Source: Escherichia coli (GTDB lineage: Bacteria; Pseudomonadota; Gammaproteobacteria; Enterobacterales; Enterobacteriaceae). Taken from it: 64,000 nucleotides of DNA. Below, one piece after another: positions 1-64,000 of this stretch. Positions within the stretch are counted from its first letter, which is position 1, and the number at the start of each line of letters is the position of its first letter. The position numbers and the translations under genes are program-made. The notes below the pieces were generated by a model. The model saw only the letters and a program-made list of their open reading frames with translations. It was not told the DNA's origin and searched no databases. The DNA lies in the NCBI GenBank assembly GCA_005400705.1, contig GCA_005400705.1_4079.1; one strand, 5' to 3'.

Positions 1-440
1 TTGTTTTCAGTAAAAATGGCAACATAATATGCGTGGTTAATAACTTGCTTCATCCCAGCATCAATAACTTCCTGTGGAATATGATCAGTAACATCCAACC
101 AATCAAGGTTAGATGATGCAATATCTGGAGTACTGAATTTGTCAAATCTAGTTGAGCCACAAACTAGCACTCTATCATCATTTGTCAAAGCCACTGTGCT
201 AGTCTGCATATTAGAACTGAATGATTTAACATTACTAATGTTAGACTTGTACCAACCCTTATCAGCAGCACCCACCGTGAATCCGGTTCCCATTGATCCA
301 CTTGTACTTGTACCATAAGCCCACATCTCACCACTATATGTTAGTGCCATACAGTGGCTTCCATTTGCTTGGAAATCCTTTATACCAGTGGGAGCAACCA
401 CTGTATTCCCATAATCAAACATTCTAACAAAAGGTAACAT
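1..440 (-). CDS. RCC1-like repeat protein paralog (partial, C-terminus beyond left edge)
   Basis: ATG at 438-440 on minus strand encodes MLPFVRMFDYGN, identical to the four paralogs to the right; frame open to position 1. Confidence 0.6.
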   Translation of the reverse strand, partial: MLPFVRMFDYGNTVVAPTGIKDFQANGSHCMALTYSGEMWAYGTSTSGSMGTGFTVGAADKGWYKSNISNVKSFSSNMQTSTVALTNDDRVLVCGSTRFDKFSTPDIASSNLDWLDVTDHIPQEVIDAGMKQVINHAYYVAIFTEN

Positions 441-473
441 AACTAAAATCTCCATATAATAATTATAATGTAT

Positions 474-511
474 TTACAAAAAAATACCAGTACATATTTC
501 AGTACTGGTAT
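474..511 (-). terminator. Rho-independent terminator downstream of CDS 516-1688
   Basis: Inverted repeat ataccagtac/gtactggtat (484-511) followed on minus strand by a T-run (plus A-run 475-483). Confidence 0.5.
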
Positions 512-515
512 AATG

Positions 516-1688
516 TTATGGTAAAATAATAGCTTGTAACGAACTCATACCCAATGTTGGGACACTCGCCTGTGGTGCTGGTGCATTCACTTTTGGTGAT
601 GAAACCGCATAAGTCATTCCTGTACCCAAATCTGGATCAAAAACTACAGAACAATAATCCCCATTGTATATAAGTCCATTAGTATATCCTTGTGCACTTT
701 GAATGCATTTCGTGAACGTACCAATGTCAGTAGTGGCATTTATTAAGTTCCTCCCACGGTAGCCACAGGTGTATATGAAATTATCAACACCTATGTACAT
801 ACTCGCAGAACCAGAAGAACTACATAGATAAGACATATAAGCACGCATGTTTTTAGGAGCAACTGACAATGTACCAGCATAGAATTTATTATTCATACTC
901 GAAATATCACCATCACCCAAAGCACCAAAACTCCCCCAACCAGTACCATAATATCTCTTATCACTCAAGAATATAATACAGTTGTTATTACACATCTTGA
1001 CTTGATATATCAATGAAGGATCAACCCCAGGGAATGATTCAGTGTATGTTAGAACAGCCAGATCAGTACTAGCATTACATTGATGATATGTATTAGTACC
1101 AGCGGACAATATTGTACCATCAACTAATAGAATCCTCGAAGTGCCAGTACCAGCAATACAAGCAACAGCATTACCTGTATATATTTGTCTGAAAGTAAAG
1201 AAACCAACAGTCTTACTCCCCTGTCCACTCCAACCAGTATTATCAACACCACATGCCCATACTGAACCATCTTGCATGATCATCATTACACCATAGCGTT
1301 CTATCGAAATATAGACAATCTTCGTAGTATCAACTGCACTAAATCTAGAAGTTATATCAGTCCAAACCTTTACACTCACCGCCGTCGCACCGAAAGTAGG
1401 ATCTTCCCCTGCTATCATTATCCTACCATTGTTAGTCAGATACATTGTCTGACTATAACCAGTACTACAAAACTTAACACTATCAGTCTCTGGAACTTTT
1501 AACCACTCGTTGTAACGTGTTACGTTAGTGTTATTACCTAACTGATAATAGTTATTCATCCCAGATACATATAACACACCATCCTTTATTAAACTATAAG
1601 TCGCACTATAGTCACTACAGGTATAACGTGTACCCACAGGTCGCTCAACGACGTTCCCATAATCAAACATTCTAACAAAAGGTAACAT
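516..1688 (-). CDS. RCC1-like repeat (beta-propeller) protein paralog
   Basis: 390 aa ORF; N-terminus MLPFVRMFDYGN; repeated G-x-N-x-x-G-x-LG-x-G-like motifs (YVSGMNNYYQLGNN, YYGTGWGSFGALGDGD); SD upstream. Confidence 0.7.
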   Translation of the reverse strand: MLPFVRMFDYGNVVERPVGTRYTCSDYSATYSLIKDGVLYVSGMNNYYQLGNNTNVTRYNEWLKVPETDSVKFCSTGYSQTMYLTNNGRIMIAGEDPTFGATAVSVKVWTDITSRFSAVDTTKIVYISIERYGVMMIMQDGSVWACGVDNTGWSGQGSKTVGFFTFRQIYTGNAVACIAGTGTSRILLVDGTILSAGTNTYHQCNASTDLAVLTYTESFPGVDPSLIYQVKMCNNNCIIFLSDKRYYGTGWGSFGALGDGDISSMNNKFYAGTLSVAPKNMRAYMSYLCSSSGSASMYIGVDNFIYTCGYRGRNLINATTDIGTFTKCIQSAQGYTNGLIYNGDYCSVVFDPDLGTGMTYAVSSPKVNAPAPQASVPTLGMSSLQAIILP

Positions 1689-1724
1689 AATTAAATCTCC
1701 AAAATTAAAATAATTAGATAGTAT

Positions 1725-1761
1725 TTACAAAAAATACCAGTACATATTTCAGTACTGGTAT
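1725..1761 (-). terminator. Rho-independent terminator downstream of CDS 1769-2911
   Basis: Inverted repeat ataccagtac/gtactggtat with 8 nt loop, T-run on minus strand. Confidence 0.5.
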
Positions 1762-1768
1762 CGTAGCG

Positions 1769-2911
1769 TTAAAATGGCATCTTAACCTCTTTATATACTA
1801 ATATATCACCGGATAAACCAGGAAACGCAGAACCATTACCACATGCATATATAGTACTATCATTCCACACTGCTTGATGGTAATTGCCTATAGTACATTT
1901 ATAATTCGATAAATCAGTCACACCAGGTGTTAGTACATAATATACTGGTCCACTAGGTAAATTAAAATCAAATCTACCAAAGTAGTTCAAACCAGATGAA
2001 TAGGACTTGTCATTAGCAAATATTACAGTACCATCTTCTGTAAAAGAACTGTGAGAAATGTCTTTGAGATTGTTCACAACACCAGACGGTATTGATGTAT
2101 TCAACGTAAAGGACGTCAATGGTGCTGCACTTGGTGTGTTGTTCGCCGTGTAACCATAATATGCATAACCAGCTACATATACACTCGAATCTGAACAAAA
2201 TAAAAATGCACTCCTATAACCCAACCTAATACTCTCTATAGTCTTACTAAAAGTAACTTTAGTAAAGGTAGGAACTAAACCACTATATCCTACCCCACAT
2301 GTACCAAAATCATTCTTCCCAGTACTGTACAATTCGTTATTATTTGTAAGGTAAAATGACGCAGCAGCACCGCTATCTAAAGTACTGTAAACGTCTTTTA
2401 CATTACTCGCAATCAATTTAAATGCACTCAATACGGTAGCCGAACCATTGTTAGACAGCGTTGTTGAATCCGTGCCTTGTCCTATTGTATATAAATCTCC
2501 AGTACTAGTCAAAACAAATATACCATTAGTCGCCATAACAATTCTGTCATTCTTTAAATTAAATGAACTAAAAAGTGTACTTATATCAGTAAAGGTAGTA
2601 TAACGCCCACTCTGCCCTATACTCGATAAATTCCCACTCAAATAAACCTTATTATCATTACCAACAGCTACATAACAACCCCACCCAGCATATATCTGAT
2701 CAATGCCTTGTATCGGTATTTGTAACCATTCACTACCAGTTACCGAAGCAGTACTTCCAGTTCCAAGTTCACCAGAGTTATTAGCTCCGAATACATATAA
2801 ATTCCCACTATCCGATAAAACAACTGTATTACCAACTCCAGTTTTTATATCCTTGATACCATTCTTAGGAGCAACATTCCCATAATCAAACATTCTAACA
2901 AAAGGTAACAT
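1769..2911 (-). CDS. RCC1-like repeat protein paralog
   Basis: 380 aa ORF; N-terminus MLPFVRMFDYGN; motifs YVFGANNSGELGTGS, YLSGNLSSIGQSG; conserved 5' UTR tataatgaataaaggagg upstream. Confidence 0.7.
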   Translation of the reverse strand: MLPFVRMFDYGNVAPKNGIKDIKTGVGNTVVLSDSGNLYVFGANNSGELGTGSTASVTGSEWLQIPIQGIDQIYAGWGCYVAVGNDNKVYLSGNLSSIGQSGRYTTFTDISTLFSSFNLKNDRIVMATNGIFVLTSTGDLYTIGQGTDSTTLSNNGSATVLSAFKLIASNVKDVYSTLDSGAAASFYLTNNNELYSTGKNDFGTCGVGYSGLVPTFTKVTFSKTIESIRLGYRSAFLFCSDSSVYVAGYAYYGYTANNTPSAAPLTSFTLNTSIPSGVVNNLKDISHSSFTEDGTVIFANDKSYSSGLNYFGRFDFNLPSGPVYYVLTPGVTDLSNYKCTIGNYHQAVWNDSTIYACGNGSAFPGLSGDILVYKEVKMPF

Positions 2912-2944
2912 ATTTCCCTCCTTTATTCATTATACTATATTTAA

Positions 2945-2976
2945 TCAAAAAGAAAAGCCAGTACTTGAGTACTGGC
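2945..2976 (-). terminator. Rho-independent terminator downstream of CDS 2984-4111
   Basis: Hairpin gccagtact-tga-gtactggc (2957-2976) followed on minus strand by T-rich run. Confidence 0.5.
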
Positions 2977-2983
2977 ATAGTTT

Positions 2984-4111
2984 TCAAAAAGGTAAATCAA
3001 TTTGCTTAGTAATAATAGTATCTAACGGTATTGAACACAATGAGAAATTCTTTCCACCCGTATTTTCAGGATTATATCCATTCATCCATACATTATTACC
3101 TTCGTAAAATGTATTCCAGTATAAAGCCCCACTATATCGTGTATTCGAATTGAACGATGGAAAGTTGAATTCTTGGAATGATGTAAAATATGGAATGGAA
3201 CTTGAACTACTTCCCGTAAATGGGGTATACCCAGTTGCTATTAGTTTGTTTGTATCTGCATTAATTAAAAATACAACACTAGTCGAATAGTCCAACGAAT
3301 CAGGATGATATATATTACTCATATCACCTATAGTAAAACCAACATCAAAAACTTTACTATGTGCACCACTACCAGCAAAAGTAGTTCCAGTTGCATATAT
3401 TTTATTATCAGATGTTATCATTACAAAACCAGCACCAGAAACAAAACTGCATTTTATATCATAAGATATATCATCAAACAACGGAACAAATGTGGTTGCA
3501 TCACCCGATGTTGCTTTAACTTGAAAGCTGTTATTTGAACCTGAACCATATACAGTTCCATCGTTTTTAATCTTAAACAATGTATCGCCAAGGTAACCGC
3601 CAAATATATTATCCACATTAGTGTCAAGTACAGTCCACGCTGAAACATAATTTTTATGTCCTAAACCTAATGCACCACTTCGATTCCATCCTCTTCCATA
3701 AAGTGTTCCGTCTTTCATTAATATAAATGCTGTATAACCACATAACATTTTTTTAATTTGGGTAACATCTATACCAGTGAAATACACACCCCAGTCAGTA
3801 TATCCTTGTTGGAAAGTATCAGAATTCGTGAATGCATATGTTGAACCTGAACCATATATTTTATCACCTTTAATAACAACGGAAAACAATCCTAACCATA
3901 AGTCATCAACTTCAGTTGTGATTTGTTGAACTGCTCCTAACGATACAAACTGTGTACTTAAACCCGCATTATAGTTTGAATCTTCACCGTGTGCATATAC
4001 AGTGCCATCTTGCATTAGAAACATTTCAAGAGTGTAACTAACAACACTTTTCTTTATATTATTAACTTCGATTATATTCCCATAATCAAACATTCTAACA
4101 AAAGGTAACAT
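2984..4111 (-). CDS. RCC1-like repeat protein paralog
   Basis: 375 aa ORF; N-terminus MLPFVRMFDYGN; motifs YGRGWNRSGALGLGHK, YGSGSNNSFQ. Confidence 0.7.
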   Translation of the reverse strand: MLPFVRMFDYGNIIEVNNIKKSVVSYTLEMFLMQDGTVYAHGEDSNYNAGLSTQFVSLGAVQQITTEVDDLWLGLFSVVIKGDKIYGSGSTYAFTNSDTFQQGYTDWGVYFTGIDVTQIKKMLCGYTAFILMKDGTLYGRGWNRSGALGLGHKNYVSAWTVLDTNVDNIFGGYLGDTLFKIKNDGTVYGSGSNNSFQVKATSGDATTFVPLFDDISYDIKCSFVSGAGFVMITSDNKIYATGTTFAGSGAHSKVFDVGFTIGDMSNIYHPDSLDYSTSVVFLINADTNKLIATGYTPFTGSSSSSIPYFTSFQEFNFPSFNSNTRYSGALYWNTFYEGNNVWMNGYNPENTGGKNFSLCSIPLDTIITKQIDLPF

Positions 4112-4149
4112 AATTCCCTCCTTTATTCATTATACTTTATTTAATACAA

Positions 4150-4177
4150 ATAAGAATTCCTGTATCGAGTACTGGCA
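4150..4177 (-). terminator. Possible weak terminator hairpin downstream of CDS 4184-5332
   Basis: Imperfect inverted repeat gaattcc/ggcattc around AGTACT; less convincing than the other three. Confidence 0.25.
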
Positions 4178-4183
4178 TTCAAT

Positions 4184-5332
4184 TTATTGTAAAAAGGACA
4201 TATCTACTTCTGTATAACTAAGAATGTTTTGACCAGCAATTCCACCCATTACTACTATTGCATACCCACAATAATATAATTTCCCAGTGTCCGTAAGTAT
4301 AAGTGAACCAGAAGGTGTTCTTACCAAATTACACGAACTATTAAAAGAAGTATACGAAGGAGTATAGGAGTACTGATCAATATTATTACCAACACCTAAT
4401 TGACCACCCCTATTCGAACCAGATGCATAAAGTACTTCATCTGCTTTGACAATATGTGATGCCATGTTACCAACACATGCATATACACCATATACCCCTG
4501 TACTCAATAATGTAGGAGTCTTGTATTGAATATCAGTACTAGTAGATGTTCCACCTGTGCCAAATTCATTACCATATTGTGCTCCGTACTGCTTCCCACA
4601 TGCGTACAAATTATTATCGGACTTAATAAAAAATGTACTCTGATAACTTACATCAAAATCTATAACATCCGAAGAAATCATCGTTACCCCAGTAATCGAA
4701 GTTTGATTACCAGTACCCAACTGGTAGTAATAGTTAAAACCACAACCCCATAAAGTATTATCTTCTCGCAAATAAATGTTACCAACAGCCTTTTTAACAG
4801 ATGTTATAGTACTGACCTTCTTGAAGGTATTAAATGAATCAATGTTAGTACCATCTCCAAAGGAGGATATGTTCGATGCGTTATTAGCACCACAACAATA
4901 TAATGTCCCATCCTTCAGTACTAAATTTACCTTCATATCATTAAAACTGCTCATATACTCAATATCAGATACACTAATACCACCTGATGTTATCCACGTA
5001 GTACAGTCCGTCCATAACGTCTTCCTATCAGTTACCCCAGTAAATGCCTCCGTGTTACCAGTGATAAACACTTTACCAGTACCCTTTTCTTCATACAATT
5101 GACAATCACTACTGTTATCTTCCAATAAAACCCTCTGTACATTCTCTGCACAAAGAATAAATTTACTCGATGCTACACCTGTTCCAGTACCCCAATTCGT
5201 CGCAGAAGATGCATACAACTTATGTGTTAGTGTATCATGCAAATACATAGAACCACTAGAATATATTTTAAAACGCCCAGAGTTGGTAGGTGCTTCATTC
5301 CCATAATCAAACATTCTAACAAAAGGTAACAT
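4184..5332 (-). CDS. RCC1-like repeat protein paralog
   Basis: 382 aa ORF; N-terminus MLPFVRMFDYGN; motifs YASGSNRGGQLGVGNN, YACGKQYGAQYGNEFGTG. Confidence 0.7.
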   Translation of the reverse strand: MLPFVRMFDYGNEAPTNSGRFKIYSSGSMYLHDTLTHKLYASSATNWGTGTGVASSKFILCAENVQRVLLEDNSSDCQLYEEKGTGKVFITGNTEAFTGVTDRKTLWTDCTTWITSGGISVSDIEYMSSFNDMKVNLVLKDGTLYCCGANNASNISSFGDGTNIDSFNTFKKVSTITSVKKAVGNIYLREDNTLWGCGFNYYYQLGTGNQTSITGVTMISSDVIDFDVSYQSTFFIKSDNNLYACGKQYGAQYGNEFGTGGTSTSTDIQYKTPTLLSTGVYGVYACVGNMASHIVKADEVLYASGSNRGGQLGVGNNIDQYSYTPSYTSFNSSCNLVRTPSGSLILTDTGKLYYCGYAIVVMGGIAGQNILSYTEVDMSFLQ

Positions 5333-5370
5333 AATTCCCTCCTTTATTCATTATATCATATTTACCCCAT
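5333..5370 (-). promoter_or_regulatory. Conserved 5' UTR/promoter of the RCC1-like gene (tataat plus SD aaggaggg)
   Basis: Minus-strand tataatgaataaaggaggg immediately upstream of ATG; same block precedes the genes ending at 2911 and 4111. Confidence 0.4.
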
Positions 5371-5375
5371 AACCC

Positions 5376-5404
5376 TTGACATCCTTTCAGTACTGGTGTA
5401 CTAT
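5376..5404 (+). promoter_or_regulatory. Sigma70-like promoter for the plus-strand small-gene array
   Basis: TTGACA (5376-5381), 17 nt spacer containing AGTACT, TACTAT (5399-5404); ATG at 5430. Confidence 0.45.
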
Positions 5405-5429
5405 AGAAGGAATATAAGGAGAACTACAC

Positions 5430-5657
5430 ATGACAGCTACACTTAAGTACTACATTAATACTCTAAATGAACTAGAGTACGCGAAGTTTCTCGCGGATTG
5501 TTCGTGGCTAATAGAGCTAAAAACACATAACAGTACTGGATGTAACCTTATGCTGAACAGTGCACTTGATACCCTTGTAGTGAGTATTTTACACAGCAAC
5601 ATCTGCGTGGATAGCAATAAACAATTATCAAAAATCTTAGTACTGGTAGCTATATGA
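5430..5657 (+). CDS. Family A small protein
   Basis: 75 aa; KYYIN near N-terminus, hydrophobic tail ILVLVAI. Confidence 0.55.
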   Translation: MTATLKYYINTLNELEYAKFLADCSWLIELKTHNSTGCNLMLNSALDTLVVSILHSNICVDSNKQLSKILVLVAI

Positions 5658-5866
5658 ACACTATGAACATTAAACAGTACTACATCGATGCACTACCAAC
5701 AAAAGGTCTACGAGAAAGCCTACTGTATACACAAAATAATTTTATACACTACAAACGTTATCCTAAACTCCTGAACTCGTACAGGAATAATAACATAAGA
5801 AATGCTTTACAAGGGGTAGAAAGTATGCAATACTATTACATCCTTACCCTTTTAATCGAGTACTAA
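5654..5866 (+). CDS. Family A small protein
   Basis: 70 aa; IKQYYIDALP, tail ILTLLIEY; start overlaps previous stop. Confidence 0.6.
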   Translation: MNTMNIKQYYIDALPTKGLRESLLYTQNNFIHYKRYPKLLNSYRNNNIRNALQGVESMQYYYILTLLIEY

Positions 5867-5867
5867 T

Positions 5868-6053
5868 ATGTATAAAGAATTCTACTGTAGTAAGCTGCAC
5901 AAACAATACAGAGATTCATTTCCCAATGAACCTATGGACATGAATAGTCCCTTTTATAATTTTGACTTCAGACTGGAGACACGTTATGCAATAGAACATC
6001 AATTTCCTGAAACTAAGTACTTAGCTATCATGAACCTCATCTTTAAGTTCTAA
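5868..6053 (+). CDS. Family A small protein
   Basis: 61 aa; MYKEFY, tail IMNLIFKF. Confidence 0.6.
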   Translation: MYKEFYCSKLHKQYRDSFPNEPMDMNSPFYNFDFRLETRYAIEHQFPETKYLAIMNLIFKF

Positions 6054-6065
6054 AAGAGTACTATA

Positions 6066-6277
6066 TGAAAACTATGAACATTCATCAGTACTACTTAGAT
6101 ATTCTCCCTAAAGATGTGCAGAACATCCTTAAACAAGAATTCAGTACTTTAAAAAAACCTTAAAAGATCCGCACCGAATGTACTCATCCTGCACCAAATA
6201 AATGTAGTTGATAATATTCTACAAGGTGTACCAGGAACCGAGTACTTTAATATAGTAAGGCTAATTACATTACAATG
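6066..6277 (+). pseudogene. Family A member disrupted by stop/frameshift
   Basis: ATG 6066 gives MKTMNIHQYYLDILP then stop after about 32 aa; family-like C-terminus (YFNIVRLITLQ) continues in another frame to about 6277. Confidence 0.4.
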
Positions 6278-6460
6278 AATCATATAAGCTACTATTACCA
6301 AAAACTATCCGACCGAGACAAGTACAGCCACAACTCCCATGTATGGTACTACAAACGCGGTAGTATAAGGGACAAACAACATTACTTCTGTACTGCTATA
6401 AAAGAAACACTAACAACTAAGTACACGTACAGAGCAGTACTGAAACTTATTGATATGTAA
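6275..6460 (+). CDS. Family A small protein
   Basis: 61 aa; YYYQKL, tail VLKLIDM. Confidence 0.6.
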   Translation: MNHISYYYQKLSDRDKYSHNSHVWYYKRGSIRDKQHYFCTAIKETLTTKYTYRAVLKLIDM

Positions 6461-6470
6461 AGAGAATACT

Positions 6471-6656
6471 ATGAATACATTTGAGTACTATACAAATAAA
6501 CTATCTATGCCAGAAAGATCTCATCTCTATGTGTGGAGAAATGCGTATAAAAGCGGCAATAAACTTATACAAAGAAATTCCCTTACAGTGTGTACAAATT
6601 TAATTAAAGCAGAGTACCGCACATATATTGAAGTACTGAAACTAATCTCTATCTAA
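6471..6656 (+). CDS. Family A small protein
   Basis: Track ORF 6450-6656 trimmed to ATG 6471 (MNTFEYY); tail VLKLISI. Confidence 0.6.
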   Translation: MNTFEYYTNKLSMPERSHLYVWRNAYKSGNKLIQRNSLTVCTNLIKAEYRTYIEVLKLISI

Positions 6657-6664
6657 GGTACTCT

Positions 6665-6844
6665 ATGCAAGAATTCTATATCTATAAACTTCAGCACAAA
6701 GATAGATACAACTATAATAAATTCCAAAGGTACTACACAGTCGGGAACAAAAGAGATAAAAAACGATACTTTCTATCATGTACAGTAGAAGCACAAAACG
6801 AAAAGTACACGTACAGAGAAGTACTGAAACTCATCTCAATCTAA
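6665..6844 (+). CDS. Family A small protein
   Basis: 59 aa, hand-translated (below track cutoff): MQEFYIYKL...REVLKLISI. Confidence 0.55.
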   Translation: MQEFYIYKLQHKDRYNYNKFQRYYTVGNKRDKKRYFLSCTVEAQNEKYTYREVLKLISI

Positions 6845-6852
6845 GGAATAAT

Positions 6853-7032
6853 ATGCAAGAATACTATATAGAACACATAAGCATTAAAGACCGTTTCATG
6901 TACGACACCTTCGTGAAGTACTACAACCTGGCAACTAACAGTACTAAAAATATTAATCTCAATAGCTGCATTCATCACGCACTAACAAAAGATAATCCCT
7001 TCAGGGAAATCCTCGCACTAGCATCTGTATAA
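6853..7032 (+). CDS. Family A small protein
   Basis: Track ORF 6778-7032 trimmed to ATG 6853 (MQEYYIEH); tail ILALASV. Confidence 0.6.
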   Translation: MQEYYIEHISIKDRFMYDTFVKYYNLATNSTKNINLNSCIHHALTKDNPFREILALASV

Positions 7033-7042
7033 AGGAAACCAA

Positions 7043-7702
7043 ATGAAACTTAATGCACACAGCAAACAATACCTTAAGCACTTTAAGTACCTCAACAGTA
7101 TTCAAGCAGAATCTATTACATCTGCATATACGTATCACCCTAATGTACTAAAGAAACGAAATAAAAAGAAAAAATCCAGAAATGTTCTCGTATCTAAGAA
7201 CCTCAAATCGTACTTGAAGAAAAATAATATAGCTCTTGCTTTTATTAATATCTATAATACTGATTTAAAAGTATTGAGTACTAATACCAGCACAAAAGCA
7301 CTAAAGAATGCATCTATCTATATACACATGGATAATATCCCGTGCACTATAATTCTATCTTTCGGGAATGTATACTTCTTCGGGAATTGTAATAGCACCC
7401 ATGATATCAGTACTGCACAATTCCAAATCGGCGATATGTACTGCATGGGTTCAGAAAAAATACACGATAACATGCACTTCTTCCAAAAGCAACGTACTAA
7501 CGAAACTGATACAGTACTGCAATTCCTCAAAGAATTACAAAACAAAGAATTATCCGAGGAAGAAGAATTCATGTACAGTACTGTAATCGATAATCCAGAA
7601 CTCTATAAAAACGCGTACAATCTAACAAAACATGTACAGGAACTTATCAGTACTGATAAGAAATTTCATCACCTCATTACGTATATTTCAAACTATGTAT
7701 AA
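7043..7702 (+). CDS. Hypothetical protein with family C-like motif (EEEFMYSTVID)
   Basis: 219 aa ORF inside the family A array; lysine-rich N-terminal half; C-terminal half has a variant of the family C core. Confidence 0.55.
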   Translation: MKLNAHSKQYLKHFKYLNSIQAESITSAYTYHPNVLKKRNKKKKSRNVLVSKNLKSYLKKNNIALAFINIYNTDLKVLSTNTSTKALKNASIYIHMDNIPCTIILSFGNVYFFGNCNSTHDISTAQFQIGDMYCMGSEKIHDNMHFFQKQRTNETDTVLQFLKELQNKELSEEEEFMYSTVIDNPELYKNAYNLTKHVQELISTDKKFHHLITYISNYV

Positions 7703-7877
7703 AGAATACTACAAAGATAAAATCCCAATGCATCTACAACACCATATACCAAACGTTGCATTGGGTATCAAAGATCACGCAAAGATAATGTTCCAACAAT
7801 GTACTAAGTACACGCTCATATACGATGATAATCCATATATGCTGTACTACGTAGTAATGCTAACATTCAGGTACTAA
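7695..7877 (+). CDS. Family A small protein
   Basis: Track ORF trimmed to ATG 7695 (MYKEYY); tail VVMLTFRY. Confidence 0.6.
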   Translation: MYKEYYKDKIPMHLQHHIPNVALGIKDHAKIMFQQCTKYTLIYDDNPYMLYYVVMLTFRY

Positions 7878-7878
7878 T

Positions 7879-8058
7879 ATGAATACTTATAAAGAATTCT
7901 ACCTCTCGTACCTTAATTCCGATATAGTAACATCCAATACATTCAGTACTAAAATTATCTATAATGAATTAATGAAAGAATGTATTAAAGGTGCTATTAA
8001 CCCTAAAGATACGTATGACTTGTACTATGCAGTACTAACCCTTGTTTTCACGAAATAA
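7879..8058 (+). CDS. Family A small protein
   Basis: 59 aa hand-translated: MNTYKEFYLSYL...YAVLTLVFTK. Confidence 0.55.
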   Translation: MNTYKEFYLSYLNSDIVTSNTFSTKIIYNELMKECIKGAINPKDTYDLYYAVLTLVFTK

Positions 8059-8066
8059 CACATAAT

Positions 8067-8258
8067 ATGAATAACCACAAAGAATACTACATAGAGAAAC
8101 TCCCAATGTATCTCCAACACCTTGTACCAACAGAACCATTGGGTATAGAAAAAAACTACGAAAAAGACTACTTCATTCAGTGCACTAAATCCTCGATATA
8201 TATTGAAGACTATAATCGAGTACTGTATCACATCCTTTTACTAATATATAGGTACTAA
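8067..8258 (+). CDS. Family A small protein
   Basis: 63 aa; MNNHKEYYIEKLP, tail ILLLIYRY. Confidence 0.65.
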   Translation: MNNHKEYYIEKLPMYLQHLVPTEPLGIEKNYEKDYFIQCTKSSIYIEDYNRVLYHILLLIYRY

Positions 8259-8259
8259 T

Positions 8260-8442
8260 ATGCACAAAGAATACTACACACAATTTCTCCCCAGCATTTT
8301 TGAACACTACGCCAGATACAAAGTCCCTATGGATAACGATTTGGCAGTACTGGGATTCAATAACTGCATAGAACGAAGTATAGAAAATAGTAGTAGTTAT
8401 GACCAGCTATATAACACTATCCTACTTATATTCAGGTACTAA
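8260..8442 (+). CDS. Family A small protein
   Basis: 60 aa; MHKEYYTQFLP, tail ILLIFRY. Confidence 0.65.
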   Translation: MHKEYYTQFLPSIFEHYARYKVPMDNDLAVLGFNNCIERSIENSSSYDQLYNTILLIFRY

Positions 8443-8443
8443 T

Positions 8444-8629
8444 ATGCATAAAGAATACTACACACAATTTGTTAAAGGGAACTACAAACATGCCGTACCC
8501 AGAACCCCTTTAAATTCTCATGACCCAAGTACTATATTCTTGTTTAATGACGCAATACGTACAGTACTCAATACTAAAGATGAAGATGTGCAGTACGTAT
8601 TCTTACTATTACTTATATACAGACACTAA
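8444..8629 (+). CDS. Family A small protein
   Basis: Track ORF trimmed to ATG 8444 (MHKEYYTQF); tail LLLLIYRH. Confidence 0.65.
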   Translation: MHKEYYTQFVKGNYKHAVPRTPLNSHDPSTIFLFNDAIRTVLNTKDEDVQYVFLLLLIYRH

Positions 8630-8634
8630 CTAAT

Positions 8635-8844
8635 ATGAATAAAGAACATAAAGAATTCTACTCCAAATACATAAGCCCCTCAGAACAAATGTTTCTAAGG
8701 ACTACTCCACCTTTAAGTACTAATACATTTTTCGGCAGAGTATGCTACAATAATTGTATTCAAATGACTTTAAACGCAAACGAAGATGGTAACAGTACTA
8801 ACCTGTACTCAGGTATCATAGGTATACTATTCCTGTATGAATAA
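8635..8844 (+). CDS. Family A small protein
   Basis: 69 aa; MNKEHKEFY, tail IGILFLYE. Confidence 0.6.
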   Translation: MNKEHKEFYSKYISPSEQMFLRTTPPLSTNTFFGRVCYNNCIQMTLNANEDGNSTNLYSGIIGILFLYE

Positions 8845-9025
8845 TTACAAAGACTTCTATTTGAATACACTACCTACTGTACTTTCTCTAAGTGCTCAAT
8901 GTAAAATCCCGCTGGATAATGCTTACGCCAGATATAGCTATTCCATAACTGTTAATCGATGTATAGAGAATCATTGCAGTACTAACCAGTACTATAACAT
9001 AATCCTACTTATATTCAGGTACTAA
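8837..9025 (+). CDS. Family A small protein
   Basis: 62 aa; MNNYKDFY, tail IILLIFRY. Confidence 0.65.
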   Translation: MNNYKDFYLNTLPTVLSLSAQCKIPLDNAYARYSYSITVNRCIENHCSTNQYYNIILLIFRY

Positions 9026-9026
9026 T

Positions 9027-9209
9027 ATGAATAAAGAACATAAAGAATTCTATATACGAAAACTAACATTCGTCCCCGTAAGAATATATAAAGAATGCGA
9101 CCCAAGATTATACCTATGGCACTTCAATGAGTGCATAAAAGATTCTATATACCATAAGAACTATAAAGAACAATTGTGCTCAGTACTAACACTAGTACTA
9201 TCATATTAA
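9027..9209 (+). CDS. Family A small protein
   Basis: 60 aa; MNKEHKEFY, tail LTLVLSY. Confidence 0.6.
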   Translation: MNKEHKEFYIRKLTFVPVRIYKECDPRLYLWHFNECIKDSIYHKNYKEQLCSVLTLVLSY

Positions 9210-9224
9210 TTAATAGAGAATACT

Positions 9225-9416
9225 ATGTATAAAAACTTCTATATAAGTAAACTAAAAGAAAATGAACAAGTATGGATTAGATCTATAATTCCACTGGCAT
9301 TTAATAGATATGCATTTAACAGATGTACCGAGATTGCTATAGACCCTTATAATATTAAAGAGAATGTACAGTATAATCAGTACTACTATATCTTAATGCT
9401 TATATATAGAAAGTAA
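9225..9416 (+). CDS. Family A small protein
   Basis: 63 aa; MYKNFYISKL, tail ILMLIYRK. Confidence 0.6.
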   Translation: MYKNFYISKLKENEQVWIRSIIPLAFNRYAFNRCTEIAIDPYNIKENVQYNQYYYILMLIYRK

Positions 9417-9693
9417 TTAAACACAAGTAGACAGGGGAAGCTCCTAGTGAACAACCTTTATGTACAGGCGAATTGTTAAAATTCAGCCTGGACAAATGCG
9501 ATCACTAGGATTCTCCCCAGGCTAAACCCCGTAATCATAGGTAGTCATAAGTAATCATATATAAACATTTATATGAGCACCGTAGAATCACAGAATGATT
9601 ATATATGATTCAGTACTGATTAGTATAGACAAGATTGCTCAAGAATGCACGGAAATGTGTGTGAATGATTCAGTACTGATATCCCACTAAGTA

Positions 9694-9720
9694 GGCAGAG
9701 GAAGTCTGCCGTACTTTTTA
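9694..9720 (+). terminator. Terminator-like hairpin
   Basis: ggcag-aggaagt-ctgcc followed by gtacttttt. Confidence 0.4.
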
Positions 9721-9826
9721 GTTTCCAAGCTCCTTTTCCATTTTTCAAATTACATCAAATGTAATCAAAAGTAATCACGCAATGATTAGTACTGAATTAT
9801 TACTTTCACCTTAATTACAATTACCC

Positions 9827-9846
9827 TTTTACCCTTCGGGGTAAAA
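9827..9846 (+). other. Perfect 8 bp stem with UUCG tetraloop
   Basis: ttttaccc-ttcg-gggtaaaa; no T-run after it. Confidence 0.5.
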
Positions 9847-10054
9847 TTCCATTACCCCTTGAGGCTCCAGCAAAAAGTTGGTTAGTACTCCATCCTAAAT
9901 CTCGATCCTAAAAATTTTGGAGTACCTATGAAATAAAAGTTGGATCTTCGAAAGTTGAAATTTACGTTGGGACGTTTATGATTTGTGGGATATAATGATG
10001 TTTGTAGTCGGGTAGTTCTCAAGAATATCAGTACTGAATGATGAAAGAAAGCTA

Positions 10055-10082
10055 TTGACTTTATGATTCAGTACTGTATAAT
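10055..10082 (+). promoter_or_regulatory. Sigma70-like promoter with no ORF downstream
   Basis: TTGACT (10055-10060), 16 nt spacer containing CAGTACTG, TATAAT (10077-10082), then gttttacat; following 150 bp non-coding and ends in a T-run near 10190. Confidence 0.45.
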
Positions 10083-10420
10083 GTTTTACATAGAGAGATG
10101 AGTTGCCGCAAACAATTCATTCACTCTACTTCCTGTCGTGAGACAGTACAGAAAGATAGTTCCTCCTATGGGTGGTACATCTTTTAGAACCTCTTTTTTC
10201 GTAATATGAACAGTACTGATATTAACAGAATGGTGTCAGTACTGATTTTAATTTAATGCATTATGCCACCAGCACAAGCTGGTGGATTCCCTCTAACAGT
10301 ATTCAGTACTACATGATGGTCTTCATCCTCCTAGGGTAACATAGTGAGGGCTATGATGGCAGTACTGAATACTCCCTTTCAAAAGATAGATCTATGGTAT
10401 AGTACTGACGGATTTTGGGC

Positions 10421-10600
10421 GTAGTTACCCTGGATGGATTTTGGACGTAGATATGTCTAGCCCTCCAGAAGTCTGGAAGTAAAGATGGCTATCCATCTAG
10501 ACGGCTAAACGGCTAGATTTCTGGATGGCTGGATGGCTAGACGTTTGGACGGCTAAACGGCTAGATGGTTACACGTCTGGAAGTATAGACGGCTAAATCA
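10421..10600. repeat. Iteron-like cluster of short direct repeats
   Basis: gacggctaaacggctagat x2, gtctggaagta x2, ggattttggRcgtag x2, ctggatgg x3, ggctag x4 within 180 bp. Confidence 0.6.
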
Positions 10601-11220
10601 AAATTTTATTTTGTTTTTTCCAATAGTTCCCCTACCGCGTGGGGATAGTTTCCCCGCAGTATCTGGAGTTAGATTTTTCTGAATCTGGAATCATTATCTT
10701 ATAAACTGGGGGCAATGTCAACCGCCTGGACGGATATTTTTAAAAATTTTTTCAGTACTGAATTTTGGGCGTAACTATGCACCCGGTGGGCTTGAGTCTT
10801 TCTCGACTTGATGGAACTATTATACAGTACTGGAAAAATAAAGCAATACCCTGGAAGCAAAAAAGTTTTAATTAATTTGCTTGCTATCCTGGGCCGGACT
10901 ATGGTACTATATTTCAGTACTGAGAAAGTGCGTTTACCTGCTAGGGTGCGGGAGTGTATCCTTTTTTTATATCTTGAATTTTGGGCGTAATTCCGCACCC
11001 TCTGGGGTTTCCGCTTTCTCGCGTCTATGTAGTAATTATACGCTTTTTCAGGATCAAGTCAATACCTAAAAACAAAATAATTGAAAATAATTTAACGCGT
11101 TTAAACGGCCCGTAAAGCCCTGGAATGATTGGAATGGTGCAAATGTATAGCTTAGGTGTATTAATGCGTTAGAATGCGTCTGAGGCCGTTTTACGGGGTA
11201 TAGGGATGATTTGGTGGATT

Positions 11221-11310
11221 GATTCAGTACTGAATGATAGTACTACTATATAGAAAGATAGTTCCCCTGAATGGTTGCAGTACTGAATGATAGTTCCCCT
11301 ATATAGAAAG
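11221..11310. repeat. Two direct repeats of about 45 bp (cagtactgaatgatag...tatatagaaag)
   Basis: Near-identical tandem copies immediately upstream of the first PeSL-type promoter. Confidence 0.5.
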
Positions 11311-11340
11311 AAAACTATTTTAAAAGTATTTGTAGAAAGT

Positions 11341-11402
11341 ACTTGCAAACTAAGTTTAACGGCGTATAATGTTTTACATCGAGAGCGGGAACACTTCCCG
11401 CT
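11341..11402 (+). promoter_or_regulatory. PeSL-type cassette: sigma70-like promoter plus 5' stem-loop
   Basis: aAGTACTTGCAaact, TATAAT at 11365-11370, gttttacatc, hairpin agcgggaa-cac-ttcccgct (11384-11402). Confidence 0.6.
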
Positions 11403-11425
11403 ACATATTACGAGAGATTAAAACG

Positions 11426-11788
11426 ATGGCGACTCAAATCACTAAAATTATTGCTAACCTGGTTAACTTTCGCGACGAGATGAAAGATCTTCCGGCAGAA
11501 ACGGTAAAAATTCACATTTCAGCTTATCGGGAACTTATTGCAATGTTACCGCTTAAGCGTGAACAATACGCCGCGACCGTGATGCTTGATGCGATGATCC
11601 ATAAGATGATCGCCAGTGATTTAACGATGGTTTATCAGTATATGGGCGAAAATTTCGCGGTGTATAGTAAACCAGTACCAGGAATGGAAAGTACAGAAGT
11701 ATTACACGGTTTAAATTTAAAACAAGATGCATGGGATAATATGCCTCGTTTCCTGGTATGGGCTGACAGTGGCAAGATTTACGAATAA
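11426..11788 (+). CDS. Hypothetical protein
   Basis: Track ORF 11369-11788 trimmed to first ATG after the hairpin (11426, MATQITK); 120 aa. Confidence 0.65.
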   Translation: MATQITKIIANLVNFRDEMKDLPAETVKIHISAYRELIAMLPLKREQYAATVMLDAMIHKMIASDLTMVYQYMGENFAVYSKPVPGMESTEVLHGLNLKQDAWDNMPRFLVWADSGKIYE

Positions 11789-11799
11789 GTTTTAGAAAG

Positions 11800-11861
11800 T
11801 ACTTGCAAACTAAGTTTAAAAGCGTATAATGTTTTACATCAGGTGGGGAATAGTTCCCCAC
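11800..11861 (+). promoter_or_regulatory. PeSL-type cassette
   Basis: agtacTTGCAAact, TATAAT 11825-11830, hairpin gtggggaa-tag-ttccccac. Confidence 0.6.
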
Positions 11862-11881
11862 TATATAAGAGGATTAAAAAA

Positions 11882-12121
11882 ATGGCTAAATCAAAAATGT
11901 TCTTAGGTCACAAAAACAAAACTCATTGGAATGTAAGCCTTTGGATTAATAACGATGAGTCATTGTACCGGTTGGCCCAGGACTTTATTAACGATAGCAC
12001 TAATCGCAATGATGCGGCCCGTCATATGATGTTATTTTTAGAACAGACTGGACAAGATAAAACACCGGACGGATTCAAATATAGCACTACTGCGATCCGT
12101 GCGGCGATGGTTGGAATGTAA
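11882..12121 (+). CDS. Hypothetical protein
   Basis: ATG 11882 (MAKSKMF) after SD aagagga; 79 aa. Confidence 0.65.
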   Translation: MAKSKMFLGHKNKTHWNVSLWINNDESLYRLAQDFINDSTNRNDAARHMMLFLEQTGQDKTPDGFKYSTTAIRAAMVGM

Positions 12122-12134
12122 TAGAATATATTTA

Positions 12135-12170
12135 AAGTACTATCGCAAAAAATGATAGTACTTTATAATA
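12135..12170 (+). promoter_or_regulatory. Promoter variant with AGTACT in spacer (degenerate -35)
   Basis: aaagtactatcgcaaaaaatgatAGTACTttataatag; homologous to the promoter at 23762-23796, which has a TTGACA -35. Confidence 0.4.
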
Positions 12171-12206
12171 GTGTTTTATTCATACACAAACGATAAGGGC
12201 AACAGC

Positions 12207-12473
12207 ATGAATATTAAGTATTTTGCGACGCGTGAACAAGCTCGGATCGCCGCACGCCAGGACGGGGCAACGTTTAAAGATATGGGCGTACAATCGGAAC
12301 GTGGTAAACGTTGGGCCATTATAAAGCGTAGTACCGCCAGATCATTACAGTACTGGTTAGCGGCGTTAAAAAGTCCTGATAGTGTATCGCGTCGAGTGGT
12401 AGAAATAAAGCTCGACCGAAAGGGCAACCGCGTGACCGTGTACCGTACTAAAAAGATAGCAGTACTTGAATAA
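12207..12473 (+). CDS. Hypothetical protein; paralog of 23839-24234
   Basis: ATG 12207 (MNIKYFATREQARIAARQDGATFKDMG...DRKGNRVTVYRTKK) matches KFYATREAARIVAREEGAAFKDMG...DRKGNSVTVFSKRR. Confidence 0.65.
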   Translation: MNIKYFATREQARIAARQDGATFKDMGVQSERGKRWAIIKRSTARSLQYWLAALKSPDSVSRRVVEIKLDRKGNRVTVYRTKKIAVLE

Positions 12474-12540
12474 AAGTACTTGCATACTATGTTTAAAGGC
12501 GTATAATGTTTTACATCGAGAGCGGGAACACTTCCCGCCT
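12472..12540 (+). promoter_or_regulatory. PeSL-type cassette
   Basis: aaagtacTTGCATact, TATAAT 12502-12507, hairpin gcgggaa-cac-ttcccgc. Confidence 0.6.
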
Positions 12541-12559
12541 ATAACCTGGAGTAATAAAA

Positions 12560-12790
12560 ATGACTAATATGTATATGACTGAAGTTAAAACTGTAAAAGA
12601 TACTACCACGAATAAAACTACTTACTTACAGCGGATCTGTGGTGTCTGGCAACGTATCAGCAAAATAAAGTACTATAAATTGACATCACATGCTAACCGT
12701 TCGGATTCATTCAGTACTGAAATAAAAGGTAATAAAGTACACCAATACGGCACTTATTATTATTATAGCCTGGATGCGATTGCAGTATAA
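12560..12790 (+). CDS. Hypothetical Thr/Tyr-rich protein
   Basis: 76 aa ORF after PeSL and SD ggag. Confidence 0.6.
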   Translation: MTNMYMTEVKTVKDTTTNKTTYLQRICGVWQRISKIKYYKLTSHANRSDSFSTEIKGNKVHQYGTYYYYSLDAIAV

Positions 12791-13034
12791 GCAGTTTACA
12801 AATCTTTACAATTGCCGGTATTGACTTATTTTGTCAGTACTGGCATAATGTATTCATTGGCAGATAAGCCGTAGCCCATAGGGTGCGGGAGTGTATCTAT
12901 AGAAAAAGTAGTTTATTACAGTTACAATTGTGCACCCGGTGGGTTAGCTGTTGTCATGGGGTATATTATACCAGTACTGGATAGTGCTGTCAATACCTTT
13001 TTACTATTCAGTACTGAAAACTATTTTTAAAAAG

Positions 13035-13066
13035 TACTTGCAAACTATGTTTAAAGGCGTATAATG
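13035..13066 (+). promoter_or_regulatory. PeSL-type promoter driving a structured leader
   Basis: aaagtacTTGCAAact, TATAAT 13060-13065. Confidence 0.55.
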
Positions 13067-13070
13067 TTTT

Positions 13071-13150
13071 ACATCAGGACGGGGAACGAAATAAGTAACT
13101 TCCCGTTAAGTAGCCCAGGAGTAAGGCACACGAAAAACTCCCCTGATAAA
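13071..13150 (+). ncRNA. Conserved structured RNA element, copy 1 (candidate cis-regulatory leader or small RNA)
   Basis: caggacggggaacgaaataagtaacttcccgttaagtagcccaggagtaaggcacacgaaaaactcccctg; identical copy at 22916-22990, diverged copy about 16030-16110; two predicted stem-loops. Confidence 0.35.
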
Positions 13151-13155
13151 ATAGT

Positions 13156-13183
13156 TTGACAAATGTTTTTAAAAGCGTATAAT
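13156..13183 (+). promoter_or_regulatory. Second sigma70-like promoter after the structured element
   Basis: TTGACA 13156-13161, 16 nt, TATAAT 13178-13183. Confidence 0.5.
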
Positions 13184-13215
13184 ACTTACATCAACTACTG
13201 AATGAGGGTTACAAA

Positions 13216-13827
13216 ATGAAAACTATCACTACTACTACTTTCGTTATGGCTTTTTCTGAATTGAACGCAGAACAACAAACGTCAGCTATCGAACTGGTTC
13301 GGGATCGGGAACGTTCAAGCGGTGATGATTTCTTTTCTGAGTCAGTGATCGAGTACTATAAAGAAACAGTACTACCAGAATATGGAATTGATGACGCTGA
13401 TTTGCAATTCAGTGGTTTTTGGTCGCAGGGTGACGGTGCATCAATCAGTACTGACCACGTTGACGCTGTGAAGTTTTTACGCAAGATTAAAGCATTAACT
13501 AAGTATCGTTCTATCCGTCACCTGCTGAATGAAGATGATTTGGCGATGAGTGTAAAGCGTTCTCACTCCCACTACTCGCATGAAAACACTGTAAGCGGGT
13601 ACATTGAATCGGGGTACACTGATTTAACCGCAAAACAAGAAACGTTAGTTAATGAGCTTGAGGAACTACTCACTGAAACTATTCGTGAATTATCCCGCAA
13701 GTTGTACCGTGATTTAGAGAATGCATATGAGGATCAATTCACTACTGAAAACATTACGGCACTGATTGAGGGTAACGAATATCAATTCAATGTTATTGAT
13801 GGCGTAGTAGAATCTATCGAATATTAA
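13216..13827 (+). CDS. Hypothetical acidic protein
   Basis: 203 aa ORF; SGFWSQGDGASIS motif; family not recognised. Confidence 0.7.
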   Translation: MKTITTTTFVMAFSELNAEQQTSAIELVRDRERSSGDDFFSESVIEYYKETVLPEYGIDDADLQFSGFWSQGDGASISTDHVDAVKFLRKIKALTKYRSIRHLLNEDDLAMSVKRSHSHYSHENTVSGYIESGYTDLTAKQETLVNELEELLTETIRELSRKLYRDLENAYEDQFTTENITALIEGNEYQFNVIDGVVESIEY

Positions 13828-13844
13828 TTCAGTACTGAATCAAT

Positions 13845-13863
13845 GGCGGGAGTGGTTCCCGCC
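13845..13863 (+). promoter_or_regulatory. 5' stem-loop without adjacent promoter
   Basis: ggcggga-gtgg-ttcccgcc then SD aggag and ATG 13884. Confidence 0.45.
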
Positions 13864-13883
13864 TATAACCAGGAGTAAGCATC

Positions 13884-14117
13884 ATGATCGAACAAATTCA
13901 AACGACCACAAGCCGGAGCGGAACGAAAGTACATTACATCGCTGATACTGATAAAGGTGTACCCTATTGTGCTGTACACGTAAATACTGACGGTGACTAT
14001 TGGTTAACTGTATACGGGCGTTACTCGTTTGCTTTTAGTGCACATTGTAAGATCCTGGAAGTAGTGAAGCCTACCGGTAAGAATATCACGCCGGGAAAAT
14101 GTTTTACTAAGCACTAA
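13884..14117 (+). CDS. Hypothetical protein; paralog of 15039-15275
   Basis: 77 aa; shared GVPYCAVHVNT(D/E)G(D/N)YW(L/F)TVYG...PTGKNIT. Confidence 0.7.
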   Translation: MIEQIQTTTSRSGTKVHYIADTDKGVPYCAVHVNTDGDYWLTVYGRYSFAFSAHCKILEVVKPTGKNITPGKCFTKH

Positions 14118-14118
14118 A

Positions 14119-14185
14119 AAGTACTTGCATACTAAGTTTAAAAGCGTATAATACTTTATATCGAGGCGGGGGAATGGTTCCCGCC
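14119..14185 (+). promoter_or_regulatory. PeSL-type cassette
   Basis: aaagtacTTGCATact, TATAAT 14147-14152, hairpin ggcggggga-atgg-ttcccgcc. Confidence 0.6.
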
Positions 14186-14203
14186 TTTACTGAGGATTAT
14201 CTA

Positions 14204-14491
14204 ATGAGCAAAGTAATTAACTATACAGTACTAAGCAAGTCATTATCTATTAGCCAGTGCACCGATGGTTTTTGGCTGTACGATGAAACGCGTGGCATGA
14301 ATTTAGCTATGCGGGAGAAAACTGCTGAGGCGGCGTATTTACAAGCCCTGGAATACTACCAGGAACGTTTAAAGGAAGTAGAAAACAATTATCAAAATTT
14401 AAAAGAGAAAGTAGATAATTTCGTTTGTCAATTCGTTGACGATGACGAGGAAGACGGGCACTACTGCAACCGTTGCGGATCTTACAATTAA
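14204..14491 (+). CDS. Hypothetical protein with C-terminal Cys pair (HYCNRCGSYN)
   Basis: Track ORF 14174-14491 trimmed to ATG 14204 (MSKVINYTV); 95 aa. Confidence 0.6.
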   Translation: MSKVINYTVLSKSLSISQCTDGFWLYDETRGMNLAMREKTAEAAYLQALEYYQERLKEVENNYQNLKEKVDNFVCQFVDDDEEDGHYCNRCGSYN

Positions 14492-14554
14492 GTACTTGCA
14501 ATTAGTTTTCAGTACTGTATAATGGTTTACATCAAAGGGAGAAATGGTTCTCCC
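14490..14554 (+). promoter_or_regulatory. PeSL-type cassette
   Basis: agtacTTGCAAttagttttcAGTACTgTATAAT, hairpin gggagaa-atgg-ttctccc. Confidence 0.6.
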
Positions 14555-14573
14555 TGGTAATGAGGAAAATAAA

Positions 14574-14795
14574 ATGGCTAATATCACTACTCTTTCCCAA
14601 CTGGAAGCACTGGTTAAATCTATGCGGGAACATGCCGACAAAATCGGCGTACAAGATCCAGCCGTTTGCTTCTGCGACGAATTGAATGATGATACCCTGG
14701 TAATAGCAGAAGTCCAGGACGTTTCTAACTATTCCTCGCGTTACACTGGCGGCGTAGCAAATAAAGGTGACTTCTGTTTATACCTTACAAAATAA
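14574..14795 (+). CDS. Hypothetical protein
   Basis: ATG 14574 (MANITTLSQ) after SD gaggaaa; 73 aa. Confidence 0.65.
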   Translation: MANITTLSQLEALVKSMREHADKIGVQDPAVCFCDELNDDTLVIAEVQDVSNYSSRYTGGVANKGDFCLYLTK

Positions 14796-14796
14796 C

Positions 14797-14830
14797 AACG
14801 CGGGGAGATAATAACTCCCCGTTACTTTTT
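14797..14830 (+). terminator. Rho-independent terminator
   Basis: cggggag-ataataa-ctccccg followed by ttacttttt. Confidence 0.55.
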
Positions 14831-14959
14831 CAGTACTGAATCATTTAATAGACGGATCTCGGCACCCGGTGGGTTAGTGACTGTTTCGTCTTGATGTAGT
14901 AATTATGCCAGTACTGGATGCACTTGTCAACAATTATTTTTCAAATACTTTTTATTAAA

Positions 14960-15018
14960 ATACTTGCAATTAGTTTTTAAACGCGTATAATGTTTTGCAT
15001 AGGGGGAGCGGTTCCCCT
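14960..15018 (+). promoter_or_regulatory. PeSL-type cassette
   Basis: aatacTTGCAAttag, TATAAT 14986-14991, hairpin ggggagcggttcccc. Confidence 0.55.
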
Positions 15019-15038
15019 GGTAACTAAGGAATAATAAA

Positions 15039-15275
15039 ATGCTTGAACAAATCAAATCAACGTCTTCGAATGTAACGGGAACGGTAGCACACTTTACTAG
15101 TGATGAATCGCGGGGCGTTCCCTATTGTGCTGTACATGTAAACACTGAGGGTAACTACTGGTTTACGGTTTACGGTTCATATTCATTTGGACGGCCAGGG
15201 CATCAAAAAATTCTGGATAAAGTACAGCCAACGGGTAAAAATATCACTGCTGAAATGTTTTATAAAAAATCATAA
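15039..15275 (+). CDS. Hypothetical protein; paralog of 13884-14117
   Basis: 78 aa ORF. Confidence 0.7.
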   Translation: MLEQIKSTSSNVTGTVAHFTSDESRGVPYCAVHVNTEGNYWFTVYGSYSFGRPGHQKILDKVQPTGKNITAEMFYKKS

Positions 15276-15340
15276 AGTACTTGCAATTAGTTTTTAGTAC
15301 TGTATAATATTTTACATCGCAAGGGGGAGCGGTTCCCCCT
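15276..15340 (+). promoter_or_regulatory. PeSL-type cassette
   Basis: aagtacTTGCAAttagtttttAGTACTgTATAAT, hairpin gggggagcggttccccc. Confidence 0.6.
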
Positions 15341-15359
15341 GGTAACTAAGGATAATCAA

Positions 15360-15659
15360 ATGAAAATTGCAATCATCGCCCTGGCTTTATCTGTTTCCTC
15401 TTTCGCTGTTAATGCGTCATTAGATGTAAGTAGTGAAAAATTCATTCAGTGCACTGTTGCAATGACCGATGAAAGTACTGGCGAGATTGTTTTAAAGGAT
15501 TTAGAGATCCAGCCCGAAGCATTTAAAAACGGGCCGTTCCATGAAGAAGACGAAAAAGGTAGCACGACAATTTATTACGATGCAAGTACTAAACGCGGTT
15601 CGGTCACTGTTATGGATACTGAGAAAGTAACTCATACTGGCGTTATTAATTGCCGTTGA
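15360..15659 (+). CDS. Small secreted or periplasmic protein (predicted signal peptide)
   Basis: 99 aa; N-terminus MKIAIIALALSVSSFAVNA is signal-peptide-like. Confidence 0.65.
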   Translation: MKIAIIALALSVSSFAVNASLDVSSEKFIQCTVAMTDESTGEIVLKDLEIQPEAFKNGPFHEEDEKGSTTIYYDASTKRGSVTVMDTEKVTHTGVINCR

Positions 15660-15680
15660 TAGATACTACGGGGTAACATC

Positions 15681-15911
15681 ATGACTAAGCGAATTGTTTT
15701 ACTTAACGAAAGCAGTACTACACAACTACTTAACGCCGTGCATTATGATATTGAAACGAGCGTTAATCTTATCAGTACTGTAGTACTGTTGGACACTGGA
15801 AAGGTCGCCAATGATAAAGCGATTGCAGGTATACTAACGGATCTTGAGCCTGGTAGCAGTGCACCAATAACGTTAAATGGTAAAGTGTTTAATATTTTAC
15901 TCACTGATTAA
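15681..15911 (+). CDS. Hypothetical protein
   Basis: 76 aa ORF after short gap, followed by a terminator. Confidence 0.6.
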   Translation: MTKRIVLLNESSTTQLLNAVHYDIETSVNLISTVVLLDTGKVANDKAIAGILTDLEPGSSAPITLNGKVFNILLTD

Positions 15912-15916
15912 GTACA

Positions 15917-15945
15917 TAGCCCACCTGGTGGGCTTTTTTGTTTTT
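15917..15945 (+). terminator. Rho-independent terminator
   Basis: agcccacc-t-ggtgggct then ttttttgtttttg. Confidence 0.6.
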
Positions 15946-15992
15946 GTAGTATCGTAGTACTGAGATACTTTGAAAATAGTTTTAAAAAATAG

Positions 15993-16020
15993 TTGACATT
16001 ACCGCAGAAAAGCGTAGAAT
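15993..16020 (+). promoter_or_regulatory. Sigma70-like promoter
   Basis: TTGACA 15993-15998, 16 nt, TAGAAT 16015-16020. Confidence 0.5.
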
Positions 16021-16029
16021 GTATTACAT

Positions 16030-16110
16030 CAAGACGGGGAGCACTAAGTAGACCGCCAGTAAGTCGAACGAAAAACTGGACACGTCGAGAAAACTTTGAT
16101 ACACTAATAA
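16030..16110 (+). ncRNA. Diverged third copy of the structured leader element
   Basis: agacggggagcactaagtagaccgccagtaagtcgaacgaaaaactggacacg shares gacgggga, agtaag and acgaaaaact with the element at 13071-13150. Confidence 0.25.
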
Positions 16111-16143
16111 ACGTAAACTAAACTTTAATTGAGGATTTATAAA

Positions 16144-16626
16144 ATGGCTAATGTAAAATCATTCATCAAAGCACTGGTAGCAAATGAAACTAACGTCGCG
16201 GCAGAGATCCTGGCTGATCTGGATAACGATACCATGAAAGCGGTACGCAATAATTTTAACATCGCTTATAGTACTGCGAAAGAACTACAAGCAAATAAAG
16301 CGGCAGAAATTGAAGCGGCAAAGGCGGCCCGTGAAGCAGAACTACAAGCAACAATTGAAAGTATCCAGGCGGCAGTAGTTGGATTGGATCTGGAAGTAGT
16401 TACAGAGATGGCACAAAAAGCCCTGGCGGTTAAGTATGGGGAAGATAAGCCGGAATCTAAGCCTAAAAAATGGATTCAAAAACGTGTAGCGGTAGTACTG
16501 GACAACGGGGAAGAATATCTGATTCCGGTGCGTGGTAACTGCATTGCGGTAGTACTGGATGCGATTAACTCCAGTGGTATGACTCGCGAGGAATGGATCG
16601 AAGCTCATCGCAAAGTTGAAGCATAA
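16144..16626 (+). CDS. Hypothetical protein with N-terminal coiled-coil
   Basis: Track ORF trimmed to ATG 16144 (MANVKSF); Ala/Glu-rich heptad-like stretch AAEIEAAKAAREAELQATIESIQAA; C-terminal internal repeat VAVVLDN/IAVVLDA. Confidence 0.65.
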   Translation: MANVKSFIKALVANETNVAAEILADLDNDTMKAVRNNFNIAYSTAKELQANKAAEIEAAKAAREAELQATIESIQAAVVGLDLEVVTEMAQKALAVKYGEDKPESKPKKWIQKRVAVVLDNGEEYLIPVRGNCIAVVLDAINSSGMTREEWIEAHRKVEA

Positions 16627-16645
16627 CAATTAAAGTACTGAATCA

Positions 16646-16678
16646 CTAGCCCACCTTAAACGGTGGGCTTTTTTGTGT
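16646..16678 (+). terminator. Rho-independent terminator
   Basis: agcccacc-ttaaac-ggtgggct then ttttttgtgttt. Confidence 0.65.
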
Positions 16679-16824
16679 TTATCGTTTACCAGGCCACCAG
16701 CACCGCCTAGAAACGATTCTAACGCATTAAACTGATTATCTGATGCATTGCCCTAGCTGGTGGCGTTAAGGCTGTAAGAACGCGATTGAGAGCGTTTAAA
16801 GTATTTTGCAAAAAGTAATAAAAA

Positions 16825-16885
16825 GTACTTGCACGATTAAGAGATTAGCGTATAATGTTTTACATCGAGAGGGGGAAACGGTTCT
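16825..16885 (+). promoter_or_regulatory. PeSL-type cassette (imperfect hairpin)
   Basis: aaaagtacTTGCACgat, TATAAT 16851-16856, GC-rich gggggaaacggttctcc. Confidence 0.5.
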
Positions 16886-16911
16886 CCTTCCAAATCAAAG
16901 GAATTAAAACA

Positions 16912-17139
16912 ATGGCTATCGTAATCACTCGCGTAACTGGTACTACTGGCAATTCTTCTACTGTTGCTGTAATTACTAATAAGAAAGGTGCGGAATTGCA
17001 TTTTGCAATGGATAAATGGGCCGTTAATGAGTTCGGTCAGTGGGCAAGTGTAGCATACATTGAAACCTATCAAGTGCCGTCGATTAGTTTAACTGATTTG
17101 GGCGTTGAGCGTATCCTTTGCCTGGATGAATTAAATTAA
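16912..17139 (+). CDS. Hypothetical protein
   Basis: Track ORF 16855-17139 trimmed to ATG 16912 (MAIVITRV); 75 aa. Confidence 0.65.
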   Translation: MAIVITRVTGTTGNSSTVAVITNKKGAELHFAMDKWAVNEFGQWASVAYIETYQVPSISLTDLGVERILCLDELN

Positions 17140-17142
17140 AAA

Positions 17143-17206
17143 AGTACTTGCAAAGTAAATCAGATAAAGTATAATACATTACATCAAGGGGAGAAATGGT
17201 TCTCCC
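17143..17206 (+). promoter_or_regulatory. PeSL-type cassette
   Basis: aaagtacTTGCAAagt, TATAAT 17170-17175, hairpin gggagaa-atgg-ttctccc. Confidence 0.6.
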
Positions 17207-17225
17207 TGATAATGAGGAAACTAAT

Positions 17226-17369
17226 ATGAAAACTTGTCAATGTGGTAAAAAATCTATTACTGGTTTAAAGCGGGGCGTTGCACTTTGCCAGTACCATTAT
17301 AATTTACAAGTATGGGGTAAAGAATGGGCCGACCAGGTGGAAGCAGCAAAGAAAGCAAAAAGTAAGTAA
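17226..17369 (+). CDS. Small Cys-rich protein (possible zinc ribbon)
   Basis: 47 aa hand-translated (below track cutoff): MKTCQCGKKSITGLKRGVALCQYHYNLQVWGKEWADQVEAAKKAKSK; PeSL and SD upstream. Confidence 0.5.
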   Translation: MKTCQCGKKSITGLKRGVALCQYHYNLQVWGKEWADQVEAAKKAKSK

Positions 17370-17384
17370 AAATATTATCACAGT

Positions 17385-17420
17385 ACTATTGACATAGTTT
17401 GATAGTACTGGCATAATAGA
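17385..17420 (+). promoter_or_regulatory. Sigma70-like promoter with AGTACT flanking -35 and in spacer
   Basis: cAGTACTatTGACAtagtttgatAGTACTggCATAAT (TTGACA 17389-17394, CATAAT 17412-17417). Confidence 0.5.
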
Positions 17421-17450
17421 TTTTATCAAGACAACTAAGAGGAAATTAAA

Positions 17451-17795
17451 ATGGCTAATATCAACACTATCGCAAAACAAAATATCAACCTGTCTTCTGT
17501 TGAAGTTGTACATATTGCCGCTCGGCGTTGGTTCCAGGCTTCATATGGTAACACTTATTTCTCTTTAAGTGTAGACGTAGAAATTGATGGTAATTTTATT
17601 GAAGTAGTAAACGTGCCGTTCCAATATGGATACGGGGATCACTTTGACACTGTAGCAATGGAAGAATTTAGCAAGGTTATTAATATGGAAGATAAGGAGT
17701 TTACACGCGGATCGTACCTTTCACGTTTTTGCCGTGATAATAATATCACTGTTTACAGTTCGGTAACTGATGTTAAACGCAAAAAAGATCTTTAA
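17451..17795 (+). CDS. Hypothetical protein; paralog of 23420-23743
   Basis: 114 aa; shared C-terminus (VTDVKRKKDL vs YYDVKRKKDM) and internal GYG motifs. Confidence 0.7.
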   Translation: MANINTIAKQNINLSSVEVVHIAARRWFQASYGNTYFSLSVDVEIDGNFIEVVNVPFQYGYGDHFDTVAMEEFSKVINMEDKEFTRGSYLSRFCRDNNITVYSSVTDVKRKKDL

Positions 17796-17875
17796 TTCGC
17801 TTTACTTTATGCAGATACTTTGATATAGTGTCTGCATAGGGGAAAGAAATTAAATTAACTTAAGAGGAACGTATA

Positions 17876-18145
17876 ATGAAAAATATCAGTACTTTAATCG
17901 ATGCAGGTACACATGTTCGGCGGTCAATGGTTGCAACCAGTACTACAAAACAAGTAGCGAGCGGTTATCTTGTATTTGTGCACGATGGTAAACTCCTGGA
18001 ACGTTCAATCAATTTTGATGTTAAAAACAATTGCCGTTTTATTATCTTTCGCCGTGAACAATATAAGATCGACATTCCAGCGAAGCCCATTAGCGGTGCG
18101 TACAACGTGCAATCATTGTTTGAGCGTCAACCATACACCTATTAA
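17876..18145 (+). CDS. Hypothetical protein
   Basis: 89 aa ORF after SD aagagga. Confidence 0.6.
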   Translation: MKNISTLIDAGTHVRRSMVATSTTKQVASGYLVFVHDGKLLERSINFDVKNNCRFIIFRREQYKIDIPAKPISGAYNVQSLFERQPYTY

Positions 18146-18196
18146 TCAAAACATCGTTAGCGGTTGATTTAGGCCGCTTATATTGAGGATTATACC

Positions 18197-18469
18197 ATGA
18201 ACGTTAATCAAGTACTGAATGAGATCGAAAGCATCATTAAACCGATGAAGCGTACTGATGCTATGTTAACACCGGAAGAATGCCGCCTATATGAGCGTTA
18301 TAGCGTCGAACAAGTCCAGGCAATGGCTATGGCTACCACAGCCGTTAAACCGCCTGAGAATGCGTTACAGGACGTTACAGGGGATTATATCATCAATCCA
18401 GTACTAGGGAAGATGGCTGCAATCACCGAAGATCAACAAGACTACTTAAGCCAGTACTTAAAAGGTTAA
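18197..18469 (+). CDS. Hypothetical protein
   Basis: 90 aa ORF after SD tgagga. Confidence 0.6.
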   Translation: MNVNQVLNEIESIIKPMKRTDAMLTPEECRLYERYSVEQVQAMAMATTAVKPPENALQDVTGDYIINPVLGKMAAITEDQQDYLSQYLKG

Positions 18470-18474
18470 TTAAT

Positions 18475-18684
18475 ATGCTTACTGTACAGGATAAGATCGA
18501 CATCTTAAAGGTTAATATGTATGTGATTGATGCCGTACCTGGTAAAGTATTTGCATACGATGATAGTACTGTAAGCGATTTCTACTATAGCCAGGACGTG
18601 GGGGATCTTTCTGTACAGTCGGTTATTGAAAACGTAGTTAATGCAGCGTATGAGCATTTACTTTCAAATAGTACTTGCAATTAG
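18475..18684 (+). CDS. Hypothetical protein
   Basis: 69 aa ORF. Confidence 0.55.
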   Translation: MLTVQDKIDILKVNMYVIDAVPGKVFAYDDSTVSDFYYSQDVGDLSVQSVIENVVNAAYEHLLSNSTCN

Positions 18685-18733
18685 TTTTTAAACGCGTATA
18701 ATGTTTTACATGAAGGGGAGAAATGATTCTCCC
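18670..18733 (+). promoter_or_regulatory. PeSL-type cassette
   Basis: agtacTTGCAAttag, TATAAT 18697-18702, hairpin ggggagaa-atga-ttctcccc. Confidence 0.6.
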
Positions 18734-18753
18734 CACTAATTAAGGAATATGAA

Positions 18754-18900
18754 ATGAAAGCATCAAAAAAGAGTAATACCAAGAAAGCATGTTCACCTTT
18801 CGCTGGGGTATTCCCTTTACGTTTCGTTGATGAAGTGGTTTCCTACCCGCCGGGCCTTACTCCTGAGATGGTAGAAAGTTTGCGTAAATCTAAAAAATAG
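18754..18900 (+). CDS. Small basic protein
   Basis: 48 aa hand-translated: MKASKKSNTKKACSPFAGVFPLRFVDEVVSYPPGLTPEMVESLRKSKK; PeSL and SD aaggaa upstream. Confidence 0.5.
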   Translation: MKASKKSNTKKACSPFAGVFPLRFVDEVVSYPPGLTPEMVESLRKSKK

Positions 18901-18963
18901 TACTTGCAATTAGTTTTCAGTACTGTATAATGTTTTACATGAAGGGGAGAAATGATTCTCCCC
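18899..18963 (+). promoter_or_regulatory. PeSL-type cassette
   Basis: tacTTGCAAttagttttcAGTACTgTATAAT, hairpin ggggagaa-atga-ttctcccc. Confidence 0.6.
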
Positions 18964-18981
18964 AATAACAGGAGAAACAAA

Positions 18982-19134
18982 ATGAAACAATACAACGCTC
19001 GGTTTGATGTTACTATCGGTAACGGCAAAGGTCAATTCTCTTTCAGTACTCGCAAAAGTTATACAGAAAACTTCCTGCGTAATTGTGCACTGACCGCCGC
19101 TCAAATTAAACATTACTTTCAGGCTAAAAAATGA
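18982..19134 (+). CDS. Small protein
   Basis: ATG 18982 (MKQYNARFD) after SD caggag; 50 aa. Confidence 0.55.
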   Translation: MKQYNARFDVTIGNGKGQFSFSTRKSYTENFLRNCALTAAQIKHYFQAKK

Positions 19135-19220
19135 AATCATTAGCTTACTATAGTTCGGCCCTGGTCGGTACATTGATCGCGGCATTGTTAGTAACCTATC
19201 TATTCTTTATGGTGATTTAA
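19131..19220 (+). CDS. Small hydrophobic (single transmembrane) peptide
   Basis: 29 aa MKSLAYYSSALVGTLIAALLVTYLFFMVI; ATG overlaps previous stop (ATGA). Confidence 0.4.
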   Translation: MKSLAYYSSALVGTLIAALLVTYLFFMVI

Positions 19221-19364
19221 ATGAATCCAACAGGTTTAAATTATAAAAGTTGTTCGGCGTTTACGAAAGCAAATAAAGCGAATGCACGTAAAGCGAAAGT
19301 ACAGGAATACATCAAGCAAGGCATGACGCGAAAGGCGGCGATTCTAAAAGCTAAAAATAAATGA
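19221..19364 (+). CDS. Small basic peptide
   Basis: 47 aa MNPTGLNYKSCSAFTKANKANARKAKVQEYIKQGMTRKAAILKAKNK; ATG adjacent to previous stop. Confidence 0.4.
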   Translation: MNPTGLNYKSCSAFTKANKANARKAKVQEYIKQGMTRKAAILKAKNK

Positions 19365-19373
19365 AAAAAGTGG

Positions 19374-19401
19374 TTGACTCCGGTCAGCCATTTTGCTATT
19401 A
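19374..19401 (+). promoter_or_regulatory. Promoter inside the repeated 100 bp element (copy 1)
   Basis: TTGACT 19374-19379, 16 nt, TATTAT 19396-19401; followed by agcccacagggtgcataagtgtatc. Confidence 0.45.
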
Positions 19402-19489
19402 TATATTCATTGAGAGATAGCTCACTAGCCCACAGGGTGCATAAGTGTATCTATTATATAAGTATTGAGTACTGAAAACTATTTTTAAA

Positions 19490-19554
19490 AAGTACTTGCA
19501 AACTATCTCAATTGGCGTATAATGTTTTACATCGCAAGGGGAAACGGTTTCCCC
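19490..19554 (+). promoter_or_regulatory. PeSL-type cassette
   Basis: aaagtacTTGCAAact, TATAAT 19518-19523, hairpin ggggaaac-g-gtttcccc. Confidence 0.6.
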
Positions 19555-19574
19555 TGGTAATAAGGAAACGAATC

Positions 19575-19916
19575 ATGACTATCTCAATTGCTCAATCTAA
19601 CTTTGAAAACGAAATCATCGCCCAGGCACTGCGTTTAAATGATGGTCGGGCCGAAATTAATTACGGTTTCAATTCAGGCGGTTGCGAAAAATATCAGTAC
19701 TTTGTAACGGCTGATGGCGGTGTCCTGGGGATCAATACAGTTATTGTAAACATTCAGAAAATTAATTTCAATGATCCAGAAGATAGCCAGTTTTACATCA
19801 CGGGCGTGAACGTGAACTATGAGGATGATTATCTAACTGATGATCACACTGGCGAGAAGTTAGAAAGTGCATACGGTGAAGATGATTATCAGTCCGGTCC
19901 AGAAGATTTTGAATAA
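19575..19916 (+). CDS. Hypothetical protein
   Basis: Track ORF 19512-19916 trimmed to ATG 19575 (MTISIAQ); 113 aa. Confidence 0.65.
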   Translation: MTISIAQSNFENEIIAQALRLNDGRAEINYGFNSGGCEKYQYFVTADGGVLGINTVIVNIQKINFNDPEDSQFYITGVNVNYEDDYLTDDHTGEKLESAYGEDDYQSGPEDFE

Positions 19917-19927
19917 TATTAAAAAAT

Positions 19928-19990
19928 AGTTTGACAATAGATTATAGTACTGTATAATAAGTTACATCAAGGGGAGAAATGATTCTCCCC
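19928..19990 (+). promoter_or_regulatory. PeSL-type cassette with TTGACA -35
   Basis: tagTTTGACAatagattatAGTACTgTATAAT, hairpin ggggagaa-atga-ttctcccc. Confidence 0.6.
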
Positions 19991-20010
19991 ACTAACAAAG
20001 AGAAAACAAA

Positions 20011-20223
20011 ATGGCTAATATCTGCACTGTACTGAAAAATGCAAAACAAGTTTTATTTTCTGATCATGAAAATTTCAACAAGGATATTACGGGCGTTCGG
20101 AATATCAAAGATGTAAAAAGTGTTATGGGTATCTATTGCAATATGAAACGTGTTGGTACGTTCGGCGACAAAGTACTATACCAGGCAGGGGATTATAACT
20201 TTACATTAACCATTATCAATTAA
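20011..20223 (+). CDS. Hypothetical protein
   Basis: 70 aa ORF (MANICTVLKN). Confidence 0.65.
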   Translation: MANICTVLKNAKQVLFSDHENFNKDITGVRNIKDVKSVMGIYCNMKRVGTFGDKVLYQAGDYNFTLTIIN

Positions 20224-20237
20224 AATATATTACCAGT

Positions 20238-20272
20238 ACTATTAACAATGATTGATAGTACTGGCATAATAA
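20238..20272 (+). promoter_or_regulatory. Promoter variant
   Basis: ccAGTACTaTTAACAatgattgatAGTACTggCATAAT. Confidence 0.4.
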
Positions 20273-20314
20273 CTTTTATCAACAGTAGTTAACTTAACAA
20301 AAGAGAGAAACAAA

Positions 20315-20458
20315 ATGATCGCACTAGATTCATTCATCGACGCAGTACTGGCAAAAACTGGCGAGGATCTGACCGCAGAACAATACGCGATGATCGAACA
20401 ATGTCAGCAAAACGGTAAATCGGTGAAAGATACTGTTAAGATTATCCGCAAGATGTAA
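20315..20458 (+). CDS. Small acidic protein
   Basis: 47 aa hand-translated MIALDSFIDAVLAKTGEDLTAEQYAMIEQCQQNGKSVKDTVKIIRKM; SD aagagag. Confidence 0.45.
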   Translation: MIALDSFIDAVLAKTGEDLTAEQYAMIEQCQQNGKSVKDTVKIIRKM

Positions 20459-20461
20459 GAT

Positions 20462-20494
20462 TATAGCCCACTGGTTAACGCTGGTGGGCTATAA
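20462..20494 (+). other. Long hairpin (10 bp stem) without a T-run
   Basis: tatagcccac-tggttaacgctg-gtgggctata; contains GCTGGTGG. Confidence 0.4.
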
Positions 20495-20563
20495 TTCATT
20501 ACCCTATACAATGCCAGTACTCAACCGTTTATCTCGTTAGAATGCGTTACAGGACGTTTACCA

Positions 20564-20761
20564 ATGATTAGCATGAAATCAGTACAAAAACAAATAGAAA
20601 CATTATCAAAAATTAAACGTAAACAGTACTCGTTAGAATATACAATCAATGGTAACTATCATCTAATGAAAGAGAATAATTTTATCGTCATTGATGAATC
20701 ATTGCAAGTTATTAGTATAGTACTGAAAGCATTAATCAATGACAGAAAAAAATTAAAATAA
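20564..20761 (+). CDS. Hypothetical protein
   Basis: 65 aa ORF. Confidence 0.5.
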   Translation: MISMKSVQKQIETLSKIKRKQYSLEYTINGNYHLMKENNFIVIDESLQVISIVLKALINDRKKLK

Positions 20762-20763
20762 TC

Positions 20764-20796
20764 TATTGACAATATCCTCCAGTACTGGCATAATAC
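20764..20796 (+). promoter_or_regulatory. Sigma70-like promoter
   Basis: TTGACA 20766-20771, 17 nt spacer with ccAGTACTgg, CATAAT 20789-20794; followed by about 290 bp of ORF-free leader. Confidence 0.5.
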
Positions 20797-20859
20797 TTAC
20801 ATCAAGACGAGAACGTCACCAACCCATAGGGTGCACAAATGTAACTATATAATATCGAT

Positions 20860-20950
20860 CAATAAATGATCAAAAAAGTACTGGATCAATTTAGCATAAG
20901 GCGTATAATTCTGATCAATTCTTGATCAAAGGCAATATACGCAGTTGAAT
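20860..20950. repeat. GATC / tGATCAa cluster
   Basis: Five GATC sites within about 85 bp (cgatcaataaatgatcaa...ggatcaat...ctgatcaattcttgatcaa). Confidence 0.55.
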
Positions 20951-21090
20951 TTATATAGACAGTACAAAGGCGTTACTATCCGTGGTAATGCTGGTGGATA
21001 TGTAGTATCATATGGTTTGAATAAGATAAACACTAGTAGTATTATTGTAGCATTACAGTACTATAGTATTTTTATAATGAGGTTAAAATA

Positions 21091-21348
21091 ATGGCAGTAG
21101 GATACGCGAAAGACGGGGCCGAACAAGACGAGATTCATGCAGTGATTCAGGCCGCCGTTAACCACGCTAGAAAGCAAATTAACGCACAAAGAGAATCACT
21201 GGTACATTGCCTCGACTGCGGCGATAAAATTCCTGAGAATCGACGCCAGGCCGTTATAGGGTGCATGTATTGTATTACTTGCCAGGAGGATCATGATAGT
21301 ACTTTTAAAAGAGATCCGCGTAATTGTTGGCATAGATCTATGAGATAA
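21091..21348 (+). CDS. TraR/DksA-family C4 zinc-finger protein
   Basis: 85 aa; CLDCGDKIPENRRQAVIGCMYCITC fits CxxCG-x2-IP-x2-R...CxxC of the TraR/DksA zinc finger. Confidence 0.65.
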   Translation: MAVGYAKDGAEQDEIHAVIQAAVNHARKQINAQRESLVHCLDCGDKIPENRRQAVIGCMYCITCQEDHDSTFKRDPRNCWHRSMR

Positions 21349-21352
21349 AAAG

Positions 21353-21386
21353 TAATTGACAGTACTGAAAGATAGTGTATAATGTT
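21353..21386 (+). promoter_or_regulatory. Sigma70-like promoter
   Basis: aaTTGACAgtactgaaagatagtgTATAATgttttatatc. Confidence 0.5.
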
Positions 21387-21412
21387 TTATATCTTAACTG
21401 AGGATAGAAATC

Positions 21413-21769
21413 ATGGGAATACAACATATCACGCGTACTACTGACAATGGCGAGATCACTGGTTATCAAGTACAGGGCAAAGTAGCACAATTGCAGTACT
21501 GGTTTGTTAAACGTGGAATCATTGCACCGGATCTTGATTATGACCGTGTAGCGTTTATTGATTCTCTTTATGTTGATCCTGATAGTCGGGGCAATGGTGA
21601 AGGTAACGAATTAATGAATGCCTTTATCGATGCCGCCGATGATTCAGATTGTATCATCTTAGAATGCGATACGGGAGAAGATAACGCCTTTAATCTTAAA
21701 GAATGGTACGAAGGTTTCGGATTCGAGGTATTGATAGATAGTGAATATCCTATCATGATTTTATCATAG
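21413..21769 (+). CDS. Small GNAT-like acetyltransferase (putative)
   Basis: 118 aa; LYVDPDSRGNGEGNELMNAF resembles GNAT motif A (V-x-P-x2-RG-x-G-x-G). Confidence 0.45.
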   Translation: MGIQHITRTTDNGEITGYQVQGKVAQLQYWFVKRGIIAPDLDYDRVAFIDSLYVDPDSRGNGEGNELMNAFIDAADDSDCIILECDTGEDNAFNLKEWYEGFGFEVLIDSEYPIMILS

Positions 21770-21830
21770 TACTTGCATTTAGTTTTCAGTACTGTTATAG
21801 TACTTGCATCAAGGGGAAACATCTTCCCCT
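21768..21830 (+). promoter_or_regulatory. PeSL-type cassette with weak -10
   Basis: tagtacTTGCATttagttttcAGTACTgttatag, hairpin ggggaaac-atc-ttcccc. Confidence 0.45.
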
Positions 21831-21847
21831 ACTAAGAGGAAATAAAA

Positions 21848-22036
21848 ATGGAAAACTTATCAAGTATTTTAGTACAAGATGATTTCGGTAATCCTGGAAG
21901 TGCTATCATTGTTCGGGGTAATAAAGCAACGTTTGTTATTGCTGGTGGACCCGTACAGCGTAGCATTAAAAATAATGCTGTTACCATTAATAATGTACGC
22001 TATCGCTTAGATAAAGAATTGATTCATAAACTGTAA
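21848..22036 (+). CDS. Hypothetical protein
   Basis: 62 aa ORF after SD agagga. Confidence 0.6.
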   Translation: MENLSSILVQDDFGNPGSAIIVRGNKATFVIAGGPVQRSIKNNAVTINNVRYRLDKELIHKL

Positions 22037-22039
22037 AAA

Positions 22040-22104
22040 AGTACTGGACAATAGATTATAGTACTGTATAATAAGTTACATGAAGGGGAGAAATGATTCT
22101 CCCC
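22040..22104 (+). promoter_or_regulatory. PeSL-type cassette
   Basis: agtacTGGACAatagattatAGTACTgTATAAT, hairpin ggggagaa-atga-ttctcccc. Confidence 0.55.
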
Positions 22105-22122
22105 AGTACTGAGGAAAGAAAA

Positions 22123-22335
22123 ATGCAAGGTCAACTAATCGTTCGTAAATGGTCTGATACTAACGCTAAACCGTGGGATGTACAATACATCGGCCCCAAT
22201 GGTGAATCCAGATATCAACCAGGTGTAACGCATAGTACTGAGCAATTCGCCGCCGCTCATCGTGAACGTCTGTTACAATCAATGCAGCAAGGTTCCGGTG
22301 AAAAATTCATTCAGGATCATTGGCTGAAAGATTAA
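22123..22335 (+). CDS. Hypothetical protein
   Basis: ATG 22123 (MQGQLIVRK) after SD gaggaaag; 70 aa. Confidence 0.65.
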   Translation: MQGQLIVRKWSDTNAKPWDVQYIGPNGESRYQPGVTHSTEQFAAAHRERLLQSMQQGSGEKFIQDHWLKD

Positions 22336-22337
22336 AA

Positions 22338-22401
22338 AGTACTTGCACAGTACTGAATAAAGTGTATAATGTTTTATATCGAGAGGGGAATAGTTCCCCT
22401 C
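22338..22401 (+). promoter_or_regulatory. PeSL-type cassette
   Basis: aagtacTTGCACAGTACTGaataaagtgTATAAT, hairpin gaggggaa-tag-ttcccctc. Confidence 0.6.
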
Positions 22402-22421
22402 CTAACAAAAAGGAAAGTATA

Positions 22422-22595
22422 ATGATCCAAGTAGAATTATCAGTACTGAAAGATCTATTTTATCGGTTAGGTACTAATGGCGAGTATCCTAAAAGTGATA
22501 CCGCAAAACTTTTTGTATCACTCGACTTATGGCAACGCGAACAATTAGTAATGTCGTGGCGTAAAGGTAAAGCAGATCGCGAGGTGAAAGCATGA
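22422..22595 (+). CDS. Small protein
   Basis: ATG 22422 (MIQVELSVL) after SD aaggaa; 57 aa. Confidence 0.55.
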   Translation: MIQVELSVLKDLFYRLGTNGEYPKSDTAKLFVSLDLWQREQLVMSWRKGKADREVKA

Positions 22596-22741
22596 AAGAA
22601 TTCTTATTTGAAGTAGTGTTTCAAGGTGTCGGTAATAACCAACTGATTCGATCAAGTGGTTATAATGTTAACCAGGCATGGAATAACATTAAACAAATGT
22701 ACCCTAACGCTATCACCTATCGCAACCCGAAAGAAGTTTAA
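22592..22741 (+). CDS. Small protein
   Basis: 49 aa hand-translated MKEFLFEVVFQGVGNNQLIRSSGYNVNQAWNNIKQMYPNAITYRNPKEV; ATGA overlap with previous stop. Confidence 0.45.
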   Translation: MKEFLFEVVFQGVGNNQLIRSSGYNVNQAWNNIKQMYPNAITYRNPKEV

Positions 22742-22758
22742 AAATAATTGAAAAAGGG

Positions 22759-22787
22759 ATTGACTCCGGTCAGTCCCTTTGCTATTA
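22759..22787 (+). promoter_or_regulatory. Promoter inside the repeated 100 bp element (copy 2)
   Basis: gggaTTGACTccggtcagtccctttgcTATTAT; -35 sits in near-palindrome gggattgac/gtcagtccc. Confidence 0.5.
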
Positions 22788-22874
22788 TATACGCATAGAA
22801 ACAAATCAGCCCACCGGGTGCATAAATGTATCTATTGTTTGCTGGTGGCTAGTACTGAAAACTATTTTTAAAAA

Positions 22875-22906
22875 GTACTTGCATTGTACTTAGAATCAAG
22901 TATAAT
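22875..22906 (+). promoter_or_regulatory. PeSL-type promoter driving structured leader (copy 2)
   Basis: aaagtacTTGCATtgtacttagaatcaagTATAAT. Confidence 0.55.
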
Positions 22907-22915
22907 GTTTTACAT

Positions 22916-22990
22916 CAGGACGGGGAACGAAATAAGTAACTTCCCGTTAAGTAGCCCAGGAGTAAGGCACACGAAAAACTCCCCTGATAA
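22916..22990 (+). ncRNA. Conserved structured RNA element, copy 2
   Basis: Identical over about 90 bp to 13071-13160. Confidence 0.35.
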
Positions 22991-22996
22991 AATAGT

Positions 22997-23024
22997 TTGA
23001 CAATAGAAAGTAAACGAGTATAAT
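22997..23024 (+). promoter_or_regulatory. Second promoter after the structured element
   Basis: TTGACA 22997-23002, 16 nt, TATAAT 23019-23024. Confidence 0.5.
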
Positions 23025-23057
23025 ACTTACATCAACCACTGATAAGGAAACATTAAA

Positions 23058-23333
23058 ATGCGGATTCTACTGACAGCTAACGAAATCGAACAAGTACTGA
23101 CTACTAACCTGGAACAATGGAAACGTGATGCAGATATCCAGGCGGTTCAATGGCTTAACGATAAGTTAACGCCGGATGACTTAAGCAAGATTGTAGATCC
23201 TCAATTCTACGAAGATATCCACGACACCGCGTTAAGCGTCGAGGATGTACTTGATAAGCACTACATTGATACTGATTTACAGGTTTACGGTCGTAAAAAC
23301 TTTATCACTATCCACGACATTTACAATAATTAA
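23058..23333 (+). CDS. Hypothetical acidic protein
   Basis: 91 aa ORF after SD aaggaaa. Confidence 0.65.
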   Translation: MRILLTANEIEQVLTTNLEQWKRDADIQAVQWLNDKLTPDDLSKIVDPQFYEDIHDTALSVEDVLDKHYIDTDLQVYGRKNFITIHDIYNN

Positions 23334-23398
23334 GTATTGACAAAGTATCTTAGTACTGTATAATAGTTTACATCAAGTGAGGGGAAACGGTTCCCCTC
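23334..23398 (+). promoter_or_regulatory. PeSL-type cassette (tattgacaaagta class)
   Basis: gTATTGACAAAGTAtcttAGTACTgTATAAT, hairpin gaggggaaac-g-gttcccctc. Confidence 0.6.
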
Positions 23399-23419
23399 CT
23401 AACAAAGAGAGAAATAAAA

Positions 23420-23743
23420 ATGGCTATGATCCTTACCCAGAAAGTAGAACTGAAAATTGTAACCTCCTTTGACATTAAAGTTAATCGCTGGACTGATCGG
23501 AACGGCAATACTTACCACTCTTGCTACGTGTCTGCATTGATTGGTGATCGTTGGGAAGACCTGGGACACGAAACTTTTACATACGGTTACGGTACGCAAG
23601 GCGAATACACGGGCTTGGAGATCATTAAAGAAACCGTTATAGGTTTCAACCCGAAAGAAAAAGTTATTCACCGCATCGAAAAAGAGATTAACAAAGAAAT
23701 AACAGTTCGCTACTACGATGTAAAACGTAAGAAAGACATGTAA
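23420..23743 (+). CDS. Hypothetical protein; paralog of 17451-17795
   Basis: 107 aa ORF. Confidence 0.7.
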   Translation: MAMILTQKVELKIVTSFDIKVNRWTDRNGNTYHSCYVSALIGDRWEDLGHETFTYGYGTQGEYTGLEIIKETVIGFNPKEKVIHRIEKEINKEITVRYYDVKRKKDM

Positions 23744-23761
23744 TAGAATCCATTTAAAGTA

Positions 23762-23796
23762 CTATTTGACATTACACAGATAGTACTTTATAATAG
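23762..23796 (+). promoter_or_regulatory. Sigma70-like promoter (homolog of 12135-12170)
   Basis: aaAGTACTaTTTGACAttacacagatAGTACTtTATAAT. Confidence 0.55.
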
Positions 23797-23838
23797 ACTC
23801 TAGCTTGTAGTACTAACTTAACTAATAGGATGTATACC

Positions 23839-24234
23839 ATGATTACTAAATTCTACGCTACCCGTGAAGCTGCCCGTATTGTTGCACGCGAGGAAGGAGC
23901 AGCATTTAAAGACATGGGCAAAGATGCACCGAAAGGCCAACGCTGGGCCGTACAGTTCAAAGAGATCTCTGATATTGTGAATTCACCGGAGCCAGTACTG
24001 ACAGCAGCAGAACAGAAGAAAGCTGATGAACTGTCAGCAGTTCTTAACGCTCAAGATGACTTTATCGCGGGTTCTGATATTAAAGTTTCCGTAAATTCGA
24101 ATGCATGGACTCACGCGGATCATCTGGCTAACTTGAAGCGTCCAAGTGTACTGATTCGCAACCAACGAGAGATCCGCCACGACCGCAAGGGAAACAGTGT
24201 TACTGTATTCAGTAAACGCCGCCAGGTTATCTAA
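23839..24234 (+). CDS. Hypothetical protein; paralog of 12207-12473 with central insertion
   Basis: ATG 23839 (MITKFYATREAARIV...); 131 aa. Confidence 0.65.
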   Translation: MITKFYATREAARIVAREEGAAFKDMGKDAPKGQRWAVQFKEISDIVNSPEPVLTAAEQKKADELSAVLNAQDDFIAGSDIKVSVNSNAWTHADHLANLKRPSVLIRNQREIRHDRKGNSVTVFSKRRQVI

Positions 24235-24256
24235 TAACTTGCAGTACTAACAACAC

Positions 24257-24284
24257 GGCGGGTTCAGTTCCCGCCTTTTTTTTA
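24257..24284 (+). terminator. Rho-independent terminator
   Basis: ggcggg-ttcagtt-cccgcc then tttttttt. Confidence 0.7.
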
Positions 24285-24298
24285 TAGGATAAACTAAA

Positions 24299-24553
24299 AT
24301 GATGAAGGTACAACTATCTAAAGATAATATCTTGCGGGTACACTATAAAGCACCACAGAGAATCATCACAAAGGCCGTACAGCTTGCTAATGAGTTTATT
24401 AATGGTAGTCTATTACCCAGGAAGTTAAGCAACGGGAAACTACGTGTTATCGATGTAGACACTAACAATAGAATAGTAATTGAGAGTACTGGAAAAATTA
24501 ATCTATATGAACACCAACAATACAATAAAAAAATAAAACTAATATCACGTTGA
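24299..24553 (+). CDS. Hypothetical protein
   Basis: 84 aa ORF. Confidence 0.5.
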   Translation: MMKVQLSKDNILRVHYKAPQRIITKAVQLANEFINGSLLPRKLSNGKLRVIDVDTNNRIVIESTGKINLYEHQQYNKKIKLISR

Positions 24554-24580
24554 CAGTACTCAATTGTTTTAGTATTATGT
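24548..24580 (+). promoter_or_regulatory. Sigma70-like promoter (duplicate module A)
   Basis: TTGACAgtactcaattgttttagTATTAT; near-identical to 24824-24856. Confidence 0.5.
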
Positions 24581-24606
24581 ACACATACCAACACGGGAGA
24601 AACAAA

Positions 24607-24825
24607 ATGAAATTATCTAAAATCGAAAAGAAAACTATTGATGAAGCAGTTAAGCACGGTTATACCTTTCGTAATGATTCACATTTTACCAATTTTCAAC
24701 AAGGGTATCGTACTATTAAAAAACTAATTGACAAAGGTTTATTAGTTGAAGTCAATAACGGCAATGGCATTGAGTATCAACCAACACAGGACGCATTTTA
24801 TTTTAAGAAATATAATATTATCTAA
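24607..24825 (+). CDS. Hypothetical protein
   Basis: Track ORF 24550-24825 trimmed to ATG 24607 (MKLSKIEKK); 72 aa. Confidence 0.6.
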   Translation: MKLSKIEKKTIDEAVKHGYTFRNDSHFTNFQQGYRTIKKLIDKGLLVEVNNGNGIEYQPTQDAFYFKKYNII

Positions 24826-24856
24826 TTGACAGTACTCAAATGTTTTAGTACTATAT
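24824..24856 (+). promoter_or_regulatory. Sigma70-like promoter (duplicate module B)
   Basis: TTGACAgtactcaaatgttttagTACTAT; same leader accaacacggg(g/a)a(a/g)aaacaaaATG as at 24580-24606. Confidence 0.5.
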
Positions 24857-24883
24857 GTACATACCAACACGGGGAAAAACAAA

Positions 24884-25126
24884 ATGATTACTTTAGAAAA
24901 ACGTATCAAAGAAACTACATCGCTGGTGGAACTGTTAACAGTACTGAAATGTAAAACAACACCATTCAGCACGCCGGACTTTATTAATATGGTTGATGTT
25001 AATGGTCGCTATCGCATCACGGTCGAACAAGGAGCGGCGAAAGTATTCAGTACTAAAAACACCAAGGAAGTGATCCACGCCGTTAATGTTAAAAAAGTAG
25101 TTGCCATTGATAGTAAAGTACTGTAA
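24884..25126 (+). CDS. Hypothetical protein
   Basis: 80 aa ORF. Confidence 0.6.
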   Translation: MITLEKRIKETTSLVELLTVLKCKTTPFSTPDFINMVDVNGRYRITVEQGAAKVFSTKNTKEVIHAVNVKKVVAIDSKVL

Positions 25127-25157
25127 TATAGTTTCATTAACTCAAGGAGAACATGCA

Positions 25158-25742
25158 ATGCGTAATTATACTAAATTCATCCGTACACTGTCAGAAATGG
25201 AAACCAACAAAGAGATCCTTTCAGCTTGTCGGTTAGCTGGCCTGGAGATCATCGGTGCTGGTTCTTCCCGTATAGTATTCGCTTTAAATGATCGGTTAGT
25301 GATTAAGGTCGCGAATTGTGATGCGGGTGTAGAACAAAATGAAACTGAATGTAAGGTATGGAATTTTTTAGACTATGACCGCCCTCAGTTGAAACAGTAC
25401 TTTGCAAAGGTGCATATGCATTTATGCGATCCTGATAATATGTTTATCGTTATGGATCGGTTGAGTACTGCAAGCAAAGGCAGTGTGAAGCACGTTAACG
25501 CGTGCAATGAATTAAAGTACAATATTAAACGTAATGCCATTGAACGCCAGCACCGCTTTGCTGATGCACTACAACACGTTGATGATACCTTATCAACACT
25601 AACTATAAGAGATATCAGAAAACAGAATATCGGCCAGGATCGCAACGGCTTGATTAAAGTACTTGATTACGGTTTAACCCGCAATATCTGGAATCAGTAC
25701 TATAAAAAGCGTGATGTAAAAGCCGTAACTATAACACGATAA
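25158..25742 (+). CDS. Putative minimal protein-kinase-like protein
   Basis: Track ORF trimmed to ATG 25158 after SD aaggaga; 194 aa with kinase-like motifs in canonical order: IGAGSSRIVF, VIKV, FIVMDRL, RDIRKQN, VLDYG. Confidence 0.45.
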   Translation: MRNYTKFIRTLSEMETNKEILSACRLAGLEIIGAGSSRIVFALNDRLVIKVANCDAGVEQNETECKVWNFLDYDRPQLKQYFAKVHMHLCDPDNMFIVMDRLSTASKGSVKHVNACNELKYNIKRNAIERQHRFADALQHVDDTLSTLTIRDIRKQNIGQDRNGLIKVLDYGLTRNIWNQYYKKRDVKAVTITR

Positions 25743-25760
25743 AAAAGATTAAAAAAGGGA

Positions 25761-25789
25761 TTGACTCCGGTCAGTCCCTTTGCTATTAT
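25761..25789 (+). promoter_or_regulatory. Promoter inside the repeated 100 bp element (copy 3)
   Basis: gggaTTGACTccggtcagtccctttgcTATTAT. Confidence 0.5.
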
Positions 25790-25872
25790 ATATGCATGAA
25801 AACAATCTAACCCACCGGGTGCATAAATGTATCTATTATATAAGTATTCAGTACTGAAAACTATTTTTAAAA

Positions 25873-25937
25873 AGTACTTGCATACTATCTCAATTCGCGT
25901 ATAATGTTTTATATCGAGAGGGGGAAATGGTTCTCCC
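25873..25937 (+). promoter_or_regulatory. PeSL-type cassette
   Basis: aaagtacTTGCATact, TATAAT 25900-25905, GC-rich hairpin agggggaa-atgg-ttctccct. Confidence 0.6.
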
Positions 25938-25959
25938 TGGTACATTAAGGAATAAAATC

Positions 25960-26367
25960 ATGACTACTACCAATCAAGCTCGGAACATCACCAACGATAA
26001 AAATCATGCTGCAATGGTCGCTGGATACATTGAAGCTATGCAATTCAGTACTGTATACAATGAGAACGGCGATTACCTGGAAGATTATGAATTATCAGAG
26101 CAAGCCCATCAAGCGGCAGTGATTGCATGTTCACGTTTCCTTGCTGTACATGGTGAAGATATGGAAACAGTACAAAAACACCATAATCCTGATTATACTT
26201 ATAATCATGCAGGTCATGATCTCTTTCTTACTCGCGAAGGTCACGGCACTGGCTTTTGGGATCGTGATATCGGTCACTATGACGATGTATTCACTAAGTA
26301 CTGCGAAGAAATCAACGTTTGCGATCCCTATGTAGGCGATGATAATCTAATCTATATGGGCGAATAA
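25960..26367 (+). CDS. Hypothetical protein (His/Asp-rich)
   Basis: Track ORF 25927-26367 trimmed to ATG 25960 (MTTTNQARN); 135 aa. Confidence 0.65.
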   Translation: MTTTNQARNITNDKNHAAMVAGYIEAMQFSTVYNENGDYLEDYELSEQAHQAAVIACSRFLAVHGEDMETVQKHHNPDYTYNHAGHDLFLTREGHGTGFWDRDIGHYDDVFTKYCEEINVCDPYVGDDNLIYMGE

Positions 26368-26369
26368 AA

Positions 26370-26432
26370 GTATTTGACAAAGTATATCAGTACTGTATAA
26401 TAGTTTACATCAAGGGGAGAATAGTTCTCCCC
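26370..26432 (+). promoter_or_regulatory. PeSL-type cassette (tattgacaaagta class)
   Basis: TATTTGACAAAGTAtatcAGTACTgTATAAT, hairpin ggggagaa-tag-ttctcccc. Confidence 0.6.
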
Positions 26433-26456
26433 ACACCAATAAAAGGAAACAAAATT

Positions 26457-26729
26457 ATGTCCAGCTACTCCGCTACTATGATCATTAAAGATATGAACGG
26501 TAATCCTACTTCTGCTGGTGGATCATTTGGAAATATTAACTTAGATGGGCGGTTATCCATGCAATCAGCCATTGATGCAGCGAAAGAAGTTTTTAAGAAT
26601 GAATGTACTGTAAGTAAGCTGGATTATATGGGATTCGCTATCGAGAAAACTAATCGTTTTGTGAACTACAAAAATCCACTGATGATCGATACTAACCTGA
26701 AAGCAAACGAAGTGGAATACTTATTATGA
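26457..26729 (+). CDS. Hypothetical protein
   Basis: 90 aa ORF after SD aaaggaaa. Confidence 0.65.
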   Translation: MSSYSATMIIKDMNGNPTSAGGSFGNINLDGRLSMQSAIDAAKEVFKNECTVSKLDYMGFAIEKTNRFVNYKNPLMIDTNLKANEVEYLL

Positions 26730-26917
26730 CAGTTGAAGAAGTTAAAAAAGTACTGGCAGTACTACGCTATCATAATCATTGTAAGGTGAAGAATGATCCT
26801 GATTATGTTGATTCATCCCTGGAGGAAGACACCTTAAACGCGATAAGCCATATGCAAACATTAGCAAAGCGTATGACCGAAAAGAATAGGCCGGACTATA
26901 TCGGAAATAAAATTTAA
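26726..26917 (+). CDS. Hypothetical protein
   Basis: 63 aa ORF; ATGA overlap with previous stop. Confidence 0.55.
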   Translation: MTVEEVKKVLAVLRYHNHCKVKNDPDYVDSSLEEDTLNAISHMQTLAKRMTEKNRPDYIGNKI

Positions 26918-26918
26918 A

Positions 26919-26986
26919 AAGTACTTGCATTGTAGTTAGATTAACGTATAATGTTTTATATCGAGAGGGGGAAATGGTTTCCCCTC
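26919..26986 (+). promoter_or_regulatory. PeSL-type cassette
   Basis: aaagtacTTGCATtgtag, TATAAT 26947-26952, hairpin gagggggaaa-tg-gtttcccctc. Confidence 0.6.
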
Positions 26987-27004
26987 AAGTCCAGGAGATA
27001 CACC

Positions 27005-27268
27005 ATGAACGCTATTGAAATCACTATCAATGCACACGTATACGACAACGTAGTACTGCAAACTACTATGACCGCTAACGATACCAGTACTTTGCGGAAT
27101 ACTGTTATTAGTGCTGTATGTGCCGCTATCGGTGATGTCGCCCTGGAAAATGCAAAACACGTAAACGATGGTTTCACTATGTGCAAACGTGATAACGCAA
27201 AACATATCATCGTAGAAGGTTACGGCGGTGTAGAATATAATGTTTATATGAAAAAAGTACTTGCATAG
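27005..27268 (+). CDS. Hypothetical protein
   Basis: Track ORF 26951-27268 trimmed to ATG 27005 (MNAIEITINA); 87 aa; 3' end overlaps next promoter. Confidence 0.65.
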   Translation: MNAIEITINAHVYDNVVLQTTMTANDTSTLRNTVISAVCAAIGDVALENAKHVNDGFTMCKRDNAKHIIVEGYGGVEYNVYMKKVLA

Positions 27269-27317
27269 TACTGAATAAAGCGTATAATGTTTTGCATAGG
27301 GGGAGATATCCTCCCCC
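27255..27317 (+). promoter_or_regulatory. PeSL-type cassette
   Basis: aaagtacTTGCATAGTACTGaataaagcgTATAAT, hairpin gggggag-atatc-ctccccc. Confidence 0.6.
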
Positions 27318-27335
27318 ACTAAAAGGAGTATTAAA

Positions 27336-27560
27336 ATGGCTAACTTTGATGAACTGATGCGGGAAGTAGCTAACCTGGCAGAAGAGAAGAAATCATTCGA
27401 TTCTATCTATAACACCGCTCACCGTGATTCAGTACTGGCATGTAACCAGGATCAAAAAGATGAACTAATCGCCACATATCATGAAGCATGGAAGTACTAC
27501 CGACAATGGGAGAAAGAAGAAAGCGAGTCTACCATCGAAGGTATCAATAATCTAATCTAA
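27336..27560 (+). CDS. Hypothetical acidic protein
   Basis: 74 aa ORF after SD aaaggag. Confidence 0.65.
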   Translation: MANFDELMREVANLAEEKKSFDSIYNTAHRDSVLACNQDQKDELIATYHEAWKYYRQWEKEESESTIEGINNLI

Positions 27561-27577
27561 AAGTTTTATTTCAGTAC

Positions 27578-27612
27578 TATTGACATAGCTTGATAGTACT
27601 GATATGATAACT
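27578..27612 (+). promoter_or_regulatory. Sigma70-like promoter (same class as 17385-17420)
   Basis: cAGTACTaTTGACAtagcttgatAGTACTgaTATGAT. Confidence 0.5.
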
Positions 27613-27635
27613 TTACTAACTAAAGGGGAAACATA

Positions 27636-27893
27636 ATGGAACAGTTCACACAATATCGGGTAAATCCAATTGCTACAGCCTACGTAGAAGACCATAAAAC
27701 GTTACCAGTACTGCAACCAGTTAAAGGCCGTATCTATCGTGGCCTTGCCTGGGATACGGCCCAGGATGGATATAAAACCGTCGCCGTGGGGATGTATTGC
27801 GGGAATGGTGAATGGTTTGATCCTAACAATCCGATTGCACTTGACAGTACTGAAAAAATGAAATGGTCCGACTACATCGAAGATATTTCATAA
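27636..27893 (+). CDS. Hypothetical protein
   Basis: 85 aa ORF after SD aagggga. Confidence 0.65.
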   Translation: MEQFTQYRVNPIATAYVEDHKTLPVLQPVKGRIYRGLAWDTAQDGYKTVAVGMYCGNGEWFDPNNPIALDSTEKMKWSDYIEDIS

Positions 27894-27897
27894 AAAC

Positions 27898-27962
27898 TAT
27901 TTGACAGTACTAACCAGTAATGTATAATGTTTTACATAGAGCGGGGGAATAGTTCTCCCGCC
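27898..27962 (+). promoter_or_regulatory. PeSL-type cassette
   Basis: TTGACAgtactaaccagtaatgTATAAT, hairpin gcggggga-atag-ttctcccgc. Confidence 0.6.
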
Positions 27963-27983
27963 AATAGTTTGGAGTAAAACATT

Positions 27984-28184
27984 ATGTCTATCGCTATCGC
28001 CCTGGTTGAAGTACTGAAAGAAGCTAAAGCCAACCTTATCGATGTACAGATTAAGGAATTGCAAAACGGCTTAATCGGCTGTACTTGTACCGCTGGTGGA
28101 GCGGCAGACTATCGAGAACACGAATCACTCGAATCACTGGTTCGGTATCTTACCATGATCGTTGATGATTGGAGAATCATCTAA
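27984..28184 (+). CDS. Hypothetical protein
   Basis: 66 aa ORF after SD ggag. Confidence 0.6.
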   Translation: MSIAIALVEVLKEAKANLIDVQIKELQNGLIGCTCTAGGAADYREHESLESLVRYLTMIVDDWRII

Positions 28185-28205
28185 CAAAAAAGAATAAAAA
28201 AGGGA

Positions 28206-28234
28206 TTGACTCAGGTCAGTCCCTTTGCTATTAT
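28206..28234 (+). promoter_or_regulatory. Promoter inside the repeated 100 bp element (copy 4)
   Basis: gggaTTGACTcaggtcagtccctttgcTATTAT. Confidence 0.5.
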
Positions 28235-28343
28235 ATACGCATAGACAAAAACTAGCCCACAGGGTGCATAAGTGTATCCAAAATATATAGTTAATAACGG
28301 TGAGTAACTATCTGCTGGTGGAGTGAAAACTATTAATAAAAAA

Positions 28344-28378
28344 AGTATTGACAAAGTATATCAGTACTGCGATAATGT
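28344..28378 (+). promoter_or_regulatory. Sigma70-like promoter (tattgacaaagta class)
   Basis: gTATTGACAAAGTAtatcAGTACTgcGATAAT. Confidence 0.5.
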
Positions 28379-28429
28379 ATCTCGTAGGGCGGCAATGGTG
28401 CGACGGCCCACAAAGTTAGGAGATTCAAA

Positions 28430-28762
28430 ATGACTACTTCAATCGCTATCGTTAAAGCTTTCATCCGTACTAATGTTTCCTCTGTATTCATCGACGGCCT
28501 CGACCGTAACGTAGAATACTCAATCATTATCGCACAAACGGCAAACGGTTCTCGGTACATCCTGAATGATAGTGAAGCAAATCACTACTACTTCACTAAA
28601 GCCACTGGCTTTAAACGCATCGATGCTGATGTAGTATACGCTAAGATGAATAAGCTGGTAGACAAGATTAACGCGAAAGGTACTATCGATTTACAGTACT
28701 GGACCGAAACCGATCCAGAATATGGATCACACCGCTACCTGAATCCAGGTATCAAAATGTAA
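28430..28762 (+). CDS. Hypothetical protein
   Basis: 110 aa ORF after SD aggag. Confidence 0.65.
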   Translation: MTTSIAIVKAFIRTNVSSVFIDGLDRNVEYSIIIAQTANGSRYILNDSEANHYYFTKATGFKRIDADVVYAKMNKLVDKINAKGTIDLQYWTETDPEYGSHRYLNPGIKM

Positions 28763-28763
28763 A

Positions 28764-28831
28764 AAGTACTTGCATAGTACTTAGATTCATGTATAATGTT
28801 TTACATAGAGAGGGGGAAATGGTTCTCCCTC
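28764..28831 (+). promoter_or_regulatory. PeSL-type cassette
   Basis: aaaagtacTTGCATAGTACTtagattcatgTATAAT, hairpin gagggggaa-atgg-ttctccctc. Confidence 0.6.
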
Positions 28832-28851
28832 CTAAATTAAGGAGTTTTATC

Positions 28852-29253
28852 ATGACCTTCTCAATCACTTCCTTCGCTGACGTTTTAGTACTGGCTCGGA
28901 CTTTTGGTAAAGATGCACTGGAGTACGCTGTAAGTAATGGCACTATCCAACCGGAACAGTGCCGCATCATTGGAAACTGCAAACGTTGGGCGGTATCCAA
29001 TACTATTGCACTGGAAAACTTCAACGATGGCAACAATGAATATTCTGTTGATGCAGTATTCGAAGCCGTAGACCTGGGCGGTATCTATAACACTAACCTG
29101 AATGATGTGCGTATCGTTCGCACTGGCTTCGGTGCTTATGATGTATCTATCCGTGAAGCTATGGACAAGGGATACATTAGCAAGGACCAGTTAGCTTACA
29201 TCATGCAGCAAACTAAGGAGCGTAACGAAGCCCGTACTATCTTAGGGTTGTAA
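28852..29253 (+). CDS. Hypothetical protein
   Basis: Track ORF 28789-29253 trimmed to ATG 28852 (MTFSITSF); 133 aa. Confidence 0.65.
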   Translation: MTFSITSFADVLVLARTFGKDALEYAVSNGTIQPEQCRIIGNCKRWAVSNTIALENFNDGNNEYSVDAVFEAVDLGGIYNTNLNDVRIVRTGFGAYDVSIREAMDKGYISKDQLAYIMQQTKERNEARTILGL

Positions 29254-29277
29254 GCGTTACACATCACCAAACATCAT

Positions 29278-29297
29278 AGGCCGCCTTGTAGCGGCCT
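29278..29297 (+). terminator. Hairpin, possible weak terminator
   Basis: aggccgc-cttgta-gcggcct; no clear T-run. Confidence 0.3.
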
Positions 29298-29321
29298 TAA
29301 CTATATCAGGAGTACATACAC

Positions 29322-29531
29322 ATGATCTATACAGTATATAGCGTTCTAGGTACTATTGCAGGCGTACACGATAACGTCGATAGTGCTATGCGTACAGTAC
29401 TGCAACAGGTTCCACTAAAGCCTAAGACCATTAAGCAGATGACAGCACGACTAACCAGGGCGACGGCTGGCGTGGAAGTATGGCAGGACTATGGGGATAC
29501 ACAGATAATCGTAAGCGTAACGAAGGATTAA
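29322..29531 (+). CDS. Hypothetical protein
   Basis: 69 aa ORF after SD caggag. Confidence 0.6.
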   Translation: MIYTVYSVLGTIAGVHDNVDSAMRTVLQQVPLKPKTIKQMTARLTRATAGVEVWQDYGDTQIIVSVTKD

Positions 29532-29566
29532 TGCGTAAAAGGATTTAGTACTGATTCAGAAAAAAG

Positions 29567-29628
29567 TCAAGGCGTTTTTAAAATTATGCGTTAAAAAAAT
29601 GCATAGGTAATCCCTTGACTTTTTTGAA
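29567..29628. other. 14 bp inverted repeat flanking a 30 nt loop
   Basis: gaaaaaagtcaagg ... ccttgacttttttg. Confidence 0.4.
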
Positions 29629-29722
29629 ATAAAAGGGATTGGACTATGGCAAAATGCGTAGGGGGGCTAAAGTGCGGGTAACTTAGCGACTTCGATAAAA
29701 GGGTATTACGAATAAAATGTTA

Positions 29723-29750
29723 TTGACTTTTTATATAAATCGTATAAAAT
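29723..29750 (+). promoter_or_regulatory. Candidate promoter at head of family B array
   Basis: TTGACT 29723-29728 then tataaaat; spacer 14-16 nt depending on which -10 hexamer is used. Confidence 0.35.
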
Positions 29751-29780
29751 ATGATTGATAATAATTTTAAGGGAGTCCCT

Positions 29781-29978
29781 GTGCGTATTTTAACTCAAGC
29801 AGAACACCACGAAAGACTTATCAATAACATGGCTATGATAATGTATAAGTCCCATGAACGTGGTATTGCCTATAAGCGTGAATTAGTACTGGAACTATTC
29901 ATTGGAACTAACTTTCAGGAAAGGTATGTCAACGATTGGATTTGGTATTTAATTGAAGATATAACGAGTAAACTATGA
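29781..29978 (+). CDS. Family B small protein
   Basis: Track ORF 29751-29978; start moved to GTG 29781 after SD aagggag because ATG 29751 abuts the -10; core IGTNFQERYV. Confidence 0.5.
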   Translation: MRILTQAEHHERLINNMAMIMYKSHERGIAYKRELVLELFIGTNFQERYVNDWIWYLIEDITSKL

Positions 29979-30169
29979 TAATTTTAACTAAAAAAGAATA
30001 TCAAGAACTGTTACGTAAAAACTACGTAAAGATTTACAATACAGACACACACGTAGAACGAATGGAGTTATACCTTTTGATTACATTGGGAACTAACTAT
30101 CAGGAAAGATGGGTGATTCAATATATGGATACATTGAAAAATAAAATATTGTCCACGAGGAAACAATGA
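29975..30169 (+). CDS. Family B small protein
   Basis: 64 aa; core LGTNYQERWV. Confidence 0.65.
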   Translation: MIILTKKEYQELLRKNYVKIYNTDTHVERMELYLLITLGTNYQERWVIQYMDTLKNKILSTRKQ

Positions 30170-30375
30170 AAATCATAACACACAGACAAGCATTGGGTCG
30201 TATGGTGAAGTATCTTGAATTGATGGTGTCTATACCAAAGAGCTTACCAAAAACTGAAAGAGCGATACATTCAGCAGAGTATCGTCTGTTAGCAGTACTG
30301 AATACTAACTACCAAGATGAATATGTTGACGATTGGATTCTATCATTAATAGAAGATATAAAGAGTAAACTATGA
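30166..30375 (+). CDS. Family B small protein
   Basis: 69 aa; core LNTNYQDEYV. Confidence 0.65.
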   Translation: MKIITHRQALGRMVKYLELMVSIPKSLPKTERAIHSAEYRLLAVLNTNYQDEYVDDWILSLIEDIKSKL

Positions 30376-30584
30376 TTTTTTTAACACCAGAAGAATATAA
30401 GATACGTTTTGTTTCTGTCCAGAATAAAATCTTAATTATATACAATTCAAATGCAGACCTTAACTTATCAAGGGTATTAGAAAAAGATTTACTTATGGGT
30501 GCATTTTTGGATACAGACTTTCAGGAGTATTATGTAGGGGAATACTTAATTGCACTCAAGAATTATATTAAGAGTAAACTATGA
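30372..30584 (+). CDS. Family B small protein
   Basis: 70 aa; core LDTDFQEYYV. Confidence 0.65.
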   Translation: MIFLTPEEYKIRFVSVQNKILIIYNSNADLNLSRVLEKDLLMGAFLDTDFQEYYVGEYLIALKNYIKSKL

Positions 30585-30796
30585 ATATCATTGCAAACTC
30601 AAATCAATATACCGAACGCGTCGCTGCAAGACAACTTGAAATTCTCATAGTATACGAAGAGACTTCTGATTTAAACTTAGCCGAGGTATTGGAAAATGAT
30701 ATACTATTGGGTGCATTCCTCGGCACAGACTATCAGGAGCACTTCTTGAATGAGTATATAATTGCACTCCAGAAATACATTAAGAGCAAACTATGA
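30581..30796 (+). CDS. Family B small protein
   Basis: 71 aa; core LGTDYQEHFL. Confidence 0.65.
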   Translation: MNIIANSNQYTERVAARQLEILIVYEETSDLNLAEVLENDILLGAFLGTDYQEHFLNEYIIALQKYIKSKL

Positions 30797-31029
30797 AACA
30801 TTTAAGTAATTCCGAGAAGAATAAAATTATCGTTGCTGCAATAAACAAATATTTTACACTTCCTCACACAGAAGGTTTATGTGTAAGAGAACACAGGATA
30901 AACACCACCGATATACGCATGATGGCTGTACTGGGGACTAACTTTCAGAAGGAGTATGTTGATGCACACATTACCGCACTGATGAACTTTATAATGGGAA
31001 AGGTAAATGAAACACTTAACACTAGATGA
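30793..31029 (+). CDS. Family B small protein
   Basis: 78 aa; core LGTNFQKEYV. Confidence 0.65.
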   Translation: MKHLSNSEKNKIIVAAINKYFTLPHTEGLCVREHRINTTDIRMMAVLGTNFQKEYVDAHITALMNFIMGKVNETLNTR

Positions 31030-31264
31030 ATATGAAACTATAGTCCGTAAACTAACCCCTATAGCAAGGATAGTCTACGATGACCCCAGCCTTACATGGA
31101 ACCAAATGCGAGCTAAAGTTAATGAGCTATGGTTGCTGTACTTTATGGGAACGCAATATCAAGATAAGTTTTGCACAGAATATGTCGAACAATTAATGAA
31201 TGTTATACAGGATAAACTAGATGATTATTGGCTCGCAAAACATGAAGACTTTATCAGGAGTTGA
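31007..31264 (+). CDS. Family B small protein
   Basis: 85 aa; core MGTQYQDKFC. Confidence 0.6.
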   Translation: MKHLTLDEYETIVRKLTPIARIVYDDPSLTWNQMRAKVNELWLLYFMGTQYQDKFCTEYVEQLMNVIQDKLDDYWLAKHEDFIRS

Positions 31265-31493
31265 GTATCAAACTGCCCTATTCTCTTTAATCCATACCCT
31301 TAGAAAAAACAATGCCTTACATGGTGCACCTGAAGTGGATGTTATCAACGGTGAACTTTATCTGATGAAATTCATTGGAACAAACTATCAAGATCTGTTC
31401 ATTCAACGATACCTATCAGCATTAAGAAACCAAATCCAATATAAAACCATCAAGGCCAAAAAAGAATGGAATAAACAATGCGACACAGACTAA
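31221..31493 (+). CDS. Family B small protein (start uncertain, 31221 or 31242)
   Basis: core IGTNYQDLFI. Confidence 0.55.
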   Translation: MIIGSQNMKTLSGVEYQTALFSLIHTLRKNNALHGAPEVDVINGELYLMKFIGTNYQDLFIQRYLSALRNQIQYKTIKAKKEWNKQCDTD

Positions 31494-31729
31494 ATCACAA
31501 AATGTATTGTAAACTATTGCAGACACTGGCACAGAAACACTATGACACGGTATCTGAAATATTACCCTATGATATCATGCGTTTACTTCACTGTGAGGCC
31601 GAGATGCTTGTACTGATGACAGGCACAGATAAAAAAGCAATTGCCAAATCAATAGATATGTTCATCGAAGCACAATGTCAACACATTAGAACCGAGATAT
31701 GGAGGCGAGAGAATGATAACCCTAAATGA
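31478..31729 (+). CDS. Family B-like small protein (degenerate core)
   Basis: 83 aa; core TGTDKKAIAK. Confidence 0.5.
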   Translation: MRHRLNHKMYCKLLQTLAQKHYDTVSEILPYDIMRLLHCEAEMLVLMTGTDKKAIAKSIDMFIEAQCQHIRTEIWRRENDNPK

Positions 31730-31928
31730 GTATCAGTATCATTGGAGGTTACAAGCTATAAGAAGGAAAGTTGTTAGTATTTCTTTAGACAAGTCTATTG
31801 CACAAGAGGACAAATGTGTTATAATAGCTGAAATGAAGTTGGGTGTTTTCGTAGGGACAAACTATCAAAACATCTACACTGACGTATTGTTAAGTGTCTT
31901 ACGTAACAAGGTGATATCAAAAGAATGA
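31713..31928 (+). CDS. Family B small protein
   Basis: 71 aa; core VGTNYQNIYT. Confidence 0.65.
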   Translation: MITLNEYQYHWRLQAIRRKVVSISLDKSIAQEDKCVIIAEMKLGVFVGTNYQNIYTDVLLSVLRNKVISKE

Positions 31929-32143
31929 GAAAATTACAAGGCTTTGAATACATCAGGCTCCTGAAAACATGTGGCAGCAGAAGGAGAATGATATCAAGCG
32001 ATAAGAGCATCTCTATTGACCTGAAGCACGCAATGAAAGCTGAACTCTATGTAGGAGCACTATTGGGGACAAACTATCAACAAATGTATGTAGACCTATG
32101 GATTGATGCATTAGTCAAGGAGGTCCAAAGTAAATGCAAATGA
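31925..32143 (+). CDS. Family B small protein
   Basis: 72 aa; core LGTNYQQMYV. Confidence 0.65.
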   Translation: MRKLQGFEYIRLLKTCGSRRRMISSDKSISIDLKHAMKAELYVGALLGTNYQQMYVDLWIDALVKEVQSKCK

Positions 32144-32352
32144 TTAATTTAAGTAAAGATGAATTTTATGTTCTACTGGCGAAAACTTATTCATTACGCA
32201 AGGCCGTTTATGATAGTCACATTATTGAACCAACAAAGAAGTTGATTTTAGTATCTGAGATAAAGATGCTTTCAGTCTTAGGAACAAACTACCAAGAGAA
32301 TGCTGTACTGTTGTTAATTGATGCCCTCAAGAGAGAGATACAAAGTAAATGA
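32134..32352 (+). CDS. Family B small protein
   Basis: 72 aa; core LGTNYQENAV. Confidence 0.65.
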   Translation: MQMINLSKDEFYVLLAKTYSLRKAVYDSHIIEPTKKLILVSEIKMLSVLGTNYQENAVLLLIDALKREIQSK

Positions 32353-32588
32353 TTCATTTATCTTACCATGATTATCAAAAACGTTTAAATGCATCAAGGG
32401 ATATAAGAATTCAAATCTTCAATAACAAAAAATTGAAACCTGACACCAGAAGAATCAAAATAATCGAAGCAGAGTTATGCAACTTCCTGGGGACGAACTA
32501 TCAGGCAGGTAAGGTAAAAAACTATCTTAGAGAACTCATGAATTGTATCGAAAATAAATGCGATGCTTTGGAGGATAAAAATGATTAA
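32349..32588 (+). CDS. Family B small protein
   Basis: 79 aa; core LGTNYQAGKV. Confidence 0.65.
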   Translation: MIHLSYHDYQKRLNASRDIRIQIFNNKKLKPDTRRIKIIEAELCNFLGTNYQAGKVKNYLRELMNCIENKCDALEDKND

Positions 32589-32838
32589 TTTAAATTCTGA
32601 TGAATATCATGAACGCATGGCTAAAATCTCAACTAAACGAAATGAAATCTATCACAACCCAGAAATTCAACACAGTAAGAAAATGATTATGATGCGTGAG
32701 TTAAAGTTGGGTGTATTCTTAGGAACAAACTATCAAGAACCAGAGGTCCAACGCGTATTAAATGAATTACTAATGGAAATCAGAGGTAAGCTTTACTTTC
32801 ATCAAATGACCCAACCACTGAGGTGTACTGTGAAATGA
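32581..32838 (+). CDS. Family B small protein
   Basis: Track ORF trimmed to ATG 32581 after SD ggagga; core LGTNYQEPEV. Confidence 0.65.
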   Translation: MINLNSDEYHERMAKISTKRNEIYHNPEIQHSKKMIMMRELKLGVFLGTNYQEPEVQRVLNELLMEIRGKLYFHQMTQPLRCTVK

Positions 32839-33050
32839 TCAACATCACATTACAAGAAAGATTCATCCGAATCAACTATGCAATTTCCAAATTAGATGCT
32901 ACAATAGGATTTCAAAGTCTACCGTTCAAAACCAGAATGATATTAGAGTGCGAAGCCAGGTTAGGTGTACTGTTAGGGACGCAACACCAACAACGATATG
33001 TGGAAATCTGGATTGATCTTTTAACCCAAAATGCACATGAGAGAATGTAA
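32835..33050 (+). CDS. Family B small protein
   Basis: Track start 32823 is GTG; ATG 32835 overlaps previous stop; core LGTQHQQRYV. Confidence 0.6.
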   Translation: MINITLQERFIRINYAISKLDATIGFQSLPFKTRMILECEARLGVLLGTQHQQRYVEIWIDLLTQNAHERM

Positions 33051-33281
33051 ATGCAAAATGAAATGATATACTTAACACATGATGAATTTCAAGAGAAGAT
33101 GTTAAAAGCCAATAACATTACTCTTAAGTTCGTTCCAAATCAATCAATATATGAAATGTCTGCGAATGTATTGTTTGAGAAGCTACCATACGTTCTTGGA
33201 ACTGATAAACAAGAATTTATGGTTCAAAATATGATTGAGCATCTTGCAATGAGTATTATGGAAAAAGTAAATGCAAAATGA
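33051..33281 (+). CDS. Family B small protein
   Basis: 76 aa; core LGTDKQEFMV. Confidence 0.6.
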   Translation: MQNEMIYLTHDEFQEKMLKANNITLKFVPNQSIYEMSANVLFEKLPYVLGTDKQEFMVQNMIEHLAMSIMEKVNAK

Positions 33282-33531
33282 AATGAAATACTTAACATAT
33301 AATGAATACGTCGAGAGATTAGTTAGTGCCAAGAGATATGCCAATCAACTTCCTAATGATCCAAACCAAACCCCAGAGGAAAAGAATGCGGAAGCTCTAT
33401 TCCAAGCACTACCATACCTTCTTGGAACTGATAGGCAGGAGTATCACGTTGAACGTATAATTAAATCTCTTAAAATCACTATTAAGGAAAAAGTAAATGC
33501 AAAAGGAAATGATATACTTAACAGACGATGA
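33271..33531 (+). CDS. Family B small protein
   Basis: 86 aa; core LGTDRQEYHV. Confidence 0.6.
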   Translation: MQNEMKYLTYNEYVERLVSAKRYANQLPNDPNQTPEEKNAEALFQALPYLLGTDRQEYHVERIIKSLKITIKEKVNAKGNDILNRR

Positions 33532-33754
33532 GTTAAAAGAACGATTAATTAAATCCAGAAAACTTACAAATCAACTTCCAAACGACACAAACAAGTCACC
33601 TGCCGAAAGGAGTGCAGAAGTTTTATACATTCAACTCATGTACTTTCTTGGAACTGACAGACAAGAGTATTACATTGAAAGTATGCTTCGATATCTTAAA
33701 TTCTCTATAAAGGAAAAGATACATGCTCAAGAATTTAAAAATCCTAACAGCTAA
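33497..33754 (+). CDS. Family B small protein
   Basis: 85 aa; core LGTDRQEYYI. Confidence 0.6.
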   Translation: MQKEMIYLTDDELKERLIKSRKLTNQLPNDTNKSPAERSAEVLYIQLMYFLGTDRQEYYIESMLRYLKFSIKEKIHAQEFKNPNS

Positions 33755-33980
33755 TGAATATCATAAGATTGTAATGGAAACTAATAGTGCTTACGCTAAA
33801 AAATCAAACCCAAAGTATATACTGGAACACACATTTGAAGAACGTCAATTAGCTCTAGTTGAAGCAAAACTTCTTGCACTATTAGGAACAAACTATCAGG
33901 AAGAATACAATAGAAAACTAATATACCTTTTAACTAAACACATCAGGAAAAGAAAAAAGCATGAAACACTTGACAGATGA
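33723..33980 (+). CDS. Family B small protein
   Basis: 85 aa; core LGTNYQEEYN. Confidence 0.6.
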   Translation: MLKNLKILTANEYHKIVMETNSAYAKKSNPKYILEHTFEERQLALVEAKLLALLGTNYQEEYNRKLIYLLTKHIRKRKKHETLDR

Positions 33981-34191
33981 TGAACATGGGCTTATAGTAA
34001 TGGATGTAATCAACATCGAATTCAAAAAGTTGATACGCTACCGTTGTTATGAAGATAAGCAACTCGTTCTAGCAGAACAGAAGTTGTTTCGACTCTTAAA
34101 CACAAACTACCAAGCACAATACGAAGAATCGTATATGTACCTTTTGGCGAGGAAAGCAAAAAGAGATTATGAAAATTTTAAGCCACGATAA
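33961..34191 (+). CDS. Family B small protein
   Basis: 76 aa; core LNTNYQAQYE. Confidence 0.6.
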   Translation: MKHLTDDEHGLIVMDVINIEFKKLIRYRCYEDKQLVLAEQKLFRLLNTNYQAQYEESYMYLLARKAKRDYENFKPR

Positions 34192-34384
34192 ACAAACAGA
34201 ATTGTTAATCTTTAATACAAGTAAATTCTTAAACATAACATTGTCTGATATAGATGAGGATGAAAAAGAGTTACTTAGAGCAGATTTAAGAGTTCTTTTA
34301 TATATTGGAACTAACTTCCAAGAGCAATTCGTTGAGGACTACATCGATGAACTTAAAGAATCTGTACTGAGAACATGCAAATGA
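34169..34384 (+). CDS. Family B small protein
   Basis: 71 aa; core IGTNFQEQFV. Confidence 0.65.
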   Translation: MKILSHDKQTELLIFNTSKFLNITLSDIDEDEKELLRADLRVLLYIGTNFQEQFVEDYIDELKESVLRTCK

Positions 34385-34626
34385 AAATCCTTTCACCAAG
34401 TGAATACCACGAACTATTAAGTAGTTTAATTCTAAAATTGTATATAGCAAAGACCACAGATTTACCAGATGAAGAAAAAAATATTCTAATGAGTGAAATC
34501 TATGTTAATTCTACCCTAGGGACTAACTATCAAGAATGTAATATTAATGATTACATCAAAGAACTAAAAAGGTTTATCCAATGCAAATGCGAATCATTAC
34601 CGGAGAAGAATACCGAACAATCATAA
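34375..34626 (+). CDS. Family B small protein
   Basis: 83 aa; core LGTNYQECNI. Confidence 0.65.
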   Translation: MQMKILSPSEYHELLSSLILKLYIAKTTDLPDEEKNILMSEIYVNSTLGTNYQECNINDYIKELKRFIQCKCESLPEKNTEQS

Positions 34627-34823
34627 ATGGACTGTTTTTGAAGTTATTTGCCATTAACACATCAAAACTACCAGATACGGATAAAATTATTAAGTTAAAT
34701 GAAATCTACGTTCAAGCAACTCTAGGAACTAACTATCAAGAAGCCAATGTTTATAATTACATTAATACACTTAAAAGGGTAATACAATTAAAATGCACAG
34801 ACAGCACATACACAAACCCCTAG
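34581..34823 (+). CDS. Family B small protein
   Basis: 80 aa; core LGTNYQEANV. Confidence 0.65.
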   Translation: MQMRIITGEEYRTIINGLFLKLFAINTSKLPDTDKIIKLNEIYVQATLGTNYQEANVYNYINTLKRVIQLKCTDSTYTNP

Positions 34824-35023
34824 GAACAGCAGAATACATTGAACTAATGGCAGCAAACTTCTCATCCTTTCAGAAACTGATGCAAGAATCAAATAATGAT
34901 TTAGAATATCATATCAAAAGTTCAGATTTAAGATTGTTACTCACTCTAGGAACAGACAGTCAGTACAAATTCGTACAGGAGCATATTAGAGCACTTTTAA
35001 ATGGCATCAGGAATAAACTATGA
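34793..35023 (+). CDS. Family B small protein
   Basis: 76 aa; core LGTDSQYKFV. Confidence 0.6.
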   Translation: MHRQHIHKPLGTAEYIELMAANFSSFQKLMQESNNDLEYHIKSSDLRLLLTLGTDSQYKFVQEHIRALLNGIRNKL

Positions 35024-35235
35024 AGGTAATATCAAACCAAGAGTACTTGGCACTATTCAGAAAAAATAGTCAAGAATTTCTGAATCTTGATACAAGAACT
35101 GATATAAGTGAACTTGAAAAAAATCTTTTGCGTTCAGAGATGATAGTACTGACACTCTTAGGAACACAGCACCAAGAGAGAACTGTTAATTCACACATAG
35201 GGATTCTTATACAGATAGTACAGGAAAAGATATGA
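35020..35235 (+). CDS. Family B small protein
   Basis: 71 aa; core LGTQHQERTV. Confidence 0.65.
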   Translation: MKVISNQEYLALFRKNSQEFLNLDTRTDISELEKNLLRSEMIVLTLLGTQHQERTVNSHIGILIQIVQEKI

Positions 35236-35453
35236 GAATCATAACACAACAAGATATTCTTAAGTTCACAAGGGTTCATGCATCTGAATTTGATGCTATA
35301 TTATCAAAAAGTTACAACAACCCTTATACAGAAGATGTACACTACAGTGAATTATGGGTGTATATACTTTTAGGTACAGATCATCAAGAGCAAGCAGTAC
35401 AGAAGTATTTGTTAGCGTTAAGTACTGCTACTGCTAATGGAGTATGTGTTTAA
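35232..35453 (+). CDS. Family B small protein
   Basis: 73 aa; core LGTDHQEQAV. Confidence 0.65.
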   Translation: MRIITQQDILKFTRVHASEFDAILSKSYNNPYTEDVHYSELWVYILLGTDHQEQAVQKYLLALSTATANGVCV

Positions 35454-35697
35454 TATGAAAGTACTGACAGAATTAGAAATGTATCATAGATTTAATAAGT
35501 ACTATCATTTACTTAAACCTATACAGAGGATTAAGTGTCCCTTTGTAGTGAAACAGGTATTAATTTATGAGCATAAGTTATTTGTATCATTAGGTACGAA
35601 TGAACAAGAGTATTATTTGAAGTTGTACTTAATTACTTTAATTGAATTGATTAATTACAAAACTCAGAAAGCGAAGAAATCTAAAAATGAAAACTAA
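35437..35697 (+). CDS. Family B small protein
   Basis: 86 aa; core LGTNEQEYYL. Confidence 0.6.
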   Translation: MEYVFNMKVLTELEMYHRFNKYYHLLKPIQRIKCPFVVKQVLIYEHKLFVSLGTNEQEYYLKLYLITLIELINYKTQKAKKSKNEN

Positions 35698-36028
35698 AAT
35701 TCAACTCAGGGTATACATATCGTATGAAAATATATACGTTAAAAGTAGTCTATGTAAAGATGTAATGGACTACAAAGGTAAACCATTCACAGTTACTTAC
35801 AGTTTAACAGGAGGTTTATATATCTCTTTTGCTAATTACGAAAATAATATGTACGAACACATTGACATTGAAGATTTAAGTACTTTATCACCAGAGGAAT
35901 ACTTCCAGGAATCATTAGTATGGGATTTAGAGTTCCCTATGCCATTAGTACATAAGATGATAGTACTAATGAAAGAATCTAAACAGGAGCCTAATAGTGC
36001 TTATGAAGAACACATTATTGAGTATTAA
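35687..36028 (+). CDS. Family C protein (embedded in family B array)
   Basis: 113 aa; core EEYFQESLVWD. Confidence 0.65.
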   Translation: MKTKIQLRVYISYENIYVKSSLCKDVMDYKGKPFTVTYSLTGGLYISFANYENNMYEHIDIEDLSTLSPEEYFQESLVWDLEFPMPLVHKMIVLMKESKQEPNSAYEEHIIEY

Positions 36029-36040
36029 GAGTACTGATAT

Positions 36041-36256
36041 ATGAAAAGATTATCATACAAAGATTACAGTAAACTTATCAGTACTTTACAACCAGAAATT
36101 AGAAGAATTAATTATCTTCCTATATCTAACGAAGAACGTGTAGTACTGAAAAATGAGTTAATCTTAAAACGCACAGTAGGTACTAACTATCAAGATAATA
36201 GTGTTCGCGATTTAATTAGAGGGTTAATGATCACAATAAAGGCCAAGTGCTATTGA
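36041..36256 (+). CDS. Family B small protein
   Basis: 71 aa; core VGTNYQDNSV. Confidence 0.65.
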   Translation: MKRLSYKDYSKLISTLQPEIRRINYLPISNEERVVLKNELILKRTVGTNYQDNSVRDLIRGLMITIKAKCY

Positions 36257-36262
36257 CAGTAC

Positions 36263-36291
36263 TTGACGGAGCTTTTCATTACTGATATAGT
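36263..36291 (+). promoter_or_regulatory. Internal sigma70-like promoter
   Basis: TTGACG 36263-36268, 17 nt, TATAGT 36286-36291. Confidence 0.4.
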
Positions 36292-36320
36292 GCATCAACG
36301 TTAATCATAGGGTACAGATT

Positions 36321-36566
36321 ATGTTAAAATTTTTAAATTTCCTTATCGTCTTGTGTATTGTTCTTGGAATTGCACCGTTTGTATTAGCGTATCTGGATTC
36401 AGATGAAATGCAGAAGATGAATTGCACAAAGACAGGACAGAGTAGAGAAGAGACGGTTATGATGCCTGTAACGGTTATTGTGAATAACATACCAATTACG
36501 AACATGATTCCTACCCTAACGACAACGTACCAGTACTCTTGTGCTGACGGAGAGAGGTGGAGATGA
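36321..36566 (+). CDS. Small membrane protein
   Basis: 81 aa; hydrophobic N-terminus MLKFLNFLIVLCIVLGIAPFVLAYL. Confidence 0.55.
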   Translation: MLKFLNFLIVLCIVLGIAPFVLAYLDSDEMQKMNCTKTGQSREETVMMPVTVIVNNIPITNMIPTLTTTYQYSCADGERWR

Positions 36567-36874
36567 AATTTAATATAGCAAAAACATCGAGTATATGTAT
36601 TTTTGGTTATTCCTATGAATTGGGTGATATTGACATTCTATTGTACAAAACGAATGGTGTTATGCATTTCAAGTACCAGGATGAAGAGGCAGACAATTAT
36701 CTTTTACCTAATTTAGTACAAATGCAGGAAGAGGAATTATTCCAGTACAGCTTAATATACGACATTGATATTTGCACGATGCCAGTATTAATTAGTATTC
36801 AAAAAGTGATGCTCGATATGTATGATAAGCTAATACAAGGTATGTCAGGGAGGATCATTGAAATCGATATATAA
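36557..36874 (+). CDS. Family C protein
   Basis: 105 aa; core EELFQYSLIYD. Confidence 0.65.
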   Translation: MEMKFNIAKTSSICIFGYSYELGDIDILLYKTNGVMHFKYQDEEADNYLLPNLVQMQEEELFQYSLIYDIDICTMPVLISIQKVMLDMYDKLIQGMSGRIIEIDI

Positions 36875-37070
36875 GAATTTACCTAATGAATATTTGTTGA
36901 AGTACAAAGAGTTTATTAAAGATGTATATGTAGATCCTTTTAATATCAAATTTGCAGAGTTCGAAGTATCATTTTATCTAGGGACAATAGTACAGGACCA
37001 ATACGTTGATAATCTAATAAGGTGTTTGAAAAAGGAGATACAATGCAGACCCAAATGTACAAAAAAATAA
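36858..37070 (+). CDS. Family B small protein
   Basis: 70 aa; core LGTIVQDQYV. Confidence 0.6.
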   Translation: MKSIYKNLPNEYLLKYKEFIKDVYVDPFNIKFAEFEVSFYLGTIVQDQYVDNLIRCLKKEIQCRPKCTKK

Positions 37071-37306
37071 ACTGTTATTTGTATGCATCAAAGTACAGGG
37101 ATTTTTGTTTACGAGGGGGAGAGGAAGATTTTGCTCTGAGATTATCGGAATTTAATATGTTATTTTATCTTGGTACATCAGTACAAGAAGAAATGGTACA
37201 GAAATTTATCAATCACCTTGTACAAAAAATTAATATGCAAATTTTGATGCTTGAGTTACAGAATGAGATAAACAAATATGAACCCAACAATAGTACAGGA
37301 TCTTAA
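37043..37306 (+). CDS. Family B small protein
   Basis: Track ORF trimmed to ATG 37043 after SD aaaggag; core LGTSVQEEMV. Confidence 0.6.
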   Translation: MQTQMYKKINCYLYASKYRDFCLRGGEEDFALRLSEFNMLFYLGTSVQEEMVQKFINHLVQKINMQILMLELQNEINKYEPNNSTGS

Positions 37307-37667
37307 ACAAGTAATATTCCTTTTGAATACAAGAAGTGAAATGTATACAGAGTTTAAAGAGATTAATGCATTTTATCAGAATTTTGTAATTCAAGAGTTC
37401 AGTGATTTAATTACAGATGCATTATTTGAATTATCGGAAAAATACAAAGGAACAGAGTTCAGTGTTAAAAATGTATTACGTTCTTTATCAACGCGTATAA
37501 TAAAATTAGATCATTTCAAATTTGAAAATAAAGATTTATTCAGTCACAATCCAAGTACAGCTTTATATTTTATTCCTGATTCAGACAAAAATCATCCTAT
37601 TCATTACGGATGGATTTTGTCGTACATAGTACAAGGAAAGGAGTATCCTATTAAATGGAACGATTAG
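37278..37667 (+). CDS. Hypothetical protein
   Basis: 129 aa ORF, no family motif. Confidence 0.5.
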   Translation: MNPTIVQDLKQVIFLLNTRSEMYTEFKEINAFYQNFVIQEFSDLITDALFELSEKYKGTEFSVKNVLRSLSTRIIKLDHFKFENKDLFSHNPSTALYFIPDSDKNHPIHYGWILSYIVQGKEYPIKWND

Positions 37668-37815
37668 GGCGATTAGATTATTACACAATTAATACAAATT
37701 ATTTGTTGCGTAATATAAAATCCGATTACAAAATATGGATAAAGAACAGAGATAGTATGTGTTATGAATTTTATTTAGATTATGCCATCAAACGCTTTTT
37801 AAGAGAAGAACATTA

Positions 37816-38007
37816 ATGCACACACCGCACAAAGAGCACAAAAATACAAAAACGATAAATGTTTTAAATGATTCTTTATTGGTGAGTATAAATTTATATT
37901 ATAAAATTCATTTAAATGGTGGTATTGAAAATTTTAGTTATTATTTGAGTGCAATATCGCAAGAGCATTTAATATACCAAGATCATTTATTGCACCCGAA
38001 TCCATAA
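37816..38007 (+). CDS. Hypothetical small protein
   Basis: 63 aa ORF, low complexity. Confidence 0.3.
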   Translation: MHTPHKEHKNTKTINVLNDSLLVSINLYYKIHLNGGIENFSYYLSAISQEHLIYQDHLLHPNP

Positions 38008-38015
38008 GGCGAATT

Positions 38016-38561
38016 ATGAATGAGATAGAATTATTAGCACACAAGATTAGTACAATAATGCTTATCCTAAATAACAACCATCCTATATCGCAGATAGATG
38101 GAATCCTGAGTCAGAGGACAGGTGGTAGTTTATATTTGACATTAACAGAGGTTATCGCAAGGAATTACATTGATATTGAAATCGAGAACAGTGATGCATC
38201 AGGAAAGGTTGATGTAGGTGCATTAATCAGTTCAAATCCAGTATCAGCATCCCCATTGACCAAAGGTGTTAGTACAGGATTCGAAGGGTATTTGTGGTAC
38301 AATACCAATGATGATTATTTTATATATCAGCATTCCAATACAAATTATGATGAAGACAAATTTCAGTTCATAGACCCTTATGATGAAGCTGAAGTATTTC
38401 AAAAATCATTAATCACAAAACCGCATGAGATGATGTATCTAATGTTATTCAGTACAATGCATTTGAATCCATTAATTAAAGGTTTAAAATTTTATATTCA
38501 ATTAAATTTAGTCCATGTAGTTTATGATTTATTAATGCAAGGATATAGTTATGAAGTATAA
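38016..38561 (+). CDS. Family C protein
   Basis: 181 aa; core EAEVFQKSLITK. Confidence 0.65.
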   Translation: MNEIELLAHKISTIMLILNNNHPISQIDGILSQRTGGSLYLTLTEVIARNYIDIEIENSDASGKVDVGALISSNPVSASPLTKGVSTGFEGYLWYNTNDDYFIYQHSNTNYDEDKFQFIDPYDEAEVFQKSLITKPHEMMYLMLFSTMHLNPLIKGLKFYIQLNLVHVVYDLLMQGYSYEV

Positions 38562-38862
38562 AATGATGTATACCCCAGATATGATTTATGTTGAATTAGA
38601 AGATGATGACGATGGGTGGAATTTGATTTATTCAAGAAGTTCAGGTTGGTACATGGCACATTTAAATGATTCGATAGTTACAGATTATTTTGTAGATTTC
38701 AATACATTATCCGATGAAGAATTGTTCCAACAGCAATTAGTGATTGACACGGGTGGTTATGATGTCTTATTATTAAAAAAGATACAAAAAGCTGTTATTG
38801 ATTTTAAGCCCATGATATGGCAAAGGAAATATTATGACCTCGAAGTACCATACCAGCAATGA
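38551..38862 (+). CDS. Family C protein
   Basis: 103 aa; core EELFQQQLVID. Confidence 0.65.
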   Translation: MKYKMMYTPDMIYVELEDDDDGWNLIYSRSSGWYMAHLNDSIVTDYFVDFNTLSDEELFQQQLVIDTGGYDVLLLKKIQKAVIDFKPMIWQRKYYDLEVPYQQ

Positions 38863-39400
38863 AATTCAGTACACCTACGCTAATGCAATCCTTATGGGAC
38901 AAAAGTTAGCTTGTATTGTTGCAGCCTTATATAATGCCCAGAAATATCACAAGCGTCATTTCCACAAATGTATTGGTATTATTCCATCGAAGTACAATAC
39001 ATATATTGCGTGCACGAGTCATTTTGATAAACGATTCAATACACCTGATACCCCAAATGCCAGTAGTGTTATTGGTCTTTTGGATTTCGCACCTGGTGCT
39101 GTTATTGGAAAGAATGATTTAGAGTACACATGGTATAATAAAAATGCCCCGTTAGTAATGGGAAAATATGATACAGAAACGAATAAAACAATAGAGTACA
39201 ATACATATAAATCAGAGGAAGAATTTTTCCAAGGTTCATTGCTTGTACCAGTGCGTTTGTTGTTTTATAATGTCCTTATTAGTACAGTACACAATAGTCC
39301 ATTACACAAGAATCACAAAATTAATTTCAATTTTTGTGCTTATGCGATTGATGGTGTGTATGAGTGTTTAATGGAGGTATTGAGCTATGAAGCTGAATAA
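38834..39400 (+). CDS. Family C protein
   Basis: 188 aa; core EEFFQGSLLVP. Confidence 0.65.
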   Translation: MTSKYHTSNEIQYTYANAILMGQKLACIVAALYNAQKYHKRHFHKCIGIIPSKYNTYIACTSHFDKRFNTPDTPNASSVIGLLDFAPGAVIGKNDLEYTWYNKNAPLVMGKYDTETNKTIEYNTYKSEEEFFQGSLLVPVRLLFYNVLISTVHNSPLHKNHKINFNFCAYAIDGVYECLMEVLSYEAE

Positions 39401-39728
39401 TACATTTGATATTAATAAGTTAAGAGAATGGTTTTATAGTATTGAAATTGAAGCCATCCCGTATCATAGATATGAACAATATAATTTAACCAGTATTGAT
39501 ATCCGTGAGTTGTACGCGTATTATCAAAGTGCATTAGAGATGCATAAGTTATTTTTGAGTACAGATTTTGTTATAAATTACAATTTTGAGGAATTTAATA
39601 ATTATAATTTAGTACAGAAATATGTAGTAGCAAAGTACATGTACCTTCAAGGAATTACAAGTAATTTGGAATTCAATACAGTCCTGGCTTTAGTTGAGGT
39701 AATTTTATGCAGTACATGTATGATTTAG
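39387..39728 (+). CDS. Hypothetical protein
   Basis: 113 aa ORF; no clear family core. Confidence 0.5.
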   Translation: MKLNNTFDINKLREWFYSIEIEAIPYHRYEQYNLTSIDIRELYAYYQSALEMHKLFLSTDFVINYNFEEFNNYNLVQKYVVAKYMYLQGITSNLEFNTVLALVEVILCSTCMI

Positions 39729-40213
39729 AGTTTAGTTTAGATGCTGCCTTTAAATTTGTTCACAAGATAGAAACAATATACAGTACATTATGTGCAATAC
39801 AATCAGTATCATCTGAGTTTGATGTTGGTGAAAAATATCAGGTATGGAATAATACATTTCTAAACAAAGAACGTTGCTCTACGGGGTTTAATATTTTAAC
39901 ATTTAACCCCAGCAATTGTTACCCAGAGAAGCATGAACGTTATCCGAATGACGACATGTGGTTTGATTACACAAAAGATGGTGATATGTCATCCCTTGTA
40001 GTTCCTGATGATTTTAATGCCGAAGATTTAACGAAAGAGTGGTGGTTTCAACAGAATTTAGTACACGATGATATTGATTTATTTTTTTATGTAGTATTTA
40101 AAATGCTTTACCACAACAATATATTAAAAGATAGTGTGTTTTTTTCATGTCTATATATTGATGATTTGTACAATGAAATCCAAATCAACATGCCCAGAAC
40201 GCCTGTATCGTAA
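39707..40213 (+). CDS. Family C protein
   Basis: 168 aa; core KEWWFQQNLVHDD. Confidence 0.65.
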   Translation: MQYMYDLEFSLDAAFKFVHKIETIYSTLCAIQSVSSEFDVGEKYQVWNNTFLNKERCSTGFNILTFNPSNCYPEKHERYPNDDMWFDYTKDGDMSSLVVPDDFNAEDLTKEWWFQQNLVHDDIDLFFYVVFKMLYHNNILKDSVFFSCLYIDDLYNEIQINMPRTPVS

Positions 40214-40239
40214 GATATGGGCTTTTTTCGTTTTGGTAT

Positions 40240-40268
40240 TGACAAAGAAGTGCAAAGCTGTTATCATG
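40240..40268 (+). promoter_or_regulatory. Internal sigma70-like promoter (tattgacaaag class)
   Basis: gTATTGACAAAGaagtgcaaagctgtTATCAT; preceded by gggcttttttcg. Confidence 0.5.
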
Positions 40269-40295
40269 TGTAATCATTTTAAAGGAGAACATATA

Positions 40296-40817
40296 GTGAG
40301 TTTCATAATCCCAAGTACATACGAAGATGCATCAAGTGCAGTGTATAAGGTTCATTATATTTTTAATTTAATTATTAGTGCATCAAAAAATAAAATGTAT
40401 GCACCTCTTGTGAAATATGATAAAAATGAGGAAATTTTTGTTAGCACAGAACAAACGATTTTTCCATATTTCAAAGAAGATAGATTGTGGTTCATGCATT
40501 CAGTCGCATTACAAAGATATAATATAACAAGGTCCAATGAGCATGATTATTTGGATATACAATTAGATCAACCCGATATTGGAGAGGATGAATATTTTCA
40601 GTACAGCACAGTACACCACCATGAAGATATCTTTGCTGCTATGCTTATTGCTAAATTGAACACCGTTGATTTGGAGCAGCACAAATACAATAATAAATCA
40701 TGTAAGATCATAATCCCTGCATTCATTGCTCTTTATGATTACATTGTGCATAACAAAAAAGATGATACATATGCTTTCAATGAAGAGTATTTGAATTTTT
40801 TTAAGGAGAACATATGA
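40296..40817 (+). CDS. Family C protein (probable GTG start)
   Basis: Track ORF 40134-40817; ATG 40266 lies in the -10; in-frame GTG 40296 follows SD aaaggag; core DEYFQYSTVHHHE. Confidence 0.5.
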   Translation: MSFIIPSTYEDASSAVYKVHYIFNLIISASKNKMYAPLVKYDKNEEIFVSTEQTIFPYFKEDRLWFMHSVALQRYNITRSNEHDYLDIQLDQPDIGEDEYFQYSTVHHHEDIFAAMLIAKLNTVDLEQHKYNNKSCKIIIPAFIALYDYIVHNKKDDTYAFNEEYLNFFKENI

Positions 40818-41341
40818 GCAGTGAAGTGCTGAAATCAATGACATTCAATGAAATTGGTGCATTTAAAGATAAGATCATTGATTGCATTGAATACATGATT
40901 TGTAGTAATATCGAAAGTATTGAGATATTTAACAAGACAAATCGCTCTTACCATATGATGTACATTGCAAACAATAATGGTATCATTCCATTTATTTCGG
41001 ATAGTACAATATGGTACGCATGTGATACGAAAAAAACCACAATAGGTTTACATTCATTTGAGACACATTATGATCTAATTATTCCTGAACATTGTATGCA
41101 AGAAGAAGAATATTTTCAAATGCAATGTATACATTCACCATTAGTGTTGTTTAGTTTATATATTATACCTTATATCACCAAATGTGTTCATGAGAATAAA
41201 GCTCCGTGGAATCATGAATTTGTATCGTTGAAGTTATTGTATAATGTATTAGTAGAATATTATGATTACAGGCACAATGGTACAATCAGTGATGTATGGG
41301 ATTTTGAATCGCTAAGGGTGAAAACATACACAGGTGAATGA
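40814..41341 (+). CDS. Family C protein
   Basis: 175 aa; core EEEYFQMQCIHS. Confidence 0.65.
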   Translation: MSSEVLKSMTFNEIGAFKDKIIDCIEYMICSNIESIEIFNKTNRSYHMMYIANNNGIIPFISDSTIWYACDTKKTTIGLHSFETHYDLIIPEHCMQEEEYFQMQCIHSPLVLFSLYIIPYITKCVHENKAPWNHEFVSLKLLYNVLVEYYDYRHNGTISDVWDFESLRVKTYTGE

Positions 41342-41957
41342 TATGACCAGAATTAAAATGTATGATTTGATGCAGTACAGTAAAATTGCCATTCCAGTGC
41401 TTAATAAAGTGCTGGATGCATTCATTGCCAAATACCCTGAGAATTCAGTGTTATGTATTCCATTTAGTGTTCCAGATAAAGATGATATATTCCAAGTGAA
41501 TGTCAGTACACGTGGTATTACATTGCAGCAGAAATACATGGATACGGAATATTATGGAATAAAGTTGGATTCAGTACAGGGTTCAAAATCAGCCTATGAT
41601 TTTTTTGTTCCTAATAATATAGAGTCATGGGAAACAAACATTTCAAAGAAAGATGAAAATGATGTTCCTATTAGTGGTGTGTTCAACAATAAAGTTTTTT
41701 ATTATTACGAAACCGACAAATTCCCTGAAGAGTTATATTACAATTCAGAAATGAATGAAGATGTAGATGCATTCATGTTTCAATTATCGTTAGTACATGA
41801 TATCATTGATGTTCAAGAGTTAAGAGCAGAAATCAATTTAGCTAAAGAGTTATCGGACATGCTGCCACCGTTTAGTATGCTTTTTTGTGAAGGAGGTTAT
41901 TTTTCAAAAGAAGTGTTTGAACATTTCGTAGATGTTGTAAAAGGGTTGGATATATAG
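41334..41957 (+). CDS. Family C protein
   Basis: 207 aa; core DAFMFQLSLVHD. Confidence 0.65.
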   Translation: MNDMTRIKMYDLMQYSKIAIPVLNKVLDAFIAKYPENSVLCIPFSVPDKDDIFQVNVSTRGITLQQKYMDTEYYGIKLDSVQGSKSAYDFFVPNNIESWETNISKKDENDVPISGVFNNKVFYYYETDKFPEELYYNSEMNEDVDAFMFQLSLVHDIIDVQELRAEINLAKELSDMLPPFSMLFCEGGYFSKEVFEHFVDVVKGLDI

Positions 41958-41958
41958 T

Positions 41959-42153
41959 ATGCTTACAGTTGATGTTAAACAAAAATACCGTAAGTTTGAT
42001 TGGTTCACCGACAGTTTCCAGCTTGAATTATTACATTTGAATATCTGTGAAACATTATGTGCAGAAACACAAGATGAATTTGATGATAGAGTGCTTCACA
42101 TCGTAGTTCTTTCTTGCTTTAAACATTTTGGTTATTTTTTCGGACAGAATTGA
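41959..42153 (+). CDS. Hypothetical small protein (possible truncated family C)
   Basis: 64 aa; DSFQLELLHLN. Confidence 0.4.
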   Translation: MLTVDVKQKYRKFDWFTDSFQLELLHLNICETLCAETQDEFDDRVLHIVVLSCFKHFGYFFGQN

Positions 42154-42161
42154 GGTAAAAA

Positions 42162-42680
42162 ATGCATCAACACAAGCATCATTCATATGATTTTGCAATT
42201 AACATTATGAAGTTCATTCGAGCGTTGGAGGATGGGAAGCTTAGTCATAAGTACACCAAAGTGGGTGACAATTGGTTCAGAAATGATGATGATGAGTTCA
42301 GAAGTCATAAGATTGTTTACAGCAATAATTACAGTGCCAATTACCTACAAGATGTAGTGATGTGTTTTGAATACGTGTTACAGTTCAGGGGTTCCATCAG
42401 TCCTGAGCTAAGAGAACACATGTACATTCGATACCTACCAATGCTTAAGGATGAGAAATCAATATTCAATTCAGTACACCACAGAGTACGAGAGAGAACA
42501 TTCAGAGATATTTTGGAAGATGAAGCTGCCTATTTTCAGCAATCATTGATTGATGCTCCTGATGTGTTACAGATGCAGAATTTGTATAATGTATTAGATG
42601 CGAACATCGATACGGATATCTTTTTTTCCTTAAGTGATTATGAAACATTTTTGGAAGATTTAAAGGAAATAGGATTATGA
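42162..42680 (+). CDS. Family C protein
   Basis: 172 aa; core EAAYFQQSLIDA. Confidence 0.65.
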   Translation: MHQHKHHSYDFAINIMKFIRALEDGKLSHKYTKVGDNWFRNDDDEFRSHKIVYSNNYSANYLQDVVMCFEYVLQFRGSISPELREHMYIRYLPMLKDEKSIFNSVHHRVRERTFRDILEDEAAYFQQSLIDAPDVLQMQNLYNVLDANIDTDIFFSLSDYETFLEDLKEIGL

Positions 42681-43021
42681 GTAGATTTTCAGTTTATATA
42701 GTAAACGTCAGTAAAGATGGTAGTTTAATTGAATTTGATGTAGTTGATAACAATGATAATTCATATGGTATTAAGGTACAGGACAATGATGTACAGTTCA
42801 GTACAAGGACAAATTTTGAGAATCCAGTCCAAGTTCCGAATTTCATAGAAGATGAAGCTGCACGATTCCAATACGAAACGGCCTTTGATAATTTAGCGAT
42901 GCATATTATTATGCAAGAAAGTTTAGTTCAATTGCTTCAGGTATTCAGACAAAATATATATGTACATGAAGTGTCGATTAATGGCATTCAAAGTTCCGTT
43001 TTGTTCGGTACAAATATGTAA
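42677..43021 (+). CDS. Family C protein
   Basis: 114 aa; core EAARFQYETAFD. Confidence 0.6.
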   Translation: MSRFSVYIVNVSKDGSLIEFDVVDNNDNSYGIKVQDNDVQFSTRTNFENPVQVPNFIEDEAARFQYETAFDNLAMHIIMQESLVQLLQVFRQNIYVHEVSINGIQSSVLFGTNM

Positions 43022-43031
43022 GGAAAGTACA

Positions 43032-43586
43032 ATGAGTTCAATGAGTTTATTAGATACATTAGAAAAAGACAGAAGTGCCATTAAGAGATTAAAAAATCTT
43101 GTCCAGAGCATTGCGAACAACGCTGAGAAGTTCAGTGACAATCTTAGTATAGGTGATATAACCAGTACAGGAATAAAATCCCTGAAGTCAGATTTATTAA
43201 TTCATAAGGAAGATAAATTATTATTTGTATTGAGTTCAGATTTAATGGTTGCAAGTAATGGTTTCAATTCGATATCAACACAAGATGGTAGCACAGGATT
43301 ATATCTATCACAGGGTGTCCAGACGAACGAACAGAAGTGTTTTAGTTCAGGAGTACAGAATCCCTTTAAGTTCAGTACAGAACAAGCTACAGAGCTTTTA
43401 GAGGCTTCAGAAGAGATGTTATTTCAGTACAAAACGGTTCATACAGATTTTGAATTACGATGCATGTACGCTGTTAAGCATTATGTTCAGGAGTTCGAGG
43501 ATTTAAGTTATCTTTTAGTTCGAACGAATACAAAGAACATTGGTGCATTAGAAGATTACATTTCAAAAGTTGTTAAAGGTTGTTAA
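43032..43586 (+). CDS. Family C protein
   Basis: Track ORF 42960-43586 trimmed to ATG 43032 after SD aaggaaag; core EEMLFQYKTVHTD. Confidence 0.6.
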   Translation: MSSMSLLDTLEKDRSAIKRLKNLVQSIANNAEKFSDNLSIGDITSTGIKSLKSDLLIHKEDKLLFVLSSDLMVASNGFNSISTQDGSTGLYLSQGVQTNEQKCFSSGVQNPFKFSTEQATELLEASEEMLFQYKTVHTDFELRCMYAVKHYVQEFEDLSYLLVRTNTKNIGALEDYISKVVKGC

Positions 43587-43749
43587 AGGGTGCTGATGAA
43601 AGAGTTATTTGAAGAACAGTTCGATACATATGTGGATAATATTCTTTATTCTAGCCGTGCTAGTCAACGAGGAAATCGTGCTTACAACATAGATTACCTA
43701 TTAACGGTGCTGAGTTCACAGTACACCTACGCTGTACAGAGGACATATT

Positions 43750-43953
43750 ATGAATAATTTTAGAGATGTTGCAAAGGAGAAGTTCAAGTGCAGTTTAGAT
43801 TACGGTTTAAATGATTTTCTTACATGCACAATGTACAGGAATGATGATTATGAGCAATCCGTAATTTCGTTGCACAGATATTTCGAAATAATTTACGCAA
43901 GATATCTTAGAAGGTTAGATGGGATAGGGGATTGGAATTATGATTACGTTTGA
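43750..43953 (+). CDS. Hypothetical small protein
   Basis: 67 aa ORF. Confidence 0.45.
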   Translation: MNNFRDVAKEKFKCSLDYGLNDFLTCTMYRNDDYEQSVISLHRYFEIIYARYLRRLDGIGDWNYDYV

Positions 43954-44164
43954 AGAGCCGGAAGTGGTATATTGCTTTAGTGTGAAAGGTTTTGAATACA
44001 TGATGGATTCGATTTTGAAGGATACATATTTGGTTCAGATTGCAGTTACAGATAATACAGATAATGCATTACAGCGTGTAATGAATATGTACGAGAAGAC
44101 AAGTCGAAGGCTTTGTGCAATGAAAAGGATTGAAGAAATCAAGGTTTCTAGGCTGAATAAATAG
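43940..44164 (+). CDS. Hypothetical small protein
   Basis: 74 aa ORF. Confidence 0.45.
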   Translation: MITFEEPEVVYCFSVKGFEYMMDSILKDTYLVQIAVTDNTDNALQRVMNMYEKTSRRLCAMKRIEEIKVSRLNK

Positions 44165-44364
44165 AGACGTTTCATTTTGACAGGCCGCAGGGGGGTCAAA
44201 AAAATTTCCGCTGAAAAACATGCTAAGGTATATGTTTAATATAAAGTTTTATATTGTGTTTTTCAGAGTACAGTTTATGTTTCCTGAAACAAAAAAAAAA
44301 TACCCCGCCACCGAACGTGCTCCTTATATTGGAGTTTACCTTATTAATTATAGTAGAGATTAAG

Positions 44365-44742
44365 ATGGAAATAAAATATAATGAATTTTGTGCAAGGACA
44401 TGGATGTACACTGGTGAGTTAGTTACGCACTCTAACTTATACAAGGGTGATTTAAACTACGCTAGGGACAAGATTTTAAAGTACTGGAATGCTGACTTTT
44501 ATTTGATGGATTTTAGTACTGGGTTTAGGGGTAAAGCAACCGAGATGTTGGACTATACAGTACTTGATGATGCTGCACTGTTTCAGGAGGCATTAGTATT
44601 TGATAAGAAGTACATCTGTACATTAGAAGAGATGATTGAATTACAGCGTAGAATTAAATGTATTCACAGGGAATGTATAGATATCTGGTGCAGTACTGGT
44701 GAAGTTGATTTTTGTAATCATTTCAATCTAGGGGAAGTGTGA
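44365..44742 (+). CDS. Family C protein
   Basis: Track ORF 44254-44742 trimmed to ATG 44365 (MEIKYNEF); core DAALFQEALVFDKKYICT. Confidence 0.6.
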   Translation: MEIKYNEFCARTWMYTGELVTHSNLYKGDLNYARDKILKYWNADFYLMDFSTGFRGKATEMLDYTVLDDAALFQEALVFDKKYICTLEEMIELQRRIKCIHRECIDIWCSTGEVDFCNHFNLGEV

Positions 44743-45098
44743 TGGAATTTGATTTTTTAATATCAGTACATTCTTTTAAGCACAGTTTTCAGTACTTTTG
44801 TAATTTAAACAAAGGTGATTTAATGCACAGTGCGAATGAGTATATTCATTTTACTGATGGTAAATTCTCATTTATTGATTACAGTTCATTAGATTTTCCA
44901 TACACTGATATGCCGGACTATACATTGATGGATGCTGGTGAACTATTTCAAGCTGCATTAGTATTTGACAAGAAGTACATCTGTACATTTGAAGAAGTAA
45001 TTACTATACAAAATGAAATGAAGGTGTATGCATCGTTGAATAAACCTAATGAATGTATTAATCAAGAATACAAATTCAATATAGGAATTCCAAAATGA
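44739..45098 (+). CDS. Family C protein
   Basis: 119 aa; core GELFQAALVFDKKYICT. Confidence 0.7.
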   Translation: MMEFDFLISVHSFKHSFQYFCNLNKGDLMHSANEYIHFTDGKFSFIDYSSLDFPYTDMPDYTLMDAGELFQAALVFDKKYICTFEEVITIQNEMKVYASLNKPNECINQEYKFNIGIPK

Positions 45099-45454
45099 CA
45101 TATGATTATTCTATGTACTATTATAAGTTACCTAAAGGATGGGACTTGTGCTGTAATCTTATTAAGGGAGACTCGGAACATGAGTTGAGTTTATATATGC
45201 ACTACAAAGATTCTTGTTTTAAATTTATTCATGTATTACATGATGGCTATGACTATGAATCTGAGAGTCTTATAGATTATACAGTACTGGACGATGGTGA
45301 ACTATTTCAGGAAGCATTAGTGTTTGATAAGAATAAGTACTCCTGTACATTTGAAGAAATGGTTTCTTTGCAAAATGAAATGAAGAGATTTGAAAAAGAA
45401 AACGTATTTAATCCATCCCCATCAAGAACGAATAATTATTATTTCAATATATGA
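45095..45454 (+). CDS. Family C protein
   Basis: 119 aa; core GELFQEALVFDKNKYSCT. Confidence 0.7.
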   Translation: MTYDYSMYYYKLPKGWDLCCNLIKGDSEHELSLYMHYKDSCFKFIHVLHDGYDYESESLIDYTVLDDGELFQEALVFDKNKYSCTFEEMVSLQNEMKRFEKENVFNPSPSRTNNYYFNI

Positions 45455-45463
45455 GATTATAAA

Positions 45464-45958
45464 ATGACATTACAGAGTTCATTGGAAAAAGCAAAGAAGA
45501 TTCATGAGTACATGAATATGGCAAAAGAAGGTTCAGTTTACGGTGTTTTCAAAGACACAAGTACTCAATATTATGTGCCGGATAACCTCCTTTATAATGA
45601 CTGCTCAGATACAGAAACGTGCGTACTGGATACAGAAACGTGCATACTAGATACCGACCCTAATGATTATGAATGTTTCATTGATATGCATAATGAGTAC
45701 ATGGTCTATATTAATGATGCAGATATTACCATATACAGTACTGACTGCGATTCCGATGACATTATAATTCCGAGTGAAGTACTAGAAGGTCAGTGGGATA
45801 GTGAAGAGTATTACTTCCAACAAAGTACTGTTTACGATGATGAAGTACTTGAAGTATTAGTTATTATGTGGTACTTTAAAAGTATTGGTTCTGGGAACTT
45901 CTATTTCGATTACAGATACGTAACGAAAACTGTAGATAACGGTATTAACAGGGGTTGA
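45464..45958 (+). CDS. Family C protein
   Basis: 164 aa; core EEYYFQQSTVYDDEVLEVLVIMWYFK. Confidence 0.7.
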   Translation: MTLQSSLEKAKKIHEYMNMAKEGSVYGVFKDTSTQYYVPDNLLYNDCSDTETCVLDTETCILDTDPNDYECFIDMHNEYMVYINDADITIYSTDCDSDDIIIPSEVLEGQWDSEEYYFQQSTVYDDEVLEVLVIMWYFKSIGSGNFYFDYRYVTKTVDNGINRG

Positions 45959-45959
45959 A

Positions 45960-46430
45960 ATGAGTTTAGAAAGAGCATTAGAGATTGCGAAGTTAATTGA
46001 TTTATGCAGCAAAGAAATTGTATCAAATTGTCTCAATGGATATCTATTCAAGGAAGGTAAATCATATTGTCGAATGATATACGATGACAGTAGTGAATAT
46101 ATCCATATGTATGAAGAAAACTTAGATGATTCTGACATAGTACTCACAGGATGTGATGTTAATTTGGAAGATAATTACATGTACTTCTGCCGTGATGCTG
46201 ATATTTTAATCCAAGATTCATTAATTCAAACAGGTGCACCAGAGGTATATCTTCCGTATTCAGTACTGGATAATAACTGGGGTAGTGAAGATTACTATTT
46301 CCAGCAGAGTACTATATATAATGAAGATATACTTGACAAACTTGTTATTTCTTGGTACTTTCATAACACGGATTATAGTAGCTTCTACATAGACTTGGAT
46401 CTACTAAGAGTACTTAAAGAGGATATATGA
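45960..46430 (+). CDS. Family C protein
   Basis: 156 aa; core EDYYFQQSTIYNEDILDKLVISWYF. Confidence 0.7.
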   Translation: MSLERALEIAKLIDLCSKEIVSNCLNGYLFKEGKSYCRMIYDDSSEYIHMYEENLDDSDIVLTGCDVNLEDNYMYFCRDADILIQDSLIQTGAPEVYLPYSVLDNNWGSEDYYFQQSTIYNEDILDKLVISWYFHNTDYSSFYIDLDLLRVLKEDI

Positions 46431-46867
46431 GTTTAGAAAAAGCACTAGAACTAGCCAACAAAATACATCAGTACCATGATAAAATAAAAAGTGGGTTCTA
46501 TGCTGATAAAGTACATGCATATGGGAATGAATATTACCTCACTGGAGTAAAGAGATACTCTAATGATATTTTACTTATGGGTCATGATAAAGACAATAAT
46601 ATACAGTACTCTTCATGTAGTCAATATACTAGTTTTATGGTATATATTCCTGGTACTAAGATTACTTTTGACACATCAAATACACCTGTTGACTTCGGAG
46701 TACTTGATGGCCCGTGGGGTACTGAAGAGTATTACTTCCAACAGAGTCTCATTTTTAACCAAGAAATGCTTGATTCCTTGGTTGTGTTGTGGTACTTTAA
46801 GGAATTGAATTTTGAACCATTCTTTCTTGACTGGGGATCATGTGAGTATTTAATTTCAGGGGAATAA
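46427..46867 (+). CDS. Family C protein
   Basis: 146 aa; core EEYYFQQSLIFNQEMLDSLVVLWYFK. Confidence 0.7.
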   Translation: MSLEKALELANKIHQYHDKIKSGFYADKVHAYGNEYYLTGVKRYSNDILLMGHDKDNNIQYSSCSQYTSFMVYIPGTKITFDTSNTPVDFGVLDGPWGTEEYYFQQSLIFNQEMLDSLVVLWYFKELNFEPFFLDWGSCEYLISGE

Positions 46868-46869
46868 TA

Positions 46870-47358
46870 ATGTCATTACAAAGTGCATTGAAAGAAGCAA
46901 AGAAAATTCATGAGTACATGATTATGGTACAGGAAGGTTCAGTACCAGGTGTATACAAAACATCAGATACGGAATTCTTCGTTAAGGATAGAGATGATTA
47001 TGACGAATCAGAGGTATGTGCAGAAACATTAGTACTGCACACTGATACTGGTGACAGTGATAACTGTGAATATCATATGTACAACCAGTACATTAGTTAT
47101 TGCCGTAATGAAGATATTACCATCTACAACACAGATAGTGATGCTGATGACACTATCATTCCTTATTCAGTACTGGAAGGTCAGTGGGATAGTGAAGAAT
47201 ATTACTTCCAGAATAGTACTATCTACAATGAAGAAGAACTGGATGTTATTGTGATTATGTGGTATTTCAAAAGTATTGACTCCAGTAGTTTCTATTTTGA
47301 TTATGAATATGTAGAGAATACAGTAGGAGAAGGTAATGTCATTACAAAGTGCTCTTGA
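46870..47358 (+). CDS. Family C protein
   Basis: 162 aa; core EEYYFQNSTIYNEEELDVIVIMWYFK. Confidence 0.7.
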   Translation: MSLQSALKEAKKIHEYMIMVQEGSVPGVYKTSDTEFFVKDRDDYDESEVCAETLVLHTDTGDSDNCEYHMYNQYISYCRNEDITIYNTDSDADDTIIPYSVLEGQWDSEEYYFQNSTIYNEEELDVIVIMWYFKSIDSSSFYFDYEYVENTVGEGNVITKCS

Positions 47359-47788
47359 AAAAGCAAAAGAACTACATGGATACTTTGAAGATATAAAGGC
47401 CGGAAAGTTCAAAGAAGTGTACAAAGCCGAGAACGGTAACTACTACAAAGATGAAATGTATAATAACTCCGTTAGTGTAAGGGTTATTCTTGGGTTGAAT
47501 TCCAATAGTCCTATATCGTTTTCTGAATACAATAGAGATGCAGAATTTATTAGTTATGTTGAAAATGGTAGCATTCGTTTTATTAATAGACAAAAACCAT
47601 TAATTTTGAATTATGAAGTACTGAATGGTCCGTGGAATAGTGAAGAGTATTACTTCCAAAACAGTACTGTATATGATGATGAAGTACTTGAAGCATTAGT
47701 TATTATGTGGTACTTCAAGAGTGTTAGCTGTCCTCGATTTTATTTGGATTTCGAAGATCTTCGTAAAGATCCAGAAGGTATAGAATGA
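47336..47788 (+). CDS. Family C protein
   Basis: 150 aa; core EEYYFQNSTVYDDEVLEALVIMWYFK. Confidence 0.7.
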   Translation: MSLQSALEKAKELHGYFEDIKAGKFKEVYKAENGNYYKDEMYNNSVSVRVILGLNSNSPISFSEYNRDAEFISYVENGSIRFINRQKPLILNYEVLNGPWNSEEYYFQNSTVYDDEVLEALVIMWYFKSVSCPRFYLDFEDLRKDPEGIE

Positions 47789-48099
47789 AAAACTTATTCA
47801 GTGTTCAGTACGTTCCTGGTGAAATTGGTTTATTGTATCTATTTGACCATGATAATTCATTATTACTAGTAGTGAAGAAATGCCAAGCTAGTTCGTTTGT
47901 TGAATACATTCACGATAGTGAATACATTCCTGATTTCCTAGAGTGTGATTATCACGATGAACATGAATCATTTATTTTTCAGGAATCACTCGTTTGGAAT
48001 AAGTCTATTAACTTCTTTACGTTAATTGAATTACAAAAGCAGGTGAAGTATCATTGGGATTACTTAATTACACAGGATTACATTGAGATAGAAATATAA
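47785..48099 (+). CDS. Family C protein
   Basis: 104 aa; core ESFIFQESLVWN. Confidence 0.65.
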   Translation: MKNLFSVQYVPGEIGLLYLFDHDNSLLLVVKKCQASSFVEYIHDSEYIPDFLECDYHDEHESFIFQESLVWNKSINFFTLIELQKQVKYHWDYLITQDYIEIEI

Positions 48100-48407
48100 T
48101 GACTAAAAATGAATTTGATTCACTTTGTACGGTTTATAATTCATTGACAGAAATACCTGACTTTATTAATTACATTTCAGCTTTAAATCAAATTATGCAT
48201 AGTTTTGAACAATCGTTTGAAGAGAAATATGCAGGTAGAAAAGTTCTATGTCATATGTCAATGTACTTGGGAGATGGTGAGCCTTACACTACCAGTACTA
48301 CATGTGAAATAAAAAAATATAATATATTATTGGGGACAATAGAATTCAAGGTATCCAATGGTGGTAGTTATATGTACTTTAGAGATGGAGTGGTTGAATT
48401 ATTATGA
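48099..48407 (+). CDS. Hypothetical protein
   Basis: 102 aa ORF without family core. Confidence 0.5.
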   Translation: MTKNEFDSLCTVYNSLTEIPDFINYISALNQIMHSFEQSFEEKYAGRKVLCHMSMYLGDGEPYTTSTTCEIKKYNILLGTIEFKVSNGGSYMYFRDGVVELL

Positions 48408-48853
48408 GTTACGAAAGTGCAATCAAGAAAGCAAATGATATTCTAAAAGTTGTTAAGTTCTTCAAAGAAAATCCTGAATACTTAGCTGATGAAAACCATG
48501 ATCACGATGAGAGATTGAGACGAAAAATTGTTTCTTTATTTGACACTAATGCAGATAATTATAGTCTAATTGAGTTAGCATACGATTATATTTCATTGAA
48601 CCGAAACGGAAATTTAGTTAATATAGAAAGACATGAGAGTGAAGAATCTTTTAAAATTTCAGACATTTTATCCCTGAGTACTGAAGAAGGGTACTTCCAG
48701 GGTAGTACTGTTTATGAACAAGGAACACTTGACAATCTATGCACATTCAGTGTAATATATCAGAAATCAGTACTGGATGTATTTTATCTTGACACTGCTG
48801 AACTGGATACACTAACCAATTTTGTTACTACTGAAGAGGCCACATTCGAGTGA
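48404..48853 (+). CDS. Family C protein
   Basis: 149 aa; core EEGYFQGSTVYE. Confidence 0.65.
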   Translation: MSYESAIKKANDILKVVKFFKENPEYLADENHDHDERLRRKIVSLFDTNADNYSLIELAYDYISLNRNGNLVNIERHESEESFKISDILSLSTEEGYFQGSTVYEQGTLDNLCTFSVIYQKSVLDVFYLDTAELDTLTNFVTTEEATFE

Positions 48854-49386
48854 TGAAAGTTAACATCAATGACTTTGATGCATTACAAGATTTATCAAAA
48901 AAGATTCGTATCATCGTACCAGTACTAAAAAAATGCAGTACTGGTTTAATTGATCCTAGTACTGTTGTTAATGAGAAGTACAATTTTCATCGTGTATTAC
49001 AGGGTACAGGTGCATTTCAGAAGTGTGATGTACGTGAGAAACACGTAATTGATACATCATTGTTTTCTATTGGTGCACCTGTGTCGAATAATTCTATTTT
49101 CTTGGATAACGCAGGAAATATTCAACAATTAACATTTAAGAAAAGGAAAAAGAACAATAACATTGGTGTGTACGCGATGAAGTGGGGGCAACCTGATTTG
49201 AAGCGTGAAATTCACATCCCTAAGTACAATTACAATGCATTTGACGAACAGTGTTTTCAACTATCGTGTACTGACCCTGACTATGCAATCATTCAGTTCT
49301 ATATGGAATTGCAGATAGCATTTAATAGTAATTTGTATATTAACTTATTGGCGATGAACATCGATGAAGTATTCAAAAACATTTAA
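48850..49386 (+). CDS. Family C-like protein
   Basis: 178 aa; core DEQCFQLSCTD. Confidence 0.55.
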   Translation: MMKVNINDFDALQDLSKKIRIIVPVLKKCSTGLIDPSTVVNEKYNFHRVLQGTGAFQKCDVREKHVIDTSLFSIGAPVSNNSIFLDNAGNIQQLTFKKRKKNNNIGVYAMKWGQPDLKREIHIPKYNYNAFDEQCFQLSCTDPDYAIIQFYMELQIAFNSNLYINLLAMNIDEVFKNI

Positions 49387-49582
49387 TCGAATTGAATACA
49401 TGAGAACTGTGAGTGCAGTGTGGGATATATGGTTCACTACTAAACCAAAAATGGATTACCATGACTTTAAGCTATTGTTCTTCATTGGCTCTAACAAACA
49501 GGATGTTGCAATGAAGGGTTATATTCAGCACTTACAGGAACTAATACAGAAGAGGGTTAATGAAAATAATAGACCAAGATGA
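49364..49582 (+). CDS. Family B small protein (embedded in family C array)
   Basis: 72 aa; core IGSNKQDVAM. Confidence 0.55.
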   Translation: MKYSKTFNRIEYMRTVSAVWDIWFTTKPKMDYHDFKLLFFIGSNKQDVAMKGYIQHLQELIQKRVNENNRPR

Positions 49583-49751
49583 TATTGCTAAACTATTCAA
49601 TATATATTCTACTAGAATGATGCAAACAGACTCATATAGTACTGAATTCAAAGAGTTGAAAGTACTGATGTACTTGGGAACCCAATATCAGGAACAAGTT
49701 ATTTTGGAATATATTAATTCGTTGAAGAAGGATATCCGTTATGTACGATGA
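49560..49751 (+). CDS. Family B small protein (embedded in family C array)
   Basis: 63 aa; core LGTQYQEQVI. Confidence 0.6.
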   Translation: MKIIDQDDIAKLFNIYSTRMMQTDSYSTEFKELKVLMYLGTQYQEQVILEYINSLKKDIRYVR

Positions 49752-50301
49752 TTTAGATCTTGCGTTTGAACGTATGGTAATTTTAATGCAATGTGCAGAA
49801 ATGCATGAAACAATCCGTCGCACCAAAGGGATTGAATATACAAGTAAACTATTCTCATACGAAAGTCGTCGAGGGATGGATCATTTTTACTGCACTGATT
49901 GTTCAAAGTTTTCAGTACTGAAATATTATCATCCTACTGTTTCCAATAATAGTTTAATATCCACATATGATGGTGATCTGTTTAGTGTAATGTATGACAC
50001 ATTACATCCATCAATTTCAATCTATAAAGATTGCGATAGTAGTTTATCGTATATAATTGAAGATTACTTATCTCCTAATACTGAAGAGAATATTTTTCAG
50101 AACAGTGTGTTGCATGATGAATTAAGTATAAAATGCATCTATATGTTCAATAAGTTAAAAGAGTACGCCGATAATAATTACTTCATTGATGATTTAGCGG
50201 TATTGTCTGTTTCCGTTTTTAATACAAATGATATTGATATGAAATACTATAATGAGATTTGTAAAGTACATCATATGTATAAGGAACTATTATGTCAATA
50301 A
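49741..50301 (+). CDS. Family C protein
   Basis: 186 aa; core EENIFQNSVLHD. Confidence 0.65.
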   Translation: MYDDLDLAFERMVILMQCAEMHETIRRTKGIEYTSKLFSYESRRGMDHFYCTDCSKFSVLKYYHPTVSNNSLISTYDGDLFSVMYDTLHPSISIYKDCDSSLSYIIEDYLSPNTEENIFQNSVLHDELSIKCIYMFNKLKEYADNNYFIDDLAVLSVSVFNTNDIDMKYYNEICKVHHMYKELLCQ

Positions 50302-50894
50302 ATGCAAATAAATGTTGTAGTGCAAATGTGCATTTGTTTTTTAAGAAATTAGCAAATGATATTATATATATGCAGGAAATGATTTATCACAAACGAGCGG
50401 ATTTAGAAAAAGCATTAGTACAGTTCTCATTTATGCTTGATGGTGATATATTTCTAGAGAGTGATGCATTGCGAATAGTATTAGACAAAAATGCTAAAAG
50501 ATTTTTATTTCATATAGATAATAAATTATGTTCCTCCGTATGTCGTACTTTTTATAATCGTGATTCGGACTTATATCAATTCCTTTATTCCAAAGGTGCA
50601 GTAGAAGCATCATATGGTGATGGTTATGCCCTAGGAAAGAGTATTCCATTTATGAAATCATTTAAAATAGAACACATCAGTACTGATGAAGATGCAATGT
50701 TCACAAATGATATAACTATGGGACGTGAAGATGCAATGCGATATATTACAAATTCTATGCATACATTCTTTCAACGAACAGAATTTGATAATGTATATAT
50801 ATCAAATGTAAATATTTTCAATGACCTGTGTCAGTACTTGAGAAGTGTTTGTGACTTCGATGAAAGTTATTGTAAGCTATACACTGAGGTATAA
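50292..50894 (+). CDS. Hypothetical protein (degenerate family C core)
   Basis: 200 aa; DEDAMFTNDITMG at the expected position. Confidence 0.5.
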   Translation: MSINANKCCSANVHLFFKKLANDIIYMQEMIYHKRADLEKALVQFSFMLDGDIFLESDALRIVLDKNAKRFLFHIDNKLCSSVCRTFYNRDSDLYQFLYSKGAVEASYGDGYALGKSIPFMKSFKIEHISTDEDAMFTNDITMGREDAMRYITNSMHTFFQRTEFDNVYISNVNIFNDLCQYLRSVCDFDESYCKLYTEV

Positions 50895-50899
50895 AACAA

Positions 50900-51262
50900 A
50901 TGAACACATTAAGTATTACATACTATACAACTAAAAAATTAGTTACTTGTTTAATATCTTTGAAGACAAACCATGATGATATGTTTGATATGGCTGCATA
51001 TGAATTAGAATTATCAGAAGATGGCTTCAAGAGCTATGAATTATATAGCTATGTCCGTGAAGATGTAATTGACACTACACTAATGCAAGAGGATGAGTTA
51101 TTCCAAGAAAGTTTAGTATGGGATAATAAGTACGATTGTAACTTTGATTTCTTATGTTTAATCCAGAAAGAAATGAAAAGAATCTTTGATAATTATCCAA
51201 TCAAACGTTTCAGTACTGCACCTGAGCAATATAAAAGGATTATATTCACCTATGAAGATTGA
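50900..51262 (+). CDS. Family C protein
   Basis: 120 aa; core DELFQESLVWDNKYDCNF. Confidence 0.65.
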   Translation: MNTLSITYYTTKKLVTCLISLKTNHDDMFDMAAYELELSEDGFKSYELYSYVREDVIDTTLMQEDELFQESLVWDNKYDCNFDFLCLIQKEMKRIFDNYPIKRFSTAPEQYKRIIFTYED

Positions 51263-51629
51263 ATTTGAAGTTATTACATATAGTATAGGTGATGGTATCC
51301 GTTGCTATGTACAAGCAAGGCATATGGTTCCTGATGATAAACTGTCACCCAAAAGCTTCTGTATCACACAAGATCTCTTAGATATCAACGGAGAGTACAA
51401 GTACATATATTATCTTACTAAGGGTTATTGTAGTACACGTGGTTTTAATATTGTAGCTGTTTCTAGAGATGAAATTGATGATTTAACTGAGTACGGGGAA
51501 GAAGAGATGTTCCAGTACAGTACTGTTTTTAATGAACTGGATGTGTTTCTGTTACGAAAAATACAACACATTATGCAAAAATGTTTGCATCATAAGAGAG
51601 GTATTGTATGCGACGTGAATCTGAATTAG
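51252..51629 (+). CDS. Family C protein
   Basis: Track ORF 51186-51629 trimmed to ATG 51252 (MKIEFEV); core EEMFQYSTVFNE. Confidence 0.6.
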   Translation: MKIEFEVITYSIGDGIRCYVQARHMVPDDKLSPKSFCITQDLLDINGEYKYIYYLTKGYCSTRGFNIVAVSRDEIDDLTEYGEEEMFQYSTVFNELDVFLLRKIQHIMQKCLHHKRGIVCDVNLN

Positions 51630-51949
51630 TTAAAGTAATGTACGCTACTCATATTAAACTACTACTTGTTAAATTTGATTATAATAAAAAACATAATGAT
51701 TTCTATACTTTAATTCGTGATGAAAATACATTCTCCTTGCGATGCAACAATATACCCTTGAAGATAAATGATTTTACTTCACTTGACGAGGGGGAATTAT
51801 TTCAAGAATCATTAGTTTTTAATAGTAATATAAAAATTGATATAGAAGTTATTAAAAAATACCAGATTCTATTGAACAAAATTATGAATTGTTATCCATG
51901 TGAAATAGGTGGTCATATGCAGTTCAAATCAAAAATGTATGAATTATGA
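51608..51949 (+). CDS. Family C protein
   Basis: 113 aa; core GELFQESLVFNS. Confidence 0.65.
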   Translation: MRRESELVKVMYATHIKLLLVKFDYNKKHNDFYTLIRDENTFSLRCNNIPLKINDFTSLDEGELFQESLVFNSNIKIDIEVIKKYQILLNKIMNCYPCEIGGHMQFKSKMYEL

Positions 51950-52493
51950 GGTTTATATGTTAGATAAAAAAATGAACTCTGGAACCCAATATAATCATCT
52001 TAAGTTGGATACATTCGAATCAGCTATCAGTACAGCACAAGATATAATTGATATTATCAAGTTCATTAAAGAAGATAAGTTCAAATGTTTGAAAATACTA
52101 AATCGTTCAATGTACCGTGATAAAAATATTCATGTATCAGTACGTAGACCGAAAGATCAAGAAAGTGGGAGAGATTTCTATAACAACAGTGAGCAGTTCG
52201 AATGTGAATATGATCCAGAATTTAGAGGTGGTTTCATGTGTTACTGTATGAAGGATACCTCACACATTGAGATACGTTCATCGAAAGGTGGCATACGTAC
52301 ATTAGAGTTTATTGATATAGTTTTAAATCAGGAATACTACTTTCAACTATCATTATTGTTTCCTGCATACGATTTAGGAGTTCTATTCATGTATAAGTAC
52401 TTTTATGAGCACTGGAATGAAGACTTCTATCTGGACTTAGAAGATTACCAATTAGTTTGGAAAGAAATGGTAAAACTTCGCAACCCATCTTGA
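51909..52493 (+). CDS. Family C protein
   Basis: 194 aa; core QEYYFQLSLLFP. Confidence 0.6.
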   Translation: MVICSSNQKCMNYEVYMLDKKMNSGTQYNHLKLDTFESAISTAQDIIDIIKFIKEDKFKCLKILNRSMYRDKNIHVSVRRPKDQESGRDFYNNSEQFECEYDPEFRGGFMCYCMKDTSHIEIRSSKGGIRTLEFIDIVLNQEYYFQLSLLFPAYDLGVLFMYKYFYEHWNEDFYLDLEDYQLVWKEMVKLRNPS

Positions 52494-52519
52494 CACCCTC
52501 CGATTCTTTGTGATATAAT
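52490..52519 (+). promoter_or_regulatory. Internal sigma70-like promoter within an inverted repeat
   Basis: TTGACA 52490-52495, 18 nt, TATAAT 52514-52519; tgtgatataa (52508-52517) pairs with ttatatcaca (52541-52550). Confidence 0.45.
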
Positions 52520-52552
52520 CTCTTTATATTAATTGTAAAGGGTTATATCACA

Positions 52553-53035
52553 ATGTCCAAAGACCTATCATTTAGCAATGCACAAAAAATCGCACAAAAT
52601 ATCATTAAACTTCATAAGTTCCTTTTAACAGTTAAAGAGAATATAATTCTCCCACGATGCACACTTTATGCGTACAAAAATTATTTGTCAATGAATAGCA
52701 ATTTGTTGCATACTACAGATGAGAATTTCTGTGGTATTCGTGTACTTGACGATGCACCAACAGGGGATTTTATCTCATATTGTTTCCATACATCTGATAG
52801 TTTTAAGTACTATCATCCTAGATTTAATGATGATGAATATGAATATGACACATTTAATGTTAGATCAGAAGAAGAATTCTTCCAGTACAGTACTTTGTAC
52901 AATGAGAGAATCGTGTTTAGTTCTACAATTTTTACAGTACTTAAAGATGAACTCAATGACGCAGATGATAGATTCTATATGGATTTAAACTTCGTAGATG
53001 AAATCATTGAGTACATGGAGAAAAATGGTCTATGA
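52553..53035 (+). CDS. Family C protein
   Basis: 160 aa; core EEEFFQYSTLYNE. Confidence 0.65.
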   Translation: MSKDLSFSNAQKIAQNIIKLHKFLLTVKENIILPRCTLYAYKNYLSMNSNLLHTTDENFCGIRVLDDAPTGDFISYCFHTSDSFKYYHPRFNDDEYEYDTFNVRSEEEFFQYSTLYNERIVFSSTIFTVLKDELNDADDRFYMDLNFVDEIIEYMEKNGL

Positions 53036-53514
53036 TTACAACAGAATATGATTACGATGGTGTTTTAGAATTTGCATCTAACATTCATCGCATTGCAAAG
53101 GAGTTCAGAAGTCCCCAACCTTTCGGTGGAATGCCTTTTGGTGGAATGTTCCAATATGACCAATTCAGTTCAACCAAAGGAAGACTTGCCTTTAAAAATA
53201 ATAAGGGCAATCAAGTATATGCTGAGTTCTTTGACGATAATGACTTTCACTACAGAGCTGAATATATTTCATATTGTCAAGGGTCTGATTTGAAGATTAA
53301 CATTGATACATTTAGAGATTCAGTGTTTATCCCTTATAGTGAGTTAGTTTTCATGACAGAAGAAATGTACTTCCAAGGGTCTTGTATTCATGATGCAAAA
53401 GTACTTAATGCTATATTACTTTATGGTGCACTACTTCATCATTACAAATACAAACAACGATTCTTTATAGATTTAGTTGTATACCATCAATGCGTGGATT
53501 ATTTGAATGCATAA
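53032..53514 (+). CDS. Family C protein
   Basis: 160 aa; core EEMYFQGSCIHD. Confidence 0.65.
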   Translation: MITTEYDYDGVLEFASNIHRIAKEFRSPQPFGGMPFGGMFQYDQFSSTKGRLAFKNNKGNQVYAEFFDDNDFHYRAEYISYCQGSDLKINIDTFRDSVFIPYSELVFMTEEMYFQGSCIHDAKVLNAILLYGALLHHYKYKQRFFIDLVVYHQCVDYLNA

Positions 53515-53869
53515 TACAACAACAATTCAGTACATGACGGATGGCAATGATTGCTTTGCTTCAAGATATGAATTCATCAAGAACCATTTCGTAACCTATA
53601 TCCCTGAATATAATCAGTTTTATCTACAGATTTACCAAAATGATTCATATATGAATGAGATATATTCTGAAATAAAAATCCCTGATTATAGTACTTTATC
53701 AGAAGAGGAATTGTTTCAGGAGAGCACTGTCAATACTGAAGATGTGTACGAACTAATGGAATACCAGAAGGTACTTAAATATTTCCATGAAGTTCAGGAT
53801 ATACAAATGGATAGTGTTAAAACGTGGAATTATAACACATACGAGGTAAATTATGTTCGAAATGATTAA
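53507..53869 (+). CDS. Family C protein
   Basis: 120 aa; core EELFQESTVNTE. Confidence 0.65.
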   Translation: MHNTTTIQYMTDGNDCFASRYEFIKNHFVTYIPEYNQFYLQIYQNDSYMNEIYSEIKIPDYSTLSEEELFQESTVNTEDVYELMEYQKVLKYFHEVQDIQMDSVKTWNYNTYEVNYVRND

Positions 53870-54266
53870 AATTATGCAACGATGCATTGTTGACCAACAT
53901 GGAATATATGGATATAGTTTAAGTGCAGCTATTGACAAAAACAAAACAACCTATGTAAGATATAATGCAGTACTTGGATTTGATATATTCATTGATGCTA
54001 ACAATAAAATCAAACAAGCTAAGGATGTGTCTATAATGACCCCTGACGAGTTATTTCAGTACAGCTTAGTTCTGCCCACCTGTATTGATTTACAACGCCT
54101 AGGAGCTATACAGAAGGTTTTACGCGAACATAAAGTACAACCAAATAAAATTACACACATCCCAGAAACATTCTACAAACCAATAGAAGTAGAAACACCT
54201 GATTATATGTTAAGTGATGATGAGTTCTACAAGAAACACTTCCCTGGTAAAGTTTGGAGAGAATAA
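53853..54266 (+). CDS. Family C protein
   Basis: 137 aa; core DELFQYSLVLP. Confidence 0.65.
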   Translation: MFEMIKIMQRCIVDQHGIYGYSLSAAIDKNKTTYVRYNAVLGFDIFIDANNKIKQAKDVSIMTPDELFQYSLVLPTCIDLQRLGAIQKVLREHKVQPNKITHIPETFYKPIEVETPDYMLSDDEFYKKHFPGKVWRE

Positions 54267-54748
54267 TGAACAGAAAGTACAGAGAAACTATGAAGTTCGC
54301 TAAGGAGTGTTTAGAGACAGTTGATTTCATTTTCGATAACAAAGACTCATTGGGTCGCCACTTCGTAATTACAAAGAAAGAAGATAAGAGATACAAATGT
54401 CAACGATTAGGATACAGTATTGAGTTCTCCTTAATGATTGACGGAATGATAAACTCCTTATATGAATGTGGTAAGACTGATTACATTTCATTTAGATCAT
54501 GGAGTGAAGGTATCATGTTCTTGAGAACAAATGGAGTTATATATCCTTTTATTGATGATTTATCAGAAGAAAGTTACTTTCAAAATACTTTAATTTACAC
54601 AGAAAAAGAACTCAAGATGCTATTCATTATGTCGTACTTTAAAAAGTACTGCAAATTTAAATCATTAGCTTTTGAGATTTCTGCAATGAAAGTATTCATT
54701 AAAAATGTAAAAGAATTAAAGAGGATTTACGATGTACATAGAAAATGA
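54254..54748 (+). CDS. Family C protein
   Basis: 164 aa; core EESYFQNTLIYTE. Confidence 0.65.
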   Translation: MERIMNRKYRETMKFAKECLETVDFIFDNKDSLGRHFVITKKEDKRYKCQRLGYSIEFSLMIDGMINSLYECGKTDYISFRSWSEGIMFLRTNGVIYPFIDDLSEESYFQNTLIYTEKELKMLFIMSYFKKYCKFKSLAFEISAMKVFIKNVKELKRIYDVHRK

Positions 54749-55274
54749 TAATGTAAAATGCATTACTGACATTTGTATAAAATTAATGAAAATTTTCATT
54801 AACCCAAAATACAAGACTCGTTCTTTACGTCATAACATTGATGATCATTGTGTAATTACTATTCTAGGTAGTATGCTTGATGTAAAATACGATGGTAAAT
54901 TGTTATTCGGTGTCCGAGAAGAGAAGATAGATGATGCATTCTTTTCCTGTAAAGATAAATTTGAACCTTCTGATTATAAAGTAATTATTCGTGATGATAG
55001 CATCTACATTAGTAGTGATTATTCAAATTACTTCGATAAAATATACACTGAAAACGTTGACTACCATTATGAAATGATAGATTTACCAGTAACAGACATT
55101 GATATGGAGAGAATCAAATTTTCATTATCAGATAATGAGTACTTAGGTATACAAACATATTATTCACTACAAGGAAAGATTCCACCTGCTATGTATATAA
55201 GGATTGAGATTGGTAATGTATTCAATGATAAGGTTATATCAATTGCTGATAAAATATTGAGGGTTGAATTATGA
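54732..55274 (+). CDS. Hypothetical protein (degenerate family C)
   Basis: 180 aa ORF in array, no FQ core. Confidence 0.5.
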   Translation: MYIENDNVKCITDICIKLMKIFINPKYKTRSLRHNIDDHCVITILGSMLDVKYDGKLLFGVREEKIDDAFFSCKDKFEPSDYKVIIRDDSIYISSDYSNYFDKIYTENVDYHYEMIDLPVTDIDMERIKFSLSDNEYLGIQTYYSLQGKIPPAMYIRIEIGNVFNDKVISIADKILRVEL

Positions 55275-55834
55275 ATATCAATGATTACCAATTTCATAGG
55301 CTTGAATTTCGTCATTGTGTTGCATTTGCAAAAACATTGATGTGCATCATTGACACTCTTTCATCCAAACAATTTCGTAAGGATAATGATTTATTTCTGA
55401 AAAAAGGTCGTGTAACATCAACTGATATCGGTATTGAACTATTTGTTGATATCAGTGTTGATACCGGAGACAGTACAAGGGTTGGTTGTATAGGTCATAT
55501 TGGTACACATTGCTTCACATGGAATCCAAATACAAGTCAAGTGCGAATTGATTATAGAAATTCACGTTGGGTTGATCTTAGTACTGAATCAGATTTAGAA
55601 TCAGCTATGTTCCAGCTAAGTTTAATTCATAATCCTAATGAACTTCTTTACATTATTACTTTCAGTTATCTGTTACAAAACTACGATAATCCATCAGGGT
55701 TTTTCATGGAATCGGATATAGAAGAAATTATGGCAGTGTTTCCTAGTTTAAAGGATATTCTGGAAGAAAAAGATTTCTATGAAGACTTCAGAGATTTATA
55801 CGACATGCACTTGGAGTTATTTAAGAATGGATAA
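55271..55834 (+). CDS. Family C protein
   Basis: 187 aa; core ESAMFQLSLIHN. Confidence 0.65.
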   Translation: MNINDYQFHRLEFRHCVAFAKTLMCIIDTLSSKQFRKDNDLFLKKGRVTSTDIGIELFVDISVDTGDSTRVGCIGHIGTHCFTWNPNTSQVRIDYRNSRWVDLSTESDLESAMFQLSLIHNPNELLYIITFSYLLQNYDNPSGFFMESDIEEIMAVFPSLKDILEEKDFYEDFRDLYDMHLELFKNG

Positions 55835-56345
55835 AGATGATATTCTAATTAGACTAATTAATAGTTTAATAAAGTTCTCAAATAATGATGTCGATACATA
55901 CAAAGTAGGGGATATTGAATTTAAATCATTTGGTATGTACGGTGAGGATAAAACATATTATGCGTCAATGAAATTTCAAGATTTTCACGAGATGTTAATA
56001 TCGTTATCATATGAAGATGTTGATCCAAGATGGAGTTCCAGTATTTCACTATCGAGAATGGTAATTCGTAGTAAGCATCGTTATATTTCGTCAAAGAATA
56101 CTCCTAACTTGATTAATATTGTGTTGAATGAAAATACAAATCCCCTATCTAAACATGATATCGTACCGTTAACCGATGAAGTTCTTTTTCAATTGAGTAC
56201 CATTTGTGATGAAGATGTGATATCATGTATGAAAATTTATGAGAAGGTTGGGAGTGATATTCCCATGAACTATTACCTAACTATAGATGGAACGTACCTT
56301 CGAGATGAGGTTCTAGCGTACATTGACAGTGTTTTACCAAAATAA
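55827..56345 (+). CDS. Family C protein
   Basis: Track ORF 55779-56345 trimmed to ATG 55827 (MDKDDILIRL); core DEVLFQLSTICDE. Confidence 0.6.
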   Translation: MDKDDILIRLINSLIKFSNNDVDTYKVGDIEFKSFGMYGEDKTYYASMKFQDFHEMLISLSYEDVDPRWSSSISLSRMVIRSKHRYISSKNTPNLINIVLNENTNPLSKHDIVPLTDEVLFQLSTICDEDVISCMKIYEKVGSDIPMNYYLTIDGTYLRDEVLAYIDSVLPK

Positions 56346-56368
56346 AGACCCGTATGGGTCTTTTTGTG
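56346..56368 (+). terminator. Rho-independent terminator inside the family C array
   Basis: agaccc-gtat-gggtct then ttttgtgttt. Confidence 0.6.
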
Positions 56369-56375
56369 TTTATGG

Positions 56376-56404
56376 CTTTACAAGAGCATTCAGGTGTGTT
56401 ATAC
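56376..56404 (+). promoter_or_regulatory. Internal sigma70-like promoter
   Basis: TTTACA 56376-56381, 17 nt, TATACT 56399-56404; SD ggagg before ATG 56433. Confidence 0.4.
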
Positions 56405-56432
56405 TTGATTTTAAATAGAGTTGGAGGAATCT

Positions 56433-56999
56433 ATGAGTACTGAATTAATTAAAGAAGTCACATTACTTCTGAAGCATTGTTTTAAGTTCATTCCTGATAC
56501 TGGTTCCCGCCAGTACATTAAAGTCAATGAGAAATATAACATCAATATCCTTGCATCCGAAACTGCAAGCAGTTATGCTAACATTGAGTTGGATTCTGAA
56601 GAAAAATATACAGTATTACAAATCATATCAGATGTACAACGTAAACAAGATTATCGTTCTTCATTTTACAACGATCATCTGTGTGTTTGCTCAAACTTCA
56701 GTGAGAATAAAATTGTGTATACGAATTTATACACACATGAAGTGATTGATACATATAATTATAAAATTTCATCTGATGAATACAATGTTCTAATGTTCAA
56801 CGCAAACCTTTTGTATGATGCCAGTACTGTACGCTGTTTAGAGTTAGCATATAAAATTCCAAAGATCATGGAAAGAAAAGATTTGATTCACTTTAAAACT
56901 ATTTTAAAATACAGTACAAAAGAATTAGAGGATTTAGTACAGGCTCTTAAGAATTTCATTAATGAACATGTACCTGTTAAATTCGAGGATGCACAATGA
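56433..56999 (+). CDS. Family C-like protein (degenerate core)
   Basis: Track ORF trimmed to ATG 56433 (MSTELIKE) after SD ggagg; DEYNVLMFNANLLYD. Confidence 0.55.
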   Translation: MSTELIKEVTLLLKHCFKFIPDTGSRQYIKVNEKYNINILASETASSYANIELDSEEKYTVLQIISDVQRKQDYRSSFYNDHLCVCSNFSENKIVYTNLYTHEVIDTYNYKISSDEYNVLMFNANLLYDASTVRCLELAYKIPKIMERKDLIHFKTILKYSTKELEDLVQALKNFINEHVPVKFEDAQ

Positions 57000-57580
57000 A
57001 CCATATCAGAACTAAAATTTTGAGACTCATGCATGACATTGCAGAACTTTCAGAGATTCATGACATTACGGAAATTGTTGAATTTGATAATTATCGACTG
57101 AAAATTGAAAACAAATCCAAACATCGTTTTGGTTCAGTTCAGTTGGATGTATATAAAACTTATGAATTTTCTAAAAAAATTAAAAGTTCATGGGATACGA
57201 TTACTATGTACATTCGCACATCCAGAAATCGTGAACGTATTGGTTCTATTTCTTATAATATGGTATTTGCGAATGCATTACATGAAAAAATGAATAAAAT
57301 TGTAGAATCTAATTTCAGTGAAGATGATGGTTTTATTGGTTTGGAAGTTCCACCAGAATTAGACCAAAGTGAAGATATTCGAGATGCATTCATTTTCCAG
57401 AAATCATTGTTGGACAATTACAAAGAATTCGAGTACTTAATGCTTTGTTACGATACTGCAAAAGTTCTTGATTGTGGTGAACTAGTTATGTACAATGATT
57501 TTATCAATTGCAAGACTGATGTTCTGAATACACTACTTCAAAATATAGAATCTGTTAAGGAAAAATATGAACGCTTATAG
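56996..57580 (+). CDS. Family C protein
   Basis: 194 aa; core RDAFIFQKSLLDN. Confidence 0.65.
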   Translation: MNHIRTKILRLMHDIAELSEIHDITEIVEFDNYRLKIENKSKHRFGSVQLDVYKTYEFSKKIKSSWDTITMYIRTSRNRERIGSISYNMVFANALHEKMNKIVESNFSEDDGFIGLEVPPELDQSEDIRDAFIFQKSLLDNYKEFEYLMLCYDTAKVLDCGELVMYNDFINCKTDVLNTLLQNIESVKEKYERL

Positions 57581-58145
57581 TTATATGACAGAACGCCATC
57601 AGTTATTATATGATATCAGTAAAAAAATGCTATCAATTGTTGGTAGTGCGAAAGAAATTGAAAAACAATCTCTCATCCGTGATGTAGCAATTTCATCTAA
57701 ATGTTGGTCAAATGAATATTACGACCACGGTATTCTTACTATTTCTGGGGCCAGAAATATTTGTATTGTAAAAAATAAAAGTAAAAGTAATGAAGAGTGT
57801 GAGATTAGAACCGATATACAAATTAAGGATGATGGAAGTTTTTCACATCACCCATTCCATATTAGTACTGTTGGTGTTTTATATAATATTAAAGTTCTAT
57901 TCGGTGATGAAGAGTATGTGTTAAAAGCTATCAATCCAGATTCAAGTACAGTTGAAGAAGAACTGTTCCAGATGAGCACTGTTATACCTGAAGAGGTTCT
58001 TAGTACTGTTATTTTTTGTAGTTTAATTTATCATGAATACAAAAAGAACCAGTTCGATTTCCACATGTTAGGAACGTACATCTTCAATAATTTGAATGTA
58101 GATCGTTTAAAAGCATTAAATTCAGCAATGGATAAGGTGCTATAA
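57567..58145 (+). CDS. Family C protein
   Basis: 192 aa; core EEELFQMSTVIPE. Confidence 0.65.
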   Translation: MNAYSYMTERHQLLYDISKKMLSIVGSAKEIEKQSLIRDVAISSKCWSNEYYDHGILTISGARNICIVKNKSKSNEECEIRTDIQIKDDGSFSHHPFHISTVGVLYNIKVLFGDEEYVLKAINPDSSTVEEELFQMSTVIPEEVLSTVIFCSLIYHEYKKNQFDFHMLGTYIFNNLNVDRLKALNSAMDKVL

Positions 58146-58573
58146 TGACAAGAGATGATTGTTTGTACATATGGGATATAATTGAAACTACACTTTCAAA
58201 TCCAGAAAATTATAAAACACAAAAAAGACAACGACACAAAACATGGATAGATTTGTTCGTTGAGGACATACACGCAGTGACTATTTGGGATTCACCGAGG
58301 ACATCAGCATCTACTCTGTTGGACAATGAATGCATTGATTGTATTAATTCCACTTTTCATCTCCACGGTACTACAATTTTTGGTACATTTCTGGATATTG
58401 AAAGTAAAGATGATATTGATTCACTTGCGTTACAATACCAAGTACTGTATAATACTAAATTAATTTACGATTTAGTACTAGCTTCTTATGTGTATAAATT
58501 AATGATGAAATATAATCATATTTCTGTTTCAGTTTATACTAAGGATATTCTTTCATTAAGAGACAAAACATGA
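58145..58573 (+). CDS. Family C-like protein (degenerate core)
   Basis: 142 aa; SLALQYQVLYN. Confidence 0.5.
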   Translation: MTRDDCLYIWDIIETTLSNPENYKTQKRQRHKTWIDLFVEDIHAVTIWDSPRTSASTLLDNECIDCINSTFHLHGTTIFGTFLDIESKDDIDSLALQYQVLYNTKLIYDLVLASYVYKLMMKYNHISVSVYTKDILSLRDKT

Positions 58574-59079
58574 GTTTATTAAATGCACGCGAATTGGTTG
58601 AGATGTATGAGATTTTGTCTTCATATAAAAATTCTCATGGAGATGTGATTCTCGACAAAAAGTTCCATGTCAGTGTTGAAAATATATCAAATATAGATAT
58701 GATTTCTTTGGTGGAAAGTAATAAGTCAGGTCTTGAACGCGATATCATGCGTTTGATTTATATTCCCAAACCATCATATACTAATGATAGTTCAATTAGT
58801 AATGAGACATTCATGTATAGTCCTGGTACGGATTCTACTATAGTATCGCTGTCCAATAAATCAATGGGTACTTTCCAATTCATCTATACCAGTACTGATA
58901 ACATTGAAGAAATTGAATTTCAAAACAATACATTAAGTCCATGTAGTAGTGTTATAACCTTTATGTCATATCTATGGTCAACTAAAACAAGTGCTGTTGT
59001 ATATAGTTCAAATTATACACAAGATAGTATTGTTGAATCATATAAAGTTCTAAAGGAATACTATGAAAATAACAAATGA
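58570..59079 (+). CDS. Family C protein
   Basis: 169 aa; core EEIEFQNNTLSP. Confidence 0.6.
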   Translation: MSLLNARELVEMYEILSSYKNSHGDVILDKKFHVSVENISNIDMISLVESNKSGLERDIMRLIYIPKPSYTNDSSISNETFMYSPGTDSTIVSLSNKSMGTFQFIYTSTDNIEEIEFQNNTLSPCSSVITFMSYLWSTKTSAVVYSSNYTQDSIVESYKVLKEYYENNK

Positions 59080-59644
59080 TTTTATTAAAAGTGTAGTACA
59101 CCCTATGCTTAGTATTATGAAAAAAATACAGAATCTACCGGAAGATAACGATTACAAGTTTAATCGTTTTGATTCAGATGTGTTTTGTATTGAAATTGAA
59201 ATTAATAACAATCGCAATTTACATTTAAAATTCAAAGAATCGTCAAGTCCGTACTACAACTTTGATATGAATTTTAAAATAGATACTGACATTGAAGAAA
59301 ACGTAATATCAAATCATACTAGCAAAAATGGTTTTATGCATAGAACTACTATGTACAATAATAAAAATAGTATTATATCTAAATGGAATCATCAATTCAC
59401 TAAAATTTGTGAAATTGTATATAGTGATTTTGGTGAAGAGAATTACTTTCAGTTAAGTACAATTCATGAACTTCCACCGTATGATTATGTTAAAACATGG
59501 TTTGATATTCATAATATAATTGATGATGCAATCAAACTTCCATTTGGTGTGTCAATATCATATACTGCTCCTAAAACATTTGTTTTTACTGAAGATATGA
59601 TTATGAAAAAGATATGGGCAATTATCCCACTTATGATGGATTAA
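59063..59644 (+). CDS. Family C protein
   Basis: 193 aa; core EENYFQLSTIHE. Confidence 0.65.
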   Translation: MKITNDFIKSVVHPMLSIMKKIQNLPEDNDYKFNRFDSDVFCIEIEINNNRNLHLKFKESSSPYYNFDMNFKIDTDIEENVISNHTSKNGFMHRTTMYNNKNSIISKWNHQFTKICEIVYSDFGEENYFQLSTIHELPPYDYVKTWFDIHNIIDDAIKLPFGVSISYTAPKTFVFTEDMIMKKIWAIIPLMMD

Positions 59645-59658
59645 ATTCGTACCAGGGG

Positions 59659-59687
59659 TTGACTCTGGTATTTTTGTATGATACATT
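59659..59687 (+). promoter_or_regulatory. Candidate internal promoter
   Basis: TTGACT 59659-59664, 17 nt, TACATT 59682-59687; overlapping inverted repeat accag/ctggt. Confidence 0.3.
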
Positions 59688-59705
59688 GTCCTAAAGGAGA
59701 ATTTT

Positions 59706-60257
59706 ATGAACTACAATCATGATCTTTTTACATTATGTGCATCCAAATGTGTTGATGGATGGACAGATAAAATCAATACCATAATTCATCGATATCTGGT
59801 CTTTAGTTCTCGTGCACGAAGTGAGGGGGCTATGGATTTCAAATATACACTATCTATTGATGGTGTAACTATCCATGCAGACGAAGAACGTCTGAGCATT
59901 AATTTGTATGATTCCTGTGTATTTGCTATTCACCAAAAGATGGGGAAAGGATGGGGTTGTAATAACATTAACTCAAAAGCTATCTTTTGGGTTGGTCACC
60001 ACCAGACAGTACTTGATCCTTCAATCAAATCTAATCTTTTATCCGATAATATGGTTTATGATTTATTGTACTCCGAAGAACAACATTTTCAGTTAAGTAC
60101 ATTACATGATCTGGCACAGTACGAGGATTGTTACAAAACATTAGAACTATGCCATTCCCTTGAACTTAAAGATAAATTGATACAAGTTTACCCTTCATTC
60201 TTTCATGAAGAAGTACAAAGTACACTAGATCATATTTTATATGGATACGATAAATGA
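59706..60257 (+). CDS. Family C protein
   Basis: 183 aa; core EEQHFQLSTLHD. Confidence 0.65.
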   Translation: MNYNHDLFTLCASKCVDGWTDKINTIIHRYLVFSSRARSEGAMDFKYTLSIDGVTIHADEERLSINLYDSCVFAIHQKMGKGWGCNNINSKAIFWVGHHQTVLDPSIKSNLLSDNMVYDLLYSEEQHFQLSTLHDLAQYEDCYKTLELCHSLELKDKLIQVYPSFFHEEVQSTLDHILYGYDK

Positions 60258-60856
60258 GAAAAAGTTATCAAGAAGCTATTGACTTAATTCGTGAAGTTAT
60301 CAAGGTGGCTCCTGCTGCTATTGAGTTCAAGAAGTCCATATACAAGAAGTATGGTTCAATGTCGAGTATGTGCTTTCAAAAGAAACGTAGAGCATTCACT
60401 ACCCAGTACTGGAATGATTCTATCATCCTGAGCAATGAGACTCAGCGTATTTTAACACTAGAATCTGAACCTAATGAGTACGGGGAAGGGAACATTTGTG
60501 TACCTGATTATGATGAAATTAACTTCAACTGCGGTGATTTTGAAACAACATTATTACTTCATGAGGGTTATCCAGAAGGTGATGTATTAGCTGAGTACAA
60601 TCCAAAAACTAAAATTCTCAAAAGAGGAATCCAGTTCACTATTAATAACAAAGATGATGTTCAAGCAGCACTGATGCAACTGAGTACAAGTGAACCTATC
60701 ACTATTAGTGTAGAAGAGTTATGGGGAATTATTTCAGTACTCAATGAGTGCTATAAAGTAAAATCATTGCGTAAACACAGCATTATATTACATACCAATA
60801 TGGCAAATATAAAATGTAAGCACATTCAAGAAATGGTGGTTCCAGATGGACTTTAA
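60254..60856 (+). CDS. Family C-like protein
   Basis: 200 aa; core QAALMQLSTSEP. Confidence 0.55.
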   Translation: MRKSYQEAIDLIREVIKVAPAAIEFKKSIYKKYGSMSSMCFQKKRRAFTTQYWNDSIILSNETQRILTLESEPNEYGEGNICVPDYDEINFNCGDFETTLLLHEGYPEGDVLAEYNPKTKILKRGIQFTINNKDDVQAALMQLSTSEPITISVEELWGIISVLNECYKVKSLRKHSIILHTNMANIKCKHIQEMVVPDGL

Positions 60857-61430
60857 AGAAATTGAAAGTAAATTAAAGTACTTCAAAGATATCAAACTTC
60901 TTTGGGAAAAGTATAAAGTTGATTACAATTTCAGTGATGATGACACTGTAAAAACAATTGAGATTAATATCAAAATCAAGTTCAAGAATAATAATTATGG
61001 TGAAGTAACCTTAAATCATACTGGTATATCACTCAAGGACTATGATGGTTCAACACTCGCATATTTTGACTTCACACCAGAACCAGGTGAAACACTACTT
61101 AGTGAGATAAATTCCTATGACATGGAAGTGTTCGGCGGGAATCCGTTACTGTTCCGACTTTCTGAAGATTGGAGTGAAGAATACTACACTTACAAAGATG
61201 GTGTAGTACTTGACATTAATGGTGAAGTTGTGAATGACTTGGAAGAACGCTTGTTCCAAGAATTGTGTGTTTCAAATACTTCATATGCATACAATCATAT
61301 CCTTGACATGTTTGATTTATATAGTAAAATAGATGCTGAAATGAATGCACATGGTATTCATTATCTTACAATCAACGACTATGCTCAACTTGAAACTGTA
61401 GTGAAAGCATTGACTAAAGTACTGAAATAG
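60846..61430 (+). CDS. Family C protein
   Basis: 194 aa; core EERLFQELCVSN. Confidence 0.6.
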   Translation: MDFKEIESKLKYFKDIKLLWEKYKVDYNFSDDDTVKTIEINIKIKFKNNNYGEVTLNHTGISLKDYDGSTLAYFDFTPEPGETLLSEINSYDMEVFGGNPLLFRLSEDWSEEYYTYKDGVVLDINGEVVNDLEERLFQELCVSNTSYAYNHILDMFDLYSKIDAEMNAHGIHYLTINDYAQLETVVKALTKVLK

Positions 61431-61439
61431 GAATGAAAT

Positions 61440-61853
61440 ATGAAACTGTATCATGCGAGTACTGTAAAAATTGATAACTTTTATATCCCGTATGGTGGTC
61501 TTCATATGGGAGGTAAACACAGTGCTTTGGAAGCTGCATTACGCAAGCTCAGAAGTCCACTGAACGTAGTAGACGCATGTACAGTATACTTGCATACCTT
61601 AGAAGTTGATGTTGATAACGTGCTTCTGTGTGAAGATTTAGGCAGTGATGATGAGTGGCGTTCACTTATTGAGAATTGCACTGCTCAAGGTTATGATGCT
61701 GTTCAGTACAAAAATGATTACGAGCCAGACAATGTTCCTAGTTTTATGATTTGGGATGCATCTAAAGTTCGCATCATTGAAGTTGATGCTATGCATATGG
61801 ATGAAGCTGAAATGATTATCGAAGATTTTCTTGATGAATATGAAGGTGTATAA
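61440..61853 (+). CDS. Hypothetical protein
   Basis: 137 aa ORF without family core. Confidence 0.5.
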   Translation: MKLYHASTVKIDNFYIPYGGLHMGGKHSALEAALRKLRSPLNVVDACTVYLHTLEVDVDNVLLCEDLGSDDEWRSLIENCTAQGYDAVQYKNDYEPDNVPSFMIWDASKVRIIEVDAMHMDEAEMIIEDFLDEYEGV

Positions 61854-62371
61854 TGATTGAACCTATGACAGTACTAGCACGTACTAAATTATTATTGAGG
61901 ATTGGTGAGATATTCACTGATATTTTGTACAGTGGGATTGATATACTTGAATTAGGCATTAAGCAACCGTGGGAATTAACCAAGTTCTCTGCGTTCCATC
62001 GTTTATCCTATAAAGGGGAAACGGTTCTTGACTTGAACCCCAAAGCCAGATTCATGGACTATGCAGCTTTATATGGAACATGTGGAGGAATAACAAATGA
62101 TTTCAAAGAAATTAAAGTTCAAACAGCGTCACATGAATTTAATGATTTATTATATCCAGAATTTAAGTTAACAGAAGAATCATTCTTCCAGTACTCATTG
62201 ATTTTAAAAGATCTTAATGATTTAGAGTACTACAAAGAGTTAGTAGATATTTTTATTAATACACGACTTTCAAAAGATATTGTGATATTCTGGTATACAG
62301 AGCATGTTACGGAGGAATTGCTTACTGAATTTCTTCTAAATATGACAGCTATAAAGGAGAAGTTATGTTAG
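61853..62371 (+). CDS. Family C protein
   Basis: 172 aa; core EESFFQYSLILKD. Confidence 0.65.
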   Translation: MIEPMTVLARTKLLLRIGEIFTDILYSGIDILELGIKQPWELTKFSAFHRLSYKGETVLDLNPKARFMDYAALYGTCGGITNDFKEIKVQTASHEFNDLLYPEFKLTEESFFQYSLILKDLNDLEYYKELVDIFINTRLSKDIVIFWYTEHVTEELLTEFLLNMTAIKEKLC

Positions 62372-62838
62372 ATATTTTAGGAAACATCGACACTGCAAAT
62401 TATTTTATTCAAGATGCATTGTTTAATACAGTACAACAAGGTTTAGAAGTTCACCACAATGTTTATCAGGGTGATGGATATTTTGTTGATATTATCGAGA
62501 CACGTAAAAATACATTTAATGTTAACATTACGACGCTTGGAAGACAGAACATTGCACGAATTTTAGTAAGTAAAGATGAAATAGTACTGAGATACAGTGC
62601 TAAGTTTATGTTGACTTATAAGAAAAAAACTGATATGTTCAGTACTAATTTATTTGATGAGCCATTTGACCTTGAAGATATTGAAGCTACTTTCTTTACT
62701 CAAAGTACTATGGTAAAATACACTGATGTTCAATTTTCTGCTGATGTAATGTCAGAAACATTACAAATGATCAAGGTATTATTTTATGCATTTGAGCAAT
62801 TTAGAGAAGAAAGAAACAAGGTTAACAACCACAGATGA
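62365..62838 (+). CDS. Family C-like protein
   Basis: 157 aa; core EATFFTQSTMVKY. Confidence 0.55.
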   Translation: MLDILGNIDTANYFIQDALFNTVQQGLEVHHNVYQGDGYFVDIIETRKNTFNVNITTLGRQNIARILVSKDEIVLRYSAKFMLTYKKKTDMFSTNLFDEPFDLEDIEATFFTQSTMVKYTDVQFSADVMSETLQMIKVLFYAFEQFREERNKVNNHR

Positions 62839-63199
62839 ACTAATAGAGGCGATCACTAAGGAGTCAAAATACCATAAAGGTATTCGTCTATACTTTATAG
62901 ATACTGGTTCGATGGAAGGTACATACATTTATGGTTCACAATCGTTGTCTTATGATGCAATGCCAAATAAACATGTTAAAATCTTTTTAGGTTCAAGTAA
63001 TAAAACTTTCTTGACAATTAATGATAGCAGTGTTATTATGAATTCGTTGGGTCATGATAAGGTGGAAATTGATCTAAACACGCTGGAGGATATTGATTTT
63101 TTTCAATACGAGTGTTTAGGTGTTGACTTACATGGCATTAGTAGCGATATGATAAAATCATTAATCAAATATTTCGAAGGTGTTCATAAATGTATCTAA
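62786..63199 (+). CDS. Family C-like protein (start uncertain)
   Basis: 137 aa; core DIDFFQYECLGVD; 52 nt overlap with previous ORF. Confidence 0.5.
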   Translation: MHLSNLEKKETRLTTTDELIEAITKESKYHKGIRLYFIDTGSMEGTYIYGSQSLSYDAMPNKHVKIFLGSSNKTFLTINDSSVIMNSLGHDKVEIDLNTLEDIDFFQYECLGVDLHGISSDMIKSLIKYFEGVHKCI

Positions 63200-63687
63200 C
63201 TAAATCAATGAAAAATTCATTTGATAAAATCAAGAGTTGTCTTGATGGAGAAAATATTACAAGTGTTACACAAACTGCTGACCAAATTCAAAGCAGTTCA
63301 AGTGATTGCACTGTTATTTTTGGTTTACATAGTCTGCGTTTATCAATAGTAAATAATATTGACAACACTGCTATTGTAATCACACCATGCAATATTCAAA
63401 ATGAGAATGGTGTATATCTTCATCACATGGGAACAGTATTTCACATTTTCAATTCAAACGAAAACATTGTTAAGGAATACAATACTCTTAATATTGATTC
63501 AGGTGAATTATTTCAAATGAGTACTTTGTACTCATGTAATTTTACAGATACTTCATGTATTTTGCCATTTTTCTTGGAAATTATTAAGAAAATGGAAAAT
63601 TTAAAACGTGAATACAATAAAGAAATGGTTCCTGAAGCTATATTAAATATTACTAATGCTATAGAGAAGTATAATGCAGTGACTTAA
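63190..63687 (+). CDS. Family C protein
   Basis: 165 aa; core GELFQMSTLYS. Confidence 0.65.
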   Translation: MYLTKSMKNSFDKIKSCLDGENITSVTQTADQIQSSSSDCTVIFGLHSLRLSIVNNIDNTAIVITPCNIQNENGVYLHHMGTVFHIFNSNENIVKEYNTLNIDSGELFQMSTLYSCNFTDTSCILPFFLEIIKKMENLKREYNKEMVPEAILNITNAIEKYNAVT

Positions 63688-63729
63688 TAAAAACGCACAT
63701 GGAGTGCATTAGAAGATCAAGGATAGATC

Positions 63730-64000
63730 ATGGAGATTAAAACTGTTGAAAATGGGAAAATTGATGACATTTTAGAGTTGGACGCATTCAAAGTTCATGA
63801 TATAATGTTTAATGTGAAGGACATTATTCAATGTCTATTTTTGTGTAGCAAGACAATGCATGATTTTTTTCACAACCCAAATACTAACGTTTTTATACTA
63901 ACAATCAGTACTGAAAACTCGTTTATCATGGGTATGCCTATGAGTACAAATGAACAATATATTGATTGTGTTATTCGTAATAACGATAGTATTACGCCAC
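63730..64000 (+). CDS. Hypothetical protein (partial, continues beyond right edge)
   Basis: ATG 63730 (MEIKTVENGKIDD...) open to end of window, hand-translated with no stop. Confidence 0.5.
   Translation, partial: MEIKTVENGKIDDILELDAFKVHDIMFNVKDIIQCLFLCSKTMHDFFHNPNTNVFILTISTENSFIMGMPMSTNEQYIDCVIRNNDSITP

Follow-up and report, generated by a model that had tools for sequence, protein, structure and literature searches.

Two families of small paralogous genes, B and C, are interleaved in an accessory segment of a jumbo coliphage, and we consider it likely that this interleaving is old and inherited within Asteriusvirus, with birth and death of genes and between-phage recombination acting on the segment since. 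The source of the DNA analysed here, a stretch of 64,000 nucleotides referred to as the window, is a jumbo coliphage of the genus Asteriusvirus (121Q/PBECO4-like). Of the 350-kb phage genome, a tenth (about 35 kb) carries about 80 paralogs of the two families; ORF mapping and clustering place them head to tail on the same strand with overlapping stop and start codons. We infer the following order of events. Tandem duplication long ago would have been followed by slow divergence, with selection purifying but relaxed. The interleaving would have a single origin that predates the split of the known Asteriusvirus lineages, and would have been inherited since. Single cassettes would have been deleted or differentially retained, a birth and death of array genes in which most loss and gain falls at the B/C junction, next to its conserved promoter and membrane-gene module. 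Homologous recombination between co-circulating phages would have swapped divergent alleles at fixed positions. Current change thus appears to be mostly gain or loss of single genes at the junction together with between-phage recombination, not traffic between the arrays. The segment is probably transcribed early, and the arrays may serve in host takeover, host interaction or defence evasion.

Definition and membership of the two families

The features are listed in Table 1, where genes are identified by their start positions. Family B has about 32 copies in the window (63-94 aa) with an LGTxxQE motif; in alignment A2 the residues G49, T50, Q53 and L64 are at least 90% conserved. Most genes of the main B array overlap, by 4-46 nt, and 31478 is a divergent member. 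An AlphaFold2 (AF2) model predicts a four-helix protein (pLDDT 94) for which no fold match was found. Family C has at least 49 copies in the window (100-230 aa) with an invariant EE-x-x-FQ-x-S motif (F113 and Q114 at least 90% conserved in alignment A1). It is a highly divergent superfamily, with a mean column identity of 11%, that BLAST breaks into several small clusters; its AF2 model has a predicted alpha/beta fold (pLDDT 89) with no match in the PDB. The second part of the C array also holds weak members with the motif and one unrelated gene (61440-61853), whose orthologue in ph0011 is annotated 'putative ADP-ribosyl transferase' but lacks a Pfam match. Pfam was scanned with a subset of the array genes, made up of the junction genes and selected non-family genes; none matched, and in this subset there was no transposase, integrase or homing nuclease.

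Table 1. Positions of array segments, interleaved genes and candidate regulatory sites in the window
Feature	Position	Strand	Details
219-aa gene, family A region	7043..7702	+	phrog_29152
Promoter-like site before main B array	29723-29750		TTGACT-16-TAAAAT
Main family B array	29751..35697	+	27 head-to-tail genes, 64-91 aa; BLAST cluster, HMM scores
Short family C gene, distal end of B array	35687..36028	+	113 aa
Family B gene	36041..36256	+	71 aa; HMM E=2e-16
Candidate sigma70-like promoter	36263..36291	+	TTGACG-17-TATAGT, extended-10 TG; consensus scan, prediction only
Small membrane or secreted protein	36321..36566	+	81 aa; phrog_8826
Short family C gene	36557..36874	+	105 aa
Two terminal family B genes	36858..37306	+	36858-37070 (TTG start), 37022-37306
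Family C array, first part	38016..49386	+	iterated HMM, alignment A1
Non-family genes within first C part	39387, 41959, 42677, 43590-44164, 48099		
Terminator; promoter-like site within first C part	40201-40222; 40239-40267		
Family B gene inside C array	49364..49582	+	72 aa; overlaps 48850-49386 by 23 nt
Family B gene inside C array	49560..49751	+	63 aa
Family C array, second part	49741..63687	+	HMM, alignment A1
Promoter- and terminator-like sequences in gaps	52494-52552, 56346-56420, 59645-59705		

The membership of interleaved genes was examined with profile HMMs from which these genes had been left out. The B profile was built from 26 genes at 29751-35697 only and scored against the window ORFs: it recovered 49364 (E=1.1e-6) and 49560 (E=3.1e-12), while the best non-family ORF below them scored E=0.09. 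Both genes also match phrog_4148 (E=5e-5 and 4e-17, respectively), the PHROG of main-array member 34375. They align to family B over their full length and are within the family size range, and the conserved motif position reads IGSNKQD in 49364 and LGTQYQE in 49560, both fitting (L/I)G(T/S)xxQ(E/D). The two terminal B genes at the junction gave B HMM values of 1.7e-8 (36858-37070) and 8.9e-8 (37022-37306). The C profile contained only genes at or beyond 38016, never 35687 or 36557; scored against all 287 window ORFs, it recovered 35687 (E=1.1e-8, motif EEYFQES) and 36557 (E=2.6e-10, motif EELFQYS). Both match phrog_13866 (E=2e-37 for 36557), 36557 also matches phrog_12674, as do members of the C array, and single-sequence phmmer searches link both to the short C members 50900, 44739, 53507 and 51608. 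All the PHROG models matched (phrog_4148 for B; phrog_13866, 12674, 9317 and 38467 for C; phrog_8826 for the membrane protein) are labelled 'unknown function', and PHROGs splits C into many families without recording the superfamily.

A preliminary description of this DNA had reported C members inside the B array (35687, 36557) and B members inside the C array (49364, 49560), and both placements are borne out; formal alignment, proposed there as the check on misassignment, upholds the B and C assignments over full length, 7043 excepted. The same description had extended the interleaving to a family A on the strength of a C-like gene, 7043, in the family A region, and this part could not be confirmed. 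The gene shares a short motif (EEEFMYSTV) with the family C EExxFQxS and nothing else: no C HMM match among the window ORFs and no phmmer match was obtained for it, hhalign aligned it to C over 23 columns with a probability of 9% (single sequence) to 40% (14 orthologues), and the near-invariant Q of the C motif is M in all 7043 orthologues.

The two families differ in their phage distribution. Family B was seen in Asteriusvirus-type contigs only and appears to be specific to that genus. Family C is matched in RaK2 and K64-1; at the Munch locus, about 18 genes of an array of about 28 are HMM-positive C genes (no B gene was found in the one 40-kb Munch locus tested), and there are structural matches in phages GAP32, Serratia BF and Yersinia Yen9. 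Family C is therefore old, being common to other RaK2-like genera. In all, 115 distant RaK2-like clusters were matched, and the C motif is kept in nearly all of the approximately 68 that were inspected. Its retention in at least 49 paralogs while the remainder drifts to about 11% identity suggests a conjecture that we regard as quite unlikely, namely that E-E-x-(Y/F/L)-F-Q-x-S is, beyond its part in the structural core, a shared site at which one common partner recognises or processes the protein; the motif resembles a 3C/TEV-type protease site (E-x-x-Y-x-Q|S). If so, the C array would supply dozens of variable effector domains to a single protease, chaperone or delivery adaptor, and the B and membrane genes retained among C would be functional partners.

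Gene content of the B/C junction

We compared the junction in the window with that of six relatives (121Q, slurp01, ph0011, SD-15_S21, Turkey5 and fEgEco12) and found seven different gene orders in the seven genomes. With M for the membrane gene, the order is C B M C B B in the window, C M C B B in 121Q, C C M C B B in slurp01, C B M C C B B in ph0011, C C M C in Salmonella phage SD-15_S21, B M B C B in Turkey5 and C C B C M C C B in fEgEco12. Gene 36041 is polymorphic: it is present in ph0011, missing in 121Q, slurp01 and SD-15_S21, and found in 11 phage records only. A junction C gene missing from the window is present in 27 records. Both 36858-37070 and 37022-37306 are missing in SD-15_S21, and 36858 is just 37% identical in 121Q. 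In four relatives the orthologue of 35687 is 79-98% identical; in fEgEco12 two versions of the gene stand in tandem, of types that look like alleles elsewhere, which indicates differential retention of paralogs. Array length also differs between relatives. The hexamer AGTACT is 14-fold over-represented in the window, spaced every 150-350 bp, and 36041 is flanked by two such sites.

The fixed component in this variable stretch is 36321, which had been described as a small membrane protein with its own promoter. That characterization agrees with our analysis: the protein has an N-terminal hydrophobic helix (19-residue Kyte-Doolittle mean of 2.82 at residues 7-25, versus maxima of 1.0-1.55 in the B and C families) and two Cys, and the 64-nt gap directly before the gene, the only intergenic gap in the junction stretch, holds the candidate promoter, kept in five phages regardless of the gene upstream. 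The gene had also been taken for an insertion into the array. It is present in all six relatives examined (60-99% identical) and is thus an anchor of the variable junction rather than a recent insert. Elsewhere in the arrays, sigma70-like promoter and terminator-like sites also occupy the few gaps between genes and may bound transcription units, with expression probably early and from host-type promoters; promoter consensus matches in total are not above chance (73 found vs 88.7 expected).

Conservation of the interleaved genes and competing explanations

Together with both flanks, the B pair inside the C array (49364 and 49560) forms one unbroken block at a single place in 33 phage records, with 83-99% nucleotide identity. 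In 121Q, slurp01, ph0011 and SD-15_S21 the pair has the same neighbour on either side, and there 49364 is 94-99% and 49560 is 86-100% identical. In the divergent Turkey5, the proteins of flanking early genes are mostly 94-100% identical to those of the window and those of array genes 21-78%. There, 49560, 49364, 37022 and 36557 are each matched by a separate orthologue, with NJ bootstrap values of 74, 88 and 78 for the three B genes and 48% identity (phmmer E=3e-26) for 36557; these paralogs therefore split before the lineages did. The Turkey5 orthologue of 49560 occupies the same place, and its 49364-like gene has another site in the C array, which implies at least one relocation. The B genes have a median dN/dS of 0.32-0.36 and the C genes one of 0.26-0.34; it is 0.11-0.16 for the flanking genes, and dN/dS is 0.11-0.17 for 49364 alone. 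Relative to 121Q, most of the C array has a dS of 0.01-0.1, with values of 0.3-1.9 at 38551, 42162, 42960, 52553-54254 and 61853, a mosaic that points to divergent alleles swapped between phages.

The presence of B in the C array can be read in two directions, B being inserted into an older C array or originating there. It is rather unlikely, in our judgement, that B was founded inside an older C array, near 49364/49560 or the junction, and later expanded upstream. Another genus has C without B, and 49364 and 49560 are deep, separate lineages of the B tree and the most conserved B genes, all of which would suit such an origin; the deep nodes of that tree, however, have bootstrap values below 25%, and the absence of B in Munch refers to a single locus.

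We find it unlikely that genes still move or are converted between the B and C arrays, whether by illegitimate recombination, transposition-like cassette movement or gene conversion, and that the interleaving is recent and continuing. Ongoing exchange between arrays was what the preliminary description had deduced from the mixed order, and the displaced 49364-like gene of Turkey5 and the differences in junction content (6/6 relatives) are in keeping with it, as is a 112-nt patch (45775-45886 and 47614-47725) that two non-adjacent C paralogs share at 88% identity, which suggests gene conversion within a subfamily. The comparison of array junctions proposed there gave a divided answer: gene content varies by gain and loss of single genes, but the site of the B pair is constant in the 33 records and each interleaved gene belongs to an orthologue clade of its own. 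Moreover, the B pair has a low dN/dS, and none of the interleaved genes shows detectable similarity in nucleotide sequence to a paralog or to anything else in the window. By phmmer, the junction C genes resemble one another most, not main-array members, and no transposase or homing nuclease occurs among the genes scanned. The search for short repeats at insertion boundaries, also proposed there, found only short imperfect matches of 11-31 nt at chance level, and none bracket the inserted genes.

We hold it equally improbable that function maintains the mixed order, with B, C and membrane proteins cooperating and co-translation from overlapping genes keeping partners adjacent. The B pair overlaps both neighbours by 11-23 nt and has a dN/dS of 0.07-0.20 against a typical B median of about 0.33; even Turkey5 retains the grouping of the membrane gene with a 36557-type C gene and a B gene, and in fEgEco12, which has the fullest junction, members of both families are mixed around the membrane gene. 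Long homogeneous runs, however, account for the majority of B and C genes, the C array at the Munch locus does without B genes, and individual junction cassettes are lost while their neighbours are kept. The notion that the family assignments are chance short motifs and that no real interleaving exists draws on the low column identity of C and the motif-only resemblance of 7043, but it is hardly credible given leave-out HMM values of 1e-6 to 3e-12, clear of background, the agreement of independent PHROG models and the full-length alignments.

Relation to known gene arrays

A 2017 mBio report (PMC5646251) read a gene array as tandem duplication expanding the genome, a reading echoed for phAPEC6 (PMC7247149). 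The array in the former is almost certainly the family B array of the same phage group; it is treated there in a single sentence, which leaves out family C and its FQ motif, the interleaved order, the polymorphic junction and the cross-genus distribution. With its ancient conserved positions, allele swapping and a family C found across jumbo-phage genera, the block gives deletion and host-range experiments a defined target. These results also correct the tempting equation of mixed arrays with active shuffling.

African swine fever virus carries multigene families (MGF 110, 300, 360 and 505) in its variable genome ends. Like the arrays described here, these are small paralog families with interleaved members and a copy number that varies between isolates by gain and loss, and a part in host interaction may also be common to both. 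That virus, however, is eukaryotic and its proteins are unrelated; the role of its genes in interferon evasion and host range is demonstrated by experiment, whereas the phage arrays are known from sequence. T4-type phage genomes reportedly have hyperplastic regions, or a plastic periphery, in the terms of Comeau, Krisch and colleagues. These regions also consist of small early genes, mostly of unknown function, between conserved modules, variable among close relatives and shuffled by recombination, but they hold mostly unrelated ORFans in place of the approximately 80 paralogs of two families seen here. In the 'genomic accordions' of poxviruses (K3L amplification), tandem copy-number change of a host-interaction gene is adaptive. 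Accordions consist of near-identical recent copies, whereas no near-identical recent duplicates were found in the arrays and the closest paralog pairs share about 70% DNA identity overall. With these values and no duplication event caught, tandem duplication is read from the arrangement alone, and the lack of any pair above about 70% suggests that the arrays are old and stabilised.

Membership of families B and C

Megablast placed the window in the Asteriusvirus group (121Q/PBECO4-like) of jumbo coliphages: 36 records from Escherichia and Salmonella phages match it, and phage 121Q is 93.7% identical over positions 35014-50000. From ~5.4 kb onward all window genes are found on the plus strand. 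All-against-all BLAST of the 287 window ORFs grouped 30 small genes into a single cluster, family B; past 38 kb, among genes of 100-230 aa, it found several small clusters. A family C HMM, seeded with one 8-member cluster and iterated using only genes starting at or beyond 38016, reached 36 members, and about 12 more genes carry a visible family C motif. The family B alignment (32 sequences) is full length, and four of its residues (G, T, Q, and L) are at least 90% conserved; the family C alignment (49 proteins) has a mean column identity of 11%, with F113 and Q114 at least 90% conserved within E-E-x-x-F-Q-x-S. Written as E-E-x-(Y/F/L)-F-Q-x-S, this motif is the sole strongly conserved element in the ~50 paralogs and resembles a 3C/TEV-type protease site. 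AlphaFold2 models built from paralog alignments show four helices for family B (pLDDT 94.2) and an N-terminal helix, seven strands, and then further helices for family C (pLDDT 89.4); the motif lies in a short helix that is predicted with confidence. Pfam had no curated family for any array, junction, or non-family gene scanned, PHROGs matches for both families were limited to families of unknown function, and a BFVD fold search found only uncharacterised proteins from related jumbo phages.

It had been noted in a preliminary description that the families are interleaved, with family C genes inside the B array, family B genes inside the C array, and a C-like gene (7043) inside family A. A B profile built from the main-array genes alone recovers 36041 (2e-16), 49560 (3e-12), 36858 (2e-8), 37022 (9e-8), and 49364 (1e-6), its background beginning at E = 0.09, so that the two B genes within the C array (49364 and 49560, the B pair) are confirmed. 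A C profile built without 35687 and 36557 still recovers both (1e-8 and 3e-10, respectively), and single-sequence phmmer and PHROGs also place them in family C. The observation is thus right, apart from 7043. This gene matches family C by neither HMM nor phmmer; in a profile-profile comparison the aligned part is limited to 23 columns around EEEFMYSTV (probability 9% for the single sequence, 40% once 14 orthologues are included), and M takes the place of the motif Q in 7043 and all its orthologues.

With the two family profiles as queries, word-indexed protein searches matched only Asteriusvirus-type sequences, and an exhaustive profile search was required to reach other genera. For family C it gave 115 clusters at 50% identity, of which 68 are less than 70% identical to anything in six phages; almost all of these 68 keep the motif. 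Example clusters map to Munch, 7t3, fENko-Kae01, RaK2, and K64-1, and BFVD adds matches in GAP32 and in the Serratia BF and Yersinia Yen9 phages. The 40-kb Munch locus contains ~28 C-type genes in an array and no B gene. Since family C occurs in other genera, it is older than the genus; family B was found in no contigs other than those of Asteriusvirus type and looks like a genus-level expansion.

Positions of the features discussed in the text
Feature	Position	Remark
Main family B array	29751-35697	64-91 aa
Family C array	38016-63687
Example of the C motif	47200-47225	gene 46870
B pair	49364-49582; 49560-49751	within C array
Membrane gene	36321-36566	B/C junction
Divergent family B gene	36858-37070	B/C junction
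Promoter/terminator-like sites	29723; 36263; 40201-40267; ~52530; ~56350-56410; ~59650-59690	consensus matches
Similar patch in two C paralogs	45775-45886 / 47614-47725	112 nt
Divergent dS patches	38551-38862; 42162-43586; 52553-54748; 61853-62371
Flanking early genes, Turkey5 comparison	21091-29531	L005 (Turkey5 region) 100-8740
B/C arrays, Turkey5 comparison	29751-63687	L005 9055-38857
Tandem paralogs	516-5332	minus strand; 516-1688 scanned
Early-region repeats	13010-13201 / 22851-23042	early single-gene region
Early-region repeats	19354-19581 / 25741-25966 / 22739-22927 / 28186-28287	early single-gene region
Example AGTACT sites	36030-36035; 36257-36262
Non-family gene	61440-61853	within C array

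Inheritance of the interleaving and variation at the B/C junction

The interleaving had been taken to imply ongoing exchange between the arrays. We compared homologous regions of seven phages (121Q, slurp01, ph0011, Salmonella phage SD-15_S21, the divergent Turkey5, fEgEco12 for the junction only, and Salmonella phage Munch), with ORFs classified by the same B and C HMMs. In all four close relatives the B pair is flanked by the orthologues of 48850 and 49741, with protein identities of 94-99% (49364) and 86-100% (49560), and 33 records contain, uninterrupted, a 501-nt segment that spans the pair and its two flanks. In Turkey5 a 49560-like gene is found at the same place and a 49364-like gene further upstream in the C array (neighbor-joining bootstrap for the two orthologies, 74 and 88). 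Self-BLASTN of the window (word size 9, E<1e-3) gave no match between the interleaved genes and the rest of the window; overall, identity is ~70% in the best paralog pairs. These results argue against ongoing B/C exchange: the interleaving is old and has been inherited, and what is ongoing is loss or retention of single cassettes at one junction, together with allele exchange between phages.

Repeat searches at the insertion boundaries yielded just short imperfect matches, none of them informative. The 36041 indel between 121Q and the window has AGTAC-containing microhomology on both sides, and a simple deletion does not derive the two sequences from each other. One 88% identical nucleotide patch, shared by two non-adjacent and otherwise far more diverged C paralogs, hints at possible gene conversion within one C subfamily. 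Two groupings in the neighbor-joining tree, 49560 with the junction B genes and 36041 as a derivative of 34375/34581, had bootstrap values of only 20-23% and were dropped.

The junction gene order is distinct in each genome tabulated.

Gene order at the B/C junction (B and C, family members; M, membrane gene)
Genome	Order
Window	C B M C B B
121Q	C M C B B
slurp01	C C M C B B
ph0011	C B M C C B B
SD-15_S21	C C M C
Turkey5	B M B C B
fEgEco12	C C B C M C C B

Only 11 records carry gene 36041, and one junction C gene absent from the window is present in 27. The nearest relatives of the junction C genes are one another, not main-array members. In fEgEco12 (L006, its junction region, 49-665) two 35687-like C genes stand in tandem, one nearest to the 121Q/window type and one to the ph0011/slurp01 type. 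These types are allele-like elsewhere, so the apparent alleles are old paralogs, and the junction variation is at least partly differential retention of them. The small membrane protein, also part of the preliminary description, is borne out, and its own promoter has a candidate site: 36321 has a strong hydrophobic helix at its N-terminus, and the only gap of this stretch, immediately upstream, contains a promoter-like TTGACG-17-TATAGT that is kept in five phages, whichever gene precedes it. The junction B gene 36858 lacks a nearby in-frame ATG; its start is a TTG at 36858, where it overlaps the 3' end of gene 36557. Its divergence between phages is unusual (37% identity in 121Q, 66% in slurp01, 90% in ph0011), and it is missing in SD-15_S21.

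Constraint, probable allele replacement, and possible role

Median dN/dS is 0.32-0.36 for family B, 0.26-0.34 for family C, and 0.11-0.16 for flanking early genes; the array genes are real and under relaxed constraint. The B pair has values of 0.07-0.20. Against 121Q, dS is patchy: 0.01-0.1 over most of the C array and 0.3-1.9 in genes 38551, 42162, 42960, 52553-54254, and 61853. When slurp01 is included, the divergent patches span 0.3-2.3 with neighbours below 0.1. The patches change with each partner phage, a pattern that looks like cassette-wise allele replacement through recombination between phages. Protein identity between Turkey5 and the window is 94-100% for most genes at 21-29 kb (84-91% for a few) and 21-78% for array genes.

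The few gaps inside the arrays hold sigma70-like promoter candidates, some behind terminator hairpins, the total of consensus matches being not above chance. We infer an early accessory or host-interaction role for the arrays from their position, the type of promoter, their hypervariability, and their restriction to particular lineages. The statement of Hua et al. (2017) on a tandem-duplicated array is repeated in the phAPEC6 paper (PMC7247149). Our literature search found nothing on family C, its motif, or the interleaving, and the arrays are not described in the CBB, Sharanji, and fEgEco12 papers or in a jumbo-phage review.

AGTACT sites and other features of the window

The palindrome AGTACT occurs 278 times in the window (1-64000) against 19.3 +/- 4.6 expected, and CAGTACTG 71 times against 0.85. 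Per kb there are 7-8.5 AGTACT sites across the A array and early single genes, 1.2 across the B array (with none from 30294 to 35042), zero at 38-44 kb, and ~2.7 in family C; related loci, Munch included, have 3-4. Sites are found both within genes and in gaps. A role as part of an early promoter was rejected: TTGACAGTACT occurs only 6 times and the majority of sites are intragenic. No paper containing both "AGTACT" and "jumbo" was found.

Near the window start lie four tandem paralogs of 375-390 aa, one of which was scanned and has Pfam RCC1-like beta-propeller repeats. They are probably counterparts of the ~40-kDa "DNA condensation proteins" of phAPEC6 virions, a name likely derived from "regulator of chromosome condensation". 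The early-region repeats (~100-230 nt each, 77-90% identity) overlie a small minus-strand ORF family that is possibly spurious. The non-family gene 61440 has no Pfam match; its ph0011 orthologue is annotated "putative ADP-ribosyl transferase", and the corresponding ORF in SD-15_S21 is longer (211 aa).

Follow-up and report, generated by a model that had tools for sequence, protein, structure and literature searches.

Promoter and stem-loop cassettes in the long gaps of a packed Asteriusvirus gene array probably divide it into several transcription units

Whether a long chain of packed, co-directional phage genes is read as one operon or as several transcription units is the question raised by the 64,000-nucleotide stretch of DNA analysed here (the window; contig GCA_005400705.1_4079.1 of Escherichia coli assembly GCA_005400705.1). 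The window belongs to Asteriusvirus, i.e., the 121Q/PBECO4-like jumbo coliphages; it was 94.5% identical to phage 121Q and every match was an Asteriusvirus. The chain is:

35687-63687, + strand: array of 66 co-directional, related, tightly packed genes of unassigned function

At least 34 of the 66 genes were family C paralogues with the EExYFQxST motif. Overlaps or spacings of at most 15 nt accounted for 59 of the 65 junctions in the array (35.7-63.7 kb): 48 overlapped, 11 were at 0-15 nt, none at 16-29 nt and six at 59 nt or more. A sigma-70 promoter with a TGn-extended -10 was present in five of these six long gaps, and in three of those five a terminator hairpin as well. The elements were as follows:

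36263-36291, + strand: P0, TTGACG-17-TATAGT with TGn, in a 64-nt gap (36257-36320)
40201-40222, + strand: T1, intrinsic terminator with a 9-bp hairpin and GUAA loop, then UUUUUUCGUUUU
40239-40267, + strand: P1, TTGACA-17-TATCAT with TGn, 11/12 matches
52490-52519, + strand: P2, TTGACA-18-TATAAT with TGn, 12/12
56344-56363, + strand: T2, intrinsic terminator hairpin, AAAGACCC-GUAU-GGGUCUUU then UUGUGUUU
56377-56405, + strand: P3, TTTACA-17-TATACT with TGn, 10/12
59649-59687, + strand: T3/P4 composite, hairpin at 59649-59671 and TGn promoter at 59659-59687, 9/12

The original prediction, which covered 40190-56404, had placed promoters at 40240-40268, 52490-52519 (with the -10 in an inverted repeat) and 56376-56404, a terminator at 56346-56368 and a 200 bp gap at 44165-44364. 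All of these features exist within 1-2 nt of those positions, the promoters as P1, P2 and P3 and the terminator as T2. Its count of one terminator was too low, since T1 lies in the same range. The same kind of module recurs beyond that range, at 59649-59687 and at 36263-36291, where P0 is part of the same cassette system.

If the array were one long read-through operon, its promoter- and terminator-like sequences would have arisen by chance in AT-rich DNA, with the gaps as neutral leftovers. The near-universal gene overlap is indeed operon-like, generic promoter-like matches were not enriched (108 vs. 121.7 in shuffles), and only three terminator-like matches were found in 39-58 kb against 5.1 expected. 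However, TTGACA-N14-TGnTATnnT with at most one mismatch occurred 17 times in the window vs. 1.36 expected, and strong TGn sites (at least 10/12, + strand, 29.7-64 kb) were fourfold enriched (six vs. 1.48 simulated). Four of these six (36263, 40239, 52490, and 56377) fell inside true intergenic gaps, which constitute about 2% of the sequence (p ~1e-5, binomial estimate). The terminator hairpins had z-scores of -2.8 to -3.9, each followed by a U-run, and the range extended to -5.6 when the P2 hairpin was included. ARNOLD terminators were predicted independently in the G17 record at all three sites (T1, T2, and T3), and the UE-S1 record annotates the first as a terminator. Promoter-element columns were variable in 5 of 42 cases compared with 62 of 190 other intergenic columns (p = 0.004); the hexamers were kept in 9-11 relatives while spacers and flanks varied, and the divergent phage A4 had equivalent terminator-promoter modules. 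A single read-through operon is regarded here as very unlikely. As the original prediction had proposed, the array very probably comprises several transcription units, because the signals are confined to the few (six) long gaps in a chain of otherwise overlapping genes, are conserved against a variable background, and were in part predicted independently by other annotators.

We consider it likely that the chain lies in a region transcribed by host RNA polymerase, probably early, and is cut into about five units by composite cassettes. Such cassettes, confined to the long intergenic gaps of the translationally packed chain, combine a sigma-70 promoter carrying a TGn-extended -10 with a stem-loop, which is positioned upstream of the -35 as a predicted intrinsic terminator (T1/P1, T2/P3), over the -35 (T3/P4) or over the -10 (P2). 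The terminators would stop read-through from the preceding unit and the promoters would restart transcription, whereby transcript levels would be reset along about 28 kb instead of decaying.

T1 overlaps the stop of gene 39707-40213 and lies directly upstream of P1, with a T6 run (dG -13.9, z -3.9) and a stem invariant in nine relatives. P1 belongs to a small class, TATTGACA(A/T)AG, also written TATTGACAAAG, with five to six members in the window, and is predicted to drive the unit starting at GTG 40296. It was present in 9/9 relatives as two alleles, both retaining TTGACA (or TTGACT)-17-TAnnAT and TG; Ecwhy_1-type genomes carry another spacer at this site, yet TTGACA (or TTGACT)-17-TACAAT and TG are kept, and this unchanged promoter geometry counts against a read-through operon. 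T2 follows directly on the stop of gene 55779-56345 (dG -11.0, z -3.4) and occurred in 10/10 relatives. P3, the predicted promoter of the unit starting at ATG 56433, was found in 9/10 relatives, has TATAAT as its -10 in four, and was lost by a 61-nt deletion in SD-15_S21. The loop and 3' arm of T3 contain the -35 (TTGACT) of P4, and the entire T3/P4 module is a clean 50-nt indel, absent in Ecwhy_1, ph0011, and CMSTMSU. Two details count against the cassette explanation, i.e., the T2 core has only five G-C-containing pairs and P4 is weak (9/12).

P2 is built differently. Its -35 hexamer contains the stop codon TGA of gene 51909-52493, no terminator was found upstream of it, and it was present in 11/11 relatives and one metagenome contig read. 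An 11-nt perfect inverted repeat (52508-52518/52543-52553) extends here to a longer structure:

52508-52553, + strand: 20-bp P2 hairpin, its 5' arm being the extended -10 of P2

In the 3' arm lie the Shine-Dalgarno sequence AAAGGG (52537-52542) and the A of ATG 52553, and the predicted P2 start (about 52526) falls within the hairpin (dG -22.1, z -5.6, vs. -4.6 for RNA starting at 52526). In read-through RNA, gene 52553-53035 would have its Shine-Dalgarno sequence and start codon sequestered in the 20-bp helix, whereas RNA started at P2 would begin inside the helix and leave the site free, so that this gene would be translated only from its own promoter. This is the only hint of selective expression in the array, in that translation of the first downstream gene would depend on P2. 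A similar occlusion of the ribosome-binding site, specific to the transcript, is known for the T4 genes e, soc, 49, and I-TevI (PMC3014915). In gene e and the others, the internal promoter is embedded in DNA that specifies the 5' half of a helix, and the Shine-Dalgarno sequence and/or AUG sit in the 3' half; the long read-through RNA folds and is silent, and the internally started RNA lacks the 5' strand and is translated, as predicted for P2. However, the T4 internal promoter is late (gp55) and gives temporal control, whereas P2 matches the sigma-70 consensus perfectly and belongs to the class of the upstream promoters. The T4 scheme of silent early read-through and an active late promoter is for this reason not directly transferable, and the benefit of the P2 device, if it acts as a gate, would be insulation or dosage rather than timing.

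The same palindrome could act on DNA or in RNA processing, and we give this a real though lesser chance: it might be an operator at which a dimeric phage repressor turns P2 off, an RNase III site separating upstream from downstream mRNA, or a U-less attenuator of upstream transcription. The palindrome spans 46 nt and has its centre at the start region of a 12/12 promoter, and a stem of 20 bp would suffice in length for RNase III. PeSL stem-loops overlapping the -10 have been described as terminators or attenuators (PMC2839356), and the common class of P2 and the upstream promoters weakens the rationale for gating. However, no U-run follows the helix, and in the window as in A4 its 3' arm coincides exactly with the Shine-Dalgarno sequence and start codon, despite a 3-nt shift of the latter. 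A4 retains a 19-bp helix including both elements with altered sequence (dG -21.9, z -6.6); both partners of three outer pairs are changed compared with the window, and the inner stem differs in sequence yet pairs, which fits selection on pairing and not on a protein-recognised sequence. This covariation comes from one divergent genome, a MAFFT alignment gave a double change in one pair only, and its score was reached by shuffles in 171 of 500 trials. Translational gating is nevertheless the reading that we prefer for P2.

The punctuated array is real but mostly ordinary, as such an arrangement is familiar from T4-like phages. The PeSL (promoter-early stem-loop) cassettes that T4-type phages carry have been defined, with five stem-loop positions (Arbiol et al. 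2010, PMC2839356; Comeau et al. 2014, PMC4122927). They likewise join a sigma-70-consensus promoter and a stable stem-loop in short intergenic spaces, bounded by an upstream stop codon and a downstream Shine-Dalgarno sequence and ATG, with the stem-loop upstream of the promoter, over the -35 or over the -10, all three of which occur here. They also flank fast-evolving genes without assigned function, differ in presence between close relatives, and coincide with replacement junctions. On the other hand, the present phage is an Asteriusvirus (Rak2-like jumbo phage) and not T4-type, and its predicted cassettes are, in this array, sparse (one per 3-16 kb) and mutually dissimilar in sequence, whereas PeSLs are a dense repeated motif; P2 also lacks the AT-rich upstream region. 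A dense version of the cassette is present at 10-29 kb of the window. Closer relatives in the same clade (CBB, PA5oct, and G17) share promoters of the TTGACA/TATAAT kind that cluster where short hypothetical genes lie. These promoters were read as early and RpoD-like in CBB (PMC5259590) and lie, as TTGAC/TATAATA, at starts mapped by RNA-seq in PA5oct (PMC7318152); G17 has predicted rho-independent terminators at the same orthologous positions. In those reports, however, the motifs were listed genome-wide, with no mention of the bimodal gene spacing, the composite design of the cassettes, the P2 helix or a tie to mosaic junctions. The literature searched gave no RNA data for any Asteriusvirus.

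That the promoters are read early by host sigma-70 is an assumption, because Asteriusviruses encode an RpoD-like sigma of their own (PMC11895373). Reading by this phage factor, with middle rather than immediate-early timing and a temporal class unlike that of the promoter field at 10-29 kb, appears unlikely. A sigma-70-family factor is encoded by CBB as well (PMC5259590), and the dominant class of that field, with at least 24 copies of AGTACTTGCA-N17-GTATAAT, is unlike P2 and P3. However, P1, P2, and P3 agree with the E. coli consensus in 10-12 of the 12 positions and carry TGn, and the P1 class TATTGACA(A/T)AG is shared with promoters inside the field. Since all the promoters are of one type, host sigma-70 with an extended -10, they should fire together. 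A restoring or resetting of transcript levels over the 28-kb co-directional block is more likely than separate programmes, and differential expression of gene subsets, which the original prediction had suggested, is not supported with promoters all of one class.

The one long gap outside the cassette model is:

44165-44364, strand not applicable: non-coding gap of 200 nt between genes 43940-44164 and 44365-44742

Counted up to ATG 44365, the start that relatives use for the next gene, it measures exactly 200 nt. Within it are a weak promoter-like site (44177-44205), a G-run (44190-44195), an A-run (44291-44300) and a C-rich/G-poor segment (44275-44352); the 23-mer quoted in the original prediction lies at 44177-44199. 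Its TTGACA...GTCAA motif was not supported as a promoter: the -10 is AAAAAT without TGn, the G-run in the spacer varies from 6 to 10 among relatives, and the -35 is TTCACA or TTTACA in two of them. The gap is conserved and non-coding, without a convincing signal or evidence of a start or stop, and its left end is at most a decayed cassette. It might still be a control point, which we hold to be quite doubtful, in one of three ways: as an untranslated C-rich/G-poor spacer letting Rho terminate part of the read-through, as a promoter whose spacer length is set by the slippery G-run to give phase-variable expression, or through a short decaying ORF (44220-44363, 47 aa). A 200-nt untranslated stretch within an otherwise coupled chain would suit this, and the gap is retained in 31/33 Asteriusvirus records; yet it is missing in UE-S1 and mostly missing in ph0011 and SD-1_S14, and is therefore dispensable, and it diverges at about the rate of the flanking genes. 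No fold signal (z 0.08, 0.00, and -1.8) and no Rfam or tRNA match was obtained for the gap. C/G reached 1.84 over 44275-44352 (98.8th percentile for the region), which fits the Rho reading. For phase variation, TTGACA-17-AAAAAT is present, with G6-G10 among relatives, but the -10 is a poor one, and Ecwhy_1 and WPEC3 have a degraded -35. The ORF stops 1 nt short of the following ATG and has been annotated in four relatives, but it lacks a Shine-Dalgarno sequence, is cut short by a premature stop in Ecwhy_1 and WPEC3, and shifts frame at the A-run in 121Q and G17.

The cassettes are also conserved islands among fast-diverging genes, and they coincide with recombination junctions and indels between relatives, as PeSL cassettes do, so that they may have a role in recombination. 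Within 52505-52590 the window passes from a 121Q-like to an Ecwhy_1-like sequence, and the gene following P2 shares 100% identity with that of vB_Ec-M-J vs. 57.8% with that of 121Q. Another donor change falls within 40199-40342. Only two to three of about ten mosaic boundaries were at cassettes; the rest lay 35-100 nt inside genes.

Megablast with 40000-56500 as the query matched 36 phage records, all of Escherichia or Salmonella jumbo phages, with phage 121Q as the top match (94.5% identity over 97% of the query). The records retrieved are classed as Asteriusvirus, the exception being WPEC3, which is unclassified. Nearly all genes from 5.4 kb to the window end are on the plus strand, and GC skew is positive from about 10 kb on. 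The family C array is a chain of 66 co-directional genes on this strand (35.7-63.7 kb), in which the distribution of junction lengths is strikingly bimodal: 48 of the 65 junctions are overlapping, 11 measure 0-15 nt, none falls at 16-29 nt and six are 59-200 nt long. According to the original prediction, the array is punctuated by internal promoters, one terminator and a 200 bp non-coding gap; this observation is real but incomplete. The predicted signals are the following.

Predicted promoters and terminators in the family C array (TGn, TG one base upstream of the -10 hexamer)
36263-36291, plus strand: promoter P0, 10/12, with TGn
40201-40222, plus strand: terminator hairpin T1, then U6; dG -13.9, z -3.9
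40239-40267, plus strand: promoter P1, TTGACA-17-TATCAT, 11/12, with TGn
52490-52519, plus strand: promoter P2, TTGACA-18-TATAAT, 12/12, with TGn
56344-56363, plus strand: terminator hairpin T2, then U5; dG -11.0
56377-56405, plus strand: promoter P3, TTTACA-17-TATACT, 10/12, with TGn
59649-59671, plus strand: terminator hairpin T3, then U5; dG -12.9
59659-59687, plus strand: promoter P4, 9/12, with TGn

P0-P4 all combine hexamers 16-18 nt apart with TGn, as in sigma-70 extended -10 promoters, and T1-T3 have the form of intrinsic terminators, i.e., a G+C-containing hairpin with a U-run, 3' of a stop codon and on the transcribed strand (z -2.8 to -3.9). The promoter proposed at 40240-40268 is present within 1-2 nt as P1, and that at 52490-52519 proved to be a perfect match (P2), with its -10 correctly placed inside an inverted repeat (an 11-nt perfect repeat, 52508-52518 and 52543-52553). 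The terminator proposed at 56346-56368 and the promoter following it were likewise recovered as T2, a hairpin with a T-run, and P3. However, T2 is not the single terminator of the reported range, as the hairpin of T1, followed by TTTTTT, lies 17 nt upstream of P1. A terminator was annotated by the depositors of UE-S1 and G17 at the spot orthologous to T1, and the G17 record has further terminators at the 56344 and 59649 sites. Placement, conservation and independent annotation all lend good support to the division into several transcription units, but since the promoters are all of one class, the suggestion that subsets of genes could be differentially expressed is unsupported.

Loose promoter-like matches were not enriched (108 versus 121.7 in shuffles), and the flanks were similar. 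With no more than one mismatch allowed, the stricter pattern TTGACA-N14-TGnTATnnT was found at 17 sites of the window (1.36 expected), and the plus strand of 29.7-64 kb carries six sites of at least 10/12 with TGn versus 1.48 in simulations. Four of these six strong sites are located in long gaps, whose share of the sequence is about 2% (p ~1e-5, a binomial estimate); the strong site at 63779, first counted as intergenic, is in fact within an ORF running off the window. In the fifth long gap (59645-59705) the TGn promoter is weaker (9/12) and is joined to a terminator, and the sixth is the 200-nt gap. Elsewhere in the array, two strong promoter-like sites fall within coding sequence: one (63011-63039, plus strand, TTGACA-17-TATTAT with TGn) is inside the gene at 62786-63199, and the other, on the minus strand (50270-50298, TTGACA-17-TATGAT, 11/12, without TGn), is at the junction of the genes 49741-50301 and 50292-50894.

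Orthologous regions from ten relatives were used for comparison, and their gaps were aligned. Variation was found in 5 of 42 columns of the -35, -10 and TG elements as against 62 of 190 other intergenic columns (Fisher p = 0.004, indels ignored), and the few promoter changes were all within the consensus (TATCAT to TACAAT, TATACT to TATAAT, TTGACA to TTGACC or TTGACT). In Ecwhy_1, WPEC3 and ph0011 the P1 region has a quite different spacer and misses 7 nt upstream, and it retains the TG and TTGACA-17-TACAAT (TTGACT in ph0011). Promoter scans across the loci recovered P1 in 9 of 9 relatives, P2 in 11 of 11 and P3 in 9 of 10, and P2 is also found on the one metagenome contig that was read. The much more divergent phage A4 possesses a terminator together with a TTGACA-17-TAGAAT module, and also a terminator whose loop contains the TTGACT of a TGn promoter. 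Extra promoters precede the orthologue of the gene at 42162 in Ecwhy_1, WPEC3 and ph0011, a place where the window has none. The promoter and terminator signals, as predicted from sequence, are taken as real and selected, and functional promoter/terminator cassettes probably divide the array. Literature searches for RNA or in vitro transcription data on Asteriusvirus found nothing relevant. In related phages, RpoD-like promoters of CBB cluster among short hypothetical genes and were taken as early (PMC5259590), and TTGAC/TATAATA promoters were reported around the transcription starts inferred by RNA-seq in PA5oct (PMC7318152).

The inverted repeat at the -10 of P2 is more important than the original prediction implied. 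The 11-nt repeat makes up the outer pairs of a 20-bp helix (52508-52553), the 5' arm of which is the TGn and -10 region, while the 3' arm comprises the Shine-Dalgarno (SD) sequence AAAGGG (52537-52542) and the A of the ATG at 52553. Read-through RNA of 52495-52575 folds at -22.1 kcal/mol as compared with -9.0 +/- 2.3 for shuffled sequences (z -5.6). The expected start of P2 (~52526, seven bases past the -10) falls inside the helix, and RNA from there, without the 5' arm, is unstructured (-4.6, z +0.8). A long RNA from upstream would hide the SD and ATG of the gene at 52553-53035, and RNA started at P2 would leave both free, so that this gene would be translated only from its own promoter; the likely effect would be insulation rather than timing. 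A comparable arrangement was described for T4 genes e, soc, 49 and I-TevI, in which the ribosome-binding site is hidden in long transcripts and free in those from a promoter inside the helix (PMC3014915). As in T4 gene e, the P2 helix pairs the SD and AUG with a strand encoded at or upstream of the internal start site. Unlike gene e, which has a late promoter, P2 is a sigma-70 promoter (12/12) of the same class as P0, P1 and P3, and not of a later temporal class than the read-through transcripts.

The helix is also present in A4, where the P2 locus differs at many positions and the ATG is shifted by 3 nt. A 19-bp helix over the SD and the whole AUG is retained (-21.9, z -6.6), and when A4 and the window are anchored on the -10, three outer pairs are changed on both sides (U-A to G-C, U-A to C-G and G-C to A-U) and the inner stem is rebuilt with different sequence. 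A formal pair count in a MAFFT alignment of eleven sequences gave one double change only, which was not significant; the count carries little information, since the alignment consists of ten almost identical sequences and of A4, whose register is shifted. Covariation in the helix is therefore suggestive, not strong. Searches for divergent relatives returned only 121Q itself from IMG/VR and two near-identical contigs from metagenomes. The palindrome could possibly serve instead as an operator, an RNase III site or a U-less attenuator. A translational gate, to which the pairing of SD and start codon in both phages points, is given a chance that approaches an even one.

The composite layout of promoter and stem-loop, ending in an SD and start codon, occurs in four of the six long gaps (T1/P1, P2, T2/P3 and T3/P4) and resembles the promoter-early stem-loop (PeSL) cassettes. 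PeSLs were defined in T4-type phages as small intergenic cassettes that combine a strong promoter of sigma-70-like type with a stable stem-loop and lie between the stop codon of one gene and the SD and ATG of the next; the stem-loop may precede the -35, overlap either the -35 or the -10, or be located between them, and PeSLs cluster among orphan genes and act as homologous exchange points (PMC2839356, PMC4122927). Three of the five described stem-loop subclasses are found here, as the stem-loop is upstream in T1/P1 and T2/P3, on the -35 in T3/P4 and on the -10 in P2. The sequence upstream of P1 and P3 is T-rich where the terminator U-run lies, and P2 has no such stretch, coding sequence running into its -35. 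The genes of the array are orphans (no Pfam family, PHROGs of unknown function). PeSLs are known from T4-type phages, with promoter and terminator activity and the formation of mini-circles demonstrated, while the present predicted cassettes are in Asteriusvirus. Unlike PeSL repeats, those of this array are mutually dissimilar; a dense set of at least 24 mutually similar copies lies at 10-29 kb. A full-text search for 'PeSL' and 'jumbo' retrieved one review citation only. The cassettes are PeSL-like, i.e., a known arrangement in a phage group where it was not previously described.

In the dense set at 10044-28856 a ~59-nt cassette, AAAAAGTACTTGCA-N17-GTATAATGTTTTACAT, is repeated at least 24 times; many copies have a G/C hairpin (GGGGGAAnnGGTTCTCCC), an SD and a small gene downstream, and the set forms a field of mutually similar PeSL-like promoters with about one cassette per gene. 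A second module, GGGATTGACTCCGGTCAGTCCCTTTGCTATTAT, is present in four copies (19331-19453, 22717-22836, 25718-25837 and 28163-28282); its -35 is within a hairpin, CCCACCGGGTGCATAAATGTATCTA comes next, and its architecture is the same as that of T3/P4 at 59649 and of an A4 site.

As described for PeSLs, the cassettes are sites of insertion, deletion and replacement between close genomes. The T3/P4 module is present as a whole in some genomes and cleanly missing (50 nt) from others, and a 61-nt deletion in SD-15_S21 takes out P3. The window is 121Q-like (99-100%) save for two patches resembling Ecwhy_1 and WPEC3 (42.3-43.8 and 52.6-54.9 kb) and some further small blocks. At P2 the switch maps to 52505-52590, within an island identical across genomes, and at P1 the donor changes within 40199-40342. 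The gene 3' of P2 shares 100% identity with vB_Ec-M-J as against 57.8% with its 121Q orthologue, the preceding promoter being identical in both lineages. However, only 2-3 of the ~10 block boundaries are at cassettes, and the rest are 35-100 nt inside genes. Participation of the cassettes in recombination is possible from these comparisons, though somewhat less likely than not. A combined reading, in which PeSL-type mobile cassettes of a Rak2-like jumbo phage would both insulate units and provide homology islands for paralogue swaps, with the P2 helix as a gene e-like gate for insulation and not timing, is tentative and on the whole unlikely.

From these results a transcription map can be drawn for ~28 kb of a jumbo coliphage with genes almost all of unknown function. 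The map is testable, as it predicts five to six units with their 5' and 3' ends, and it includes a single candidate for a translational gate. No new kind of regulatory element is revealed. The results suggest that the promoter/stem-loop cassettes, proposed as a mechanism of genome plasticity in T4-type phages, act likewise in Rak2-like jumbo phages, which, if true, would help to account for the expansion and shuffling of large paralogue arrays.

The gap at 44165-44364 was confirmed and measures exactly 200 nt if the next gene begins at ATG 44365, as annotated in PBECO4, G17 and Ecwhy_1; a mechanical ORF list puts that start earlier, at a TTG. Of 33 Asteriusvirus records, 31 retain it (89-97.5% identity); it is mostly missing in ph0011 and SD-1_S14, and in UE-S1, which is without it, the flanking genes are 45 nt apart. 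The gap is dispensable in some relatives, and its divergence is about equal to that of the flanks. A structured RNA, tRNA or riboswitch was dropped for want of a family match or folding signal: Rfam (gathering score), tRNA and tmRNA scans of the whole window returned nothing, and folding of the gap relative to shuffles gave z 0.08 on the plus and 0.00 on the minus strand (best sub-hairpin -1.84). When compared by blastx with every ORF of the window and of ten relatives, the gap matched the orthologous gap alone, with shifting frames, and therefore no recognisable remnant of a family gene is present in it. A 47-codon ORF (44220-44363) stops one base before the next ATG, and four relatives have it annotated. 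It was not accepted as a conserved gene, since it has no SD, meets a stop at codon 11 in both Ecwhy_1 and WPEC3, and changes frame at the A-run in 121Q and G17. Resemblances to the T4 MotA box and late promoter (TATAAATA) were dismissed by eye as partial matches in AT-rich DNA.

The TTGACA...GTCAA of the gap forms a 7-bp stem around a -35-like hexamer; AAAAAT lies 17 nt further on (10/12, without TGn), and this site may be a decayed cassette. Two homopolymers of the gap, a G-run (44190-44195) and an A-run (44291-44300), vary from 6 to 10 among relatives that are otherwise 90-97% identical; they could be hypermutable tracts or artefacts of different sequencing platforms. Since the G-run sits in the spacer of the TTGACA/AAAAAT site, the spacing would be 17-21 nt across isolates. 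That the G6-G10 run creates a phase-variable promoter in a lytic phage is a more speculative idea and very improbable. The stretch at 44275-44352 is C-rich and G-poor (98.8th percentile), and such untranslated sequence could, as a speculation, favour Rho. Beside the gap, 121Q and G17 have two extra small genes (121Q gp366-367, ~590 bp, 6256-6845 of L002, the 121Q sequence), the indel lying between the orthologues of 44365-44742 and 44739-45098 (window 44742), and in UE-S1 the orthologue of the gene adjoining the gap has 243 aa versus 125.

Family C itself is a large paralogue family, with at least 34 members at 35.7-63.7 kb and two marginal matches in an iterated profile search, and is characterised by an EExYFQxST motif with invariant FQ (e.g., residues 100-110 of 47336-47788; proteins at 45464-63687). 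The motif is superficially like the site cut by TEV/3C-type proteases (ENLYFQ|S/G), but the position that follows Q varies. Searches with family C recovered no family in Pfam; the PHROGs matched are of unknown function, and no relative by sequence was found in the PDB. The AlphaFold model is confident (pLDDT 86.7, pTM 0.83) and had no match among PDB folds (best E 1.6); its BFVD matches were uncharacterised proteins only. Those named belong to 121Q, SP27 and RaK2, and GAP32 and Serratia phage BF gave weaker matches; the predicted fold appears restricted to Rak2-like phages. Other paralogues are 31 small proteins (64-94 aa), mostly overlapping, at 29751-37306, with two members inside the family C array (49364-49751), and four tandem ~380-aa proteins on the minus strand (516-5332), each with a conserved ~61-nt upstream element that has a TATAAT-like box near the SD.

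The palindromic octamer CAGTACTG occurs 71 times in the window versus 0.85 expected (largest shuffle 4), and AGTACT 278 times. Its flanks lean to TTT-CAGTACTG-AAA, and it is densest at 0.5-30.3 kb and absent from 30.3-44.7 kb; within 40190-56404 it is found at 44691, 45282, 45736, 46261, 47168, 47662, 48768, 48936, 49913, 50678, 51211 and 51518. It is located in promoter spacers and inside genes, including the FQxST motif of family C, in which Ser-Thr is encoded by AGT-ACT in 10 of 12 copies and by AGC-ACT and AGT-ACC in the other two. Literature searches on the octamer found nothing relevant. Such over-representation is unusual for a phage palindrome, and the octamer could be a protein-binding, modification or recombination site. 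Finally, 10435-10594 carries 8-nt repeats (GGATGGCT, GGACGGCT, AAACGGCT) with 8-nt phasing, an iteron-like run located at the sign change of the GC skew (~10 kb).
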